64,000 nt of DNA, from contig CBDCKW010000009.1 in the NCBI GenBank assembly GCA_965218435.1, forward strand, positions 2,400,001-2,464,000, given 5' to 3'. Below the pieces are notes generated by a model. That model saw nothing but the letters and a program-made list of their open reading frames with translations. It did not search any database and was not told the origin of the DNA. Position numbers and translations under genes: made by a program. Positions 1 through 64,000 of this stretch are shown piece by piece. This DNA is from Truepera sp. (GTDB lineage Bacteria; Deinococcota; Deinococci; Deinococcales; Trueperaceae). Position 1 is the stretch's first letter; each line of letters starts with the position of its first letter.

Positions 1-1
1 C

Positions 2-1135
2 CCCAATCAGATTCTAGAGATCGCCGTGCGTTACGGCGAACGCAGCTTGCCGGGGCGCAACTTTCCTGACAAGGCGATTGACCTGATTGATGAGGCCGCT
101 GCCCGCACCCGGCTCAACAAGTCGCTCGGTTTTCCGATTTTAGAAGAAGAGGACGGGACCCCGGTCGTCTCGCGCGAGGACATCGAAGCGGTGGTGAACT
201 CTTGGGGCGGGATTTATGTGGATGACCAAGACGACGAAAAGTTGGCGAGTATCGAAACCGAACTCCGCAAGCTCGTCGTTGGACAAGACGGGGCCATCCG
301 CTCACTCGGCTCAGCCCTGCGCCGCGCCCGCGTCGGCCTCGGCGGACGGACCCGCGTCTCAGCGTCGTTTTTATTCGTCGGCCCTTCAGGTGTCGGTAAA
401 ACCTTCCTGGCCAAACAGCTTGCGGTTGAGTTATTCGGTTCTGAACGCTCCCTCGTCCGTTTGGACATGTCCGAATACCAAGAACCGCACTCGATTTCTA
501 AACTGATCGGCGCACCTCCGGGGTACGTCGGTCACGAACAGGGCGGTAGGCTCACCGAAGCGGTGCGGCGTCAACCCTTCTCAGTGGTCTTGTTAGACGA
601 AATCGAAAAGGCGCACCCGGACATCTACAACGCCTTTTTGCAAGTTATGGATGACGGTCGGATGACCGACGGTTTAGGCCGCACGGTTGACTTTCGCCGC
701 GTGATCCTCATTATGACCTCGAATACCGGCTTTAATAAAGCCGCTCAGGTCGGCTTTCAAGACGTCTCAAGAGACGTACAGGGGCCGCTTAAAAACATCT
801 TTACGCCTGAGTTTTTAGACCGCTTAGACGAAGTGATCGCCTTTGAGACCTTTGACGAGCACGGGATTTTGCACATCACCAATCAGATGTTAGACGACAT
901 CCGCGAAGACCTCGCGCAGCGCGACATTCAGGTGTCGTTTAGCCCTGAAGTTGCGACCTTCTTGGTCTCAAAGATGCCTAAAGGCGACTCGGCGCGGCCG
1001 ATGCGTTCAGTGATGCGCGAGCACATCGAAGACCCGCTGTCATTAGAGATTTTGCAGCAGGGCTCGAGCGAACCGATTATGATCGCCGTTGAAGACGAGA
1101 AGGTCGTATTCGCGCGACCGGTAGCCATAGCTTAG
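2..1135 (+). CDS. clpC: ATP-dependent Clp protease ATP-binding subunit (ClpC/ClpA type), 5' end outside window
   Basis: FPDKAIDLIDEA motif; second AAA+ module GPSGVGKT, RLDMSEYQE, LIGAPPGYVG, LLDEIEKAH; frame is open from the window start. Confidence 0.85.
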   Translation, partial: PNQILEIAVRYGERSLPGRNFPDKAIDLIDEAAARTRLNKSLGFPILEEEDGTPVVSREDIEAVVNSWGGIYVDDQDDEKLASIETELRKLVVGQDGAIRSLGSALRRARVGLGGRTRVSASFLFVGPSGVGKTFLAKQLAVELFGSERSLVRLDMSEYQEPHSISKLIGAPPGYVGHEQGGRLTEAVRRQPFSVVLLDEIEKAHPDIYNAFLQVMDDGRMTDGLGRTVDFRRVILIMTSNTGFNKAAQVGFQDVSRDVQGPLKNIFTPEFLDRLDEVIAFETFDEHGILHITNQMLDDIREDLAQRDIQVSFSPEVATFLVSKMPKGDSARPMRSVMREHIEDPLSLEILQQGSSEPIMIAVEDEKVVFARPVAIA

Positions 1136-1152
1136 TAGCGCCGATAAAATGC

Positions 1153-1184
1153 AAGAAAAGCCGAGGAGAACCTCGGCTTTTCTT
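1153..1184. terminator. Bidirectional intrinsic terminator after clpC
   Basis: AAGAAAAGCCGAGG-AGAA-CCTCGGCTTTTCTT perfect inverted repeat with A/T tails. Confidence 0.8.
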
Positions 1185-1241
1185 CTGTTACGCGCTAAGG
1201 TACAGATGAGTTCAAGCTTACCCAAGCTCGAGGAGTAACTG

Positions 1242-1676
1242 TTGACCTACGTCGCAGGTTTTATGTTTTCAGAAAATGGCGCGGACGTTTTACTGATTGA
1301 AAAACAAAGTCCCGCGTGGCAACGGGGATTCTTAAATGCTGTCGGCGGCAAAGTCGAACCCGGTGAGGAGCCTTTGGAGGCGATGACTCGAGAGTTTAGG
1401 GAAGAGACAGGTGTCAACACAGAAAGCTCGGCTTGGTGCCATTTCGTGACAATTCAAACCGGTACAGCACGAGTTGACTTCTTCTTTACTCACAGCAGCC
1501 TCCTGTACGAGGCTCGAACCGTAGAGACAGAAAAGGTTATCTGCTGCCGGGTCGCCAAACTACCGGCCAACATACTGCCCAACTTAAGGTGGCTGATTCC
1601 TCTGGCGCTAGACAAAACCTTGTCTTTTAAGCGCCCAGTTTTGTTGACTGAAACAGCTCACCTTAAAAGAGGCTGA
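1242..1676 (+). CDS. NUDIX hydrolase
   Basis: Nudix box GGKVEPGEEPLEAMTREFREETG; GAGGAG SD before TTG. Confidence 0.85.
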   Translation: MTYVAGFMFSENGADVLLIEKQSPAWQRGFLNAVGGKVEPGEEPLEAMTREFREETGVNTESSAWCHFVTIQTGTARVDFFFTHSSLLYEARTVETEKVICCRVAKLPANILPNLRWLIPLALDKTLSFKRPVLLTETAHLKRG

Positions 1677-1697
1677 CAGCATCTCGCTGTCAGCCTC
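1669..1697. terminator. Hairpin between convergent genes
   Basis: GAGGCTGACAGC-ATCTC-GCTGTCAGCCTC 12-bp perfect stem. Confidence 0.6.
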
Positions 1698-1729
1698 GAG
1701 TAAACCCTACCGGATAAACCGGTACCCTA

Positions 1730-3637
1730 TTACGGGTAGTCTACGATGTAAACCGGAACCCCGATCCTGGTCGTGTCCGCCGGACCTCCGACACCGTTGA
1801 CCACGTGGTTGATCGTTCCGGCGCTCAGGTTAACCGTCAGGATGTGATGCAGCCGAACCCCCGACGTCTCAGGCACCTCAAAGCCGTTTTCAGTGACGAT
1901 AGACGGGTTGTTCTGGTTAAAGACGTAAACACCGCCCCCATAAAGGTTGTGCCGCCGCACCTGATCGCCGACTTTATAGCCGGCGTAACCCAAGGTATCG
2001 CCGTTCATCCAATCGGCCTGCGTAGGCGGGTCATACGGCAATTCGTTTTGGTAGAGAATGACCGTGCCGTTTTCGCCGTTCCAGATGGTGTTGTACTCCT
2101 GGAAGTGCTCGACAAATAAGCCCGTCGCCGTGACGTTGTCGCCGTTAATCACCGCTCCGTTAAGGCCGATGTTGGTATTCCAGCGGTCGGTATCGCCGTT
2201 GACGCCTTTGGTAAAGCCTTCAAGCCCGTGGTCGGCGCGCCACACCCAAGTATGGTCAATGAGCACGTTGTCGCGGTTGACCTCGAGCGCTACATTAGCT
2301 TTACCGATGTGCGGCCCCCCGACCCGGAAGTACACGTCTGAAAGCGTCGTCGGGTCTGACGGATCGTTCTTTTTGGGGCTGCTGTTGCCGTTCTTTTTAC
2401 CGACTTGGAGGAGCACCGGCGACAAAGTAGTGCCCGCGTCAAGGGTAACCCCGGCGACGATGACGCCGGGAACATCAGCAACCGTCATAGGAACGGCCCC
2501 ACCGACTGCGGTCAGCGTCGCGTGCCCGATGCCGAGGACGACCGTATCGGCACGTTTAACTTTGATACTCTGACCGATGTTGTAGACGCCGGGGGTAAGC
2601 AGCAGGTTCTGGCCGCGGGCGAGTGCGTTGTTGATGACCTGCACCGAGTCCGACGGCTTTGCGACAAAAAACTCGCTGAGCGGAACCGTACGGCCTGCGG
2701 TGGCGTCTTCACTCCACGAAGTGCCGCGCGTGTTTGTTCGGGCTGACGGCACACGGACGTTGTACGCGCCCCGCGCGTCAATCAACAGGTAAGGCTTTTC
2801 ACGGCTGACCGGCGTTGTCTGAAGTGTCGTATACGGCGGGTTCGGAAATCCAGCCTCGGACGGGGCACCTTCAACCCCGGAGAAGACCTGGTTCCAGACA
2901 CCGTTCGACCAACCGCCGAGTTCGCTGTTACGCGTAAGCCACTGCTGCTGCGAACCGTTGATCACGAACTCAGTTTTCGAGTCGGCGATAAAGCCACCAC
3001 TCGCGTACTGTGGCCCTGCGGTGCAGTAGTCTTGAAGCGATAAGTTGCCCCCGGTGATATTAAAGCGGCGTAGCGACACAGCCTGCGATACGGCCCAAAA
3101 GTTGGCAGAAGCGCGGCAGCCATCTTGACCTCTACCGTTGACCTGAACTGTGAGGTTAGAAAGTGTACGCCAAAAGTTATTCAGCGCGATACAGTTTTGC
3201 GTACCGTCGGCATTTTGGGAACACTGATTGTAAACCTCGACTTTACCGTTGATGGTAACGTCAGTCGGCGACGCGCCCAAACCGGAGATTTCAGTGTAGT
3301 AGCCGACTTTAATTTGGAGTGGCTGCTCGTTAGTCCCGTACGTGCCCGGTTTGAAGAGATAAGCATAACGTTCACGGCCGAACTGGTTGTCAACCTGCTT
3401 GGCGTACGTGGCGTCAAGTGTTGCTTGAATCTCACTGACCGGCATACTCGAGTCGAAAACCGTGACGTTCTGACCGAGATCACTCTGGCCCCTGGGCTTA
3501 GCGGCTGTTTCCAACGCCGGGTCAGCCGTAAGCGTGCTGCACGCACTGAGAAGAAGTGCGGTACCTAAAAGGAGGGAGAGAGCTCGAGCCCCCCCACGGC
3601 TACTAGGTACCTGATCGGCGGCTTGCGGTTTCTGCAT
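1730..3637 (-). CDS. Lipoprotein, GH55-like exo-beta-1,3-glucanase (bacterial SacteLam55A-type beta-helix)
   Basis: ATG at 3637 with AGAAAGGA SD; lipobox LLSAC; motifs RYAYLFKPGTY, NNFWR, WAVSQA, SGGFIAD, QQQW, WVWRADHG, VEHFQ, QNELPYD. Confidence 0.7.
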   Translation of the reverse strand: MQKPQAADQVPSSRGGARALSLLLGTALLLSACSTLTADPALETAAKPRGQSDLGQNVTVFDSSMPVSEIQATLDATYAKQVDNQFGRERYAYLFKPGTYGTNEQPLQIKVGYYTEISGLGASPTDVTINGKVEVYNQCSQNADGTQNCIALNNFWRTLSNLTVQVNGRGQDGCRASANFWAVSQAVSLRRFNITGGNLSLQDYCTAGPQYASGGFIADSKTEFVINGSQQQWLTRNSELGGWSNGVWNQVFSGVEGAPSEAGFPNPPYTTLQTTPVSREKPYLLIDARGAYNVRVPSARTNTRGTSWSEDATAGRTVPLSEFFVAKPSDSVQVINNALARGQNLLLTPGVYNIGQSIKVKRADTVVLGIGHATLTAVGGAVPMTVADVPGVIVAGVTLDAGTTLSPVLLQVGKKNGNSSPKKNDPSDPTTLSDVYFRVGGPHIGKANVALEVNRDNVLIDHTWVWRADHGLEGFTKGVNGDTDRWNTNIGLNGAVINGDNVTATGLFVEHFQEYNTIWNGENGTVILYQNELPYDPPTQADWMNGDTLGYAGYKVGDQVRRHNLYGGGVYVFNQNNPSIVTENGFEVPETSGVRLHHILTVNLSAGTINHVVNGVGGPADTTRIGVPVYIVDYP

Positions 3638-4159
3638 AGCTATCCTTTCTGGATCGTCATCTAAGGTGTTGTGTAACCTGAGTAAACCACATTCGGTACA
3701 GCTGTCTCTCCCCCATTCCAACACCGCCTCAAAACTGTTTCCCAAAACATGCCCGCGCCCGGTCACAGCAAGAGCCGATTACCTCTTAACCTATGAGCGC
3801 CGCACGGCTTCTAGTGGCGGCTAAAATTCAGGTAAGAGGTATGTTTATGAGTATGAAATTACCTTAACAAGTTCGCTTCATCTTGTCAAATGAAGCCAAC
3901 ACCGAGGCGTCTAAAGAATGACGGCTAACCTAAACTCAAGTTAGCTGTGAGCTTGAGGTAAAGGCGCGACTTAGCACAAAGGACCCGCCCGAAGCCGGAG
4001 TAATCAGGGTACAAAGCCCGCCGCGAAAGTAGGCTAAAACGCGCTGCAAAATAGCTTTTTAGCCCAACTTTACTCAGACTCTCGCCGGGTAACGCTTAAC
4101 TGAGGTGACTTCTACGGTTTCAGCTCGACCTGTACTAAAGGATGTTTGGGAAATAGAGT

Positions 4160-5082
4160 AGACCTCCGGCGAAAGTAGCTCGAAGATGACAACATGTAAA
4201 GATGCGCGAACAAACAGCACGGAGTCTAAAGTTGTCACCTGAGAAGTTCAAACGCAAACTTGGGGTCAAGCCCACCACTTTCAGAACGATGCTGGAGTTA
4301 CTTAAAGCGAGAGAGGGGCGGAAGAAGAAACGCGGACGAACTCCCGCGCTGTGTCTTGAAGACCAACTTGTACTGACCCTATCGTTTTTACGAGAATACC
4401 GAACCCACTTTCACTTGTCAGAAGATTGGGGCGTAGACGAGAGCACCGTGCGGCGCACCATAGAACGCGTCGAAGACGCCCTCATCAGCTCGGGTAAGTT
4501 CACACTGCCGGGACGCAAAGCGTTGCGTGACGACCAGACGCTAGAAGTTGTGGTAGTGGATATTGCCGAGTCGCCGGTTGAACGTCCCAAAAAAACAAAG
4601 TGCCCCAAGCGCAGCGGCAGGGTAGCGGCGTTACTACTCGGGTAAGAAGAAACGACACACGCAAAAGAGCCAAGTATTTGTTGCACAAAACAGTCAGCGC
4701 ATCCTATGTACGGCTTATGGCAAAGGCCGAGCACACGACTTCAAGTTATTGACACAAAGCCGCTGCGCTACGGTGCTCGCGCCAAACACCGAACTTCTTT
4801 CTGATAGCGGCTTTCAGGGCGTGGCTAAGCTTCATCCCAAAAGCCGTACCCCGCATAAACGTTGGAAGGGTAACGTACTTACCCCAGAGCAACAGCTACA
4901 TAACCGCATCCTAGCTAAAGAACGCATCCTCGCTGAACACGTCATTCGTAAGCTTAAGGTCTGGCGTATCCTCAAAGAAACCTATCGTCATCGGCGCAGG
5001 CGCTTTGGACTTCGGCTTAATCTCATTGCTGCTCTCTACAACCATGATCTACAAGCCATTGTGTGACTTTCGCCGGAGGTCT
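4160..5082 (+). mobile_element. IS5-family (ISL2/IS702-like) insertion sequence
   Basis: 17-bp perfect TIRs AGACCTCCGGCGAAAGT (4160-4176) and ACTTTCGCCGGAGGTCT (5066-5082); 3-bp AGT direct repeats at 4157-4159 and 5083-5085. Confidence 0.9.
4202..5066 (+). pseudogene. IS5-family transposase in two frames (HTH ORF 4202-4645 plus DDE part), with an in-frame TAG in the -1 frame
   Basis: A-run CCC AAA AAA A at the usual frameshift site; the -1 frame reads KQSAPSAAAG*RRYYSGKKKRHT...HDFKL...DSGFQG...EH with TAG at 4623-4625. Confidence 0.7.
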
Positions 5083-5269
5083 AGTCAAGCCTTGCAATCA
5101 AGCCCAAGCCGTAAACCTTCTGAGAAGCACCCATACCAGTGAATTCGAACGTGTTTCTGAGAACTCAATCGTCAAACTCAGTACATTAGAGACGAAGAAG
5201 GAAATTCCAAAATACCCTCTACGGAGACGCAGCGGACGACACTACCGTAAACGCCCCCCAGAACGCTGC

Positions 5270-5449
5270 GCCTCCGTCAACCACGCCAATGTGGTACAAC
5301 CCGGCGACTCACTCTCAAAAATTTCTAAAGCGTTTTACGGTACCGGGGCGCACTGGCCCGAACTCCTCGCCGCCAAGCCAAGCTTAAAGAACCCCGATCA
5401 GCTCTTCTCAGGAACGGTGCTCGTCGTTCCGTGCGTTTGCCTTAGCTGA
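5270..5449 (+). pseudogene. LysM-domain gene remnant
   Basis: VVQPGDSLSKISKAFYG...NPDQLFSGTVLVVP is a LysM repeat; the upstream part is degraded and abuts the IS. Confidence 0.55.
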
Positions 5450-5465
5450 TTCAAGGAGAGGCCGG

Positions 5466-6437
5466 TCAAAAAGGTAGCTCGGCTTCACGCTTTGGACCTG
5501 CCGCGCCGTCCCAACAGAGCGGCTTGAAATCGCAGTACGCGCACACCTTTAGCTCGGTCGTCGGAGGGATGGTGTAAGGGTTACGGTCGTCTTTTGCCCG
5601 ACCCGCCAGCAGCGTTTGCATCGCCGTTGCCGATACCTGAAGGTGCGCCTCGAGCCCACTTACCTCTCTTGCTGTAAGCGAATAATCTCTAAGTTCATCG
5701 GTTAAAAGTTGCACCTCGAGCAGCGCCACGTCTTCAGCCCTGAGCCCGCCCAAGCCAGGCATTCCCCCCTGAGCACCGGAACGGAAGAGCGCGAACGCGT
5801 ATCCCGCGAGCTGTTCCCGGTAGTTTGCAGCGGCACGCGCGTGAACTTTCCAGTCTACGATCAGCGGCGGCGCGTTCCGAAAAAAAGCGATCAGGTCGAG
5901 AACAGCGCGCACCGTGACCGGCTCACCGTCAGGGAGCGTAAGCCGGTAGCTGAGCGCCCGTTGCGGAAAAAGTCTGGCGTTTAAGAGCCGCCCCAAGAGC
6001 GGCCTCAGCTCGAGCAGATGGGTCAAGGCCACTTCGATATCGGCCCACGCTTGCCCCAACTTTTCTTCCGCGGGCGTTCTCCCCTGTTCAACCTCGCGGA
6101 GCAGCAAAAAGTCTTTGTGCTGACTCGGTTTGAGGCCGGGTTCATGGAGACGGTGCGACAACGCAAAAGCAAGCTGAGCGTCATAACGTTTTCTAGCGAC
6201 ACTTAAAAGCGTCGCCAGCGTCGGCACCTGCCCCCAGCTAAGGGGCGGTACGACGTGCTGCGTGATCACGTCGTCAACGAGCCGACCGCGCCACGACCAG
6301 AGGCTGTCGAGTTTGCCGAGCAGGTACGCTTCGCGCCGCACCGGGTCTTTGGCTGCGTGATGGGCGACGACCTGCCGGTAAAACCACCGACGCGGGCAGC
6401 CCGCAAACGACCGGCCCGCACTAAACGACCAGTTCAC
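5466..6437 (-). CDS. PD-(D/E)XK nuclease, Cas4/AddB-like with four-Cys Fe-S motif
   Basis: N-terminal SFS...CPRRWFY; motifs D, IVDWK and QLAGY; C-terminal CAYCDFKPLC. Confidence 0.8.
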   Translation of the reverse strand: MNWSFSAGRSFAGCPRRWFYRQVVAHHAAKDPVRREAYLLGKLDSLWSWRGRLVDDVITQHVVPPLSWGQVPTLATLLSVARKRYDAQLAFALSHRLHEPGLKPSQHKDFLLLREVEQGRTPAEEKLGQAWADIEVALTHLLELRPLLGRLLNARLFPQRALSYRLTLPDGEPVTVRAVLDLIAFFRNAPPLIVDWKVHARAAANYREQLAGYAFALFRSGAQGGMPGLGGLRAEDVALLEVQLLTDELRDYSLTAREVSGLEAHLQVSATAMQTLLAGRAKDDRNPYTIPPTTELKVCAYCDFKPLCWDGAAGPKREAELPF

Positions 6438-6547
6438 GCCGCCCGCTGACGTTGGCTAAAGTGCATCCGAGCATTGAGGTCTGCTAAAGGCACTCTGAGT
6501 AAAGCCGTATCCGTCCAATCAAAGCACGTCCCGGTAGCTTGAATCAT
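6434..6547 (-). CDS. 37-aa small ORF or gene remnant coupled to the nuclease gene
   Basis: ATG at 6547 is 5 nt after CATAGT; its TGA overlaps the nuclease GTG (GTGA). Confidence 0.35.
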   Translation of the reverse strand: MIQATGTCFDWTDTALLRVPLADLNARMHFSQRQRAA

Positions 6548-6743
6548 CCCTTACTATGCCATGTGAGCCGCCCGGTTTAGTGGGTTAAGCGGTTGGGGCT
6601 CGAGGCGGCTCGAGCCCCTCCAGAGGTCAGCTTACACAGCGGTTCTTAGCCAAACCATGGTATTTGCAGTCAACGGCTTATGAAAAGCAGAGCGTTACAT
6701 TGAAAATACTACGAACACTTTTCCCTTAGCAATATAGTGATAA

Positions 6744-7469
6744 ATGAAAATTGTCGTCTCAACAGATATACACGCTAATCTACCTGCTTTGAAAGCAGCT
6801 CTGAAACAGATAAAGAGAGAAGGGTATGACCTACTCTTTCATCTCGGCGATGTGATTGATATCGGTCCTTTTCCGGGCGAATGTTTAGACCTCATGCTCA
6901 ACCAAAAGAACAGCCGCTTCGTTATGGGCAATCACGACCGGTGGTTTGTAGAAGGCTTACCTTCAGTTAAGCCTAAGTGGATGAGCGAGGGTGAACTCGA
7001 GCATATAGCTTGGACGCTGGCACAGCTAGACCCTCAGCTACAACCTATAGTCGCCAGTTGGCCTTACCAAATTACAGAAGAGTTTGAAGGTGTAAAGACA
7101 TCTTTTATCCACTATGGTTTAGACGCCGCTGAACAAAACTGGCTGCCTATTATTCACAACCCTCAACCTAAAGATTTGGATGGGCTTTTCTCTTCTCCCA
7201 CATCGTCAGAACTTATTTTTTACGGGCATCATCACCCTTTTTCTGATTTATCGGGAAGAGCACGTTACATAAATCCAGGTGCACTCGGTTGTCATTCTTC
7301 AGCTTTGGCAAGGTTCACGGTAGTTGAGTACAGCGGCTTGAACTATTCCGCTACGCAACGCTCGGTGCCCTATGACGATGCGCCGCTAGTTCAAGCTTTT
7401 AAGCGACGCAACGTGCCCGACAAAACTCTTATCGATCAGGCTTTTTTTGGCGGACGACTCTCTTTGTAG
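6744..7469 (+). CDS. Calcineurin-like metallophosphoesterase
   Basis: DIHAN, GDVID, GNHD, GHHH and INPG motifs; TATAGT 5 nt upstream of ATG. Confidence 0.85.
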   Translation: MKIVVSTDIHANLPALKAALKQIKREGYDLLFHLGDVIDIGPFPGECLDLMLNQKNSRFVMGNHDRWFVEGLPSVKPKWMSEGELEHIAWTLAQLDPQLQPIVASWPYQITEEFEGVKTSFIHYGLDAAEQNWLPIIHNPQPKDLDGLFSSPTSSELIFYGHHHPFSDLSGRARYINPGALGCHSSALARFTVVEYSGLNYSATQRSVPYDDAPLVQAFKRRNVPDKTLIDQAFFGGRLSL

Positions 7470-7559
7470 TCAGTGTGCTTAGCTAGACGTTGCTGAAGAT
7501 TTTAAGCAAGAGTCATGACTGTGGTTCAGTAGTTTAACCAGCCAAATCACCTACCGTTT

Positions 7560-8591
7560 CTAGCCCAAGTAGTTTCTCAACCTCGCTATTTCTAGTTGCC
7601 AAATGGTTTCAGACCTGTACACCTTGAACCCAAGCTTGTGGTTGATGGCCAGCATCGGCGCGTTCGAGTCGGCGTTTCCCGTGCGGATACGTTTGACAGA
7701 AGGGCGCTCCGCCAGAACTTTCTGAATCATCGCGGCTTTAAGCCATTTGCCAAGCCCGTTGCCCCGATACTCAGGTAAGACGCCTGTATCATCTTGCTCG
7801 AGGTTCTCCGGGTCCTCCGGGTACCAGTACGTTTCTGTAAAACCGGCCAAGCGACCAGACGGTTTGTGACGAACGTAGAGCACCCGGCGTTCGACCCCTC
7901 GAGCCAGGTCATAAGCTTCTCCTTCGCGTAACTCTTCAGGGGTCGTCTGCTCGTCCTCCTGCTCGAGTTCGTCTCTAGGTGCTGTGTTCATCACGTTAAA
8001 AAGCTCAGCGATGGCGTGAAGGTCAGCGTCAGGGTAACGGCTCCCCCAAAAGCCCAATTCAAAATCTCGAGCTTTAGTGTTGGCAAGGTCTAGCCAGTCA
8101 CGTAAGCGTTCTTTGCTGAGTTCTTCCAAAGCGAGCTGGTTCGTACTTGCTTCTAAGCCTTTGGTTGCCCCAAGCCGCTCGGCAAAGCCTTGACCGTCAG
8201 GTACAAACGAGCTTGTTCTACCTGTCAAAAGCGTCCGTTTATACTTCTCTGCAAAGGCCATCACCTTTTCGAGCAAGGGTTTTGTGTAACCCTTTCTCCG
8301 GTAGGGCTTTAGGATTTGAAGCTCTGCTGAAAACAAATGCGGGTTATCTTTGCCGGAGTTTGCTGTTAAGAAGAGTTCAGCAACGATTTTCTCGTCTTCC
8401 CATAAATGCCACACTTCAAGTTTGGCTCCTTCAATCAGTTTCCAGCCTCGAGCGTTGTTGATACTGAACTCTAGCGGCATATTCGGGTCATCGGGCATTT
8501 CCTCTTGTAGCCTTAAGCCAAGGTATTCGTGGCGGCTCCTAAAGTAGCTTTCGCTGGCAGTATCGGGGTCGAAACGTTCTAGCGTAGGCAT
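7560..8591 (-). CDS. Tandem GNAT acetyltransferase
   Basis: Two acetyl-CoA motifs (PYRRKGY, PEYRGNGLG) and NADSNAPMLAINHKLGF; TAAGGAGG SD. Confidence 0.85.
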   Translation of the reverse strand: MPTLERFDPDTASESYFRSRHEYLGLRLQEEMPDDPNMPLEFSINNARGWKLIEGAKLEVWHLWEDEKIVAELFLTANSGKDNPHLFSAELQILKPYRRKGYTKPLLEKVMAFAEKYKRTLLTGRTSSFVPDGQGFAERLGATKGLEASTNQLALEELSKERLRDWLDLANTKARDFELGFWGSRYPDADLHAIAELFNVMNTAPRDELEQEDEQTTPEELREGEAYDLARGVERRVLYVRHKPSGRLAGFTETYWYPEDPENLEQDDTGVLPEYRGNGLGKWLKAAMIQKVLAERPSVKRIRTGNADSNAPMLAINHKLGFKVYRSETIWQLEIARLRNYLG

Positions 8592-8911
8592 AAATGGCCT
8601 CCTTAAAGGTATAAACCGTTTTATCTAGTTGAGAAGAAAGTAGAGTTGCGCGCTCGAGCACCTTGAGGCACCGAGGCAAGCCGTTCCCCAAGCCCCCATA
8701 GATACAAGAGCGTCAAGCATCGGCTAAGTGACTCGGCTCTAAACCAAGCTGGGTGTTTTAGACAAGAACTTTCAAAGTAGGTCTATCGTGGCATAAAACG
8801 AGCGAGATGTCTAACATCGTCTAATTCCACTGCCCGCTCAGTAGAGCGACCTAAAGTTCTGCTGGTACGGTGCAACTTTTTTGTAAGCGTTTAGGACTTA
8901 TGATGGTCTAA

Positions 8912-10249
8912 GTGGCGAAGATCAGTACAACTTATGTTTGTAACGAATGCGGCACGCAGTCGCCGGTCAAGATGGGTAAGTGTCCGCGCTGCGGCGCGTG
9001 GGGCAGTATGGAGGCGCAGGTCTCCGCGCCGAGTGGCGTAAGTGGAGGGAAGGCTGCGGCTAGGGGCTTTGCACCGCCGGTTGTGGTCGAGACGCTCTCG
9101 AGCCTCACCCTTACCGAGGCGCAGCGCATTCCTTCGGGCATTGATGAAGTGGACCGGGTTTTGGGCGGCGGTTGGGTCGCCGGGGCCGTGACGCTCTTAG
9201 CCGGTGAACCCGGCATCGGCAAGTCCACCTTGCTGCTACAACTCGCGCACGAGATGCTGGAGCAGGGCCACACCACACTCTACGTCGCGGGTGAAGAGTC
9301 GTTATCTCAGGTCAAGATGCGGGCAGAACGGCTCGGCGTGGCGGATAAGCTCGAGCTGACCCGCGAGACCGACGCCCGCACCTTAGCCGAACACTTCCGC
9401 GCGTTTCGGCCTCCCTTTATCATCGTGGATTCGGTGCAGACGCTGATCGCTGAAGACGGTGCGACCCCCGGCACCGTCACGCAAGTCCGCGACGGGACGG
9501 CGCTGCTGACGCAAGCTGCGAAAGAGGCGGGGAGCGCCCTCGTGTTGATCGGACACGTGACTAAGCAAGGGCAGGTGGCAGGGCCGAAAGTCGTCGAGCA
9601 TATGGTAGACGCGACCCTCGCGTTAGAAAGCGCGTCGGGCTTTCGGGTCTTGCGAACGATGAAAAACCGGTTCGGCCCCGCTGGGGAGATGGGCGTCTTT
9701 GAGATGACGACCGGCGGGATGCGGCCCGTTGCGAACCCTTCCAAGGCATTTTTGGCCGAGCGGCCTCGAGGTGTGGCAGGGTCGGCAATCGTGGCAGCCT
9801 TAGAGGGTCAACGGCCCCTCCTCTTAGAGGTGCAGGCGCTCGCCGCCAAATCTCCCTACGCCTCACCCCGGCGCACCGTGCAGGGGCTCGACCCGCGCCG
9901 CGTTGACGTGGTGCTCGCGGTGTTAGAGAGAAGGCTCGAGCTCCCCCTTGCCGGGTTGGACGTATACGTCAACGTCGCGGGTGGCCTCCGACTGACCGAC
10001 CCCGGTACCGACCTCGCAGTAGCGTTAGCCGTGTACTCGGCGGTCACGAACCGACCCCTGCCCGAAGGAACGGCGGTCGTCGGTGAGGTGGGGTTGGCCG
10101 GTGAACTCAGAAGCGTGGCGCAGCTCGAGCGCCGGATTCAAGAGGCGGGCCGCACCGAGTTTCCGCGCCTGGTTGGGCCGCCCTTAGCAGGAAGCAAACA
10201 CGTCACGGTGCGCACGCTCGCCGAGGCTATCGGAACCGTGTGGGGCTGA
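8912..10249 (+). CDS. radA: DNA repair protein RadA/Sms
   Basis: C4 zinc finger, [14 protein letters not shown] motif, Lon-like C-terminus. Confidence 0.95.
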
Positions 10250-10253
10250 CGCG

Positions 10254-11318
10254 GTGAAGGAACCGGCAGAAAGAGTGGTGAGCACAGCGGGAACGCTCGA
10301 GGTCGTCGTTCGGGGCGCAGCGTGCGTGCTGGGCGGCCTCGTCGGACTTTTTATCGGCCGCTGGCTCGTCGGGCCGGTTCTTACTGAAAGTATTAACCTG
10401 GTTTATCTAACGCTGTTAGGGCTGCTTTTGGGCTACCTCCTGAGTGCGCGACTGGTTGGCCCCGCCGAACGCACCGTGCGCTGGTTTCAGCGTCTATCGC
10501 CCGACGCTGTGTTAGCTGCCGGTGTAGGCGCGACCGCCGCGCTCGTGATGACCGTGCTCTTAAACAGCGTGTTAGAGCAGGTCCCGGGCTTTTCGTGGCA
10601 GGTGTCGGTGCTGATGACGACGCTGCTCGTCGCCGCGTCGTCGTGGTTTTTTGTGCAGAACCGAGCCCTGCTTTTACGGGTAAGGCAGTCTGACAGGACT
10701 GAACGTGCGCCTCGGCAAGCAGCACCTTTATTTACGGTCCTCGACACCTCCGCGCTGATTGACGGCCGCGTCAGTGCGGTGGTAGACACACATTTTTTAG
10801 ACGGCCTGGTCTTGCTGCCGCAGGTCGTGCTGTTCGAGCTGCAACGCATCGCCGATTCAGACGACCCCACCAGACGCCGCCGGGGACGACGGGGCCTCGA
10901 GGTCTTGGCGCAGCTCGAGAAAACCCTGGGGGACGACCTCGAGCTCGTCCCTGATACCTTTGGTGCTGAAGCCGTAGACACCAAACTCGTCAAGCTATGT
11001 TTAGGGCGGCGTGCCCGTCTGCTCACCACCGACTACAACTTGGCCCGCGTCGCGGCTGTGGGCGGCGTCACGGTCCTCAATCCCAACGCGCTGGCGAACG
11101 CCCTCAGACCGGGCTTTACCACCGGCGAAACGCTCCACGTGCAGATCACCAAACCCGGCCGCGAACCGGGGCAGGGGCTGGCGTATTTAGACGACGGGAC
11201 GATGGTCGTGGTTGAAGGGGCCGGGGACAAAGTAGGGCAAAAGGTGAGCGCAGCCGTAACGAGTCACCTGCAGACGCAAGTCGGGCAGATGGTGTTTGCC
11301 CAGCTCGAGGCTCCCTAA
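10254..11318 (+). CDS. Membrane PIN/TRAM domain protein (YacL family)
   Basis: Four N-terminal TM segments; LDTSALIDGR, TTDYNL and GLAYLDDGTMVVVE; typical position after radA. Confidence 0.9.
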   Translation: MKEPAERVVSTAGTLEVVVRGAACVLGGLVGLFIGRWLVGPVLTESINLVYLTLLGLLLGYLLSARLVGPAERTVRWFQRLSPDAVLAAGVGATAALVMTVLLNSVLEQVPGFSWQVSVLMTTLLVAASSWFFVQNRALLLRVRQSDRTERAPRQAAPLFTVLDTSALIDGRVSAVVDTHFLDGLVLLPQVVLFELQRIADSDDPTRRRRGRRGLEVLAQLEKTLGDDLELVPDTFGAEAVDTKLVKLCLGRRARLLTTDYNLARVAAVGGVTVLNPNALANALRPGFTTGETLHVQITKPGREPGQGLAYLDDGTMVVVEGAGDKVGQKVSAAVTSHLQTQVGQMVFAQLEAP

Positions 11319-11465
11319 AAACTGGGAGTTCATTAGCTTTCAAGAGTTTGAACAGTCCTAACAAAAGTGATTAAAACAGCGATGAACGCCGCTGAGTTGC
11401 TTCGCGCAGAGGGGCCGGAGGCGGTCATGCAGCGGTATAACGGGGTGGCTTTACGCGAGGGATAG
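11319..11465 (+). pseudogene. Possible 3' remnant of a peptidyl-tRNA hydrolase gene
   Basis: Translates VLTKVIKTAMNAAELLRAEGPEAVMQRYNGVALREG*, resembling the Pth C-terminal helix; no 5' part. Confidence 0.4.
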
Positions 11466-11645
11466 CTCGAGAAACGTCACGGCCTGCTCACGACTTACGC
11501 CGGGAAAACCGTCTAAAAACTCGTCTAAGGTGTCGCCACTCGCAAGATAATCGAGTAGCGTCTGTACAGGAACACGCGTACCCACGAAAACGGGCGTGCC
11601 TCCCAGAATGTCAGGGTCGGAATGGTAGACCTCTTCGCGTTTCAT
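11451..11645 (-). CDS. DUF433 family antitoxin-like protein
   Basis: DPDILGGTPVFVGTRVPV...G.TLDEFL..FP motif. Confidence 0.8.
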   Translation of the reverse strand: MKREEVYHSDPDILGGTPVFVGTRVPVQTLLDYLASGDTLDEFLDGFPGVSREQAVTFLELSLA

Positions 11646-11711
11646 CTGAATGAGATTTTAGCATATCGGGTTTGGAAGTTAGCTCGAGCCCCAACCACAC
11701 AAACCGATGCA

Positions 11712-11939
11712 TTAGCTGAGTTTTTCAAAGTCTCGAGTGGCTGTCAAAAGTCGTTCAGTGTTGGCGGGACTACGCAGCAAGTACATCGTTTCTTGCCAAG
11801 CGTTCCAGTCGTCCAAGCTTATCATGACCACGGCCTTGTCACTGCCTCTGGTGATGATGACGGGGGTATGGTCGTCTACAACATCATTTATCGCGCTTGC
11901 CAAGTTTTTGCGTGCTGTGGTGTAGTTGAGCGTTTTCAC
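11712..11939 (-). CDS. yefM: Phd/YefM family antitoxin (no toxin follows)
   Basis: GTG at 11939; NYTTARKNLA..I..V.DDHTPVIITR...VMISLDDWNAWQETMYLLRSPAN is a YefM signature. Confidence 0.8.
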   Translation of the reverse strand: MKTLNYTTARKNLASAINDVVDDHTPVIITRGSDKAVVMISLDDWNAWQETMYLLRSPANTERLLTATRDFEKLS

Positions 11940-11958
11940 ATGTACATCATAGCGTGCA
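11940..11958. promoter_or_regulatory. Putative YefM-type operator
   Basis: Palindrome ATGTACAT directly upstream of the start, plus degenerate CGTGCA centred 12 bp away; TGTACA is the known E. coli yefM-yoeB operator core. Confidence 0.5.
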
Positions 11959-12020
11959 ACTATAGTAGAGCTCGCCTCACGACTCAAACGGACAGTTTAG
12001 CGTCCTCCACGACGCTTAAC

Positions 12021-12644
12021 TCAAGTCTGACTCGTGATAAACCTTGCAATAAGCGATAGCGAATTGATGTGGAACTCATATTTTGTAGGCGTAGAACTTG
12101 TGTGAAAAGCTCGTAAATATCCTAAAGGTTTCTTCTCTCTTGGATTGAATCGCTGTGTTCCAATTACTTGCTTAGTGAATTTCTCCAAACTGTAACTGCT
12201 TTGATGTGCAAGAACATTTCTAACGCTCTGAGATTGCTGGAGTATGCCTCTGTAACTATCGTTTAATGAAGTAAAAGGTCTCCCGCCCGTAAAGAAAAGT
12301 TTTGAACGTTTTTCTGTATGATTGAAGGGAAGCCAATTAACATAGTTGCCATTGCCTTCAGCAAAAATAAGTTCTCGGGCAATAGCGTGAGTTTTCGCTA
12401 GCACTCGAGCATTGACGTTGGCTTGAGAATAACCTTTTCCATTAACAAGCAACCCTATGAACAGGTCTTCTAAAAACCCCTCGAATGACGTGAAGGCACT
12501 TAGATAAAGCGCGGCGTATGTATGTTCGACAAGACTCAGTGTAACCAAATCTTCTGCATAAAGAGCATCTATTTCTTTGCGTGTTCTTTCTAAAGAGTTG
12601 ATTTGCCTGATGAACTGTTGTGCAAGTGAACTACTGGGTTTCAC
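12021..12644 (-). CDS. HEPN-domain protein (putative RNase)
   Basis: Helical protein with FEGFLEDLF and an Rx4H motif RNVLAH; starts directly after the DUF262 stop; AT-rich. Confidence 0.65.
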   Translation of the reverse strand: MKPSSSLAQQFIRQINSLERTRKEIDALYAEDLVTLSLVEHTYAALYLSAFTSFEGFLEDLFIGLLVNGKGYSQANVNARVLAKTHAIARELIFAEGNGNYVNWLPFNHTEKRSKLFFTGGRPFTSLNDSYRGILQQSQSVRNVLAHQSSYSLEKFTKQVIGTQRFNPREKKPLGYLRAFHTSSTPTKYEFHINSLSLIARFITSQT

Positions 12645-13730
12645 CTATTCAAGAAATTCTTTTACATAGTTTATAAGCTGACGCCGACTGTCTGCATCTG
12701 TCGTTGCTCCGCGTAAAGCGTTGCTAAGCTTCTGAGGCAGACTATCATTTTGAAGGGAGGAAGATGCGTTCTTCAAAGCCTGGTGCATGTTTTTAGGCAA
12801 AACCTTAAGTTTCGTATTGTCACCCAAAGGAAGACCTATTCCGAATAGCATGTCGTAGTAAACACCAAATAAAACATAAAAAAGTGCTTTTCGAGAGAAA
12901 ATTAAAGTCCTCAACTCGTTACCTATAGTGTCTTCAATACTATCCATAACAGTGCGAAAACGCGATTCCAATTCAGCCCTTTTCGCGAAATCCTTATCAT
13001 TTTCTTTATACCAATTATCAATCTCACTTTGATTTTTCTTTTGAACTCCTGACAGTATCATCACTGCAAGCTCGCTAGTAGTCTCAACCTCTTCCATACG
13101 CGCAATATTATTTTCTGTAAAGATTCCCCAGTTGCGCCAACGTGTAAGCTGCTCGTAAGCAAGATCATACATTAGGGTTTTGAATTCCCCAAAATACTTG
13201 GCATTACGGAGTTCTTGACTGTTAGCTTTTAAGCCAGTTGAATTGAGCCTCGCAAAGATTTCCAGAACCAAACGATCATCTGTACCTAAAGGTAATATGT
13301 GAATTGCAAATTCATAGTTCAAAATTTGCTGTTTTTGAACGCTCGCAAGTGATGAGAAATGCTTGCCAGCAAGTTCATCATTATGTGACTTTCGGACAGT
13401 AAATTGATCTTTGTCCTTATCAAAATTGTTCAGTAAAACGGGATCAATAAAGCTAAAGATTGTTCTAAGACGTTGTTGTCCGTCAACCACTTCACGTATA
13501 GGTTCTATACCACTCGAAGCAAATTCCTCTCGAATGATTATTGGTGGCACAGGTAAACCACGAGTAACAGTATCTATTAGAAATGATTTAGCACTTTTAG
13601 ACCAAACGGGTCGGCGCTGAAACTTTGGACTAAGCTCTAATGATTTTGAACGTTGCCAAGATACAAAGTCGCTAACCTTGTACATGGTCGTTTTCACTTG
13701 CAGAGCATCCGTAACAAGTACGCTGGACAT
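12645..13730 (-). CDS. DUF262 (GmrS/ParB-like) domain protein
   Basis: PKFQRRPVW, VVDGQQRL and IFARLNSTG motifs; TACAAT 5 nt upstream of ATG; AT-rich. Confidence 0.85.
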   Translation of the reverse strand: MSSVLVTDALQVKTTMYKVSDFVSWQRSKSLELSPKFQRRPVWSKSAKSFLIDTVTRGLPVPPIIIREEFASSGIEPIREVVDGQQRLRTIFSFIDPVLLNNFDKDKDQFTVRKSHNDELAGKHFSSLASVQKQQILNYEFAIHILPLGTDDRLVLEIFARLNSTGLKANSQELRNAKYFGEFKTLMYDLAYEQLTRWRNWGIFTENNIARMEEVETTSELAVMILSGVQKKNQSEIDNWYKENDKDFAKRAELESRFRTVMDSIEDTIGNELRTLIFSRKALFYVLFGVYYDMLFGIGLPLGDNTKLKVLPKNMHQALKNASSSLQNDSLPQKLSNALRGATTDADSRRQLINYVKEFLE

Positions 13731-13824
13731 GAGTCATTGTACTCCACAAGCCTACTTAGTTCAAAAACCAAGTAGCATAGCGGCACTCAGGTTTAATACA
13801 GTAAAAGTTTCTTGGTCTTTCATT

Positions 13825-15717
13825 TCATCCCAAGACATCCAGCGCCTCATCATCCGTTACCGTCTCATCCATCTCTTTACGCCGCGTCGCCCACGCCGGA
13901 AACGGAAAGTTCAGCATCATCGGTTGCGGCACGTCGGGCTGATGGACGATCATCGTACCGGGAGCCAGGATCGTCGCACGACCCAAAAAGCTGCGCGGCA
14001 TAAAACGGTATTCGGCGCGTTCACTTTCAGCGGCGTCGAGTCGCCCGACAATCCGCACCGCCGCGTTGCTCACGACCCGGCGCTCAACTTCGCTGGCGGT
14101 CTGCTGCGCCCCGATGAGGATAATCCCCAAACTCCGCCCGCGTTCGGCAATGTCTAAGAGCACGTCTTTGATGGGGCTGTCACCTTCAGCGGGCGCGTAT
14201 TTGTTCAGCTCGTCTAGGACGACGAAGATTTGGCCGCGACTGTTTCGGCCTTCTTGGGCTTCAAAGACGCCGCGCAGCAACACGCCGACGACAAACATTT
14301 GGGCTAGGGGTGCGAGGGTGTGAATGTCCACGACGTGAACTTGTTCGGGACTGTCCAAAAGCTCGAGCCGTGACCGCTTGACCTCCCCCGCCGAGAGATC
14401 GCCACGCACGAGCGCCCGCAGGTGTTTGGATGCGCCGCGCAACCGCCGAATCAGCGCCTCACGCGTGGCTTTCGCTTGATTGGCCGTCCAGCGCGGGTCC
14501 CCGCCTTTGTTGCTGCCGCCGGTGCCGTCATCTTCGCCCGCGTTCTTTTTGAGGAGTTTGTACTCGAGGTACTCCACCAAGTCGTCAAACTTAGTCAGCC
14601 GCACGCCCAAACCGCTACCCAACCGGTCAATCGAGACACCCTCGTCCGCGCCCATCCGAACCCGGCCCCGCGTGTCTACGTCACGCTCTAAAGCAAAGTC
14701 CGAATCGCCGTCTTCGGTCTCGAGGTGTGGCCCGCGCTGTTTTTCAGCGAGCTTAAAAAGCCGCTCTTCCAGATGCGACACCAAAAAGCCTAAGTTCGTC
14801 ATCGCATCTTTGTCAGCTAAAACGAAAGGCAGCATCCGCTCGCGGGCAAAATCGCGGAGTGTCCATAAATACGGCGACACACCGCCCCGCCCCTGCGCGG
14901 AGGCCATCACCCCGCTGCCCTCGAGCGCGGGCGCGTGTAGTCCGACGCTTTCAAACGGTTTGGCAGGCAACTCCAAAATCTCGTACCGGGTACGGTCGCT
15001 GCGGCGCTTTTCTTGCCACTTGCCTTCTTGCTCGGCAAAGTCTTTGTTGGCTTGGTCTAAAAAGAGCAGGTCTTCACCTTTGACGTTAAAGATCACCGCT
15101 TTGCTCGCGTTCGGGTTACTTAAGAGACTCGTCCCTTTCTCACGTTTACGGTGTTGCGCGTTAAAGATGCTGTATAGCAAAAAGAGCGCATACGAGGTTT
15201 TGGTCGCAATCCCGGAAATCCCCGAGATGTTGATGTGCGCGCCCTTTTGCCCGCTGATAAAGTCGAAGTTGATAAACCCCGGTTCACCGTTGCGCAGCAC
15301 ACCTGCGGGGAGCGGCGCGTCCATGCTGTCGAGGTAGAGGGCTTTTGCTAACGCGTCACCCGTTGCCAGCCGTACCGAGTCGCCGGGGGTCGGGGGAATG
15401 TAGTCTTCAGGTTCGACGCGGGTCACGAGGACGTGCGCGGCGTAAGCGATGTTCGCAGGCATCAGGCCGCTTGAAACGAGTTCGGTGTCCCCGTCAAACT
15501 GGACGCCTTCAAAGCGGCGACGCACCTCGTCTACGACGCCGTAAAAGATGACCTTTTCCCTGCTGCTGCTCGGGTCTTCAACTTCAACGACGATCAAATC
15601 ATCGAGTTGAACTTTGCACCCGTCTAGCACGCCGAACCAAAACTGTAAGGGCGTCGCATCTTCGGTACCCAACACCATCCCGATAGGTAGATCGCTGAAC
15701 TGGATGATCTCGGCCAT
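13825..15717 (-). CDS. herA: HerA helicase/ATPase
   Basis: N-terminal HAS barrel; Walker A variant GISGIATKTS; Walker B VVLDELNKYAP; ERGRSLG; coupled to nurA. Confidence 0.85.
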   Translation of the reverse strand: MAEIIQFSDLPIGMVLGTEDATPLQFWFGVLDGCKVQLDDLIVVEVEDPSSSREKVIFYGVVDEVRRRFEGVQFDGDTELVSSGLMPANIAYAAHVLVTRVEPEDYIPPTPGDSVRLATGDALAKALYLDSMDAPLPAGVLRNGEPGFINFDFISGQKGAHINISGISGIATKTSYALFLLYSIFNAQHRKREKGTSLLSNPNASKAVIFNVKGEDLLFLDQANKDFAEQEGKWQEKRRSDRTRYEILELPAKPFESVGLHAPALEGSGVMASAQGRGGVSPYLWTLRDFARERMLPFVLADKDAMTNLGFLVSHLEERLFKLAEKQRGPHLETEDGDSDFALERDVDTRGRVRMGADEGVSIDRLGSGLGVRLTKFDDLVEYLEYKLLKKNAGEDDGTGGSNKGGDPRWTANQAKATREALIRRLRGASKHLRALVRGDLSAGEVKRSRLELLDSPEQVHVVDIHTLAPLAQMFVVGVLLRGVFEAQEGRNSRGQIFVVLDELNKYAPAEGDSPIKDVLLDIAERGRSLGIILIGAQQTASEVERRVVSNAAVRIVGRLDAAESERAEYRFMPRSFLGRATILAPGTMIVHQPDVPQPMMLNFPFPAWATRRKEMDETVTDDEALDVLG

Positions 15718-16727
15718 TAGGCAGCATCCTCGAGACTAGCTAGATGCTGCATCACCCGGCGGCGGATAATCTGCGCGTTCCCCATCCGCCGAGCGAGTTC
15801 GCCCTCGAGCGCCCGGATCGGCAAAAGTTGCTGCGGCGCACGCGGGTCTTGGTGTTGACGGCTGGCAAACTCAGGCAGGTTGAGGCAGCTCCAGTCGGCG
15901 AGGTTGGCTGTCCATGAGAGCCGTTCGCTCCAGTTCGGCCCTGCATAGGCTTGCAGCCGCACCATCCCGGCGAGGCTGTAGAGCCACGGGCGCGGGTCAC
16001 GGAGGCGTAAAGACCACTCGAAGTAGCTGTTTTCGGCGTCTCGAGTTCGGACGAGGTAGAGGGGCGAGCGTTCACCCTGCTCGAGAGCGCGCACCACGTT
16101 CAGCTCAGTTTCAGAGATTTTAGGCTCGTGAATCGTCTTGAGGTAGCCGATAACGTTTTTTTCACCGCTCAAAAAAGGACGTGGCCCGTCACAGATGATG
16201 AGCGCGGCCGAGTTTTGGCTGACGAGTCTCGAGGCCAACCGCTTCTCCGCGTCTAACATCTCGGTTTGGAGCCGCCGCACCACCGCGTCAGGGTCGCGTT
16301 CAACCGTCCCGACCACTTCGTAGTGAAGCTTGCCTAGGCGTGAACGCGTCTCGACCAGCGCAAAGTCCGCGGTGCTGTGACCGCTGCTGAGCGCACAGAT
16401 GCGGCGAACGAAGAGCGTTTCTTCCCCCTGCAAAAAGCTCGCCTGACGACTTTTTTTCGCGCAGCACGACACCACTCCAACACCATAAGTACCGAGTGCG
16501 CCGAACGCAACTTGCGCAGCGTCTTGCTCGAGCAACACTCGCGCTTCAATCCGGCGGCTCCCGTCCAAAAAGTAGAGGTCGTCCCAGAATGTTTCAGCAT
16601 GTTCGGGTTTGTGAGGATGCCACGGCCCTTCGACGCTCGTGTCTACGTCTTCGCGGCCGTCACCGGCGGTTTCTGCGTGGTAAGCGGTGTTGTATTCAAC
16701 CGCCCAGGGATCGAGTCTTAAGCGCAC
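15717..16727 (-). CDS. nurA: NurA nuclease
   Basis: GTG at 16727 gives MRLRLDPW; FLDGSRR, ICDGP, GYLKT and DPRAPQQLLPI motifs; upstream of herA. Confidence 0.85.
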   Translation of the reverse strand: MRLRLDPWAVEYNTAYHAETAGDGREDVDTSVEGPWHPHKPEHAETFWDDLYFLDGSRRIEARVLLEQDAAQVAFGALGTYGVGVVSCCAKKSRQASFLQGEETLFVRRICALSSGHSTADFALVETRSRLGKLHYEVVGTVERDPDAVVRRLQTEMLDAEKRLASRLVSQNSAALIICDGPRPFLSGEKNVIGYLKTIHEPKISETELNVVRALEQGERSPLYLVRTRDAENSYFEWSLRLRDPRPWLYSLAGMVRLQAYAGPNWSERLSWTANLADWSCLNLPEFASRQHQDPRAPQQLLPIRALEGELARRMGNAQIIRRRVMQHLASLEDAA

Positions 16728-16797
16728 GTTAAAAGCATACCCCGCAGGGTACGCCTCGCCCAAATGCAGGCGGGACTAAAAAGTTACGCTTATGATT

Positions 16798-17136
16798 ATG
16801 ACCATGCCCCCGATTGAGATTTTGAAATCCGTAGACGACCTAGACGCTGTGGCTGAAGCCTCAAAAGACGGCCCGGTGCTGCTGTTCAAACACAGCATGA
16901 CCTGCCCGTTCAGTGCGTGCGCCCAAGAACAGTTTGTCGAAATTGAGGGCATCCCCCGCTACGCCCTGACGGTGCAGTATGCCAAAGATATCTCGGCAGC
17001 GGTCGCTGAACGTTTTAAGACCGAACACGCCTCGCCGCAGCTGCTGATTATCAAAGATGGTGAGGTCATTCAGAGCTTGTACCGTTCAGAGATTCAAACG
17101 GAAGCGGTCGAGGCGTTTGTAGCGTTAGCCAGATGA
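16798..17136 (+). CDS. Monothiol bacilliredoxin BrxC/YtxJ family
   Basis: FKHSMTCPFS and HASPQ motifs. Confidence 0.75.
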   Translation: MTMPPIEILKSVDDLDAVAEASKDGPVLLFKHSMTCPFSACAQEQFVEIEGIPRYALTVQYAKDISAAVAERFKTEHASPQLLIIKDGEVIQSLYRSEIQTEAVEAFVALAR

Positions 17137-17258
17137 GGCTGAGACGCCGCTCGAGCGCACCTAAGCTGGAACCTCAAACTTTTTTTGGGGCGCTGGGCGG
17201 CCAACGTACTTAGAGACAAATAGTATCTGTCTCCGAACCAGAGATCGCCTGGAAAAAC

Positions 17259-17597
17259 TTAGGCAGCGTGATAGTTATAGACTGACATTTGCAGCGGCGC
17301 GAACACCTTGACCTGCGCCTCTTCCAGCTTGACCCTCATAAACACTTGAGGTTTATCGGTAGGCTTTTCTGCTAAAGCAAGGTTGTGTTCGAGTAGCTCG
17401 AGATCGCTTGTAGGCAGCGCGACAAGGCGAGCACCATCGGGAATTTGCTCCCGAATATCAGGCTGTGTTACGACTAGCTCAGCTATAAATACAGCCCACC
17501 ATATCGCCCTCTGGGTGAGCGTACCTTGGGGCTCGTCCTGCGTTTCAAAGAGCCTATCCATCCGTTTCCTTTCTAAAGGCCAACCTTGACCCGACAC
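17259..17597 (-). CDS. DUF5647-like small protein (putative antitoxin)
   Basis: P.I.EQIPDGARLVALP..D.EL..HN..LA pattern. Confidence 0.5.
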   Translation of the reverse strand: MSGQGWPLERKRMDRLFETQDEPQGTLTQRAIWWAVFIAELVVTQPDIREQIPDGARLVALPTSDLELLEHNLALAEKPTDKPQVFMRVKLEEAQVKVFAPLQMSVYNYHAA

Positions 17598-17618
17598 AGC
17601 TAGTATAAGCTCAAATAG

Positions 17619-17957
17619 CTAGAGATGGGTGAAAAACTCACTGAGATACCATTCCCAGCGTTGACTAAGGTCCCGGCGAGCAGCTGTAACTGCAGCGTGT
17701 AGCTCGAGCCCCAGCGATACGGATTCTCGGTGAGTTAAATAGTCGCCGTTAGGTAAAAGCCTATCTCTATGAACCTGCCCGCCGGTGTTATCATAGCGAA
17801 CGACCGCTTTCCAACGACCTTCTACCTGACACTCTAAGGTAACGGCGAAGTGCTCAATAGAGCCGTTAGAAAAGCTGACAATGTGGGTTCTGAGCTGAAG
17901 GCTTTCGCTTAGTAGGGTGGTGTAAGTATTGACCTTCGTATCAGGCGCAGCCGGCAT
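17619..17957 (-). CDS. DUF7718/TumE-like small protein (putative toxin)
   Basis: W..VVRYDN.GG..HRD motif; leaderless TAAAAT-6nt-ATG. Confidence 0.55.
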   Translation of the reverse strand: MPAAPDTKVNTYTTLLSESLQLRTHIVSFSNGSIEHFAVTLECQVEGRWKAVVRYDNTGGQVHRDRLLPNGDYLTHRESVSLGLELHAAVTAARRDLSQRWEWYLSEFFTHL

Positions 17958-18018
17958 AGCCCTATTTTAACTTTGCAAAGCAAAAACGAGGGGCGGCACT
18001 TTTTTCCGTATCCGCGCC

Positions 18019-20427
18019 TCAGCGCCCTGGCACTAGCCTAAGTGTTTCTAAAACGTCTCCTAGTTGGTTCCTGGCTGTCACCATCGGCAGATACTCAACT
18101 TCAACCCAACGCTCTAAAAAATCGCGGTAGTGCGCAGATAAAACGTTACCGGACTGACCTGTAGGTTGGATAAACTGAGAACGTTCTAAATCACTGAGAT
18201 CGTAAAGTGCCCTGAGTCCCGGCCCACTGGTCTGCGCGGCACCTTCCTCATCAAGAGCGTACCGCGCTGCATTAACCGTAAACGCGTCGCCCCCATTCGG
18301 TACACGCAGGTTAAACAAGCGGCCCAGCGGCGTCTGCGCAAAAACCAGATGGTCGTGGTCGGCGTAGTGAGGGTCACCCCAACGCCAGCGGTTTATATCG
18401 TCGCCGTAATGTTCTTGCAGCTCTTGCGCGGCCTGCCGAAGTGCTGTGGCTCCTAAGAGTTTGCAAGTCTCGAGTTCAGGCGTCGCTACGTTGTCACACC
18501 ACGCTGTTTGCTTACGGATAACGTTACGAAAAAAGAGCGGACGGAAACCCCAGGTATCGTCAAATAAGGTATCAGGGCCGCCTTTTGACAGGTCATCTTC
18601 TAAAACGAGCCGGGTAAACGCCCGATACCAGGTACTAAAAATCAGCGGCTCGGGTGCGTTCGCCGTCATCACGCCGTCCCAAGCGGCAAGCCGCGCCTGT
18701 AACGCCTGCGCTTCGGTACCTTCAGCTTGCACGCTCAGCAAAAACGGCAGAAAGTCGCCCACCATGCCCGAAAGCTGGTCAGCTTGAACGTCTCTAAACG
18801 AACCGAGTGAATGTTTAGCTTGAGCCGCTAACAGTGCCGTGATGCGCTCCACTCGGTACGGTTCGGCCCACTCCGAAGTTAAAAAGTACGGATAGTCGTC
18901 CGGGACGAGTTTGTTGTTCGCCGTAACAATCTGGCCTGAAGGTGGGTTGTAAACATGCGGCAACTTCTCGAAGGGAATAAAGCCTGTCCAGTCGTAGTCA
19001 CCTGTCCAACCCGGAACCGGTACTAAACCGTTCCCGTTTTTGCGAATCGGCACCCTGGCAGGCGCAACCATCCCGATGTTTCCGTCTACATCGGCGTACA
19101 CGATATTTTGCTGCGGCGCGTGAAAGTTGCGCAGGGCTTCGGTAAAGTCGTTCCAGTTTTGCGCTTGGTTAAGGTCTAAACCTGCTTGCAGCGACAAGTC
19201 ATCGTTACGCAGCGACGTCCAAGCAAAGGCAAGCGCGTATTCGGAACCGGCAACCTCGGCAGCGTCCGCACTCACATCCGAGACGAGCGGGCCGTGCCGG
19301 GTTTCACGCACCTTTAAGGTCACGTCAGCCTGGCCTTTCACCCGGATGGTCTCCTGACGCGTTGTTAGCTCAGCCCACCCCGTCGGTGTTTTGTAGCGGT
19401 TAGGATTTTTGGGATCAAACTGTTCAACAAATAAATCCTGCGTGTCTGGCCCGGTATTCGTAAAACCCCAGGCAATACGGTCAGTACGTCCTAGGACGAC
19501 GAGCGGCAATCCTGGGAGGGTTGCGCCGATGGTCTCGAGCCCCGGTGCCGAGAGCTGTGCCAAATACCAGAGCGCCGGAGTTTGCAAGGCCAAATGTGGA
19601 TCATTGGCTAAGAGCGGTGCACCGGTGACGCTATGCTCGCCGCTCACAACCCAATTATTCGACCCCGCTCCCGGTGGCAATGGTTTAGGCGAAGTCGCCC
19701 AGAGTTTGTCCAAAGGCAATTTTTGATAGAGCGCAGAAAAATCCGGCAAAATCACCGGCGCGTCGCCCGGATAAGGCGGCCAGAGTTGGGCAACACGCTC
19801 CGGCGGCAAAACCTTGAGGAGCCGTGCCCGTAAGAGTTCGTCATCCCAATTCCCGCCCAAATCCCACGCCATCATCTTGAGCCAGACGAGCGAATCGGCA
19901 GGCTGCCAGGGTTCGGGTTCATAACCTAAAATCAAGAACTCAGGGGGCAACGCGCCCTTGCGCTGCCCTAGAAACGCATTGACTCCGGCGCTGTACGCTG
20001 CTAAGGCACCCTGCGCCTCGGCGCTGAGGTTCGGGAGTGTCTGCTCAGCTGAGCGGTAAACGCCCAGCGTCCGTAAGAATTTGTCGGTTTCTAAAGTAGC
20101 GTCTCCTAAAACTTCCGAAAGCCGCCCCGCGCCGACACGCCGCTGAAAATCCATTTGAAAAAGTCGGTCTTGCGCGTGAACGAAACCAAGGGCAAACAGC
20201 GCATCTTCTGAACTTTTCGCGTAGATGTGCGGCACGGCGTTCTCGTCACGGATGACCTCGACGGGTGCGCCCAAACCGGGCAGCGTAAGGGTACCGCTCA
20301 CCTTGGGCAACGAGGTGCGGAGGTAAAGAAATACGACGAGGAGCACGAGCGAAAGAATGACAAGCAGCCCGAGGGGAACGAACCACCAGCGAAACCGTCT
20401 GCGCCTAGTTTGTTTAGAAATCGTCAC
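18019..20427 (-). CDS. Penicillin acylase family Ntn-hydrolase
   Basis: RDENAVPHIYA, GFVHAQDRLFQM, GSNNWVV (catalytic Ser) and LANDPHL motifs; N-terminal membrane anchor. Confidence 0.9.
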   Translation of the reverse strand: MTISKQTRRRRFRWWFVPLGLLVILSLVLLVVFLYLRTSLPKVSGTLTLPGLGAPVEVIRDENAVPHIYAKSSEDALFALGFVHAQDRLFQMDFQRRVGAGRLSEVLGDATLETDKFLRTLGVYRSAEQTLPNLSAEAQGALAAYSAGVNAFLGQRKGALPPEFLILGYEPEPWQPADSLVWLKMMAWDLGGNWDDELLRARLLKVLPPERVAQLWPPYPGDAPVILPDFSALYQKLPLDKLWATSPKPLPPGAGSNNWVVSGEHSVTGAPLLANDPHLALQTPALWYLAQLSAPGLETIGATLPGLPLVVLGRTDRIAWGFTNTGPDTQDLFVEQFDPKNPNRYKTPTGWAELTTRQETIRVKGQADVTLKVRETRHGPLVSDVSADAAEVAGSEYALAFAWTSLRNDDLSLQAGLDLNQAQNWNDFTEALRNFHAPQQNIVYADVDGNIGMVAPARVPIRKNGNGLVPVPGWTGDYDWTGFIPFEKLPHVYNPPSGQIVTANNKLVPDDYPYFLTSEWAEPYRVERITALLAAQAKHSLGSFRDVQADQLSGMVGDFLPFLLSVQAEGTEAQALQARLAAWDGVMTANAPEPLIFSTWYRAFTRLVLEDDLSKGGPDTLFDDTWGFRPLFFRNVIRKQTAWCDNVATPELETCKLLGATALRQAAQELQEHYGDDINRWRWGDPHYADHDHLVFAQTPLGRLFNLRVPNGGDAFTVNAARYALDEEGAAQTSGPGLRALYDLSDLERSQFIQPTGQSGNVLSAHYRDFLERWVEVEYLPMVTARNQLGDVLETLRLVPGR

Positions 20428-20543
20428 TGTAGGGGTTAGTGTAGCGTATTGAGGGTGGGGCTCGAGGCCAACTCGAGCAGCCTATGTCATCCGTTTTCAA
20501 GCCTTGCTGAGCTTCCAGGATTTCGCAGTACAATAGCGTTATC

Positions 20544-20760
20544 ATGACTATAATTACTGAAAAAGGCTTTTTCCGAGGCTTCAAAACTTTCAGAGAGAGA
20601 CCAGGACGCTGTAGCCGAAGTTATTCTGGCCGAGCTCGCATCTGAAAAACGTTGGAATGACCTATTTGCCAACTCTCAAGACGCACTTGCCGAACTCGCT
20701 CAAGAAGCACTCTCCGAACATCATGCTGGCGAAACCCAAGCTGTTGACTGTAACAAGTAG
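20544..20760 (+). pseudogene. Type II antitoxin with a 1-nt insertion after codon 2
   Basis: ATG ACT A-TAA TTA CTG AAA AAG GCT...; removing one base gives MTKLLKKAFSEASKLSERDQDAVAEVILAELASEKRWNDLF...; stop overlaps toxin GTG. Confidence 0.65.
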
Positions 20761-21029
20761 TGGTTTCTACCACAACCGAGAAATTTTGGAAAGCTTACGA
20801 CAACCTTGGTGAGACGGTTCAAAAGCAGGCTCGAGCCTCGTACCGCCTCTTTCGTGCAAATCCGCGTCATCCCAGCCTTCACTTTAAGAAAGTACATAAC
20901 ACCTTGCCGATCTACTCAGCGCGAATAAACCTTGACCACCGCGCAGTCGGTATCCTTGAAGGAAACACCATCGTCCGGTTTTGGATTGGATCTCACGGCG
21001 CATACGAGAGGCTTATCTCGAGCTTTTAA
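20760..21029 (+). CDS. RelE/ParE-like toxin
   Basis: FWKAY..L...VQ.QA...[14 protein letters not shown]...YSARI...RA.G......FWIGSH..YE. Confidence 0.8.
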
Positions 21030-21088
21030 CAAAAACTCGACTGGCTGCTCAAGCCCCGCACCTCAAACTATACCCGCCCCGGCAAATA

Positions 21089-21201
21089 TGCTACACTGCC
21101 CTTTGGCTTCGCGGCTGACCTCCCCACCTATCACCTGGGTCAGCTGGCGACATAAGTGCGAACGTTTAACCGATAAACGCTTGACTAAAGAGGATGTGAA
21201 C
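21089..21201 (+). promoter_or_regulatory. rplM-rpsI promoter and structured leader
   Basis: Extended -10 TGcTACACT (21089-21097); hairpin GCTGACC...GGTCAGC at about 21114-21144. Confidence 0.45.
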
Positions 21202-21621
21202 GTGAAAACCTACTTTCCCAAAGAACCCACGAACGGTTGGGTTGTAGTTGACGCCGAAGGGCAGACCGTCGGCCGACTAGCTACGCAGATTGCCACCGTC
21301 TTGCGTGGCAAACACAAACCCGACTTTACGCCGAATCAGCTCAGTGGTGATTTCGTAGTTGTCATCAACGCTGAAAAAGTCGTTTTTACCGGCAAAAAGA
21401 TGGACCAAAAGGTCTATACCCGGTATAGCGGCTATCAGGGTGGCCTCAAAAAGACGAACGCCCGCACGATGCTCGAAAAGCGCCCCGAGCGCGTGTTAGA
21501 GCACGCCGTTTGGGGAATGCTCCCGAAAACCCGTTTGGGCCGCCGGATGATCCGCCGCCTCAAGGTCTACCCCGGTCGTGCGCACCCGCACGCTGCTCAG
21601 CAACCCCAGGAGATGCGCTAA
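21202..21621 (+). CDS. rplM: 50S ribosomal protein L13
   Basis: [36 protein letters not shown] and HPH.AQQP motifs. Confidence 0.97.
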
Positions 21622-22007
21622 TGGAACAATTTTATGGTACAGGCCGCCGCAAAGCTGCCGTCGCCCGCGTGTTTTTACGCCCCGGCGGAGGCCGCATCAC
21701 GGTCAACGGCAAAGATTTTCAGGACTATTTTCGCGGTATTTTGGTCGGTGTGCAGGCGCTCGAGCCCCTTAAAGTTACCGGTTCAGCCGGTCGCTACGAC
21801 GCCGTGATTACCGTCAAAGGCGGCGGCCCGAGTGGTCAGGCCGACGCGATTAAGTTGGGCGTTGCCCGCGCCCTCGTCGCGGTCAACCCCGAGTTTCGTG
21901 CCCGCCTCAAACCGGGGGGTTACTTAACCCGTGACGCGAGAGAGGTCGAGCGCAAAAAATACGGCTTGCGCAAAGCCCGCCGCGCCCCGCAGTACAGCAA
22001 ACGCTAA
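21621..22007 (+). CDS. rpsI: 30S ribosomal protein S9
   Basis: YGTGRRK, GGGPSGQA, ERKKYGLRKARRAPQYSKR. Confidence 0.98.
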   Translation: MEQFYGTGRRKAAVARVFLRPGGGRITVNGKDFQDYFRGILVGVQALEPLKVTGSAGRYDAVITVKGGGPSGQADAIKLGVARALVAVNPEFRARLKPGGYLTRDAREVERKKYGLRKARRAPQYSKR

Positions 22008-22024
22008 GCCAAACTGGTTTAGGG

Positions 22025-22057
22025 AAAAGAGGACTGAGTTTTCAGCCCTCTTTTTTT
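22025..22057 (+). terminator. Intrinsic terminator after rpsI
   Basis: GAGGACTGA...TCAGCCCTC stem followed by a T7 run. Confidence 0.8.
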
Positions 22058-22342
22058 GAACTGCCTATAGCTTGCCGGACACGCTCGTAACTCGAGCTTT
22101 TTCAATGCCAGCGCCCCGTTTTGTATAGAAGGTGTCCCAAATTCGTGCGTACACAACGTGGACACTGCGTCCCTAACGGGCTTATTTTTTTCTTACACAG
22201 TTCGTGGTACACCGCCTTTATATAAGTACCCCTTGCCGGTACCTCGCATCATGCTATTGTCATCTCGCTCGCGTAGAGTCAGGTTGCGCAGCCGATATAG
22301 CAGCGCGGAGCAGCGCAACACTTCACCTTTTTAGGACACGCT

Positions 22343-23167
22343 ATGACAACCTTTCAGGCGGTTATTTTAGGCATCATTCAGGGTCTGGCTGAGTTTTTAC
22401 CGATCTCGAGTACCGCGCACCTCCGCATCTTTCCCGCGCTCTTTGGCTGGAGCGACCCCGGTACGGCCTTTAGCGCCGTGATTCAGCTCGGCACAATCGC
22501 CGCAGTGATCATCTTTTTTATCCGCGACCTGTGGCGCATTTTAATTACTTGGCTGCGTTCACTTTTTACCCCCAGGCTCCGCGCCAACCCGGACGCCCGT
22601 ATCGGCTGGTACATCCTCTTAGGTACGCTGCCTATTGCCGTGCTGGGGCTACTTTTTCAAACCCAAATTACGACCGTGGCTCGAGACTTGCGCGTCATTG
22701 CCACAACGCTGATCGTCCTCGGCGTAGTGCTGTGGCTAGCTGACCGTAGCGGCGGCCGCCGTAAAGAAGTAGACCAGCTTACGCTCGCTGACGGGCTCGT
22801 ATATGGGTTCTCTCAAGCCTTTGCGCTTATCCCCGGCGTTTCACGTTCCGGCGCGACAATTAGCGCCGGACTCTTTTTAGGTTATACCCGCGAAGCCGCC
22901 GCCCGCTACTCGTTTTTACTCTCGGTTCCGGCGATTTTAGCCTCGGGACTTTTTGAACTTAAAGACGTCTCGCTGAGTGACGGCCCTGGCCTCGCCCCGA
23001 CGCTGATTGCTACCGCCGTGTCCTTTATCGTCGGCTACGCCTCGATTGCCTGGTTGCTGCGCTATGTGAGCCGTAACAGCTACCTACCGTTTGTCGTGTA
23101 CCGCATTGCTTTAGGCGTCGTCGTTGTTATCTTGCTCGCGCTAGGCGTACTGCAACCGTTTCAGTAA
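22343..23167 (+). CDS. uppP: Undecaprenyl-diphosphatase
   Basis: GIIQGLAEFLPISSTAH and PGVSRSGAT motifs. Confidence 0.95.
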   Translation: MTTFQAVILGIIQGLAEFLPISSTAHLRIFPALFGWSDPGTAFSAVIQLGTIAAVIIFFIRDLWRILITWLRSLFTPRLRANPDARIGWYILLGTLPIAVLGLLFQTQITTVARDLRVIATTLIVLGVVLWLADRSGGRRKEVDQLTLADGLVYGFSQAFALIPGVSRSGATISAGLFLGYTREAAARYSFLLSVPAILASGLFELKDVSLSDGPGLAPTLIATAVSFIVGYASIAWLLRYVSRNSYLPFVVYRIALGVVVVILLALGVLQPFQ

Positions 23168-23400
23168 CCGTTTCAGTAGCTTGACGGTGGTTAACAGCAT
23201 CTTCAAGAAAGATTGCACCAAACATCATCATAAAACGTACGTGCTGGTCAGCAGAACTTAGACGCAGAGCATTTCTCACCAGATAACTTGCCTGCGCCCC
23301 TCAAGGGTGTACCCCCCAGGGTATACCTGCTGTAAAAGGCGTGCGTAACAGCCTCTTCGGACAGGTCACGTTAAACTAACATCACTTGGGAGGACCCTCC

Positions 23401-24906
23401 ATGACGGTTACACGTATTGCCCCCTCACCCACCGGTGACCCTCACGTCGGCACGGCCTATATGAGCTTGTTCGACTATGTATTTGCCAAGCAGCAAAACG
23501 GCACCTTTATCTTACGCGTTGAAGACACCGACCAAAAACGTTATCAACCAGGAGCCGAGCAGAGAGTTTTAGACGCGCTCAGTTGGTTAGGTTTAGAGCC
23601 GGGCGAAGACCCCGTGAAGGGTGGGCCGAACGCCCCCTATCGGCAGACCGAGCGCAAAGCGATTTATTTGGAGTACGTCCAAAAACTTCTGGACGAGGGC
23701 AAAGCGTACCGGGCGTTTGAAACCGCTGAAGAACTCGCCGAAATCCGCGCCGAACTTCAGGCTAAAGGTCTTGGTTACGGCTACGACGGGCGTGGACGCA
23801 ACGTGTCCAAAGAAGAGTCCGAGCGCCGCGCCGCCGCCGGTGAACCGTTTTCTGTCCGGTTTATCACGCCGGATAAGGGCGAAACCGTTGTGAATGACCT
23901 CTTACGCGGTGAAATTCGTATCCCTAACCGTGAGGTGCCCGAGGCAGTTTTGTTAAAAAGCGACGGCTTACCGACCTATCACTTAGCGGTCGTCGTGGAT
24001 GATCATCTGATGGGCGTGACGCACGTGATTCGCGGCGAAGAGTGGATTCCGACCTCACCGATTCATGTGCTGCTTTATGGGGCGTTCGGTTGGGACGAGC
24101 CCGTGTGGATTCACATGCCGATCTTGAAAAACGCCTCGGGCAAAAAGCTCAGTAAACGCAAAGACGACACCAACCTGGACTCGTACCGTCAGCAAGGATT
24201 TTTACCCGAGGCGCTGCTAAATTATCTCGGCACGATGGGCTACAGTATGCCGGGGGGCCGCGAGTTTTTTACGCTGAGTGAAATGATTCAGGACTTTTCG
24301 TTCAGGCGGATTTCACTGGGCGGGTCGATTTTCGACCTCAAGCGGCTCCGGCACTACAACGCCAAGTACTTGCGCGAACTGCCGCTCGAGGAACTCGCCA
24401 AAAGGGTCAAGCCGTTTTTAACTGAAGCAGGTATCACCTGGGACGACGAAGACTACCTGCTCGACGTGCTTGACGTGCTTCGTCCCCGCGCTGAAACACT
24501 CCGCGACTTCGCTGATCACGGCTACTTTTTTACCGAAGACTTTGCTTATACAGACGACGCGAAGAAGAAACTTCAGGGGGGGCAGAAGTATTTGGAGGGA
24601 CTCGAGCGCGAGTTTGCACGGCTCGACTCGTTCGATGAAGATTCGGTAGACGACGCGCTGCACGACTATGTGCAGTCGCAGAGCGGCGTCAAGATGGGCG
24701 CGATTTTGCAACCCCTCCGCGCCGCGCTAACCGGTACGACGCACTCACCGGGAATGACCGAAGTGGTGAGCATTTTAGGCAGAAAACGCGTGACTGAGCG
24801 CCTCGGACGGGCTTTGACCGCCATTACCCAGGGACTCCCCGACGACAAACCGGACAAACCGCCTAAAGATAGAGCCGAACAAAGCAGCAACAGTGAGGCT
24901 GCCTGA
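23401..24906 (+). CDS. gltX: Glutamate-tRNA ligase
   Basis: RIAPSPTGDPHVG (HIGH), RVEDTD, THVIRGEEW and KLSKR; GGAGG SD before ATG 23401. Confidence 0.95.
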   Translation: MTVTRIAPSPTGDPHVGTAYMSLFDYVFAKQQNGTFILRVEDTDQKRYQPGAEQRVLDALSWLGLEPGEDPVKGGPNAPYRQTERKAIYLEYVQKLLDEGKAYRAFETAEELAEIRAELQAKGLGYGYDGRGRNVSKEESERRAAAGEPFSVRFITPDKGETVVNDLLRGEIRIPNREVPEAVLLKSDGLPTYHLAVVVDDHLMGVTHVIRGEEWIPTSPIHVLLYGAFGWDEPVWIHMPILKNASGKKLSKRKDDTNLDSYRQQGFLPEALLNYLGTMGYSMPGGREFFTLSEMIQDFSFRRISLGGSIFDLKRLRHYNAKYLRELPLEELAKRVKPFLTEAGITWDDEDYLLDVLDVLRPRAETLRDFADHGYFFTEDFAYTDDAKKKLQGGQKYLEGLEREFARLDSFDEDSVDDALHDYVQSQSGVKMGAILQPLRAALTGTTHSPGMTEVVSILGRKRVTERLGRALTAITQGLPDDKPDKPPKDRAEQSSNSEAA

Positions 24907-25850
24907 TGGCCTGGTTCGATAGACTCCGGCAAGGGCTGGGCAAAACCCGTGACATGCTTACCACCGACGTGCGCGATCTGGGCCGCTTGTGGGAGATGGA
25001 GTGGGACGACCTCGAGTTCGCCCTGATCGGGGCCGATACGGGCGCGAAGATTGCCGCCGAGGTTGTGGCTGAAGCCAAGGCTGAACGCGAACGTGGGACG
25101 AGTTTCCGGGAGTCTTTGGAGAAGGCGTTGCTGGACCAGCTCGAGCCCGACCGGATGCGCCAGAAACTCCGCCGTGTGGGTTTTAACCTCGACGTGTCGC
25201 GGAATCTCGTTGAACCCAAAGGCAAAGTCGTGATGGTCGTCGGCGTCAACGGCGTCGGCAAAACGACGACGATCGCCAAGTTGGGGCAGTACTACACCGG
25301 GCACGGTGACAAGGTGATGTTTGCCGCTGGGGATACGTTCCGGGCCGCAGCGACGGCGCAACTAGAAGTTTGGGGCGGTCGCCTCGGGATTCCGACGATT
25401 GCCGGGCCGGACGGCTCGGACCCCGGCGCAGTCGCCTTTGACGCGGCGCAGGCGAGGCGGGCCAGGGGCTTCGACCTGCTCTTTGTAGACACCGCCGGAC
25501 GCCTTCACACCAAGCACAACCTGATGGAAGAGCTTAAAAAGGTCAAACGCGTCATCGCCAAAGCCGACCCGGACGAACCCAAAGAGGTCTGGCTCGTGCT
25601 CGACGCGGTGACCGGGCAAAATGGTCTCGCTCAGGCCAAAAAGTTTCACGAGGCCGTCGGGCTTACCGGGGTGGTCGTGACCAAGCTCGACGGCACGGCC
25701 AAAGGTGGCATCTTGCTGCCGATCGTCCGTGAGTTAAAGCTGCCCATCAAGTTTATCGGCGTGGGCGAAAAGGCCGAAGACCTGCAACCTTACGACGCCG
25801 CCGCCTATGTACGGGCGCTGCTTGATATGCCGGAGACAGCAGCAGCATAG
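24906..25850 (+). CDS. ftsY: SRP receptor FtsY
   Basis: GVNGVGKTTT, DTFRAAA, DTAGR and TKLDGTAKGG motifs. Confidence 0.97.
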   Translation: MAWFDRLRQGLGKTRDMLTTDVRDLGRLWEMEWDDLEFALIGADTGAKIAAEVVAEAKAERERGTSFRESLEKALLDQLEPDRMRQKLRRVGFNLDVSRNLVEPKGKVVMVVGVNGVGKTTTIAKLGQYYTGHGDKVMFAAGDTFRAAATAQLEVWGGRLGIPTIAGPDGSDPGAVAFDAAQARRARGFDLLFVDTAGRLHTKHNLMEELKKVKRVIAKADPDEPKEVWLVLDAVTGQNGLAQAKKFHEAVGLTGVVVTKLDGTAKGGILLPIVRELKLPIKFIGVGEKAEDLQPYDAAAYVRALLDMPETAAA

Positions 25851-25941
25851 GTCAATCAGGAAGGATTTTGACCGGTTTCAGGCTTACTATCGTTTTGAGT
25901 GAGCTTTACGTGGCTCACTTGAAAGAAACGAGGGTGAGAAC

Positions 25942-26535
25942 ATGAACGAACAGGTAGTGGCCCCCAACCGCGTCTTGCTTTGGCAACGGCTAGAAAGCCC
26001 TAGCCTCGAGATGTTTGCGCTGGAGCCGGACGCTACGCCGACGTTGGGCGGCACGGTGGTGCTCGAGCTAGAGGGTCAACCTGCCACAGTGAACTACCGC
26101 ATCGTCGTAACTGCAAACTGGAAAACGAGGCAGGTCACGGTAACGCTGAACTGGGGGAATGACATGAGAACTCTCGAGCTGCGTGTGGACGACGAGCAGC
26201 GTTGGTGGCATGGTGAGCAGGAGCTGGCCTACCTCCGGGGTCTCTACGACGTTGACCTGAGCGTGACGCCCGCAACTAACACCTTGCCCTTGCGGAGGCT
26301 CGAGCTGAGCGTCGGCGAAAGTCATGAAGTTACAGCAGCTTGGGTCAAGTTTCCGGAGCTCGACCTCGAGCCCTTGCCGCAACGTTACACCCGCACAGGC
26401 GAGACGCGCTACCGCTACGAGAGTGGAACTGCGTTCGCAGACTTTTCCGCAGAACTCGAGGTTGACGACGCAGCGTTGATTACCAAGTATATGAGTGGAA
26501 GACGAGGTTGGACGCGAGTAATACGCGCCAAGTGA
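25942..26535 (+). CDS. Putative glycolipid-binding domain protein (DUF1089-like)
   Basis: DVDLSVTPATNTLPLRRL and QRYTR....YRYES motifs. Confidence 0.75.
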   Translation: MNEQVVAPNRVLLWQRLESPSLEMFALEPDATPTLGGTVVLELEGQPATVNYRIVVTANWKTRQVTVTLNWGNDMRTLELRVDDEQRWWHGEQELAYLRGLYDVDLSVTPATNTLPLRRLELSVGESHEVTAAWVKFPELDLEPLPQRYTRTGETRYRYESGTAFADFSAELEVDDAALITKYMSGRRGWTRVIRAK

Positions 26536-27200
26536 CGGAATACGACCGGGCATTCAGCTTCTGGCGGTTGTTAGCGGAAATCTACACGCCGCTGGGCAAC
26601 AGCAAAGCCCTCGTCAACACCACTGCGCCGATCGTCCTCAGCAACGCACTCTGGTATCCGGAACCGGAAAGTATCGCTGAAGTACGAGACTTTTACAGTG
26701 AACAAGGCGTTTCGGCGTCGTGCTTTTTGTCGGCAGAACTAGACGAAGGACTCTTACAAACGCTGGCCCTAAGCAACGCGGGCTTTTCACGTGCCGCCCA
26801 ATACAGTTTTACACAGTACGGTTTCACGCCGGTTGACGCCGTAAAAACTAGCTCTTTAACGGTCGAACAGGTCAGTTGGGTACAGACCCGTACCCTCGGT
26901 GAAGTCATCGCCGCAAACTATGCGCTGAGCCCGTACGCCGTTACAGTCGGACAAGCTTTAGCGTTAGCACTGCAGCTCGAGCCCACCCTAACCGCGTTCG
27001 TGGCTTACAACAGCAAGCCCGTCGGCGCGATGATAACGCAAGCGTTACCCGACAAGCTGATTGCATTTATGCTCGAGTCCCTCACTTCAGAGGCCGATTC
27101 TGCACTCCGGGCACGGTTGCGTTTTGAAGCTGAGACGCAAGGCAAAAAAGCATTCGTCTTTGAGCAGGTTGAGACAGGAGTATTTGAGCTGTGGCAGTAA
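26532..27200 (+). CDS. Hypothetical protein, possibly GNAT-like fold
   Basis: Long ORF coupled by GTGA overlap; operon position. Confidence 0.55.
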   Translation: MTEYDRAFSFWRLLAEIYTPLGNSKALVNTTAPIVLSNALWYPEPESIAEVRDFYSEQGVSASCFLSAELDEGLLQTLALSNAGFSRAAQYSFTQYGFTPVDAVKTSSLTVEQVSWVQTRTLGEVIAANYALSPYAVTVGQALALALQLEPTLTAFVAYNSKPVGAMITQALPDKLIAFMLESLTSEADSALRARLRFEAETQGKKAFVFEQVETGVFELWQ

Positions 27201-27874
27201 CTTTGCTTGTCACGGCGACGGGACTCGAGGCCGCACCTCTCAAAGATGCACTCCTCTGGCAACCTCTCCCCTTTGCACTTGGTGAACTCTTTAAGCTGCC
27301 TGAGCAAAACATTTACCTGGCGCATCTAGGCGTCGCCAAGGTCAATACGGCGGCGGGTTTGACGCTGGCGCTGCACATTTTGAAACCGGATAAGGTTATT
27401 CAGTTCGGTATCGGTGGGGCGTTTGCTGAAGCGGGGCTCGAGCTGGGGCAAGTCGCCGTAGCAACGCAAGAAACACACATGGACACGGGCGTTCAGTTAG
27501 ACAACAATTGGCAAGACATGAAAACTTTAGGTTTTCCGCTATTGGGAGAGCATTACAATATTTTCCCAACTGACCCGGAGCTAACTCGGACGTTGGCTGC
27601 GCTTACCGGGGCGACGCCCTACGCGTTTGGCACTTCTGAAACAGTGACGGGGAGTTGGGCAAGAGCTAAGAGTATTTACGAACGTTTTGGGGTTGCCGTA
27701 GAGTCAATGGAAGGAGCCGCTGCCGCACAAGTTTGCACCGCGTTGGGCGTTCCTTTTGCCGAGCTGCGGGGTATCAGCAACGTCGTCGGAGAACGGGACA
27801 AGACGCGTTGGGATATTGGTAGGGCTGTAAAAGCGGTCAATCAGGCTGTACTGAGTTGCTTGCAAACTGTGTAG
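27191..27874 (+). CDS. mqnB: Futalosine hydrolase
   Basis: PNP/MTAN fold: GVAKVNTA, GIGGAF, ETVTG, ESMEGAA, ELRGISNVVGERD..RW. Confidence 0.8.
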   Translation: MAVTLLVTATGLEAAPLKDALLWQPLPFALGELFKLPEQNIYLAHLGVAKVNTAAGLTLALHILKPDKVIQFGIGGAFAEAGLELGQVAVATQETHMDTGVQLDNNWQDMKTLGFPLLGEHYNIFPTDPELTRTLAALTGATPYAFGTSETVTGSWARAKSIYERFGVAVESMEGAAAAQVCTALGVPFAELRGISNVVGERDKTRWDIGRAVKAVNQAVLSCLQTV

Positions 27875-28237
27875 CGCTCGAGGCTGGCCAGGGACGCGTT
27901 TGGCCTGCTGCACTTTCCCATGATGTACGGGGCCGTTGCCTACGCGTTTGTCATTGAAGAAGCTGTGGCGCGTCCAGATGAGCCGCTCGCATTTACACGA
28001 CGGCTGGCGTTAGGGCTCGGGTTGGCGCTATTTGTTGGGGTAACCGCGCTCACCATTAGACGAGCAACCGGCCGTTTGCTGCGGCCCCGCATCTTGCTGC
28101 TTACCGGCACAGTCGTTGCTGTTATGGTTTGGGTCGTTGCGCCCTGGGTAAGTCTCACGGTAGCTTTTGTCGGGGTGGTACTGATCGCGCTATTAGAGCA
28201 AGTAGAGAGCAACTCTAAATCAGCTAAAGCCTTATGA
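27875..28237 (+). pseudogene. 3' fragment of a low-temperature requirement A (LtrA)-like membrane protein
   Basis: RSRLARDAFGLLHFPMMYG...EEAVARP followed by TM helices; 5' part missing. Confidence 0.55.
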
Positions 28238-28339
28238 GATTTAGGGTTGATAGTCTGCTACAAGGCACTTTAAGAACGACGTAGGCCCACTTTCCCCACA
28301 AGACATCATGCGAGGTCAAAACGCTGTACACCCTAGTAG

Positions 28340-28948
28340 ATGCCCCCCGCCTATAGTTCTCTGACTGTCATCATCGTGGCAGACGACCCTCTCGTACGAG
28401 TAGGACTCACAAACTTGATCGAGGTTGAAGGTCTATTGGTAACAGCAGCTGTCTCCGGGAGTGAGCTAGCTACGGAGCAGGGTGACGCCGAAGTTTTGCT
28501 CTGGGACGCCGACCCGATGCTAGACGCCGAGGCCGCCGCTCAGCAGGAGGTGCCGGTCCTTGCGCTTGTGAGCGAAGATGACGACCCAAACTCACTCCTA
28601 GCAGCTGGGGTCGCGGGGGTTCTCTACCGCACTGCGACAGCCGCGCACCTTGCGGCAGGGTTGCGCGCCGTCGCCGCAGGGCTGACGGTGCTCGAGCCCA
28701 ACCTGTTACCGCCGCTATTACCTGTCATGCCCGAACGAGATACGCCCTTTGACGACCTCACCCCACGCGAGCTCGACGTTTTAGAACTCGTCAGCGAAGG
28801 TCTGCCAAACAAGCGAATCGCTAAAGAGCTCGGCATCAGTGTCAACACTGTAAAGTTTCACGTCAACGCGCTGCTCTCCAAGTTCGGTGTAAAAAGCAGA
28901 ACTGAACTGGCTGTCCGTGCGGTTCAGCAGGGACAGACGAACCTCTAG
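28340..28948 (+). CDS. NarL/LuxR family response regulator (atypical receiver)
   Basis: ADDPLVRVGL; LTPRELDVL...GLPNKRIA.ELGIS..TVKFHV..LL.K.G..SRTE HTH. Confidence 0.9.
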   Translation: MPPAYSSLTVIIVADDPLVRVGLTNLIEVEGLLVTAAVSGSELATEQGDAEVLLWDADPMLDAEAAAQQEVPVLALVSEDDDPNSLLAAGVAGVLYRTATAAHLAAGLRAVAAGLTVLEPNLLPPLLPVMPERDTPFDDLTPRELDVLELVSEGLPNKRIAKELGISVNTVKFHVNALLSKFGVKSRTELAVRAVQQGQTNL

Positions 28949-28949
28949 C

Positions 28950-28990
28950 CCTATCCCTACGGGTAGGTGCGTCCTATCCAAGATGGGGGA
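28950..28990. promoter_or_regulatory. Tandem inverted-repeat operator candidates upstream of the protease
   Basis: CCTATCC-N4-GGGTAGG, and a second CCTATCC-N4-TGGGGGA 23 bp later. Confidence 0.45.
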
Positions 28991-29023
28991 GTCACGTCTC
29001 GCCTGAAACGCTATTTTAGGTCT

Positions 29024-29905
29024 ATGGATCATTTATCAGCTACCCTCGTTCAAACGGTTGAAACTTTAAGTCAGAGTCTCGTCAGCGTTCAGGCACGCCG
29101 CGGCTACCCGTTAAGCGGCGTGGTCTGGTCAGATGGCGTTATCGTCACGACTAACCGTGCGGTTGAACGCGAAGACAACCTCTATGTGGGTTTGCCTAAC
29201 GGTGAAACGCTCGAGGCCGAACTCATTGGGCGCGCCCCTAACGTAGACCTCGCTGCGCTCAGGCTCACCAGCGACGTGTTAAAAACGCCAACGTGGATTG
29301 GCACCGACGACTTGAAAGTGGGCCAACTTGTGCTGCGCCTTGGGCGGCCTAGAGGCAGTGTGCGGGTGACGATGGGTGTGCTGAGCGGTCTCGAGCCCTG
29401 GCGTAGTCGCTCGGGCGTGCAGCTTGATACCACTATACTGACCGACGCTGATACCTTCCGGGGCTTTTCGGGCGGTGTCTTCGCTACCCTTACCGGTGAG
29501 CTCGTAGGTGTCAATACTGCCGCCCTCAGCCGGAGCGGGGACAGTGTAATCCCGACCAGCAACCTCGAGAAGACCATTCGTGAGTTGCTCGAGCATGGAC
29601 GGGTACGCCAGGGTTACCTGGGGGTCAGTGGTCAGCCCGTTAAACTACCAGAAGCGTTACAAACTGAGCTAGGGCAGCGTGCCGGACTCTTAGTGATGTC
29701 GGTAGAGCCGGGTAGTCCGGCTGAGCGGGCAGGCTTAAGCCAAGGTGACGTGATCTTAAGTCTGAGCGGCGTCAAGGTCGCGCGTTCAGGCGGACTTGTG
29801 GCGGAGCTTTCAGGCGAGCACATCGGAAAAACGCTGCCACTGACGGCGGCGCGGGGCGGGCAGGTACAGACGTTTGAACTTACCGTGGCTGAGCGTACTA
29901 GCTAA
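29024..29905 (+). CDS. HtrA/S1C-like serine protease homologue with PDZ domain
   Basis: DLAAL, GFSGG, VGVNT and GYLGV...PGSPAERAGL..GDVI; leaderless TATTTT-6nt-ATG. Confidence 0.85.
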   Translation: MDHLSATLVQTVETLSQSLVSVQARRGYPLSGVVWSDGVIVTTNRAVEREDNLYVGLPNGETLEAELIGRAPNVDLAALRLTSDVLKTPTWIGTDDLKVGQLVLRLGRPRGSVRVTMGVLSGLEPWRSRSGVQLDTTILTDADTFRGFSGGVFATLTGELVGVNTAALSRSGDSVIPTSNLEKTIRELLEHGRVRQGYLGVSGQPVKLPEALQTELGQRAGLLVMSVEPGSPAERAGLSQGDVILSLSGVKVARSGGLVAELSGEHIGKTLPLTAARGGQVQTFELTVAERTS

Positions 29906-30022
29906 ACCCAGCAGCCTAAAACTTAGAGCAGCCTGCTCCTTTTTAAGGGGGCGGCTTAAACGCTCAGTGTCGTCTAACACCGCATTTGGGTCTCGTCCAG
30001 AGGCCGTTATGAACTTTTAAGG

Positions 30023-30050
30023 CGAGTCTTGCCCGGTCGGGCAAGACTCG
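30023..30050. repeat. Perfect GC-rich palindrome (REP-like), no U-tract
   Basis: CGAGTCTTGCCCG-GT-CGGGCAAGACTCG. Confidence 0.6.
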
Positions 30051-30139
30051 TAATGTGATCTTAATGGGCTTTTCTTACGCCTCACTTTCTTTTACAAGGC
30101 TTACAGAGTTTGTCATTGACTCCAGGTTTTGTAGATACA

Positions 30140-30544
30140 AGATGCTGTGTTAGGAGTCAAGAGGTGTCAGCAGAACCGAACGAGCACTGATGAACCAGCA
30201 CAGCATAAACAGTTCTGAGGAGCTTGCCCATACAGGCAATGAGCGCCGTTTGTTTTCACCGTTTTTGACTAGACGTGTCAAAAAGCTCTTCAGGACGGGA
30301 TTGTAACGATGCGAGAGCTGGCAGATACAAAAGCCGACGCACGTGGGCTGAGCCCAGACGCGAGATTCGACTTCTGCGCCTGACACTTGAACCCGACTCG
30401 AAGCGCGGTGGCGTCAGACCCGCCAACGCCACCAGTTTCCGAGCCGACGCAAAACGCTTCACGTCTCCCAGTTCCGCTAAGAGCAGGCAAGCCGTTCTTA
30501 CCCCTATGCCTGAGATACTCTGGAGCAACGTCAAGTCATTAAGT
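30140..30544 (-). mobile_element. IS110-family transposase 3' remnant, frameshifted
   Basis: LLQSISGIG..TA..LLAELGD..RF.SARKL.A.AGL.P...ESGSSV....RISRLG...VRR.LY.PAL; continues in another frame as YNPVLK.F..RLV.NG; ends TTGACTCCTAACACAGCATCT. Confidence 0.8.
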
Positions 30545-31291
30545 TTAAGCGCCTGTCGGCTTTTGAGCTACCATCATGATTTCAATGTCTGTCGGCTCCA
30601 GCGGCTTGCGGCTGAACTGGCCCGCGACGCAGCCGTATCCCGCACGCACCTCGAGTCCTGCCCCCCCCAACAACCACTTAAGTTCACGGTGGGTAAAAGC
30701 GGTGCAGTGCATCTCAAACTCTCGAGTCTCACCCTGCGGATTTTGAAGTGTTTGACTCCATGAAGACGTTGCGGTGTAAGGGTCAAAGGTAGACGCCGCG
30801 TCCTCATTGTGCGCCGCCGAAAATGCGTTGACGGCCGTCAGCACGAAGGTCGCACCGGGTCTTAAAGCACGGCTCACTCCAGCTACAATTTGCTGGTGCC
30901 CAGCGTCATCCCCGGCTACACCGAACGCCCCTTCACAGAGGCAGATAGCAGCGTCGAAGCTATCTTCAAACTCTAGCTTCCGGGCATCTTCAAGCCGAAA
31001 CTCCGCTGGAAGCTGTTCTGCTGCCGCTACTTTTCGGGCGTATTCAATGAGACCAGCAGAAATGTCTATTCCCACAGTATGAAACCCGCGCCGCGCCAGC
31101 TCGAGGCTGTGCCGCCCTGCGCCGCACCCCACATCGAGAATGCGTGCTCCGGCGGGAAGTTGCAATAATGCCTCCAGAAAATCCACCTCTTGCGTTGTAC
31201 CTTGGGTATAACCTTCTTTTAGATAGGCTTCACGCTGAAAGTTGCCGATGTCTTTATAGAAACTGCCGTCGTAATTGGATGGTTGCGTCAT
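30545..31291 (-). CDS. Class I SAM-dependent methyltransferase
   Basis: ILDVGCGAGRH, GIDIS, DAR and FDAAICL motifs; AGGAGA SD. Confidence 0.9.
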   Translation of the reverse strand: MTQPSNYDGSFYKDIGNFQREAYLKEGYTQGTTQEVDFLEALLQLPAGARILDVGCGAGRHSLELARRGFHTVGIDISAGLIEYARKVAAAEQLPAEFRLEDARKLEFEDSFDAAICLCEGAFGVAGDDAGHQQIVAGVSRALRPGATFVLTAVNAFSAAHNEDAASTFDPYTATSSWSQTLQNPQGETREFEMHCTAFTHRELKWLLGGAGLEVRAGYGCVAGQFSRKPLEPTDIEIMMVAQKPTGA

Positions 31292-31383
31292 GTTGTTCTC
31301 CTAGTAGAAATGAGAGGCCATAGGTCGAATAGCGACTTCTGGAAAAAACTCTTTTCAGATGTGGCCTGGAGAACTAACGCAAC
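31282..31383 (-). promoter_or_regulatory. Hairpin sequestering the SD and start codon of the methyltransferase
   Basis: mRNA arms GUUGCGUUA-GUUCUCC-AGGCCA pair with UGGCCU, GGAGAAC (SD) and UGACGCAAC (overlaps AUG). Confidence 0.6.
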
Positions 31384-31384
31384 G

Positions 31385-31447
31385 TCAGCTGTGCGAGAAG
31401 AGATGAGACTTCGCGTCAGTTCCTGTGTGATGCTTGGCTGTAGGCAC
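31385..31447 (-). CDS. 20-aa leader peptide MPTAKHHTGTDAKSHLFSHS
   Basis: Strong SD AGGAGGTGA before GTG; extended -10 TGcTACACT just upstream. Confidence 0.55.
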   Translation of the reverse strand: MPTAKHHTGTDAKSHLFSHS

Positions 31448-31509
31448 GTATCTCACCTCCTCTTCTGGATAACGCTCAGTGTAGCATTTAAGACGGGCTC
31501 GAGATGTGG

Positions 31510-31971
31510 TTATCCGCGCCGTGCTTGAACGTCGTAGCTAACATAAGCCTGTTCAGTTTGCTCTTGCTCAGTCGTTTGGAGCTAAAAGCGGTAACTCGGA
31601 GCTAAAATCGGTTGCACTTCACGGACTTCAACCACGATCACTGCTCTAACCTTGAACGCGTCGCCAGCTTTCTTTCTTAGCGGCGCAGCTCGTTGTTCAA
31701 ACCTCGAGTCACTGTCCAAAATTACCGTCGCCTGACCCTTGAGCTTATAGCCCTTTTACACAAAAACGTCTATAAAACTGACGCAGACATTCGGATTGCT
31801 GCGGATATTCTGCACGCTGCTGCTCGAGGCGATATGTGCAATTGACACGTGCGTATCGTCCTCGGCACCAAATATCTCTTTGGGTGACACGTTAGGCAGA
31901 CTGTCTTTAGACGTTGCCAGCCAACAGAGTGCGCTCTGCTCGATGCTCTTTTTGACCTTAGCTGTGAGCAT
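31510..31971 (-). pseudogene. Pyridoxamine 5'-phosphate oxidase-like FMN-binding protein with two nonsense codons
   Basis: LCWLAT...PNVSPKEIF...NPNVCVSFIDVFV*KGYKLKG...APSYRF*...; TAA at 31756-31758 and TAG at 31582-31584, frame continuous. Confidence 0.75.
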
Positions 31972-33151
31972 AACGCTGCTTTCTCAGTATCCAAAACGCC
32001 AGCACCGCACCCGGCAACAGGCTCAAAAAGCTCAGCTGCATCGCCGCCATCAGCCCTAGATGCTGCTGCACCCAACCGATCCCGATATAGAACACCCCGG
32101 CGCATCCCCAGGTAAAGCCCATCATCATTCCTGAAGCGGTTCCGACGGCGTGCGGCGCGAGGTCTTGCGCGGCGACGACCATCAGCGGCAAGCCTGCGTT
32201 GACGAGCACGCCCGCCAGTATGACAAAGATGAAATAGAGCGCCGACCCTGCCGGAACCCAGAAGATGCCGTAAAAGAGAGGGAGGGCCAAAAGCATCGTG
32301 CCGGTAATCAAAATCTGCGAGCTGACGTGTCGCCCGAGCAACCCGGCCAAAATGCCGCCGGTGCCTGCTGCCAGTGAAAAGGCGAGCAGCGTCGTGCTGA
32401 TCAGCGAGCTGTCTCTCGAGGCACCCTGAGACACCAGATAGAGCGGAATGGCATTGGTAAACGTCACATACGAGACGCTCCGCAAGATACCCGAAACGCA
32501 GAGCACCCCGACCGGCCCGCGAAAGAGTTCCCAGTCAAAAAGCCGCCTGCGGGCAACCTTAGCTGTCTTCGGCTGAACCGGAATCAAAAAGTACATCGCA
32601 ATCCCCAAAAGAACACCCGGAATCATCAACAGCGGGCTGAACTGTAATCCAATCGTCCGGGCAACCAGCAAGATAATAGACGGCCCCAGCGCCAGCCCGA
32701 GCGTTCCGCCCGCACTAAAGACGCTTACGGTGAGCGCCTTGTTTTTACCGCCCGCCGCCCTCGCCATACTCGTGCCGGAGGGGTGAAACGCCGCCGAACC
32801 GAGACCGCCGACGAAGAGCAAGACGAAGAGCAGCGCGGCGTCCGGGACAACGCCCATCAGACTAAGGAGCGACGAACTCGTGATGATGCCGAACGCGCCG
32901 ACGAGCCGCTGCCCGAAGCGGTCGGCGAGTGAGCCGAAAAAGGGTTGCAGGACCGACGACGAAAACGATAATGTAGCCACCAAAAGCGCGAGCACGCCTT
33001 CGCTCAGACCAAAACGGAGTTGAAAGGTCGGCAAGAGTGCAGCCAACATACTGCTAAAGGCGTCATTGGTTGCGTGCACAGCGATCAGCAGCGTTGAAAG
33101 ACTGACGCCCGTAAGCACGATACGGTTAGAAACGGTTGAGGTCGTTGCCAT
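31958..33151 (-). CDS. MFS transporter (Fsr-like)
   Basis: HATND...LLP, QPFFG.LADRFG and GSAAFHP motifs; about 12 TM segments. Confidence 0.85.
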   Translation of the reverse strand: MATTSTVSNRIVLTGVSLSTLLIAVHATNDAFSSMLAALLPTFQLRFGLSEGVLALLVATLSFSSSVLQPFFGSLADRFGQRLVGAFGIITSSSLLSLMGVVPDAALLFVLLFVGGLGSAAFHPSGTSMARAAGGKNKALTVSVFSAGGTLGLALGPSIILLVARTIGLQFSPLLMIPGVLLGIAMYFLIPVQPKTAKVARRRLFDWELFRGPVGVLCVSGILRSVSYVTFTNAIPLYLVSQGASRDSSLISTTLLAFSLAAGTGGILAGLLGRHVSSQILITGTMLLALPLFYGIFWVPAGSALYFIFVILAGVLVNAGLPLMVVAAQDLAPHAVGTASGMMMGFTWGCAGVFYIGIGWVQQHLGLMAAMQLSFLSLLPGAVLAFWILRKQRYAHS

Positions 33152-33192
33152 ACCTCGAGTCTACGCTCCAGACGCGGTGAGGAATGCGTCTT

Positions 33193-34755
33193 TTACGCCT
33201 CTCCTTCCGGCCGACGGCTCGGCGTGACGTAAACCGTTTTTTGCTGGCTGAAATTGACGGCTCCCGGCGCACCGCCTTTAATCTTCCAGACGTTTTTTCT
33301 CAGCGTATAATCCACCGGTACATTCTCCGACAGACCCGCTTTCGAATAGGCGGCAGCTAGCTGCGCGGCAAAGAGTACGGTTTCAAACGGCACTTCGCGG
33401 TTTTCAGCTTTGACGATGACGTGTGAACCGGGATAACCCTGTGCGTGCAGCCAGAGGTCGCGGCTTTTCGCAAGCTTAAAGGTCAGCTCGTCGTTACCTT
33501 TAGAACTGCGACCTACCCACACAGTGAACCCTTGCGGGCTGGTGTAGCGCGTTCCCGGTGCGGCGCGGCCCTGGGATTTGGTTTCAGTCAGGTAGGTCTG
33601 GCTGAGGGTTTTGATGTCAGCGTCGGACAAGGTGGGCACGCGCCCCAGTAGTTCCGTCAGCTCGGCTAACTCAGCCCTGAGACCTTCTTCACGGGCGGCG
33701 GCCCCCTCGAGCCTCCCTTCACGCTTTTTTGCCCGTTCGTACAAGGCTTGAGCGTTCTCAACGGGATTTAAGCGAGTGTCCAAAGAAACTTCCCTGAGTT
33801 CACCTTCAAAATCTGTGAGCGTGACCTTGGCAGCGTGCGCGGGAACCTCTTTGGGGTACGCCATGAGCAAATCGGCGTCACCGCGCAGGGTGTCGGCCTC
33901 GAGCGCGGACTCGAGCGTTCTCGAGAGGTCATCCAACCGTTTTTGTGCGAGCCCTCGGCGTTTTTCCAACGCACTGCGTACTCTCTGTACCCTCGCTTCT
34001 TGCGCCTCAGCTTCACGCAGGGCACTCAGGTCGGCGCGTCCACCGAGTTCGTCCAAACCAGTACTCGGCGCGTCACTCAGACGTTTGATGGTGGTGGCGG
34101 CTTTTTCGGCCTTTGCCTCGTCTAAGACAGCGTTACGCGGTACGCCGACAAGTTGTGCGGCGGCTCCCGTCAGCTGTGGCCCGAATCCGTCTAACAAATC
34201 TCGCAGTTCGGACAACTTGTGGCCCGTCAGCAGCTCGGTCAGTTCAGCTTCAGAAAGCGTGCGAGGATCACGTTTGTCGTAAGGGGGCGGGGGTTCGTAG
34301 CGAAGTCCGGCCCGCACCTCTCGGAAGCGGTTGATGCTGCTCGTTACTTCTCTAGCTGCACCTAAAATTATTCCCGATTCGTCAAGCAAAATCAGGTTGC
34401 AGTTACGCCCGGTAAGCTCCGCAACCAGCACGACGCCGGGGGTTTCGACAAAGCCCCGACTGGGCGCAAACTCCAAACGTAATACCCGGTCGAGTTTGAC
34501 CTGTTCAGCTTTGAGCAGATCACCCGCGGCCCGCGCCACCAATAAATCCTGAAAGCCGGTATACGTCCCGCCAAAACTCGGTACGTCGTTACGGTAAGAA
34601 ACCTGGGCGTTCGGTGGGCGGTTGTAAAACCACATGCCCCCTTTTTTTAGGGGCAGCACAAAGGTGTAGGGGTCGGGAAACCGCCAGCTCAGGCGGGTAC
34701 TCGGTAACAGTGGGGCAATGCGCCGGAGCTGTTCGGCGATAAGAAGACCTTCCAT
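33193..34755 (-). CDS. rqcH: Ribosome quality control protein RqcH/FbpA (NFACT)
   Basis: DRVL, ELTGRNCNLIL, ENAQALY, VGRS..GND.LT, LWLHAQGYPGSHV, AAAYS and VDYT motifs. Confidence 0.85.
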   Translation of the reverse strand: MEGLLIAEQLRRIAPLLPSTRLSWRFPDPYTFVLPLKKGGMWFYNRPPNAQVSYRNDVPSFGGTYTGFQDLLVARAAGDLLKAEQVKLDRVLRLEFAPSRGFVETPGVVLVAELTGRNCNLILLDESGIILGAAREVTSSINRFREVRAGLRYEPPPPYDKRDPRTLSEAELTELLTGHKLSELRDLLDGFGPQLTGAAAQLVGVPRNAVLDEAKAEKAATTIKRLSDAPSTGLDELGGRADLSALREAEAQEARVQRVRSALEKRRGLAQKRLDDLSRTLESALEADTLRGDADLLMAYPKEVPAHAAKVTLTDFEGELREVSLDTRLNPVENAQALYERAKKREGRLEGAAAREEGLRAELAELTELLGRVPTLSDADIKTLSQTYLTETKSQGRAAPGTRYTSPQGFTVWVGRSSKGNDELTFKLAKSRDLWLHAQGYPGSHVIVKAENREVPFETVLFAAQLAAAYSKAGLSENVPVDYTLRKNVWKIKGGAPGAVNFSQQKTVYVTPSRRPEGEA

Positions 34756-34908
34756 CTGTACAGTTTAAGCCGAGGTAATCCCAATACCTAAAAAGCGAGA
34801 ACCATTGGGAGCGCCGAAGCAGCCGCGAGCAAATCCGCTAGAAGACGCTAGTGACGCGCGTACCAACGTTTATAGTAGAGCTAAGCCTTAGGACGAACGG
34901 AGCCCAGC

Positions 34909-36021
34909 ATGGCCATCCAGCGCCCCTCACTTACCATCGGTATCGAAGAAGAGTATCAGATTATCGACCCGGAAACGCGGGAGCTGAAAAGTTACATCAC
35001 GCAGTTTTTAGAGGGTGACCACAGCGTGTTGCGGACCTTAGAGCTTAAACCCGAACTGCATCAGAGCATGGTCGAGGTCGGCACCAAGGCGTGCAACACG
35101 GTTCAAGAAGCGCGGGCTGAACTGGTCGAGTTGCGCTGCCGGGTGTCTACTTACGCAGAGAAGCAGGGCGCGCGGATTGCGGCGGCAGGGACGCATCCGT
35201 TCTCGAGCTGGCAAACCCAAGAGATCACCCCACAAGACCGTTATGCGGGTATCGTCCAAGACATGCAAGACTTGGCGCGGCAGATGCTCATTTTTGGAAT
35301 GCACGTCCACGTCGGCATCGAAGACCCCGAACAGGTGATTGACAGCATGAACGTGCTGCGCTACTTTACGCCGCATATCTTGGCGCTCTCGTCGTCGTCA
35401 CCTCTGTGGGAAGGGCGCAATACTGGGCTCAAAAGTTACCGGAGCGCCCTCTTCAAGCGGTTTCCGCGTACCGGCTTACCGGCTGAATTTAGTTCATACA
35501 GCGAGTACCAGAACTTCGTCGAGGTGATGGTGCAAACCGGCAGCATCCCCGACGCCTCGAAAATCTATTGGGACATTCGCCCGCATCACCGCTACCCGAC
35601 CTTAGAGTTTCGGATTTGCGACCTCTGCACCACGGTAGATGACGCCGCGTGCTGCGCCGCGCTCTTTCAGGCGCTCGTCTTAAAGCACTACAAGATGCGG
35701 GTAGATAACGTGTCGTTCCGGCGTTACCCATTGGCGATGGTTGAAGAGAACAAATGGCGGGCGGTACGTTACGGGACGAGCGGCAAGCTGATTGATTTCG
35801 GACGGCAAGAAGAACGGCCCGCCCACGAGCTTTTCGGCGAACTCGTTGAATTTGTTGATGACGTGGTGGATGAACTCGGCAGCCGCAAAGAGGTCGAGCA
35901 TGTCTTTACGATTTTGGAGCGCGGGACGAGCGCCGACCGGCAGTTAGAAGTGTTAGAACGCACCCAAGACCCAAAAGCCGTGGTGGACTTTTTGGTTTCA
36001 GAGACGTTAACCGGATGCTAG
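34909..36021 (+). CDS. Carboxylate-amine ligase (YbdK / glutamate-cysteine ligase 2)
   Basis: TIGIEEEYQ, AGTHPF, FGMHVHVG and YWDIRP...PTLEFRICD motifs. Confidence 0.9.
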   Translation: MAIQRPSLTIGIEEEYQIIDPETRELKSYITQFLEGDHSVLRTLELKPELHQSMVEVGTKACNTVQEARAELVELRCRVSTYAEKQGARIAAAGTHPFSSWQTQEITPQDRYAGIVQDMQDLARQMLIFGMHVHVGIEDPEQVIDSMNVLRYFTPHILALSSSSPLWEGRNTGLKSYRSALFKRFPRTGLPAEFSSYSEYQNFVEVMVQTGSIPDASKIYWDIRPHHRYPTLEFRICDLCTTVDDAACCAALFQALVLKHYKMRVDNVSFRRYPLAMVEENKWRAVRYGTSGKLIDFGRQEERPAHELFGELVEFVDDVVDELGSRKEVEHVFTILERGTSADRQLEVLERTQDPKAVVDFLVSETLTGC

Positions 36022-36070
36022 GCGGGAACACCTATTGAGCGTGACGGCAGCTCGAGCCCCAGCAACAACG

Positions 36071-36907
36071 ATGACAAGCCATGAACTGACGATTGACGGT
36101 CTCAAAACCTACTACGTCAGAGGCGGTAGCGGCGCACCTTTGCTGCTGCTGCACGGCTTTACAGTGGGCTCGAGTGAGCTGACCTACGGCCCTTCGTTTG
36201 GACCACTTTCCGAACACTTCGACGTGATTGCCCCCGACCTGCCGGGGTACGGTCACAGCGCGTCACCTAAAACGTTTTACACGACCGACGAGTATGTACG
36301 GTTCGTTATCAAGTTTTTGGACGCGCTAGGGTTGGAAAAGGTCAACCTGGTCGGCTTCTCCAAAGGTGGCGCGATTGCGCTGGGTATAGGGTTAAAGTAT
36401 CCGGTCAGGGTTCGCAAACTCATCTTGGTCAGCGCGTATTCGCTCAACCGCTGGGTCACCTTGCCTTTTTTGCCGTATCTGGCCCTCCATACGCCCTGGC
36501 TTATCCGCTTTTTTTGGCGCACTCTTCGCCGTTACCGGCGGCTGTTGCCGTGGTACTTAAAACGCGTCATCTTTGGCAACGCCGGAGCCGTCACCGAACA
36601 GCTTTTGACCGAGGTCCGTAAACCGCTCCTCAAAGAGGGTAGTGAAGCTGCTTTCGTCGCCTGGTTGCGCGGTGAGCTGGGGATGTTTCACTACGCGACC
36701 GACTACAGCCGCCAAATTACCGAGCTGTGGGTGCCGACGCTCTTTTTGCATGGGACGAGGGATTTGGTGGTACCTGTCAGGGGTGCGCGGCGGGCCGCTA
36801 AGTCAGCACCAAACGCAACCATCAAACTGGTGCGGCGGTGTGGGCACTGGTTACCGAGAGAGGCGACGGGGGCATTTGTCGAGGCGGTGACAACATTTTT
36901 TGCTTAG
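36071..36907 (+). CDS. Alpha/beta hydrolase
   Basis: LLLHG, PDLPGYGHS, GFSKGG nucleophile elbow, G..D and CGHW. Confidence 0.85.
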   Translation: MTSHELTIDGLKTYYVRGGSGAPLLLLHGFTVGSSELTYGPSFGPLSEHFDVIAPDLPGYGHSASPKTFYTTDEYVRFVIKFLDALGLEKVNLVGFSKGGAIALGIGLKYPVRVRKLILVSAYSLNRWVTLPFLPYLALHTPWLIRFFWRTLRRYRRLLPWYLKRVIFGNAGAVTEQLLTEVRKPLLKEGSEAAFVAWLRGELGMFHYATDYSRQITELWVPTLFLHGTRDLVVPVRGARRAAKSAPNATIKLVRRCGHWLPREATGAFVEAVTTFFA

Positions 36908-36957
36908 CATTAGCTGAAAAAGTAGAGAAAACTAAAGTGAGCCGGTAAAGTTTAGAG

Positions 36958-37386
36958 ATGATTTGGACGCTGCAAGCCCGGATCAGCCGCCGGCTACTCC
37001 TCTGGAGTACCCTCAGCGTGGTCGGCGGCATAGCACTGCTTTTTGCCGTTCCTTTTTGGCGTGGCGTCGGCGTGCAGGGGCTCGTTTGGGGCATCATTGA
37101 CGCGGCGATTGCTGGCTTTGGCCTCGCACAGCTCCGGCGAAAACAGGGGCAGCCGGACGCAAACACACCGGACGCGTGCGCACGTGAAGCCCGCAGCCTA
37201 CGCCGCACCCTCCTCATCAACGCCGGTCTCGATGTGCTCTACGTCATTGGTGGCGTCATCGTCCTAACGAATCTGGCAACTGAGTTTGCCCGTGGGAACG
37301 GTGTCGGTATTATCATTCAAGGTGGGTTTTTACTCTTGTTCGATACGTTTTACGCCTTTCAGGTGCAGCGTCTGGAGACACAGTGA
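36958..37386 (+). CDS. Small membrane protein (DUF6992-like)
   Basis: Four TM segments; WGIID, NAGLDVLY and QGGFLLLFD. Confidence 0.65.
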   Translation: MIWTLQARISRRLLLWSTLSVVGGIALLFAVPFWRGVGVQGLVWGIIDAAIAGFGLAQLRRKQGQPDANTPDACAREARSLRRTLLINAGLDVLYVIGGVIVLTNLATEFARGNGVGIIIQGGFLLLFDTFYAFQVQRLETQ

Positions 37387-38429
37387 CCTTTACCAACATG
37401 ACATTCATCAAACCGCCTAAACTTCAACCCGGCGATACCGTTGCGGCAATTTCACTCTCGAGTGGCGCAGCAGGTGAGTTTCCCGAGGTTTATAAGGTAG
37501 CGAAGAAAAACCTCGAGCAAGCCCTCGACGTGCACCTTACCGAAACCCCCAACGCCTTAAAACCAGACGAGTGGCTCTACCAAAACCCCGAAGCTAGAGC
37601 CGACGACCTCCACTGGGCGCTGCAAAATCCCGACGTTAAAGGGCTATTTAGCACCATCGGCGGGTATGAGTCGGTGCGGGTGTTGCCTTTTATCAACCCT
37701 GAACTGATCCGCGAAAACCCTAAAATGCTGCTCGGTTTTTCGGATACGACCGTTTCACATCTAACCTTTTTGAACGCGGGCGTCGCGTCGCTCTACGGCC
37801 CCAGTTTAATGGCTGGCTTTGCCGACCTCAGCGCATTTCCCTATACCGAAACCTGGGCGAAACGGCTTTTAAGCGGTTGGTCTGGTCCCTACGAAGCTGC
37901 TGAAATATGGACCGAAGACCTCTCGGATTGGGACGCGCCCGACTTTGAAGCTGAGGTTAAACGTCCCAAAGACCTACACTCCGGCGGCTGGCGCTGGCTT
38001 CAGGGTCAAGCTCGAGCTGAAGGTCACCTTATCGGCGGTTGTGTTGAGGTCTTAGAAATGCTCAAAGGGACGAAGTGGTGGCCGCGCCCGGAACTGTGGC
38101 AGGGCGCGGTGGTGTTTCTCGAGGCCAGCGACGCCCCCAGCCCCGACCAGCTGGAATATTGGCTCCGCAATTACGCCACGTTGGGAATTTTGGGTGAAGC
38201 GGCTGCACTTCTTATCGCTAGACCGCGTGGCTACACATCCGAACAAAAAGAAACGCTTGGGAACGCGGTTAAAAAGGTGCTTTTAGAGGTTGACCGAGAA
38301 GACATGCCAGTCGTTGCTGACCTCGACATCGGCCATACTTCCCCAATGATGACGTTGCCGCTGGGGTGCAAGGTCGCGGTAGACCCGGAGAAAAAGACGG
38401 TTGAACTGCTCGAGCCCGCCGTCAGTTAA
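37383..38429 (+). CDS. S66 family LD-carboxypeptidase / MccF-like
   Basis: P.L.PGDTVA.IS, RADDL, IGGY.S, GFSDTT, GHLIGGC, FLE and DIGHTSP motifs. Confidence 0.9.
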   Translation: MTFTNMTFIKPPKLQPGDTVAAISLSSGAAGEFPEVYKVAKKNLEQALDVHLTETPNALKPDEWLYQNPEARADDLHWALQNPDVKGLFSTIGGYESVRVLPFINPELIRENPKMLLGFSDTTVSHLTFLNAGVASLYGPSLMAGFADLSAFPYTETWAKRLLSGWSGPYEAAEIWTEDLSDWDAPDFEAEVKRPKDLHSGGWRWLQGQARAEGHLIGGCVEVLEMLKGTKWWPRPELWQGAVVFLEASDAPSPDQLEYWLRNYATLGILGEAAALLIARPRGYTSEQKETLGNAVKKVLLEVDREDMPVVADLDIGHTSPMMTLPLGCKVAVDPEKKTVELLEPAVS

Positions 38430-38622
38430 AGGTCAAGACGGTTTCTTCGATGACGCTTACGGCCTCCTGGACGTCTGCGCCCGCGTTAGAAAGCTCGAGC
38501 AGCACTCCCGATTCGAGAAGTTGCTCATCCGCCACGCCGCCGACCGGCATCACCTTTCGCCGGACCTTGGGAAAGTCCTTGATTTTCTTATCAAGTTGCA
38601 CGTCACGTAGATGGGCAGACTG
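38422..38622 (-). pseudogene. Diverged duplicate of the 3' end of the neighbouring deaminase gene
   Basis: AHLR...KVMPVGGVADEQLLESGVLLELSNAGADVQEAVSVI matches AHLR...EVVPVGVAAGEQLFETGMLLALANTGADVQEAMNVI of 39392-40066. Confidence 0.75.
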
Positions 38623-38679
38623 TTTAGAGCTTCCTTAACGCTCCAACTCTTGAGTGAAAACCGTTGTAAACTGCTGACA

Positions 38680-39367
38680 GTGAAACTTGATAGAGATTCA
38701 AGCGAAAGCTCAGTGTTCGTTATCGAACCCGAAGACATCAAGCGATTGACAGATTTCTTAGAGAACGATTTTGCCGACGTGAACTTTACGCTCAAATGCT
38801 CAGACAAGTTGTCTCGCAATATGTCAGTGGATGAGCTACTTGTGTACGAGAACCCAAAAGCCAAGCGAATAAAAACCTTGACACTCTCTAACACTTATAA
38901 TACTGGTAATCGGGTACGGATCACGGTCACAGTAAGCGGCAACTTTTTTATCAACATCAACGGCGATTACGATGCCGTTAGTAAAACCAACGAGTTCATC
39001 AATGAGTGGATAGAAGGCTTACGCCCTTGGTATTGGAGACTCGCCCATGTAGTTAAATTCAACTCTGTAGTAGGTTATCTCGTCTCAGCAACTATTATCG
39101 GCTTTGTTTTATCTCTTTTCCAAACTTACCTAAATCGCTTTGAGGCAACAGCTAACCTTAGGTTTCAAGTATTGGCTTCTATACAGTAGCATCGCACTTT
39201 CTATTTTCATCATAGTTACTCTTATCTATAGGAATATCTTTCCTGCAGGCGAGTTTGCCATCGGACAGGGCGCAAAACGCTTTAGAAATAGAGAATTATT
39301 CCGTCAGATAATCGTAGGAGGAGTGCTGGCCTCTGTTGCTGGTTCTGTTATTTATTCATTTTTCTAG
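38680..39367 (+). pseudogene. AT-rich hypothetical membrane protein gene, apparently frameshifted near 39140-39189
   Basis: TAAACT-7nt-GTG start; soluble N-terminus then TM helices split across two overlapping frames. Confidence 0.55.
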
Positions 39368-39391
39368 CGATATGATCGTTCCAGTCCGCTG

Positions 39392-40066
39392 TCAGCTGAC
39401 GTCCGAAACAGCCCTTCCAATCACGTTCATAGCTTCTTGAACGTCTGCACCGGTATTGGCTAAAGCAAGCAACATCCCCGTTTCAAAAAGTTGCTCGCCC
39501 GCCGCTACGCCTACCGGCACAACCTCACGCCAAACTCCGAAAAAGGCAGGGGTATTAGCTTCTCCAGTCCGGCGTGCGCCGCGTAAATGTGCGTCGGTTT
39601 GCAGTGCAATCAGCACGGTCTCGAGCTCAGACCCTGCCAGTGACGAGACTCGAGTCCCTTTTCGGCTGATGTAAGGGTCTGTTTCGAGCAGGTGACTGCA
39701 TCCTGCCCAAGCGTCTCTCGAGGCGTACACCAAAGCGCCGATGTGACTCATCCGCACCGCGCCGACACAGAGCGGGCAGGGTTCGGTGGTCGTAAGCAGC
39801 GTACAGCGAGAGGCTTGCAGCTCGGTAAAGGGAAAATCTAAGAGCGCGTTGACCTCGGCGTGTGCCAGCGGATGATTGTACAGTGCGTTGTGAAGTGCGT
39901 TCGGCTCGGCATCGTCGTCTCGTAAGCGGTTGCGACCCTGGGCGACCACGTTGTTCTGCTCGTCTACAATTACGGCTGCGATAGGCAGCGAGCCCTGAAC
40001 ATAACTCTCCCAGGCCAGCGTCAGACAAACGCGCCAGGGTTCCTCGAGCGTGTCCCAAAGATTCAT
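39392..40066 (-). CDS. Zinc-dependent nucleoside/nucleotide deaminase (TadA-like fold)
   Basis: HAE and EPCPLC motifs. Confidence 0.85.
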   Translation of the reverse strand: MNLWDTLEEPWRVCLTLAWESYVQGSLPIAAVIVDEQNNVVAQGRNRLRDDDAEPNALHNALYNHPLAHAEVNALLDFPFTELQASRCTLLTTTEPCPLCVGAVRMSHIGALVYASRDAWAGCSHLLETDPYISRKGTRVSSLAGSELETVLIALQTDAHLRGARRTGEANTPAFFGVWREVVPVGVAAGEQLFETGMLLALANTGADVQEAMNVIGRAVSDVS

Positions 40067-40684
40067 CTACTCGCCTCCCAAGTGCGGCGTCCGGTTGAGG
40101 CTCAGTAACCCAACCCGGTTTGATTGCCGCGCTACGGTGACCTCGGCAAAACTGGTATCGCCAAAAGCAAACGAGGTTTGCGCCGGAACCTGCAAAAGCT
40201 CACGGAGCGCCACGTTGAGGCAGCCGCCGTGTGCGACGACCAAAACGTTGGTGTAAGAACTTTGCATGAGTTGCTCGAGCGCCCCACTAATCCGTCTCGA
40301 GAACGCAGCGTAAGATTCGCCGCCGTCTGGGGTGTACTGCTCAAAGCGGTGCCGAAAGGCCGGTTCGGGATACCGGTGCTCTGCCTCGTCAAAGCTGAGA
40401 CCAGCCAGAGGACCGTTGTCAAACTCGCGCCACGCATCACTGGGCGTCACCTCTAAACCGAGTGCTTCGCCGATAACCTCGGCTGTGCGCCGCGCCCGGA
40501 CGAGGCTCGAGCACACCACACGTTCAAACCCCGGCGGATGCTGCTACCAATACGCCGCCAGCTTTGCGGCTTGCCTTTCGCCCACCTCAGTGAGCGGGCT
40601 GTCATAACGCCCTTCGTGAACCTTTTCGTCATCAGCGCGTGAACGGCCATGTCTTAAGAGCGTGAGCGTAAGTGAGGAAAGCAT
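40067..40684 (-). pseudogene. Histidine phosphatase (PGM family) with one amber stop
   Basis: [22 protein letters not shown]...AAYW*QHPP...SSLVRARRTAE...GES...VAHGG; TAG at 40544-40546. Confidence 0.8.
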
Positions 40685-40756
40685 CACCACTGCCAAGACG
40701 CCAAAAGGAGCTTTAAGTCGTTGTCTTTTAGTCTAGGAACGCGCACACTAAACATT

Positions 40757-42286
40757 ATGTCTCAAACACCCGCAGAAACGCCTGACCAAGCGCCTAGCCT
40801 CGTCACCGGGGCCACCGGTTATATCGGTGGGCGGCTCGTTCCACGGCTGTTAGAGGCAGGACTCGAGGTCCGCTGTCTGGTGCGCGACCGGGAGCGGCTG
40901 CGCGGTAAACCTTGGTTTGATAACGTCGAGGTCGTAGAGGCCGATGTGCTCGAGCCTGAAACCTTAAGCGCCGCATTTGCGGGCGTCCACACCGCCTACT
41001 ATTTGATTCACTCGATGGGGGCCGCCGAAGCAGGGTTTGAAAACCGCGACTTAAAGGCCGCTAAAAACTTTGCCGAGGCTGCCAAAGCCGCCGGCGTAGC
41101 GCACATCGTCTATCTAGGCGGGCTCGGCTCAGGGTCGAAAGGGATGTCGAAGCATCTAGCCTCGAGGCAACAGACGGGCCAAGCCCTCGCTGAGGCTGGC
41201 ATTCCCGTCACCGAGTTTCGCGCCGCGATTATCGTCGGCTCAGGGAGTATTTCGTTTGAAATGCTCCGCTACTTGACTGAACGCCTGCCGGTGATGGTTA
41301 CGCCGCAGTGGGTGAGCACCAAAGTACAGCCGATTGCCATTCGTGACGTGCTCGCCTATTTACAGAGTGCGCTGGCGATCGTACCCACCGGCCACCAAAC
41401 CGTTGAAATCGGCGGCCCGGACGTCATCACCTACCGCGCGATGATGCTGAACTACGCCCGCGCACGCGGCCTGAACCGCCGGATGTTCTCAACCCCGGTG
41501 TTGAGCCCACGATTGTCGTCGTACTGGGTCAACCTGATTACGCCCATTCCCGCCTCGATTGCCCGCCCGCTCGTCGAAGGTCTGACGAGCGAAGTCATCG
41601 TAGACGACCCCGAACCTGCCAAAGCTTACAAAGTGCGGCCCATCTCGTACGAAACCGCTGTCAAGCTCGCGCTCGACCGCACCACGCAAGGGGCCGTAGA
41701 AACGCTCTGGAGTGGGGCGCTCGCCGCCGTACCGCGCGGCACGCCCGACTCGGACAAGTTGCAAGATACCGAAGGGATGCTCTTCGACCGGCGAACGCGG
41801 CAATTTAGTGCCAGCCCGGAGAATGCGTTTCGGGCCGTCGTCCGTATCGGCGGTGAAGAGGGCTGGTACACCTTCGATTGGCTCTGGCAGATACGCGGCG
41901 TGTTAGACCGGCTTTTGGGCGGCGTCGGAATGCGGCGCGGGCGGCGCGACCCGAACACACTGCAAGCGGGCGACGCGCTCGACTTTTGGCGGGTTGAAAG
42001 CGTCAAATCGGGCGACCACTTACAGCTCCGCGCCGAGATGAAGGTGCCGGGGCGGGCGTGGCTCAGGTTTGACGTTCACGACGCTGGCGGCGGCGAGAGC
42101 ACGGTGCGGCAGACAGCGTTTTTTGAACCCAAAGGGTTGTTCGGCTTTCTTTACTGGTGGACGATGTACCCGTTTCACCTGTTTATCTTTCCTTCAATGT
42201 TGGCCGCCATCGGCAAACGGGCCGAAACGTTGGAGCGTGAGGGTCAGGGGCAGCTACACCCCTCGAGACAACCCACCCCGTCTTAG
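40757..42286 (+). CDS. NAD(P)-binding SDR with DUF2867 domain (YbjT-like)
   Basis: VTGATGYIGGRL, YYLIHSM, SKHLASR, DFWRVE and AEMKVPG motifs. Confidence 0.85.
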   Translation: MSQTPAETPDQAPSLVTGATGYIGGRLVPRLLEAGLEVRCLVRDRERLRGKPWFDNVEVVEADVLEPETLSAAFAGVHTAYYLIHSMGAAEAGFENRDLKAAKNFAEAAKAAGVAHIVYLGGLGSGSKGMSKHLASRQQTGQALAEAGIPVTEFRAAIIVGSGSISFEMLRYLTERLPVMVTPQWVSTKVQPIAIRDVLAYLQSALAIVPTGHQTVEIGGPDVITYRAMMLNYARARGLNRRMFSTPVLSPRLSSYWVNLITPIPASIARPLVEGLTSEVIVDDPEPAKAYKVRPISYETAVKLALDRTTQGAVETLWSGALAAVPRGTPDSDKLQDTEGMLFDRRTRQFSASPENAFRAVVRIGGEEGWYTFDWLWQIRGVLDRLLGGVGMRRGRRDPNTLQAGDALDFWRVESVKSGDHLQLRAEMKVPGRAWLRFDVHDAGGGESTVRQTAFFEPKGLFGFLYWWTMYPFHLFIFPSMLAAIGKRAETLEREGQGQLHPSRQPTPS

Positions 42287-42450
42287 CTGGGTTTTATTGA
42301 CGTTCTAAAGTCAGCTGTAGTTGTTGGCGGCGCGTCGTAAAAAAGAAGCAAGAAAACGTCGGCCAGACGACGAATCCAGCGTTTCTTGCTTACTTATAGC
42401 GTGACGACAAGAGCCAACGTCAACGCAACCTGGTTTTTTAACCCGTCTTG

Positions 42451-43410
42451 TCAGGCCACCCGCTCGAGCTCCCTTTCCGCAAGGCCCACGAGCACAGCTT
42501 TTGCCGTAGACGCGGGGAAAACCTCGAGTGCAGCAAGCGCCGCCCGCGCTGAGCGTTCAATCTCAGCCTGAGCACCTTTGTCCGCGCCGTGTTCACGCAC
42601 GAGCGCGATCATCCGGGCGGTATCCCCAGCTTTAGACCCGTGACGGCGCAGGATGGTCCGCGCTTCGCTTACACCCGCGGTTAACAGCTCGAGCACTGCA
42701 AAGGTCGCTTTACCCTCGCGCAGGTCGCCGCCGACCGGTTTGCCGAGAACTTTCGCGTCACCTAAGAGGTCTAAGTAGTCGTCTTGCAGCTGAAACGCCC
42801 GCCCGTAATACATCCCGTAGTCGCGCAGCGCCCGCCGCTCGGCCTCCGGCGCGTGGGTTAAAAACGCGACGCCCTCGAGCGCCGCGGCAAAGAGCACCGC
42901 CGTCTTACCGTCAATAATCGTAAAGTAGTTGTCTAACGAATAGGTCTCTAACGTGGCCATCTCGAACTGGAGCACCTCCGCCTCACAGATACGCGCCGCG
43001 GTTTCCGACATCAGCTGCGTAAATGTGGGGCTTCCCGAACGCGCCAAAATGCCGAGCACCCGCGCGAGCATAAAGTCGCCCGACATCACGCTCACGACGT
43101 TGCCGTAACGCCTGAAGGCCGCGTCAACGCCGCGCCGAGTTTCGGCGTCGTCAATCAGGTCGTCGTGTAAGAGCGAGGCCGAGTGCAACAGTTCAACGGC
43201 GAGCGCGACCTGCAGCGCCTGTTCACGGCTCCCGCTTAAGAGTTGCCCAGCTAAAAACGCCAGACTCGGACGGAGCCGTTTGCCGCCCGCACCCGCGAGG
43301 TCTTCGCCGATCGCGTCAATAAAGTCCACCGATGAACGGAGTTCGGCGGCGAGCTGCGTTTCAAAATCGGCAAGGTCGGTTTTCAGGAATTCAAACACAG
43401 GTTCAGACAC
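42451..43410 (-). CDS. Long-chain polyprenyl diphosphate synthase (HepT/IspB-like)
   Basis: GGKRLRP, LLHDDLID....RRG, GKTA, FQLQDDYLD and DLREGK motifs. Confidence 0.92.
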   Translation of the reverse strand: MSEPVFEFLKTDLADFETQLAAELRSSVDFIDAIGEDLAGAGGKRLRPSLAFLAGQLLSGSREQALQVALAVELLHSASLLHDDLIDDAETRRGVDAAFRRYGNVVSVMSGDFMLARVLGILARSGSPTFTQLMSETAARICEAEVLQFEMATLETYSLDNYFTIIDGKTAVLFAAALEGVAFLTHAPEAERRALRDYGMYYGRAFQLQDDYLDLLGDAKVLGKPVGGDLREGKATFAVLELLTAGVSEARTILRRHGSKAGDTARMIALVREHGADKGAQAEIERSARAALAALEVFPASTAKAVLVGLAERELERVA

Positions 43411-43679
43411 AGTTCAGTATAGAGGCTGAGGTGCGGCGCAACTCGTAGTGGCGGCTTCCGCTCGAGCTCGCCGGTAGACCGCTCGAGTCGGGACGAGCAA
43501 AAAGTCATACCGGTCACAAAAATAGGAGGCCCCAAAGAACCTCCTGTAAAGGTAGCTTGCTCTAAGTAGCTGTACAGAAGTAAGCTAAACCAAGAAAGAT
43601 TGTAAAGCTTGTCTCAAACGCAAAAACTCTGCTCACACAGTTCAGGTTATTCAAGTTTAGGTTATTCAACCCGGAGCAC

Positions 43680-45782
43680 TTAGCGTACGACAACCGTCAC
43701 CAGCGCCCTGGACGTGTGATCTTTGCCGTCGCTGACCGTGTACTTAAAGGTATCGGTGCCGGTAAAGCCTTTTGGCGGCGTATAGATGATGTTGCGGCTG
43801 TCACGGGTAATTTCGATCTTGCCCCCGCGCCGTGGGGTGGTCGCGGCGATGATAGTAAGCGCCCGAACACCGGGTTTATCGTTCGCTAAAACGTCAAGCG
43901 TGACTTCTTGGTTCCGCGCGGCGCTTTTACGGTCATCTTTGGCGTGTACACCGCCGTTGTCGTTATCACCGTCGCCACTACCCCCGCCCCCGTTATTTGC
44001 GTCTGTAACGCTCACCGTAAGCGTATCCGTCACGGTACCCTTGTCGCTGCTGGCAGTAAGCGTCAGCGTATAACTTCCCGCAGCCTTAAAGGTCACTGTT
44101 GTATCTTCAGCCGTAGCATCGGCGAACAAAACAGCTGCCGCGTCGCCGTCTGTGACGCTCCACTGATACGTTACGGGGTCGCCTAGGTTTGAAGTGGACG
44201 CCCCTAGGTCTTGCGCTTCATTAACTGTGGCCGAACGAGGGTCTTCACCGTCAATGGCAACCGCCGGGTCTTGGTTGTTTCCGCCGTTGTCACCATCACC
44301 GCCACCGTTACCATCTACCGTTACCGTGATTGGCGGAGCAGTGGTAGCGGCTGAACCGTTCGCCGCGCTGAGCGTGTAAACAGTTGTTTCAGTTGGGATC
44401 ACGGTAAGCTGTTTGTCTTCGTCTGCGGTAACGTCAAAAGTGTCACCCTTGTCGGAGCTGATCGTTACTTTTGTCGTCGTACCACTGATTTCCCATGAGA
44501 GCGTTACCGGGTCACCGGAAGCCACCGAGGTGTCACTCGCCGTAAAGCTGGTGATGCTTGGAGCTGTAGGGTTGCCGTTACCGCCACCGCCACTACCGCC
44601 ACCGCCGTCACCACCTCCACCGTTACCATCACTACCTACAACGATCTCTACCGAGTCCGAGGCGGTGCCGCCTTTGCCGTCGGCTACGGTCACCGTTGCG
44701 GTGTAGCTGCCGTCTTCGGCGTAGGTGTGGCTCGCAGCGGGCGCACCTGCAGTCGTTTCACCGTCGCCAAAACTGTACAAATAGCTGACCTCATCGCCGT
44801 CTAGGTCGTTGGCACTCGCCGTAAAGCTGACGTTTAAGGGCGCTTGACCCGAGAGGGGCGCGGCTAACAAGCCGACCGTCGGAGCCCGGTTGGTAGTTCC
44901 ACCACCACTACCGTCGTCCGCACCACCGCCTGTTCCACCGCCGGTACCGCCACCACTGCTGGACGCTTCGGTAACCTGAAAGGTAGCGGTCGCTTGATTA
45001 GGGACGGAAACGCCGTTGACGGCTGTTAAAACTAGGGTATAAGCCCCGGCGGTCAGGGTCTCGGTCGTCGTAAAGCTGTTTGACGCGTCTGTAGTAATCG
45101 GTGTGCCGTTAAGCGTCGCGTCAAAACTTTTGATCCCTGTTTCCGAGTCGGAAGCTGAACCGCTCAGGGTGATGAGGTCGGTGCTCGAGTACGGCGCACC
45201 GTCTCCCCCACTGACCGAAACGCTGAGGTTGGGGCGGCTCCCGTCAATTTGCAACGTAAGCGGCGCGGACTCTTTGGTCTGCCCTGAAGAGTCCGTCGCT
45301 ACTGCACGTAACTGTGTGCTGAGCATTCCGCTGGGGGTTCCCTGCAGCTGTAACGACTGACCACTGCCCGGTTTAGGAAAAATAAAGGGGTTTTTGAACG
45401 CGATCCCATCTTCAGCTTTGCTGCGCGTGCCGATGAGCGCGCCGTCTTGAAACAGTTGCACCGTCTCAACGTTCCTTTCGTCGGAGGCGACGACGTAAAC
45501 CGACAGCGGATTTTCGCTCGTTTGGCCCGATACCGGGTCAAAGAGGCTCGAGGCCGCGACGGTAACCGGGCCACCTCCAGGTTTGAGCAAGTTAGCGGAG
45601 TCATAGTTCGTACCTACCGAGCCTCCACCCGCGCCACCCGACTCAGGGGCTTGCTGGGTGGCGAGCAGCGGGCCGGAAATCCGGGTGATAGCTACGTCGG
45701 GTTCGGTGTCGGCAGTTTGGGTACGTGTCCCGCACGATACGAGTAACGCTACACTCAGGCAAAAGAGGAGAGGTTTTTTCAT
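43680..45782 (-). CDS. Surface lipoprotein with Ig-like/PKD domains and Gly-rich linkers
   Basis: Lipobox LVSC; PKD motif FGDG...SHTYA..G.YTA.VTV.D; C-terminal DVLAND...YTP..GFTG.DTFKY domain. Confidence 0.8.
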   Translation of the reverse strand: MKKPLLFCLSVALLVSCGTRTQTADTEPDVAITRISGPLLATQQAPESGGAGGGSVGTNYDSANLLKPGGGPVTVAASSLFDPVSGQTSENPLSVYVVASDERNVETVQLFQDGALIGTRSKAEDGIAFKNPFIFPKPGSGQSLQLQGTPSGMLSTQLRAVATDSSGQTKESAPLTLQIDGSRPNLSVSVSGGDGAPYSSTDLITLSGSASDSETGIKSFDATLNGTPITTDASNSFTTTETLTAGAYTLVLTAVNGVSVPNQATATFQVTEASSSGGGTGGGTGGGADDGSGGGTTNRAPTVGLLAAPLSGQAPLNVSFTASANDLDGDEVSYLYSFGDGETTAGAPAASHTYAEDGSYTATVTVADGKGGTASDSVEIVVGSDGNGGGGDGGGGSGGGGNGNPTAPSITSFTASDTSVASGDPVTLSWEISGTTTKVTISSDKGDTFDVTADEDKQLTVIPTETTVYTLSAANGSAATTAPPITVTVDGNGGGDGDNGGNNQDPAVAIDGEDPRSATVNEAQDLGASTSNLGDPVTYQWSVTDGDAAAVLFADATAEDTTVTFKAAGSYTLTLTASSDKGTVTDTLTVSVTDANNGGGGSGDGDNDNGGVHAKDDRKSAARNQEVTLDVLANDKPGVRALTIIAATTPRRGGKIEITRDSRNIIYTPPKGFTGTDTFKYTVSDGKDHTSRALVTVVVR

Positions 45783-46369
45783 TGTCCTCGTACCGGAGTC
45801 GCAATAGCGAACTGATGAGGCTCACTGACAAAGGGTCGTTGGACATCATCCGTACCGTAAAAGGTCACCTTGGCAGTTGCACCGACCGCCCCACCAACCG
45901 TAACTAGTTTCTGGAGCTGGATGGCAATATCCCCAGCTAACATAACCGTAGGAGCTGAATCTACAGACTCACCACGAGCAAAAACAACCCCTGGCGTGTT
46001 GACCGTACATTCGTCAACTTGACCTTCCGGTGTAGGCGGGCAGCGGATTCCAGGGGGAACGTGGACATTTAGCGTTCCTTCAGAATACTGAACCGAATCA
46101 CCGGGAAAGGCGTTGTTGCCGCTCGAGTCGAAATACTCGACGTGATAGCCCTCAACCGTTGCGCCAATTGAGCCAGCCTTACTATTGAAGGTCAAGATGT
46201 GTGACGGTATCGTGATCTTGCCCTGGTCGTCAGTTTCCCATCCAAGTGGATTAGGAGTGAGAGCAACATCAAAACCATACGTGTTGGCGCTAACGCCGCG
46301 ACTGCACGCGCTTAAGAGTGTGAGAATAACGAGAGCTGCACCGAGTAAAGCTATCTGAACGTTCTTCAT
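45779..46369 (-). CDS. Hypothetical lipoprotein
   Basis: Lipobox LSAC; ATGA overlap with the downstream gene. Confidence 0.75.
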   Translation of the reverse strand: MKNVQIALLGAALVILTLLSACSRGVSANTYGFDVALTPNPLGWETDDQGKITIPSHILTFNSKAGSIGATVEGYHVEYFDSSGNNAFPGDSVQYSEGTLNVHVPPGIRCPPTPEGQVDECTVNTPGVVFARGESVDSAPTVMLAGDIAIQLQKLVTVGGAVGATAKVTFYGTDDVQRPFVSEPHQFAIATPVRGQ

Positions 46370-46579
46370 AGCGTTCAGGATAGGCGGAGCCGGGATAGTT
46401 TACTGGCAAAGTATTACAACCAATTTGCAGCGCTTTGTCAGCAGAGTTCTGAGCAGACGCTGGGAATACTCAAAGCAAATCCACCCACGTTCTTTTTTCT
46501 CGTGCAGGACAAGGTTCAATTAGCGCGAGGCTTTTTGTTTCGGGTTCAGTAACTACGGCGGAGCTTATTTTCTAAAAAA

Positions 46580-46597
46580 GTGTGAAAAAATTGACAC
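46580..46597. promoter_or_regulatory. Rex operator-like palindrome
   Basis: GTGTGAAAAAATTGACAC versus consensus TTGTGAA-N4-TTCACAA (3 mismatches). Confidence 0.4.
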
Positions 46598-46605
46598 CGT
46601 AAAAA

Positions 46606-47247
46606 TTAGGCTAATTCTTCGCGGAGTTGCGGGTTCAAAATGTAGAACGACAGGCGTTTGAGGCCCGCCATAAAGTCCACGGGTTCGACGTGAACTTCTT
46701 TGGGAACTTCTAAAATCGTCGGCGCAAAGTTCAAGATACCGCGGACACCTGCCCGTACGAGCGCGTCGGCGGCGTCTTGGGCGGCTGTTTGCGGCACCGT
46801 AATCAGGCCGATGTCAATTCCTTTTTCGCGTACGACTTTGGGAAGGTCATCTACGTGACTTATCTTGACTCCAGCGATCTCTTGACCCACCTTGTTCGGG
46901 TCAATGTCAAACACGCCTTTAACTGAAAAATCGTAGTCGCCGAAGTTCGGATAGTTGAGGATCGCTTCGCCGAGCCGCCCTACCCCGACAATCGCCGCAC
47001 TCCAAGGCCGAGTTAACCCCAAAATGCGGCGCAGTTCACGGCGCAGCGTCGGAACGGTGTACCCCGCCCCACGCGTGCCGAAACGCCCGAAGTAGGCCAG
47101 GTCTTTGCGGACCTGAAAGGCTGAGACCTGCGCTTCGTCGGCGAGGTGCTCGGACGAAGTTTTTTTAATGCCTTGCGCCTCGAGCTTCGCCAGAATACGC
47201 AGGTAAGTAACTAAACGGCTGACCGTCGCGGTCGGAACAGACGACAT
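46606..47247 (-). CDS. rex: Redox-sensing transcriptional repressor Rex
   Basis: ATVSRL..YLR.L, QVRKDLAYFG.FG.RG.GY, VGVGRLG and GILNFAP motifs. Confidence 0.95.
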   Translation of the reverse strand: MSSVPTATVSRLVTYLRILAKLEAQGIKKTSSEHLADEAQVSAFQVRKDLAYFGRFGTRGAGYTVPTLRRELRRILGLTRPWSAAIVGVGRLGEAILNYPNFGDYDFSVKGVFDIDPNKVGQEIAGVKISHVDDLPKVVREKGIDIGLITVPQTAAQDAADALVRAGVRGILNFAPTILEVPKEVHVEPVDFMAGLKRLSFYILNPQLREELA

Positions 47248-48483
47248 TTAGGGGATAACCGGAAACGAATCAGTAACGCCTTGGGCGGCTAGGCGTTGTT
47301 GGGCTTGGGTAAGCTGCGCCGCGCCAAAGGGACCCACGAAGAGACGAACCAAACCGCTGTCCGACACACTCTGAGTAACGTTAAAGCCGAGCGCCCCGAG
47401 CTGCCCTCGTAGCGGCTGAGCACTCTTGGCCGAGGCAAACGCGCCGACCTGTAGGTAACGCTGCGCCGTCGTGGTAGCCGGGTTCGCCTCTGGGGTCGTT
47501 GCTGGCGTCGCGCTAAGTGCGCCGCTATCTCCTGCGTTAGCGTTCGTGTTGGCGCTGGCACCGGTATTTGCACCGTTGTCAGCAGTAGCAGTGGACGACG
47601 TACCCGCGCTCCCTGCACTCGAGCCCGCATCTGAAGCACGCCCTACGCTCGCGGTTTCGTTCCCGGACAGCACGTTATTTGGAGCATTATTGTCAGGAGC
47701 AGTTGCAGAACTCCCGGTGTCGGGAGCACTGTTTCCAGAAGCAGCGTCGGGACCGCTATAGGTATAAACCAGCGCGTCGGAGACTACATTGTCAGCGATC
47801 AGGCGCGAGGCGACGCGTTCGGCTCCGTCTCTAGTGGCGTAGGGGCCGATCCAGAGAAGGTAGAGGTCGTTTTGCTGCTCGACCGTAACGGTGTAGCCAG
47901 CCTCCCGGTAACTCTCGGCGAGGCCCACAGCGGCGTCTCTCGAGTCCACCGCACCGGCTGCAACTCTAAAACCACCGTCTTGCACAGCTTCCGGCAACGG
48001 CCCGCCGCCTGCTGAGGTACCACCTTGGGTTTGGTTGGTACTGTTTTGGGTGACGCCACTTTGCGTGGCTCCTGTCTGTGTTCCAGCCGCGTTAGCGGGC
48101 GCACCCGGCTGGGCCTGCCCTACCGAGGTATCAGAAACGGCGTTGGGTCGTCCACCGGGAACGCCGGGGACGAAAACGTCAACTCCGCCGTCAGTGGTGT
48201 CCGAACCCGTACCGGCGGTGTCGGTACCGCCGGTGCTATTTGCACCCGCATTGGAGTTATTCGTACCGGTATTCGTAGTGCCGGAGTTGTTTGAAGCTGG
48301 GGTTTGGGACGGGGTGTTCGGTGAGGAGGTCGTATCGGTGATGGCAAGCTCGGGTGGGTTACCCCGCCGCACAAGTGAAGCGAGCGAACCGCCGCTAAGC
48401 AGCGTCACGACAATCAGCGCAACCACTGCGACGAGCGCCACGCCGATAATCAGGTCGGGCCAATTGCGTCGTAACCAGTCCAT
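47248..48483 (-). CDS. SPOR-domain cell-envelope protein
   Basis: N-terminal TM segment, low-complexity linkers and two SPOR-like domains (LQVGAF...VGPF). Confidence 0.8.
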   Translation of the reverse strand: MDWLRRNWPDLIIGVALVAVVALIVVTLLSGGSLASLVRRGNPPELAITDTTSSPNTPSQTPASNNSGTTNTGTNNSNAGANSTGGTDTAGTGSDTTDGGVDVFVPGVPGGRPNAVSDTSVGQAQPGAPANAAGTQTGATQSGVTQNSTNQTQGGTSAGGGPLPEAVQDGGFRVAAGAVDSRDAAVGLAESYREAGYTVTVEQQNDLYLLWIGPYATRDGAERVASRLIADNVVSDALVYTYSGPDAASGNSAPDTGSSATAPDNNAPNNVLSGNETASVGRASDAGSSAGSAGTSSTATADNGANTGASANTNANAGDSGALSATPATTPEANPATTTAQRYLQVGAFASAKSAQPLRGQLGALGFNVTQSVSDSGLVRLFVGPFGAAQLTQAQQRLAAQGVTDSFPVIP

Positions 48484-48785
48484 GCGCCTATTGTAAGGCT
48501 AAACCACCGCTGTTAGTGAAGACTCACATGAGTAAGTGGCTGTCTTTACGCCTTATGTAACAGGTATTATCCAGTTCGAGCCACTCTGACGTGAGCAAAA
48601 TCCAGTCTGACACACACGTTTTGAGATAAAGGTCAGCTGCCCCTATGACGTGAAACCCTCCGCAGAGCCAGAATCATATGAGCGAGAATCTGACTCAGTA
48701 AGTACGGGGACCGCTGTAGTCGTGTGAGACGATCCCTCGAGTCCCCCTTTAGTAGCTGAACCGGGACGGAAGCGGCTGGTTGAAG

Positions 48786-50474
48786 TTACTGCGTGTACTC
48801 GGTTAGGGCTGTTTGCGCCGCCTCAAAACCGAGGTCGGACGCCGTGGTCCAAGCCGACTGTGCGCCCTCAAGCTGTCCCTGCGAATAGCGTGCCCAACCC
48901 AAGTTGTAAAACGCTTCGGCGTCTTCAGGATTTTGCTGGGTGAGGAGCGTATAGACGCTTTCGGCGTCGGCGTAGCGTTCAGTTGCCAGGTACGCGGCTC
49001 CCAGGTTCAGGCGTGCGTCTGGGTTGTCCGGGCTTAAGCTGACCGCGCGTTCGTAAAACGAAGTCGCTTCGGTGTAGTCGCCCTGCTGATAGTATGCTAA
49101 CCCGGCCCAGAGCTGTGCCTGCGCGTCGTTAGGCCGCGCCTCAGCGACCTCTTGCAGCGCGATCAGTGCGCCCCGGTAATTGCCCTCGCGGTAGAGGGCG
49201 CGGCCGGTGATCGCAGCCGCGTCGAGACGTAAGGGTTGAGCTTTTAGGCGGCTCCGGGCAGCTTCCGCGGTACGCTGCGCGTCGGCGGGTTGCCCCAGCT
49301 GGTCATACGCGGTGGCAAGCGCCAAAAAGACCTCACCACTGGCCCTGCCCTGCGCACGTTCGGCAGCGAGAGCATTTTGTAGCGGAACGAGTGCCCGCCC
49401 CGGCTGACCGCTCTCCAGGTAACTGACGCCCAGGTTGTAAAACGCGCTCCCCGATTCGGGCGTTAGTTTCGCAGCGGCAGCGAACGCACGCGCGGCAGCG
49501 GCGTTACGGCCTAAGCTGCGGCGGAGTAACCCGAGTTGTAAGAGGATGTCCGACTCGGCTTGTGCGTTACCGCTCTGGGCCGCGCGGCGCTGCGCCCGGT
49601 TCAGTGCGGCGAGCGCGTAATCGGTCTGTTTGGCCCCCAGGTAAATGTTGGCGATTAAGGTACTGGCTTGATAGTCGCCAGCCTCGAGCGTCGTCAAGGC
49701 CGGAAGCGCCTCGAGCCCCCGCCCGGCCCGGTACAGGGCTTCACTCTGGGCCATCACGAGTTCAGGCGTCCGTTTGGAGAGGTTCATCGCTGCGCCGTAG
49801 GCTTCAGCGGCCTCGTCAAAGCGGCCTAAAACCTCGAGCTGACCCGCCAACCCTAGCTGCGCACTCGCCCGCACCGCACGCCCCGCTTCGGGCGACGCCT
49901 GCACGAGCGCCTCTTGAAACGCGGCCACGGCCTCTTCGCTGCGCCGCAGCTGTGCGAGCGTCACCGCACGGTTAAAGTGCCCGTCAAAGCGTTCGGGAAA
50001 AAGCCGCGTGACCTCACTGAATTCAAAGAGCGCGGCGCGGTAGTTGGCCCGGTTAAACTCGGCGAGTCCCAAACCAAAGTGCGCGTCGGCCGACATGTAG
50101 TCGAGCGACACCGCCTCTAAGAAGTTTTGCTTGGCACGGTCAAAGTCGCCGACCTCGAGCCTCAGCTCACCCAAATCGAGCCAAAGGTTGAGGTTGTCGG
50201 GTTCGCGCCCCAGCTTTGTCTGCAAGTTGCTCAGGCGAGCCGCCAACTCAGCGGGCCACTCAGACACGGGCGGTACCGGCGGGCGCTTACTCTGGTCGGT
50301 TTGCGGCGCAGGCAGCGCAGGCTGAGCGTTTTCTTGTGGCGTGGACGCAGTTTGAGGTTGGGTCTGAGGCGTCGGCGCTGTTTGGGCCGACGCGAGCGTG
50401 ACGGGCAACGCGAACGACCAGACAGCAACCACAAACGTCAGGGAGAGGCTGGGTAGATTCATAGTTAGCCGCAT
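48786..50474 (-). CDS. Exported tetratricopeptide repeat protein
   Basis: Signal peptide and multiple TPR motifs (AHFGLG, AFYNLG, ARLNLG). Confidence 0.85.
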   Translation of the reverse strand: MRLTMNLPSLSLTFVVAVWSFALPVTLASAQTAPTPQTQPQTASTPQENAQPALPAPQTDQSKRPPVPPVSEWPAELAARLSNLQTKLGREPDNLNLWLDLGELRLEVGDFDRAKQNFLEAVSLDYMSADAHFGLGLAEFNRANYRAALFEFSEVTRLFPERFDGHFNRAVTLAQLRRSEEAVAAFQEALVQASPEAGRAVRASAQLGLAGQLEVLGRFDEAAEAYGAAMNLSKRTPELVMAQSEALYRAGRGLEALPALTTLEAGDYQASTLIANIYLGAKQTDYALAALNRAQRRAAQSGNAQAESDILLQLGLLRRSLGRNAAAARAFAAAAKLTPESGSAFYNLGVSYLESGQPGRALVPLQNALAAERAQGRASGEVFLALATAYDQLGQPADAQRTAEAARSRLKAQPLRLDAAAITGRALYREGNYRGALIALQEVAEARPNDAQAQLWAGLAYYQQGDYTEATSFYERAVSLSPDNPDARLNLGAAYLATERYADAESVYTLLTQQNPEDAEAFYNLGWARYSQGQLEGAQSAWTTASDLGFEAAQTALTEYTQ

Positions 50475-50602
50475 GGTAAGACGTGAGCACAGACGCTGAT
50501 GTTAAATCGCGTACCTAGCTGCGCTTTGGCAGCTGACAGCGTATAAAATTCGTCATTGTGAGGCTGCCTGTTATCTACAGGACAGCCCGTTAGGACGCCG
50601 AC

Positions 50603-51553
50603 ATGAACCGCCATAAATTGTTGCTCCTCATGTGCGCGTTCTGCTGTAGTGCCGTAGCCGAGTCGCCTAATCGCGCAACGGTTCAGGTGAGCACAGTTCA
50701 GAGTGACCACCAACCCGCTATAGTTTCTGCTCAAACGAACCTTCCGGCAGCTCAAAAGGAAGACCCCGAAGTCTTTACCAGGTGCCGCGACGGAGCAGGC
50801 GCGTACTATCAGATGTTTACTCGAGAAGAGGATGACACGGGTGCGCCTTACACCTATATCTCAGCTGATGTGTACGTCGGCGGAGGGGATACCAAAAGCA
50901 TCAAGATTACGGACCCCGGCAAAGAGGTCGCGTTTGCTTTTCTCGGCGGGAACGGCACTGATGGCTGGTGGGTTGACGCGGGTTTACAGTACAGCCCGCG
51001 AGTCAAAGATTGGTCGCTGTTCTTTTGGGACAAAGGCAAAGCGCAGGAGGTCAGGGGCAAGCCTTTTACCTTCCAGAGAAAAGCTACGCCCACGCTTACC
51101 CCGCAAAGCCGCTTTGCGCCAGATCAGACCATCAAGCTCGAGCTGTTCATCCCCCAAAAAGCCGTGCTCGGTGCGCGTACACCTATGGACAACCGCGTCG
51201 CCGTCATTGCTCGCGGTAGACAGCGGGACAGAGATGGTGTGCGCGGCAAAGCGCAGGTGCAGCGTTACGTCTTCGAGGTGCCGAGTGGTTGGCCGAGGAG
51301 CGGTAGGGCGGACGGGCGCGGTATCAATTTGCGTTACACCGCCAGCCTCGCCCAAGTCGGTAAGGTAGACCTGAGCACAGGTTCTTATTTCAAGGGAACG
51401 CGTATCACGAACGTCTATGTGGGCTCGAGCTACGCCACCAAAAGGCCGCTGAGACAGAGCGATATGGCCAGCCTTTGCAGCTCGCCAAACGACCAAGTTG
51501 CAAAACTGCAGGATGGTGCGATTAGTATTGACTACCGTCCGAAGGTTGAGTAG
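50603..51553 (+). CDS. Secreted hypothetical protein
   Basis: Signal peptide; beta-rich; VDAGLQYS motif. Confidence 0.65.
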   Translation: MNRHKLLLLMCAFCCSAVAESPNRATVQVSTVQSDHQPAIVSAQTNLPAAQKEDPEVFTRCRDGAGAYYQMFTREEDDTGAPYTYISADVYVGGGDTKSIKITDPGKEVAFAFLGGNGTDGWWVDAGLQYSPRVKDWSLFFWDKGKAQEVRGKPFTFQRKATPTLTPQSRFAPDQTIKLELFIPQKAVLGARTPMDNRVAVIARGRQRDRDGVRGKAQVQRYVFEVPSGWPRSGRADGRGINLRYTASLAQVGKVDLSTGSYFKGTRITNVYVGSSYATKRPLRQSDMASLCSSPNDQVAKLQDGAISIDYRPKVE

Positions 51554-51704
51554 CCAGCAAGCTTCAGATTTCGCGCTAACTTCTAAAATATAGCCGTACA
51601 ACCGGTACAGCACCGCTAAAAATGAGCCTAAAATCAGCGAAAGACTGCACAGTGCTTAAGGACACGCACCGCTAGGCTAAATGAGTCCAAAGGGGGGACA
51701 AACT

Positions 51705-51911
51705 ATGTCAGCACAAACAGGTACAGACGATAAAATGTACAACCTGGTGAGCGTGCTCTACCACGCTCTTGAGGGTGCCTCGACGTATCAGCAGTACGCG
51801 GGTGACGCCAGCGGGGACAGCGAACTCGCCGACTTTTTTAGGGAAGCTCAGCAGCAACAGCAGCAGTTAGCAGAACGTGCCAAAGAAGTGTTAAAGCAGC
51901 AGCTTGGCTGA
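51705..51911 (+). CDS. Small helical conserved hypothetical protein
   Basis: GGGGGA SD; YNLVSVLYHALEGA.TY..Y..DA..D.EL..FF. Confidence 0.7.
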   Translation: MSAQTGTDDKMYNLVSVLYHALEGASTYQQYAGDASGDSELADFFREAQQQQQQLAERAKEVLKQQLG

Positions 51912-51942
51912 GCTACAAGTTTAAGCTAACGCTCTATATGTC

Positions 51943-51968
51943 ACAGCTCCGAAAATCGGAGCTGTTTT
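51943..51968. terminator. Intrinsic terminator
   Basis: ACAGCTCCGA-AAA-TCGGAGCTGT-TTT. Confidence 0.75.
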
Positions 51969-51995
51969 CGTTATCGGGTTTCTGGCCCTAAAAGC

Positions 51996-53105
51996 CTAAG
52001 CCTTCGTTAAAGCTAGCTGTCCACACGCCCCGCCGGTATCCCGACCCCGGCTAAAGCGTACTGAAACCGATACCCCGGCACGCTCTAACACTTTGGCAAA
52101 ACGTTCAATCACCGGGCGGGGGCTCGAGCGAAACTGCGCCTCGCCCCACGGATTAAAGGGAATTAAGTTTACATGGACGACCAACCCGGCAAGGCGTTCG
52201 GTCAGCAGCTCAGCCTGCCAGAGCGCGTCGTTCACACCGTCTAACATCGTGTATTCGACCGTGACGCGGCGGCCCCCGGCGGCTTGCCAATCGTGCAAAG
52301 ACGCGACGATGTCGTCTAAAGCGTGCGCGTGCGCCGTCGGAATGATCAGTTTACGGGTCTCTTCGTCGGGTGCGTGCAGCGAGACGGCCAGAACGAGCGG
52401 CAAGGCTTCAGCGGCCAATTTGCGAATCCGTGCGGGCAAGCCTACGGTCGAGAGCGTGATACGGCGCGGCGATAGGTCGAGCCCTTCGGGGTCGGTCATA
52501 ATGCGGATTGCGCCGAGCGCGTTGTCGTAGTTAAGGAGCGCCTCACCCATGCCCATCAAGACGACGTTGCGCACCTCTCGAGGCGAAAACCCTTCCCCTT
52601 GCGCGACCGCTAAAAGCTGGCCGACAATTTCAGCTCGGGTCAGGTTGCGACCAAACCCGAGTGCGCCGGTCGCGCAAAACGCGCATCCTGCCGGACACCC
52701 AACCATCGAAGAGACGCAGACCGTTTTGCGACCGCTGTAGGGCATATAGACGGCTTCGGTCTGTTTGCCGTCAGCCAGGGTGAAGAGGTAACGCACCGAC
52801 CCGTCTTGTGAGGTAAAGCGTTCAGTCGCTGAAAAGGGACTCAAGCTGTACGTCGCGGCTAGTTCAGCTCGCCAGCTTTTAGGCAGGTTGAGCATTATGT
52901 CAAAGTTTTCCGCGCCGTGCGTATAAAGCCACCCTGCGAGTTGGGCGCGGCGGTAGGGTTGCGCGGCGGGGGCAGGTAGGGCCGCAGGCCCTAGACCCCA
53001 CAAACTTGGTTTATCCCGGCTCGGTTTTTTAGGGTTTGCAAAGCTTGGTTTCGCAGGCTCAGCAGTTACACCGGGTTCTACGCCATCTACAAAAGCGTCA
53101 CTCAC
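51996..53105 (-). CDS. rlmN: 23S rRNA m2A2503 / tRNA radical SAM methyltransferase
   Basis: [34 protein letters not shown] and GACGQL motifs. Confidence 0.93.
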
Positions 53106-53629
53106 AACGTTTCAACTTCTTCCGGTGCGCCCTCTTTAGGCAGCACAAAAAACGGCAACTCTTCGCGTAAAGGCTCAATTTCAGCGCGTAACCGGGTAAA
53201 AACCTCCGCGTCGAGATAAGACGCCGACGCCCGGAGTAAACCCAAATAGTAGACCGCGACGCGCGTGGCGTCTTGAAAGGCGAGTTCGGCGCGTTCACGG
53301 CGGGTCAGCAGTTCGCCCATAAACGCTTCAGGGGACTCGAGCGCCCCGCAACCGCCTTGCTCAATCACCCGTTTGAGAAACTCGGTCGTCTCACTCGGGT
53401 TATGCCAAAAGCCGAAGTTGAGCCGGTCGGTCAGCGCCTCAACCTGTCTAAGTTGGCCCCGGTAGTCAGCACTTTTTAAGAGGTGCTTGGCGAGTGTTTG
53501 CCGCTCGAGCCGTAACCCTGCGTATTCAGCTAAGGACAAATAGCCGCCTAACGGCCGCGTTTTACCCCCGACGACCGCACGCAGGCGGTAGGCGAGGACG
53601 TAATCTTGATACTCGAGCAGATGCTCCAC
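53102..53629 (-). CDS. Hypothetical protein
   Basis: Leaderless TATAGT-6nt-GTG; overlaps the rlmN start. Confidence 0.7.
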
Positions 53630-53857
53630 AGCTCAACTATAAAAAACTTTGGCGGGCCGGTCAGGGTTTCCGACTACCGGCACTGGCCAGTTGGTCTATC
53701 TAAAAAACGTCACAGTTCGGTAGTTTGGTATTTCAACTCTCGCCGAGTCAGTCACTTTTATCGTTCTGCAGTGGAGCGGGCGGTGTTGAGCTATAGTGCT
53801 CATAAATGACATAACACGGGCGCTCCAGTCAGGTTCGGAGGGTGCCGAAAGGGTGAC

Positions 53858-55120
53858 ATGAATATTGACACGATTATGAAACGGACAAAGGTGTTGGGGA
53901 TGGTCTTGGCGGGTGGGAAGGGCTCGAGGCTCGAGCCCTTAACCGCCAGACGTTCAAAACCCGCCGTCCCGTTCGGCAGCAAATACCGCATCATTGACTT
54001 TGCCCTAAACAACATGATGAACTCCGAAATCTTCGGCATGTACGTCATGACGCAGTACAAAGCGCAATCTTTAACCGAACACATTCAGCGCAACTGGCGC
54101 TTCGGTTCGTTCTTAAACGACTACTTCATCACCTTAGCCCCCGCACAGATGTACCGTTACGACGAGTTGGGCGAACAGTGGTACCGGGGTACCGCCGACG
54201 CGATCTATCAAAATATTCACTTGGTTGACGATAACAAAGCCGATCTAGTGGCGATATTTTCAGGTGACCACATCTACAAGATGGACGTTCGCCACATGAT
54301 CGCGCAGCACCGCGAGAGCGGCGCGGACGTGACAGTCGCCGCCTACCCGACGCTGGTCGAGGACGCGACCCGTTTTGGCGTGCTGCAAGTTGACCGCGAC
54401 TTTAATATCATCGAGTGGCAAGAAAAACCCGAGCAACCCAACCCGATTCCAGGGCGCGACACGCACGCGCTCGCCTCGATGGGCAACTATATCTTTTCCG
54501 CCGCCGCCCTCAAAAAACTTCTCGCCAAAGACGCCGCCAACGAAGCCTCGGACCACGACTTCGGACACAACGTCTTGCCGCTGGCGATGGAAGAGGGTTA
54601 CAAAGTAATCGCTTACGACTTTGCCACCAACCCGATTCCCGGCGAAACGGGTCCCAATACCTACTGGCGCGACGTCGGCACCATTGACTCGTACTGGGAG
54701 GCCAACATGGACCTCGTTGACGTGACACCCGAATTCGACCTCTACAACTACGAATGGCCGCTCCGCACCTCCGCCGAGTTTTCACCGCCAGCCAAATTCG
54801 TTCATGAAGAGGACGGTCGGCGGGGACAAGCGTTTAACTCACTCGTCGCCGGGGGCGTGATCGTCTCCGGTGCGACGCTCCGGCGCTCGGTCGTGTCGCG
54901 GCGCGTTCACGTCCACTCGTACAGCACGGTTGAAAACTCCGTGCTGATGGATAACTGTCAGATCGGGCGTCACTGCGTCGTCAAAAACACCATCTTAGAT
55001 AAAAACGTCGTGTTGCCCGAAGGAACGCAGATAGGGGTCAACGCGGACGATGACCGGGCCAGAGGATTTAAGGTCAGTAACAAAGGCATCGTCGCGGTTC
55101 CCAAAGGCTATCAGTTTTAA
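53858..55120 (+). CDS. glgC: Glucose-1-phosphate adenylyltransferase
   Basis: [49 protein letters not shown] and YWRDVGT motifs. Confidence 0.96.
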
Positions 55121-55351
55121 GATTGGTGAGTTTTGACTACACTTAAGGTAACCGGTCAGCGTGTCTGATACGGCTTCACAACGGGCTTTGTAAGGATTTT
55201 TGTAAGTACCTTTTTCGTCCGATAGCTTACAGCTGAGCAGACTTGTAAAGTGCTACGATAGCTCTACTGAAGACGCCCGCTTTGTGAAACCCGAATCTAT
55301 GACGGATTGCCCGCGGGCGGGCTGTCCGGCACGCCATCTGGAGGCACCATC

Positions 55352-57340
55352 TTGAAACGAACGTTTAACCCCTGGTTCTTTGTTATTCTGATTGTTTTAG
55401 GGGTTGTAGTCTTTAATCAGTTTAATGCGCGCCCACCTGGGAGCAACATCAGCTACTCAACGTTTACCAACCTCGTCAAAGAGAAAAAGGTGAGTTCGGT
55501 CGTTATCGAGCAAAACACCATTCGCGGTGAACTCAAAGCCGAAACGCAAGTTGATGAAGGGGGCCAGACACGCGCGATTCGCTCGTTTGAAACGACGACC
55601 TTGCCGGTCGGCGACCCCAACCTCGTTCCGTTGTTAGAAGCGAACGGCGTCGCAACCGAAGGGCGCGTCCCGTCACAGTGGCTCGGCCTGCTCATCTCGT
55701 TTTTACCGATTGTCATTCTGATCGGCTTTTTCTGGTTTGTCTTTATGCGGGCGCAAGGTGGCCCAAGCCAGGTCATGCAGTTTGGTCAGTCTAAGGCTAA
55801 AACGTACGGCCGCGAAAACAAAGTTAAAACAACGTTTGACGACGTAGCCGGACACGAAGAGGCCAAGCAGGAACTTAAAGAAGTCGTTGACTTTCTTAAA
55901 AATCCGCAGAAGTACCTGCGTATCGGCGCAGAGATTCCTAAGGGAATGCTCCTCGTCGGCCCTCCCGGAACCGGTAAAACGCTCTTGGCGAGAGCCGTTG
56001 CCGGTGAAGCGGGCGTCCCCTTCTTGACCGTTTCCGCGTCTGAATTTATGGAGATGTTTGTCGGCGTCGGTGCGAGCCGTGTGCGTAACCTCTTTGAAGA
56101 GGCGCGTAAGGCGAGCCCTGCAATTATCTTCATTGACGAGCTCGATTCGATCGGGCGGCGACGCGGCGCGGGTATCGGCGGTGGTCACGACGAACGCGAG
56201 CAGACCTTAAACCAAATCTTGTCCGAGATGGACGGGTTTGAAAAAGACACTTCGGTCATTATCATCGCGGCCACGAACCGCCCCGACGTGCTGGACCCGG
56301 CGCTCTTACGCCCCGGCCGTTTTGACCGGCAGGTTACAGTTGGTCTGCCCACCCAGCGTGAGCGCGAGCAAGTCTTAAGGGTTCACGTACGGAACAAGCC
56401 GATTGCCGATGACGTCAACCTCGAGCGTCTCGCCAGCGCCACCCCGATGTTTTCCGGCGCTGACCTAGAAAACCTCACCAACGAAGCCGCGCTGATCGCC
56501 GCCCGTACCGGCAAACAGATCATCTCGTGGATCGACTTTAACGAAGCACTCGACCGTATCGTTTTGGGGTTACGCCGGGGCTCGCTCGTTCCCAGTGAAA
56601 AAGAACGGCAAATTCTGGCCTTTCACGAATCTGGTCACGCCGTCGCCTTTGCCTCACAACCCGACCTCGGCCACATCCGCAAGGTGACAATTATGCCGCG
56701 CGGCGGGGCTGGCGGGTTTATGGCTCCGTTATCCAAAGAAGAGATGTTCTTCTCCCGGGAACGGTTTCAGCAGCAGCTCGTGGTCGCCTTTGGTGGCCGC
56801 GTCGCTGAGAAAAAGTTGACAGGCACCATTTCCTCAGGTGCGTCCAACGACCTTAAACAAGCGACCGATATGGCTAAGCAGATGGTTTTTGACCTCGGGA
56901 TGGGCGGCGAAGAGTTTGTCGCTTGGGGTTCGGATCAAGGCCCGGTCTTTTTGGGTGGCGAAATCAGTCGCCGCAAAGACTTCTCTGAAGAGACGGCTAG
57001 GGAACTCGAGGGCGAAGTCAACAAGATTCTTGGGGCCGCTTACAGCACCACTGAAGCCGTGATTGCCGACAACTGGGTTACAGTTCAAGGCGTTGCCAAC
57101 GCGCTTTTAGAACGCGAGACCATCGAAGGTACGCTGATTGCTAAGGCATACGAGCGCGCTCAAGAAGGTGCGAGCGCCGAAGACATTACCCGGATGATCG
57201 TCGAAGATACCGACGCCGCCGAGCGCCGTATCGCCGCCGCCGAGCAGCGCGCCGCTGAAGCCGACCGGCAGCGCCGCGCTGAACAGCGCCCCGCGCCCAC
57301 CATCGGCCCACGGCCCGCTTCGGAAGGGCCTCGAGGCTAG
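55352..57340 (+). CDS. ftsH: ATP-dependent zinc metalloprotease FtsH
   Basis: GGAGG SD before TTG 55352; two TM segments; [29 protein letters not shown] and GASND. Confidence 0.96.
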
Positions 57341-57362
57341 CAGTCAGTTTTTAGCAATATCT

Positions 57363-57392
57363 AAAGAGACGCGTCACAGCGTCTCTTTTTTT
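57363..57392. terminator. Intrinsic terminator after ftsH
   Basis: AAAGAGACGC-GTCACA-GCGTCTCTTTTTTT. Confidence 0.8.
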
Positions 57393-57418
57393 GGATGAAT
57401 GCTTAGATAAGGCTGAAA

Positions 57419-57895
57419 TTAAGCAGCGTACATGCTCTGTAAAAAGACAATGAGCGCGTCTTCACTGTCAGTAACATGGTCTAGCGGAACCCGTAACATC
57501 GGATTGAGTTTTGCGCCCACAAACGCGGCTCGCACGTCGGTCTGTAACCCGACGAGTAATTTACGTTTACCGCTCAGATAAGCGTGCGCGTACGCGAGAC
57601 CCAGCTCGACACACGCACCTTCGTCGGGGACGCGGCCGTCGAGCACGAACAAAAAAACCTCCGCAGAGAAAATCTGGTCGCGGTCGGTTGCAAAGAGGAG
57701 TTGCCGTTTTTCGTCAGCGGGCATCGTGTCATAAGGTGGGCGGTCACGTTCAACGCCGTCGCGCTGGGGCAAAAACACGTTGAAGTTTAGGGCCTCGAGC
57801 TTTCCCGTAAGCGTCAGATTAAAGCGGCGTTCGGCCGCTGAAAAGAGCGGCGCAGCAAAGTAGAGTTTTGGGAGCGGCGTAGTTAGAGCAGTCAC
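57419..57895 (-). CDS. Nucleoside 2-deoxyribosyltransferase family protein
   Basis: YFAAPLFS.AE..FN, VFLPQ and LDG..PDEG..VELG.AYA motifs. Confidence 0.85.
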   Translation of the reverse strand: MTALTTPLPKLYFAAPLFSAAERRFNLTLTGKLEALNFNVFLPQRDGVERDRPPYDTMPADEKRQLLFATDRDQIFSAEVFLFVLDGRVPDEGACVELGLAYAHAYLSGKRKLLVGLQTDVRAAFVGAKLNPMLRVPLDHVTDSEDALIVFLQSMYAA

Positions 57896-58148
57896 AAAGT
57901 CAGTTTACCTGCAGATTTTTAATTTCCTAGAACCTATCTCAAAAATGGCTTTTTAGACCGAGAGCACCATAGCTTACTCGTAGCTACCTCACCCAGCTCG
58001 GTCGAACCCTTTCGGGCTGAGGTCCAAAGGAGTTTTTGAGCTGGCTTCTAACTACAAAACCCGAGAGAAAGATAGCTACCGGAAGGAGCCTGACATAGAC
58101 TTAAAACCTCAACACGTGATCCGCTGGCGCGTCATAAGATAGTAGGGC

Positions 58149-59867
58149 GTGTTAGACGGCAAGTACGAGATCACTTCAGAGCGGGAGTTGGGCGAGCGCG
58201 TTACACGTTTTGGCGCGACGGCTCCAGACGGTACGGCCTTGACGATCAGCTGGTACGAGCTCGAGACGCCCGCAGACGAACACGCCTTCGAGCAGTACCG
58301 GACCCTGTTACGGCAACTCAGGCGCAGGGGACACGCCGCAATTTTCGACCTCGTTTCACGTCCGGGAGCCCACTACGTCGCGTGGCGGCTGCCGGGAGAC
58401 GTGGGCGCGTTGCCGGTGGCGACCGGCGCTGAGCTGGGCGCTATCGAAGAGATCTTAAGCGCCTACGCGCACACTCTAACTGAAGCGTCTATCTACGCGC
58501 CGCCGGATGCGCCCCCGCAGGTCTATGCGCTCGAGTTTGCCGCTCTACCGAAAACGACCTTGCCTCTGGGCCAGGCCACGCCGGTCTTACCGCAAGAGCT
58601 CAAAAAACCTCACCGGGCAACCCCGGCCGCAGCCGTGTGGACAGCGGTTCGCCCGTGGTCACTGGCAGGCGTTTTGGGGCTTTTAGGGATTTTCTTGGTG
58701 TCGCTCAGTCTGAACAGGCTGTTGCAGGGCGAGCTGGTCAGTGTTCCTGACGTGCAGGGGCAAGATGTCAACGCTGCCCTCACCAAGCTTTACGACGCAG
58801 GCTTTCGGAGCGTCGCGGTCCCCCTGACCTCGCCCCGTCCGGCTGGGGTGGTGCTCGAGGTACGCCCGGAAGCCGGTACACCGCTCCGTCCGGGCCGGAC
58901 CCTCAGCGTCCGCTACGCGCTACCTGTCGGTAGTGCGCCGGAGGCGTCGCCTAACGTCGTCGGTCAACCTCTAGCCCAAGCCGAGGCCGACCTGGAACGG
59001 GCCGGATTTCTTGTCAGCGAGCTGGCGCGTAGCTACAGCCCGTTACCGCGTGGGACGGTGATCGCCCAAAGCCCGGACGCTGCGACGCCCGCCGCGCGCG
59101 GGGAGCACTTTGCGCTGCTCGTTAGTGACGGGCCGCTGGGTGAGCTGACCTTTTTACCCGACCTCACCGGCTTGTCGCAAGAGGACGCGTTAGGGCTTGC
59201 GGAGGCTGCCGGGTTTGCCCGTAGCGAGGTCAAGCTCGAGCGCACCCCCGGTAACGGCACCCCAGCTGGAACGGTGTTAGCCCAAAACATCGCACCTTAT
59301 ATCAGCGTGCCGCTTCAGGGTGCTCAGTTGCGGCTGGTACTGACGGCTCCCGGTGGGGCGGCGCTTCCCGGTGAAAGCGGCCCCAATGAGAGCGGCACCC
59401 CCGACTTCACCGGGTTAGACCTGGGAACGGCGCAGCGGCAGGCAAGGGCACTCGGCCTCAGCGTCGTCGCCGAAGCTCAGGTCAGTGCGCCGGAGTTGCC
59501 TACGGGCGTGGTGTTGCAGCGCCCGGAACCGGGTGCGCCGCTGCAGGAAAACGTCCGGGTAACGCTCAACCGAGCGCCGCTGAGCGTCCCCATCCCTGAG
59601 GTGTCGGTCAACGTTATACCGGCCGCCGGGGCCGGGTCGGTACGCCGCGCCCGCTACGTCTGGCAGCTCGGGCAAGACGCCGGTGGACGCCTTGCCACCG
59701 TTACGGTGACCCTCGCCGACGGCACCCAAGAAACGGTGACGCGGGGGCAGCTCGTTACAGCCAACGAGCGGTTGGGGGGTACCTACTTAACAACCGCTAC
59801 CGGCCCGCTGGTCTTTACGCTGACGCTTGACGCTCAGCCCTACGGCGCACCGGTCACCGTCCCCTAA
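58149..59867 (+). CDS. Membrane-anchored PASTA-domain protein with degenerate kinase-like N-terminus
   Basis: One TM segment then repeated VPDV.G / PNVVG / LPDLTG / PDFTG PASTA units. Confidence 0.75.
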   Translation: MLDGKYEITSERELGERVTRFGATAPDGTALTISWYELETPADEHAFEQYRTLLRQLRRRGHAAIFDLVSRPGAHYVAWRLPGDVGALPVATGAELGAIEEILSAYAHTLTEASIYAPPDAPPQVYALEFAALPKTTLPLGQATPVLPQELKKPHRATPAAAVWTAVRPWSLAGVLGLLGIFLVSLSLNRLLQGELVSVPDVQGQDVNAALTKLYDAGFRSVAVPLTSPRPAGVVLEVRPEAGTPLRPGRTLSVRYALPVGSAPEASPNVVGQPLAQAEADLERAGFLVSELARSYSPLPRGTVIAQSPDAATPAARGEHFALLVSDGPLGELTFLPDLTGLSQEDALGLAEAAGFARSEVKLERTPGNGTPAGTVLAQNIAPYISVPLQGAQLRLVLTAPGGAALPGESGPNESGTPDFTGLDLGTAQRQARALGLSVVAEAQVSAPELPTGVVLQRPEPGAPLQENVRVTLNRAPLSVPIPEVSVNVIPAAGAGSVRRARYVWQLGQDAGGRLATVTVTLADGTQETVTRGQLVTANERLGGTYLTTATGPLVFTLTLDAQPYGAPVTVP

Positions 59868-60018
59868 CGCTGAGTTAGCCTTTGCTTATGCCACCATATT
59901 TTAGAGACGTAAGAGAAGCCGTGTTCGTCAGCAAGCCAGTGACTACCGAATTCTGACTACTGCCTTCTGACTTCTTCTCTATACCGTCAACGCCGCCAGC
60001 TGAGTTAACACTTAGCAG

Positions 60019-62307
60019 CTAAGGCACCGGCGCACCAGCGAGCGCCCACCGCGCGTAAAGTTCGGCAAAGGCCCCGTCGGTATTGGCACCTTGCAAGATA
60101 AAGCTTAAAAAGTCCCGTACGTCTTGCGCGTTACTCGAGCCAAATAGCGCTGCGCCGTCATCCCCGGCAAACCGTCCGCTAGAGACGACCGGCAGCGTTT
60201 CAGCAGCTTGAGAGGTCGCACGTGAAAGCTCACCGAGCAGCGCCCCCAGCAGCGCATCGTTCCCTGTCGTCCCCGAATAGAGCAACTGCCCGGTTTGCAG
60301 GCTGCGGAGCGTCACCCCACGGCCGATAAGCTGCCGTGCCAGCGGCGCAGGCAGGGCCGAAACAGTGACCGGCAGGCTCGTTTTCGCCGTGCGGCCCCGT
60401 GCACGCGCCGACACCTCGAGCGTGTACCGCCCCGGCTTGAGGCTCCGCGGTAAGCCCAGCGCAGCGTCGGTGACCTCGAGGGCGACCGTATTCGGCGGTA
60501 AGGGTGTCCGCTTAGTTGTCGAAGACGCGCCGACGACGCTGCCGCTCCCGTCAGTCAGGCGGAGCGAAATCTGCAGCGGCGTCGGGAGCGCGTCTCCCGG
60601 CGTCGAGAGTTCAAACTGCGTGTAAAGCAGGTCACCCGGAAGATAGGCGGGTACGGCCTGCACCTCTGCGCCGACCCCGGCTTGTAAGCCCGGCGTAAAC
60701 CGTAAAGGCGGCGCAGGAGCCCGGAGCGCCGCCACCCGCGCCGCAGCGTCGGCGACGAGCGGCCCCCGCCCCTGTTCCGTAAAGCGCCCGAACTGCGCCG
60801 CAGCCGCTCCGGGCCGACCGCTTGCCTCGAGCAGCGTTCCCAAAAGATAGCGAAGGTCGGGCACGTCGGGATACCGTTTTAAGGCCCCACGCAGATCGTC
60901 CGTTGCCGCCGGATCGAGCTGATCGTCGTCTTGTAAATCGAGTTCGGTGGCGTGCGCGTAGGTACCTAACGCCAACCCGGAGCGGCCCAAAAGCACCTGG
61001 ACGAGCCCGAGGTTGTAGAGTGCAATCGTCTCGTCCGGGCTCAGCGCCAGCGCCTTTTGTGAGGCGGTTTCACTCGCGCCAAGTGCGCCCAGCAGGTAGT
61101 ACGCCCAACCCAAATTGGTCCAGTAAAGGTCACTTTCAGGCTCGAGCCGGGTTGCGGTGCGAAGGGCCGTAGCCGCCGCCTCTGGATCGTCCCGGTCAAA
61201 CGCAAGCTGGGACAGCCGTTCGTAAGCGTAGGCAAAAGTTGGAGCCAGCTCGGTCAGACGCGTGGCGAGGGTCTGCTCGAGGCCCCCATCTTTTAGCCCT
61301 TGCGCCAAAAAGAGCCCGCTCACATAGACGCTGAGCGTACCCGGGTACTGTCGCACAAGAGCCTGCAGGTCAGCTTTAAGAGCGGCGGCGTCCGTTTGAT
61401 CGAGTTGGTAGAGCAGTGCCTGAGCTGCAGCAAAAGGGTACTGGCCCTCTGCTGCAGCAAACTTCTGGCGGGCCTGCGCAGCGTCCCCGGCTTGCGCGGC
61501 GAGAAGAGCCCGCCAGAGCGTCGTTAGGGGTAAGTTGCGTGCAGAGAAGGCTCGAGCCACCTCCGTGTCGTCAAAAGGTTGCGTATTGAGCGCGACCACC
61601 GCCGCCAGGAGAGGATAACGCGTCAGGGCCGTTCCCGGCTGCGCCGACAAGAGCTGAGTTACGGCCTCGGCGCGGCGCGTCCAACGTGGTTCGGCGCTGA
61701 GGGCGGCCCCGGCGCGGCGCAGGAGCGGCGCAGCCTGGGCCGGAAAACCGCTGCCGAGGTCAATTAAGCCGTCAATAAAGGTGCTGTAGGGCGACGACAG
61801 GTCAATTCCGGTGCGGGCGTCCGGGTTTGGCGTCAGACCGGTAAGGCTGAGTACCCGCTGCGCCTGCACCACCAAACGTTCGGGAAACGCTTCGGGTGCG
61901 CTGAAGACGAAACTGCGCGTCCCTTCCGGCCGCGCAACGAACAGCGTCAGCTCGAGCCCCTCCCCTTTCAGCTCGACCCGTCCGGTCACCGCTGTCGGCA
62001 CGGCGAGCGCCTCACGCAAAAAAGCTGCCGCGAAACGGCTCCCGGTGCCTTCATCCCCCAACAAGTTTAAGGGGCTTACGAAGGTGGCTTCTTGCAACAA
62101 GAGCGGCGGCACGAGCCCGAGCGCAAGTTCCGGCGGGATGCTCGCGTCTTGAAACGCGTAGGTCAGGCGTTCAGCCACCGCAAAACCGAGGCGCGGTTCG
62201 CTGCTGACAAAGGGAAACACCGCCAGCTGTGGACCGGTAGCGCCCTGTGCCGAGGCCAAACTGCCCCAAAAAAGCGTGATAAAAACCAAAAACTTAAGTG
62301 GCTTCAC
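60019..62307 (-). CDS. Exported tetratricopeptide repeat protein
   Basis: Signal peptide; TPR motifs YWTNLGWAYY and ALYNLG. Confidence 0.75.
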   Translation of the reverse strand: MKPLKFLVFITLFWGSLASAQGATGPQLAVFPFVSSEPRLGFAVAERLTYAFQDASIPPELALGLVPPLLLQEATFVSPLNLLGDEGTGSRFAAAFLREALAVPTAVTGRVELKGEGLELTLFVARPEGTRSFVFSAPEAFPERLVVQAQRVLSLTGLTPNPDARTGIDLSSPYSTFIDGLIDLGSGFPAQAAPLLRRAGAALSAEPRWTRRAEAVTQLLSAQPGTALTRYPLLAAVVALNTQPFDDTEVARAFSARNLPLTTLWRALLAAQAGDAAQARQKFAAAEGQYPFAAAQALLYQLDQTDAAALKADLQALVRQYPGTLSVYVSGLFLAQGLKDGGLEQTLATRLTELAPTFAYAYERLSQLAFDRDDPEAAATALRTATRLEPESDLYWTNLGWAYYLLGALGASETASQKALALSPDETIALYNLGLVQVLLGRSGLALGTYAHATELDLQDDDQLDPAATDDLRGALKRYPDVPDLRYLLGTLLEASGRPGAAAAQFGRFTEQGRGPLVADAAARVAALRAPAPPLRFTPGLQAGVGAEVQAVPAYLPGDLLYTQFELSTPGDALPTPLQISLRLTDGSGSVVGASSTTKRTPLPPNTVALEVTDAALGLPRSLKPGRYTLEVSARARGRTAKTSLPVTVSALPAPLARQLIGRGVTLRSLQTGQLLYSGTTGNDALLGALLGELSRATSQAAETLPVVSSGRFAGDDGAALFGSSNAQDVRDFLSFILQGANTDGAFAELYARWALAGAPVP

Positions 62308-62762
62308 TCGAGTAACCCCTCGAGTTCGTCTAATATCGTCTCGGCGTCGCTCTCGCTGCGCGTGACGATCATGATGGTGTTTTGCCCCGCCAGACTCCCG
62401 ACGATTTCGTCGCGCTCGAGCTTATCGATCACATACGCGATACCGGTCGCGTGCCCTTCGTCGGTATTAACCACTAAGATATTTTCGCCCCGGTCGATGT
62501 CCCGGACAAACAGCCGAAACCGCTGTTTCAGCTCGCCCATCACGTCTTCTTGGGCAGCCAGCGGCGTCGAGCGGTAGCGGTGCTGACCTTCACCAGCCGG
62601 AAGCCGGACGAGCCGGAGTTCATTGACGTCGCGGCTGATCGTCGCCTGCGTCACTCGGACGCCACGGGCGGCTAGATGGTCGGCGAGTTCGGATTGCGTT
62701 GAGATAAACTCGTTTTCAACCAACTCTTCGATAAGCCTTTGTCTATACTCTTTACTCGGCAT
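62304..62762 (-). CDS. argR: Arginine repressor
   Basis: TQSEL, VTQATISRD and VGSLAG..T motifs. Confidence 0.95.
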   Translation of the reverse strand: MPSKEYRQRLIEELVENEFISTQSELADHLAARGVRVTQATISRDVNELRLVRLPAGEGQHRYRSTPLAAQEDVMGELKQRFRLFVRDIDRGENILVVNTDEGHATGIAYVIDKLERDEIVGSLAGQNTIMIVTRSESDAETILDELEGLLE

Positions 62763-62773
62763 AATTATTCATT
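62756..62773 (-). promoter_or_regulatory. ARG box overlapping the argR -10 and start codon
   Basis: AATGAATAATTATGCCGA next to a perfect TATAAT. Confidence 0.6.
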
Positions 62774-63064
62774 ATACCAGGTTTGCTTTACAGCTTGCGA
62801 GCAGCGGCTCAGCTCGGTTCAGACGCTACAAATCTTTATCAGCATGTGATGGATGGGCGTAGGGGTAAGGTACGCTGAACGCGCTTAAACGCCGTATAAA
62901 CAACGCCGTATAAACGCTGGTATCGCTTCCAGCTTTTGTGAAATCTGGCGACCTTCCAGAAGAGACCAACTCGTTGCTAAGTCTTAAACAAAGACTTACC
63001 CGGGCGTTACCATAACTTGCGCCTGCCCTGCGCCCTTGCAGTACTCAGCTACTAGGAGGCTACC

Positions 63065-63142
63065 GTGTTAGAGGACGCTAGAGCTTTTTGCCCACAGGCA
63101 AAGGTTTTTGACTTGACCTTGAACATGAAGCCGCGCCCATAG
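63065..63142 (+). CDS. Possible 25-aa small ORF
   Basis: AGGAGG SD 5 nt before GTG; MLEDARAFCPQAKVFDLTLNMKPRP. Confidence 0.35.
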   Translation: MLEDARAFCPQAKVFDLTLNMKPRP

Positions 63143-63214
63143 GTCTGGCCAAGCGCGGATTCATGGTGACGTTACGCCTTTTTTATCGTGAACTACTTAC
63201 GAGGCGACTCAAGG

Positions 63215-64000
63215 TCAAGCCTCACCCATCATCAGGCCCTCGATCGTATGGCCTTGTTTAATAGGCTCGAGTTCATCAACCAGGCGACAGGTGAGGTGCT
63301 GACGCACGCTTTCGGGCAGCGTGTCGAAGTACGCTCTCGTAAGCTGCAGGTCGTGGCGCTCAGCGTTGTTCGCTCCGGGCGCGTCAACCCCGAGGACGAG
63401 TACCGGGCGGGGCTTGTTCGAGCGGTTGGCCGTGCCGCGGTGAATCGTCAGCGCCGAACGCACCGAAATATCGCCCATCTGCGGCATTTTCCGCTGTGCC
63501 CGTTCCTCGTACCGCTCATATAGTGACCGCGGCGGGAACATCTCGTGCTCGAAGCCTTCGGGTGTGTCCCACTGCGTGCCGGGGGCGACGACAAACGGTC
63601 CCATGTCCTCGAAAACGTCTACGGTAGTCACATTAAACGCCAGCGAGTTGAGCCGTCGGCCCTGCAGCGTGTCTTCCGGAGCTGGGAAGTCGCGGTGCCA
63701 CGGTTGGTCAACGGCACCGGGATTGGGTACGTCGAAGCCGATCTCGACAATCTTGTATTCTGGACCCAGCACCGCCTCGCACACTGCCGTGACCCAAGGG
63801 TGTGTTACAAGCTCGAGAAAGCCGCGAATGTCCTCAGGATGGATTTCTACATAGTGGCGCTTGGGGCCTCGGCCAACCGCGCCGCCGGGACGCTCGAGCG
63901 CAACTCGGTACAGCTCTTTGATATCTTCCCCCAAGGCTTCTACCCAGCTGCGGCTAAAAGCGCTCTTATAGCCGATAATGCCGTCTCCGTAAAGACCTCC
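63215..64000 (-). CDS. PhyH-family Fe(II)/2OG dioxygenase, 5' end outside window
   Basis: QPWHRD (HxD) and HRGTAN.S..PR motifs; frame open to the window end. Confidence 0.85.
   Translation of the reverse strand, partial: GGLYGDGIIGYKSAFSRSWVEALGEDIKELYRVALERPGGAVGRGPKRHYVEIHPEDIRGFLELVTHPWVTAVCEAVLGPEYKIVEIGFDVPNPGAVDQPWHRDFPAPEDTLQGRRLNSLAFNVTTVDVFEDMGPFVVAPGTQWDTPEGFEHEMFPPRSLYERYEERAQRKMPQMGDISVRSALTIHRGTANRSNKPRPVLVLGVDAPGANNAERHDLQLTRAYFDTLPESVRQHLTCRLVDELEPIKQGHTIEGLMMGEA

Follow-up and report, generated by a model that had tools for sequence, protein, structure and literature searches.

CTCGAG, a hyper-abundant palindrome of Deinococcota, as a candidate Chi signal of AddAB

Background

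In this work, we focused on the hexamer CTCGAG in a stretch of 64,000 nucleotides of Truepera sp. (hereafter the window) and asked what keeps so many copies of one palindrome in this DNA. A sequence-only reading of the window had likened the word to the HIP1 palindrome of cyanobacteria and proposed that a lineage-specific system creates or maintains it, naming an orphan methyltransferase with biased repair, a DNA uptake or recombination signal, and nucleoid organisation. Subscription journals and bioRxiv supplements aside, no paper on a CTCGAG excess or on a Chi sequence in Deinococcota was found.

Methods

The genome that holds the window is referred to as G000, and "per kb" denotes CTCGAG sites per kb. 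The analysis of spacing covered the size of gaps, counts in 100-kb bins and distances between pairs up to 120 bases. The comparison set consisted of 226 genomes of the order, G215 being left out. The AddAB idea was derived from the first 61 genomes, and family f2 (125 genomes) was then used as a prospective test. The threshold for a CTCGAG-rich genome (at least 0.5 sites per kb) was picked after the fact, and the split is stable over thresholds of 0.3-1.0. ComEC, MutS and methyltransferases were profiled alongside AddAB as alternatives.

Results

Abundance and spread

The features of the window that bear on abundance are the following, none of them with a strand:
1063..63898: 157 dispersed CTCGAG, candidate Chi sites (first 1063-1068, last 63893-63898)
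33898..33925: three CTCGAG inside 28 bases, such short gaps being genome-wide not above chance
53936..56419: longest CTCGAG-free gap of the window, 2.5 kb of ordinary genes at 55% GC, within Poisson expectation

The 157 sites compare with 20.5 +/- 4.3 expected (maximum 30 in 100 dinucleotide shuffles), in agreement with the sequence-only reading, which counted approximately 155 by hand against about 20 expected from composition. By our own gene calls, the three frames receive 91, 14 and 22 of them and the remaining 30 are not in called genes, so that the reported presence in coding DNA, in all frames, and in intergenic DNA was recovered, as was the frequent extension of the word (43 of the 157 sites read GCTCGAGC). 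The 4.81 Mb of G000 carry 9,883 sites (one per ~490 bases, 2.06 per kb), which makes CTCGAG the commonest hexamer and, among the 64 palindromic hexamers, the only one above 1.13 observed/expected. The excess holds against Markov models of orders 1 to 4 (6.1, 5.2, 3.4 and 1.24, respectively), the low order-4 value arising because 19,766 of the 28,165 CTCGA words are CTCGAG itself. One-base variants of the word range from 0.59 to 1.14, which shows that TCGA does not drive the excess.

The clustering reported earlier did not hold up: spacing in G000 is close to Poisson (gap CV 0.95), gaps below 50 bases do not exceed expectation, and density varies little along the genome, with 190-246 sites in each of the 39 full bins of 100 kb. 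The flanks show no longer consensus, only a first-position G/C preference that varies by lineage, and no Rfam match was obtained within the window.

Codon use, protein content and conservation

The sequence-only reading had expected the enrichment to vanish, were it spurious, once codon usage, Leu-Glu dipeptides and the TCGA/CTCGA sub-words were controlled for. It persisted, in all frames and between genes. Called genes of G000 contain 7,298 CTCGAG against ~2,085 after a synonymous-codon shuffle (3.5-fold; 3,390/4,262 genes), with excesses of 3.2-, 7.4- and 5.3-fold by frame, and the word ranks third by ratio in this shuffle, after TTTAGA and TTTTAG. Between called genes, 1,720 sites were found where 292-305 were expected (~5.7-fold). 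Conservation in orthologues, another check proposed with the earlier claim, pointed the same way: at conserved Leu-Glu pairs between G000 and G004/G005, CTCGAG was retained in 80% of cases versus 39-60% for other CTC-led pairs. More than codon bias holds CTCGAG in place.

It remains to be considered whether the word is a by-product of codon use, the avoidance of other palindromes disfavouring alternatives and pushing Leu-Glu to CTC GAG. Other palindromes are indeed strongly avoided in G000 (GGCGCC 0.02, GGGCCC 0.03, TTTAAA 0.04), and in the high-GC family f1 and in f3 CTCGAG is only 1.6-1.7 over the shuffle, with CTCGAC equally high; for lineages of high GC, codon use may still explain some of the signal. 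Such a by-product would not account for the surplus between genes, for the 5-7-fold surplus in both frames that do not encode Leu-Glu, or for the depletion of CTCGAG in f2 genomes of the same GC. Nor would it account for family f5, in which one CTCGAG occurs per 0.15-0.2 kb, the excess is 10-22-fold, and amino-acid content itself is altered, Leu-Glu dipeptides reaching 2.0-2.3 times expectation (1.24 in G000 and 0.94 in f2). The intergenic and off-frame excess already largely refutes this explanation for G000 and f5, and we hold it to be very improbable. Genomes of g35 carry a TaqI-like methyltransferase; in them CTCGAG is below 1 versus the shuffle, and among NTCGAN codon pairs it stands at 0.70 of expectation and the others at 0.15.

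Mobile, foreign and plasmid DNA

Three stretches of the window, none with a strand assigned, are free of the word:
4158..5083: multi-copy transposase-bearing repeat, an example of recently arrived DNA
12410..14361: stretch of 45% GC, likely foreign, whose minus strand has a reading frame of 362 residues
38680..39367: AT-rich gene

The sequence-only reading had named the third as devoid of sites and had seen none in mobile elements; the counts agree with both. Multi-copy repeats of G000 as a whole hold 7 CTCGAG in 47 kb (0.15 per kb), and its low-GC windows 1.74 versus 2.14 CTCGAG. Plasmids C6 and C8, both small, have 5.2 and 3.2, above the chromosome. In the 50 kb of phage P74-26, 11 sites would be expected and 6 are present, a deficit no greater than its general avoidance of TCGA, and CTCGAG was enriched in 9 of 80 viral loci chosen for clustered sites, with hosts unassigned.

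Co-occurrence with native AddAB

In G000, the proposed reader is encoded outside the window by one cluster:
G000:C9:3359875-3362589, minus strand: addA
G000:C9:3363359-3365677, minus strand: addB

Among the genomes with native addA or addB, 101 of 105 have at least 0.5 CTCGAG per kb (median 1.46), versus 1 of the 121 without (median 0.09). The sequence-only reading was right to propose a lineage-specific system behind the word, and of the options listed with it the recombination signal is the one that the evidence favours. The association passed the test set beforehand in f2: only G062, G176 and G177 are rich in CTCGAG (3.6-8.6 per kb), each with native addA and addB, and all 119 genomes without native addAB are poor in it. 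Genus g46 holds both states, G178 (5 contigs, 95% complete) being without addA, addB and CTCGAG. Exceptions are G223, with both genes and yet 0.29 sites per kb, and G191 (470 contigs, 91% complete), with 1.66 sites per kb and neither gene found. In metagenome loci around AddB, CTCGAG was above expectation in 78 of 80 (1,672 vs 591). Related genomes not being independent, these counts amount to only about three contrasts; another gene lost together with addAB may account for the pattern.

Fold and pocket of AddB

The best match of addA was TIGR02785, at a score below cut-off. For addB it was B. subtilis AddB, this being the best solved match of the AddB profile (E 2.5e-10) and the best match of the AddB structural model (pLDDT 90; Foldseek E 7e-26). 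As modelled, AddB keeps the fold of the Chi-scanning inactive-helicase domain. Both Chi helices align, placing Q45, Y72 and F186 opposite Q42, W73 and F210 of B. subtilis, residues tied to Chi binding in the account of PMC4614115; these positions are retained or conservatively changed, and the B. subtilis residues R70 and T44 have no retained counterpart. The pocket varies widely among lineages with CTCGAG and is similar in the proteins of Deinobacterium chartae and Deinococcus misasensis, so no co-variation of residue and word was seen. The AddB of genus g45 was not read directly, and the pocket comparison therefore rests on named homologues unmatched to genomes.

Another word in genus g45

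Three genomes of g45 (G173, G174 and G175) have AddAB, are poor in CTCGAG and show a related, non-palindromic word over-represented instead. In G174, CCAGAG occurs 22,865 times, stands at 190 versus 36.5 after the synonymous shuffle and exceeds expectation in six of six frames, with no consistent strand bias over 60 kb of this draft; in G173 and G175 the over-representation is ~2-fold, as CCAGA-. A comparable replacement word was sought in G178, G007 and six g33 samples, and none was found.

Discussion

A candidate Chi signal

AddAB is known to read short over-represented words. CTCGAG is common almost only in relatives bearing AddAB and is therefore likely the Chi of the phylum; we regard it as a candidate for the Chi signal of Deinococcota AddAB and consider this reading, in which AddB would recognise the word, somewhat probable. 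AddAB would degrade DNA inward from a broken or incoming end, AddB would presumably read CTCGAG on the 3' strand, and after recognition the enzyme would leave a tail for RecA; the palindrome would work from either direction. Sites may accumulate through selection limiting end degradation together with a repair bias, because a site-bearing allele would stop degradation, while a site-free one would be degraded and then restored by copying of the template.

E. coli Chi occurs once per 5 kb, and CTCGAG is 10-30 times denser. Like the Chi sequences described for AddAB and RecBCD (PMC4614115; PMC5443536 for a putative chi of Caulobacter; bioRxiv 2020.08.13.249359), CTCGAG is short, over-represented and genome-wide, is scarce in insertion sequences, changes between lineages and accompanies a native AddAB in which the AddB subunit shows the predicted inactive-helicase, Chi-scanning fold. 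Unlike them, it is in excess strongly enough to change proteins, and its palindromic form gives it no polarity. PMC5861425 and bioRxiv 2020.08.13.249359 describe Chi sites as both strand-biased and non-palindromic, a usual mark of Chi from which CTCGAG, without leading-strand polarity, departs. No replication-strand asymmetry was detected in G000 for the flanks of CTCGAG or its one-off variants, by a test that did catch a KOPS-like skewed word. AddAB of T. thermophilus is reported to act against incoming DNA (PMC9751324, PMC11143384), and the accessible text of these papers names no Chi sequence for it.

The full account, in which Deinococcota AddAB reads a palindromic Chi, break repair has raised it to one per 120-200 bases in some lineages and rewritten proteins, one genus has been retuned to CCAGAG and Deinococcus has lost the word with AddAB, seems to us evenly poised between right and wrong. 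If true, it would provide a Chi that is symmetric, give a mechanism by which a bacterial palindrome becomes hyper-abundant, break the rule of a polar, non-palindromic Chi on which computational Chi searches depend, and supply the missing Chi of the genetic model T. thermophilus, in which removal of AddAB is reported to raise transformation ~100-fold (PMC11143384). The Chi reading gives the phylum-wide hyper-abundance of this palindrome a cause that can be tested. CTCGAG added to linear DNA could raise transformation of Thermus, Meiothermus and Truepera, and the switch in g45 and the pair G177/G178 are natural experiments in the co-evolution of enzyme and signal.

Other readers of the word

CTCGAG could instead be the site of another DNA-binding protein (a nucleoid organiser, recombinase or uptake receptor), lost together with addAB and respecified in g45. 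Its palindromic symmetry would suit a dimer, it shows no polarity, its even spacing and very high density recall HIP1, for which a role in chromosome structure has been proposed (PMC5861425), and the alternatives tested were ComEC, MutS and methyltransferases only. No candidate protein is in hand, however, whereas AddAB is already known as a reader of such words and passed the f2 test, and the switch of g45 to a non-palindromic word is easier to reconcile with a reader of single strands than with a symmetric dimer; we consider such a protein unlikely, though well worth keeping in mind. An uptake sequence amplified by biased uptake during natural transformation would be expected to show the uniform spread, the effect on proteins and the absence from insertion sequences seen here, and G007 lacks both ComEC and the enrichment. 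Still, ComEC is present in four of the five genomes tested, two of which (G178 and G037) are without the word, so that this option of the sequence-only reading finds no support in the distribution of ComEC. Known uptake sequences are longer than CTCGAG and non-palindromic, and DNA uptake by Thermus or Deinococcus is not known to have a sequence preference; an uptake signal thus seems scarcely credible.

Under the methylation ratchet set out for HIP1 in PMC4390886, methyltransferases would mark CTCGAG and biased mismatch repair would fix new sites and guard old ones. Active CTCGAG m6A enzymes of the same phylum (M.Mhy14884I, M.Mru1279II and M.Mch9957IV) are reported from Marinithermus hydrothermalis, Meiothermus ruber and M. 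chliarophilus in PMC4752239, which in its accessible part lists no cognate endonuclease and, for M. silvanus, no CTCGAG motif. They appear orphan-like, two unrelated methyltransferase families seem to target the word, and several enriched f1 and g38 genomes without the P0001 family carry the P0122 family. These enzymes are patchy, however, and no shared CTCGAG methyltransferase tracks the word: G000 has no orthologue of either CTCGAG-type family of Meiothermus and Marinithermus, and G060 (one contig, 4.6 per kb), searched with four families, yielded nothing beyond type I/IIG-like frames and a single C5 enzyme lying in a site-poor island. Among the families searched, no shared methyltransferase candidate emerged in the densest family. 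The biased-repair part fares no better, as MutS is kept in G178 and G037 despite loss of CTCGAG (in G007, ComEC, MutS and the word are all lost). We therefore judge the ratchet improbable; the scattered methyltransferases are better understood as shielding an abundant word from XhoI-type restriction. A search for XhoI-family endonucleases gave no match in G000, nor in the control genomes, so that this negative carries little weight.

The likeness to HIP1 itself was confirmed as far as statistics go. As described for HIP1 and alternate palindromes of cyanobacteria (PMC4390886, PMC5861425, PMC13756078), CTCGAG occurs at least about once per kb, in all frames and in intergenic DNA, is conserved in orthologues, and has disappeared from some lineages and given way to a different word in others. 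It differs in its six bases, sequence and phylum, in having no conserved methyltransferase and in following addAB. Cyanobacteria are described as mostly without AddAB and RecBCD (PMC12094033), so the causes of the two words would differ. The CTCGAG target is also shared by origin clusters of Nocardia (PMC4752239), whereas G000 shows no local cluster near its GC-skew minimum (1-3 sites per kb; dnaA not located).

Rejected methyltransferase candidates

Two methyltransferases were considered and set aside. One C5 family occurs in four of the five f5 genomes searched and is absent from G060. P0001, a conserved orphan and the only methyltransferase of G000 kept by vertical descent, is syntenic in 20 of the 36 genomes of f1 and in a single f4 genome; it was rejected because the restriction loci of its family avoid CAGCTG and because carriers outside the phylum are mostly unenriched. 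This family lies beside a putative endonuclease in 52 loci, and there avoidance is strongest for the palindrome CAGCTG (0.29), with CTCGAG neutral (0.93); the specificity of P0001 is deduced from site avoidance only. Five P0001 contigs without a Deinococcota title are enriched in CTCGAG (L067, L076, L077, L082 and L084) and may be mislabelled or unlabelled members of the phylum.

CTCGAG in the window and its genome

The excess of the palindrome CTCGAG across the window, claimed in the sequence-only reading, is real (157 sites versus 20.5 expected). In the source genome (G000; 4.81 Mb, 9 contigs), CTCGAG is the commonest hexamer (9,883 sites) and the only one of the 64 palindromic hexamers that is clearly over-represented, many others being nearly erased. 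Since its one-base variants lie at 0.59-1.14 of expectation, the unit is the hexamer itself. The control for codon usage proposed by the same reading left the excess in place: coding sites were 3.5-fold over synonymous-codon shuffles (3.2, 7.4 and 5.3 by frame; heuristic gene calls made in this analysis, the shuffle covering 3,390 of 4,262 genes), and 1,720 sites lay outside called genes versus about 300 expected. The Glu codon is GAG in 96 % of cases after CTC versus 41-60 % after other Leu codons. Clustering of the sites, also claimed, is not supported: they are spread evenly and near-randomly, with 190-246 sites in every 100 kb and a gap CV of 0.95. No CTCGAG was found within the 46 tRNA genes, and multi-copy repeats are almost devoid of it (0.15 per kb).

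In about 235 kb of alignment between G000 and two congeners, at 79 % nucleotide identity, CTCGAG was kept in 80 % of conserved Leu-Glu pairs, other CTC-led codon pairs in 39-60 %; the odds ratio of CTCGGC was similar to that of CTCGAG. CTCGAG is maintained between these genomes.

Two small plasmids (contigs C6 and C8), assembled as partial tandem repeats whose unit lengths are near 13 and 10.5 kb, carry 5.2 and 3.2 CTCGAG per kb, more than the chromosome. The genome also shows extreme avoidance of GGCGCC, GGGCCC, TTTAAA, AGGCCT, GCCGGC, GCATGC and RGATCY; TTTAGA and CTTAAA are raised, probably as compensation.

Distribution among Deinococcota

CTCGAG over-representation is real and phylum-wide. 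Among the families of the order, f1, which holds the window's genome, appears to be Trueperaceae, f2 Deinococcaceae, f3 and f4 the Marinithermus and Thermus-Meiothermus families, and f5 an uncultured family. Order-2 ratios, i.e. whole-genome counts set against 3-200 kb composition samples, were 10-22 in f5, 2.1-5.7 in f3, 2.6-5.5 in f4, 1.0-17 in f1 and 0.2-1.9 in the six f2 genomes, in which GC is as high as in f3 and f4. Leu-Glu occurs at 1.24 times expectation in G000, 2.0-2.3 in f5 and 0.94 in f2. In high-GC f1 and f3 genomes CTCGAG is frequent yet 1.6-1.7-fold over codon shuffle, like CTCGAC; in genus g35 it stands at 0.70 versus 0.15 for other NTCGAN pairs.

Our literature search found no published description of this excess or of a Chi sequence in Deinococcota; a 2026 preprint, in its accessible part, describes methylated CTCGAG and TCGA as common to one hot-spring host-virus group (10.64898/2026.06.24.734251).

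Many weakly enriched high-GC f1 genomes (e.g. G013, G018, G022, G033) carry a second, foreign AddAB-like nuclease frame, which might relax selection on CTCGAG, an association confounded by GC and kinship. Viral contigs (L467/L468, L487, L505) have CTCGAG either packed in blocks of 4-6 kb or, along their whole length, at 6 per kb. In the f2 genome G062 (L363) the usual extension of the word is CCTCGAGG (36 of 73 sites), the G000 counterpart being GCTCGAGC. GAGCTC, CTGCAG and TCGCGA are nearly absent from f5 genomes.

Methyltransferases

Active CTCGAG m6A enzymes, with no endonuclease listed, are reported for Marinithermus hydrothermalis and two Meiothermus species, and the accessible text of the same source reports none for M. 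silvanus (PMC4752239). Protein P0123, named for these genera, is TaqI-like (E 2e-126 to M.TaqI). P0122, also named for them, is an unrelated Eco57I-domain enzyme, which we take to resemble M.PaeR7I. Both would correspond to published locus tags of CTCGAG enzymes.

The suggested methyltransferase link was not borne out. Full-length relatives of P0123 and P0122 are patchy: of 61 genomes, 4 carry the former and about 7 the latter, and G000 has neither. G060 (one contig, 23,515 CTCGAG) has no standalone candidate common to its family among four Pfam families. CTCGAG abundance is not tracked by the methylation enzymes examined.

The sole vertically kept methyltransferase of G000, among those examined, adjoins dnaG:

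G000:C9:3672240-3673922 (L002, L014): P0001, orphan N6-type methyltransferase, retained next to dnaG in many f1 genomes

A putative endonuclease is adjacent in 52 of 80 loci of the P0001 family; in these, the palindrome avoided most strongly is CAGCTG (83 versus 290 expected) and CTCGAG is neutral, which argues against P0001 as the CTCGAG methyltransferase. The putative partner is unnamed, and none of the four examples tested matched a Pfam family; loci avoiding CAGCTG often sit between carA and carB in Acidobacteria.

Co-occurrence with AddAB

CTCGAG abundance tracks the native helicase-nuclease AddAB. In G000, addB and addA lie within one cluster. Two nearby or related genes were recorded:

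G000:C9:3362586-3363362: 258-residue metallophosphoesterase-like gene separating addB and addA, which are adjacent in most relatives
window 5466-6437, minus strand: stand-alone PD-(D/E)XK nuclease-domain gene (PF12705), separate from AddAB

Of the first 61 genomes, 54 had native addA (E 1e-88 or better). It was not found in the six f2 genomes, three of which have only distant homologues (about 1e-33), nor in G007, the f1 genome of lowest CTCGAG density in this set. In agreement, the accessible text of PMC6300522 describes RecB/AddA as mostly missing from Deinococcus species. A survey of all 125 f2 genomes, run as a test after the AddAB idea was formed, yielded only three CTCGAG-rich genomes (G062, G176, G177), each with native addA and addB; G178, a congener of the last two, is without addA, addB and CTCGAG abundance. 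In a tally of 226 genomes, 105 carried native addA or addB, and CTCGAG reached at least 0.5 per kb in 101 of these versus 1 of the 121 without (threshold picked afterwards, genome sizes rounded, G215 left out). A partial addA match in G103 (2e-47) was counted as foreign. In the f1 set of 90 % completeness or more, the search missed addA in three assemblies, all fragmented, and two of these have addB. Around AddB in metagenome loci, CTCGAG was above expectation in 78 of 80, in lineages overlapping those of the genome survey.

Exceptions occur. Genomes of genus g45 (G173-G175) carry a native AddAB yet are nearly free of CTCGAG. A deliberate look, taken once this exception had appeared, found CCAGAG 22,865 times in G174, or 4.5 per kb; the reversed word, taken as control, numbers 2,571. 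In coding DNA of G174 there are 190 sites versus 36.5 expected, and each of the six frames is above expectation. The density in G173 and G175 is about 1.5 per kb, and the 2-fold excess there centres on CCAGA. In this genus (L347-L362), CCAGAG or the CCAGA core is hyper-abundant. Two further exceptions are G223 (0.29 CTCGAG per kb despite AddAB) and G191 (470 contigs; 1.66 per kb, neither addA nor addB found).

CTCGAG as a possible Chi signal

As described in the accessible parts of PMC5443536 and PMC11143384, AddAB enters DNA at a double-strand end and degrades it; on meeting Chi in the 3' strand, the enzyme switches to producing a substrate for RecA. We lean towards CTCGAG being the Chi signal of Deinococcota AddAB, i.e. 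the word that would effect this switch. A palindrome would serve both break ends equally, suiting two-ended breaks and incoming DNA; genes of G000 show no leading-strand bias (49.6 %). Sites may be gained through selection against excess degradation and through repair bias toward the allele stopping the nuclease, and the scattered CTCGAG methyltransferases may protect an abundant word.

Against this reading stand the missing polarity, the high density and the few independent contrasts. Alternatively, another gene, co-lost with addAB, could underlie the pattern; ComEC and MutS are kept in G178 and G037, which are without CTCGAG abundance, and both are absent from G007. Given these objections, we grade CTCGAG as likely to work as Chi and do not class it as a Chi member.

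The best match among solved chains was B. subtilis AddB, both for a 60-sequence AddB profile and for a structure model (pLDDT 90, pTM 0.73). Native AddB is named for Deinobacterium chartae, Deinococcus misasensis and Thermus filiformis. Both Chi helices of B. subtilis AddB align with Deinococcota AddB, in whose alignment Q45, Q68 and Y72 show little or no variation. According to the accessible text of PMC4614115, the B. subtilis residues touching Chi bases are T44, R70 and F210, and those shaping the pocket are D41, Q42, F68 and W73. T44 and R70 are not retained in Deinococcota AddB, and the pocket varies between lineages sharing CTCGAG. The modelled structure indicates a Chi-scanning domain and says nothing on which word is read.

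Cyanobacteria are mostly without AddAB, according to the accessible text of PMC12094033, so an AddAB-Chi explanation would not cover their highly iterated palindrome HIP1; its hosts mostly lack the enzyme, whereas CTCGAG tracks it.

On the whole G000 chromosome, GGGGAGA, a candidate KOPS-type segregation signal, is skewed to the leading strand (AGGGGAGA 124 versus 15).
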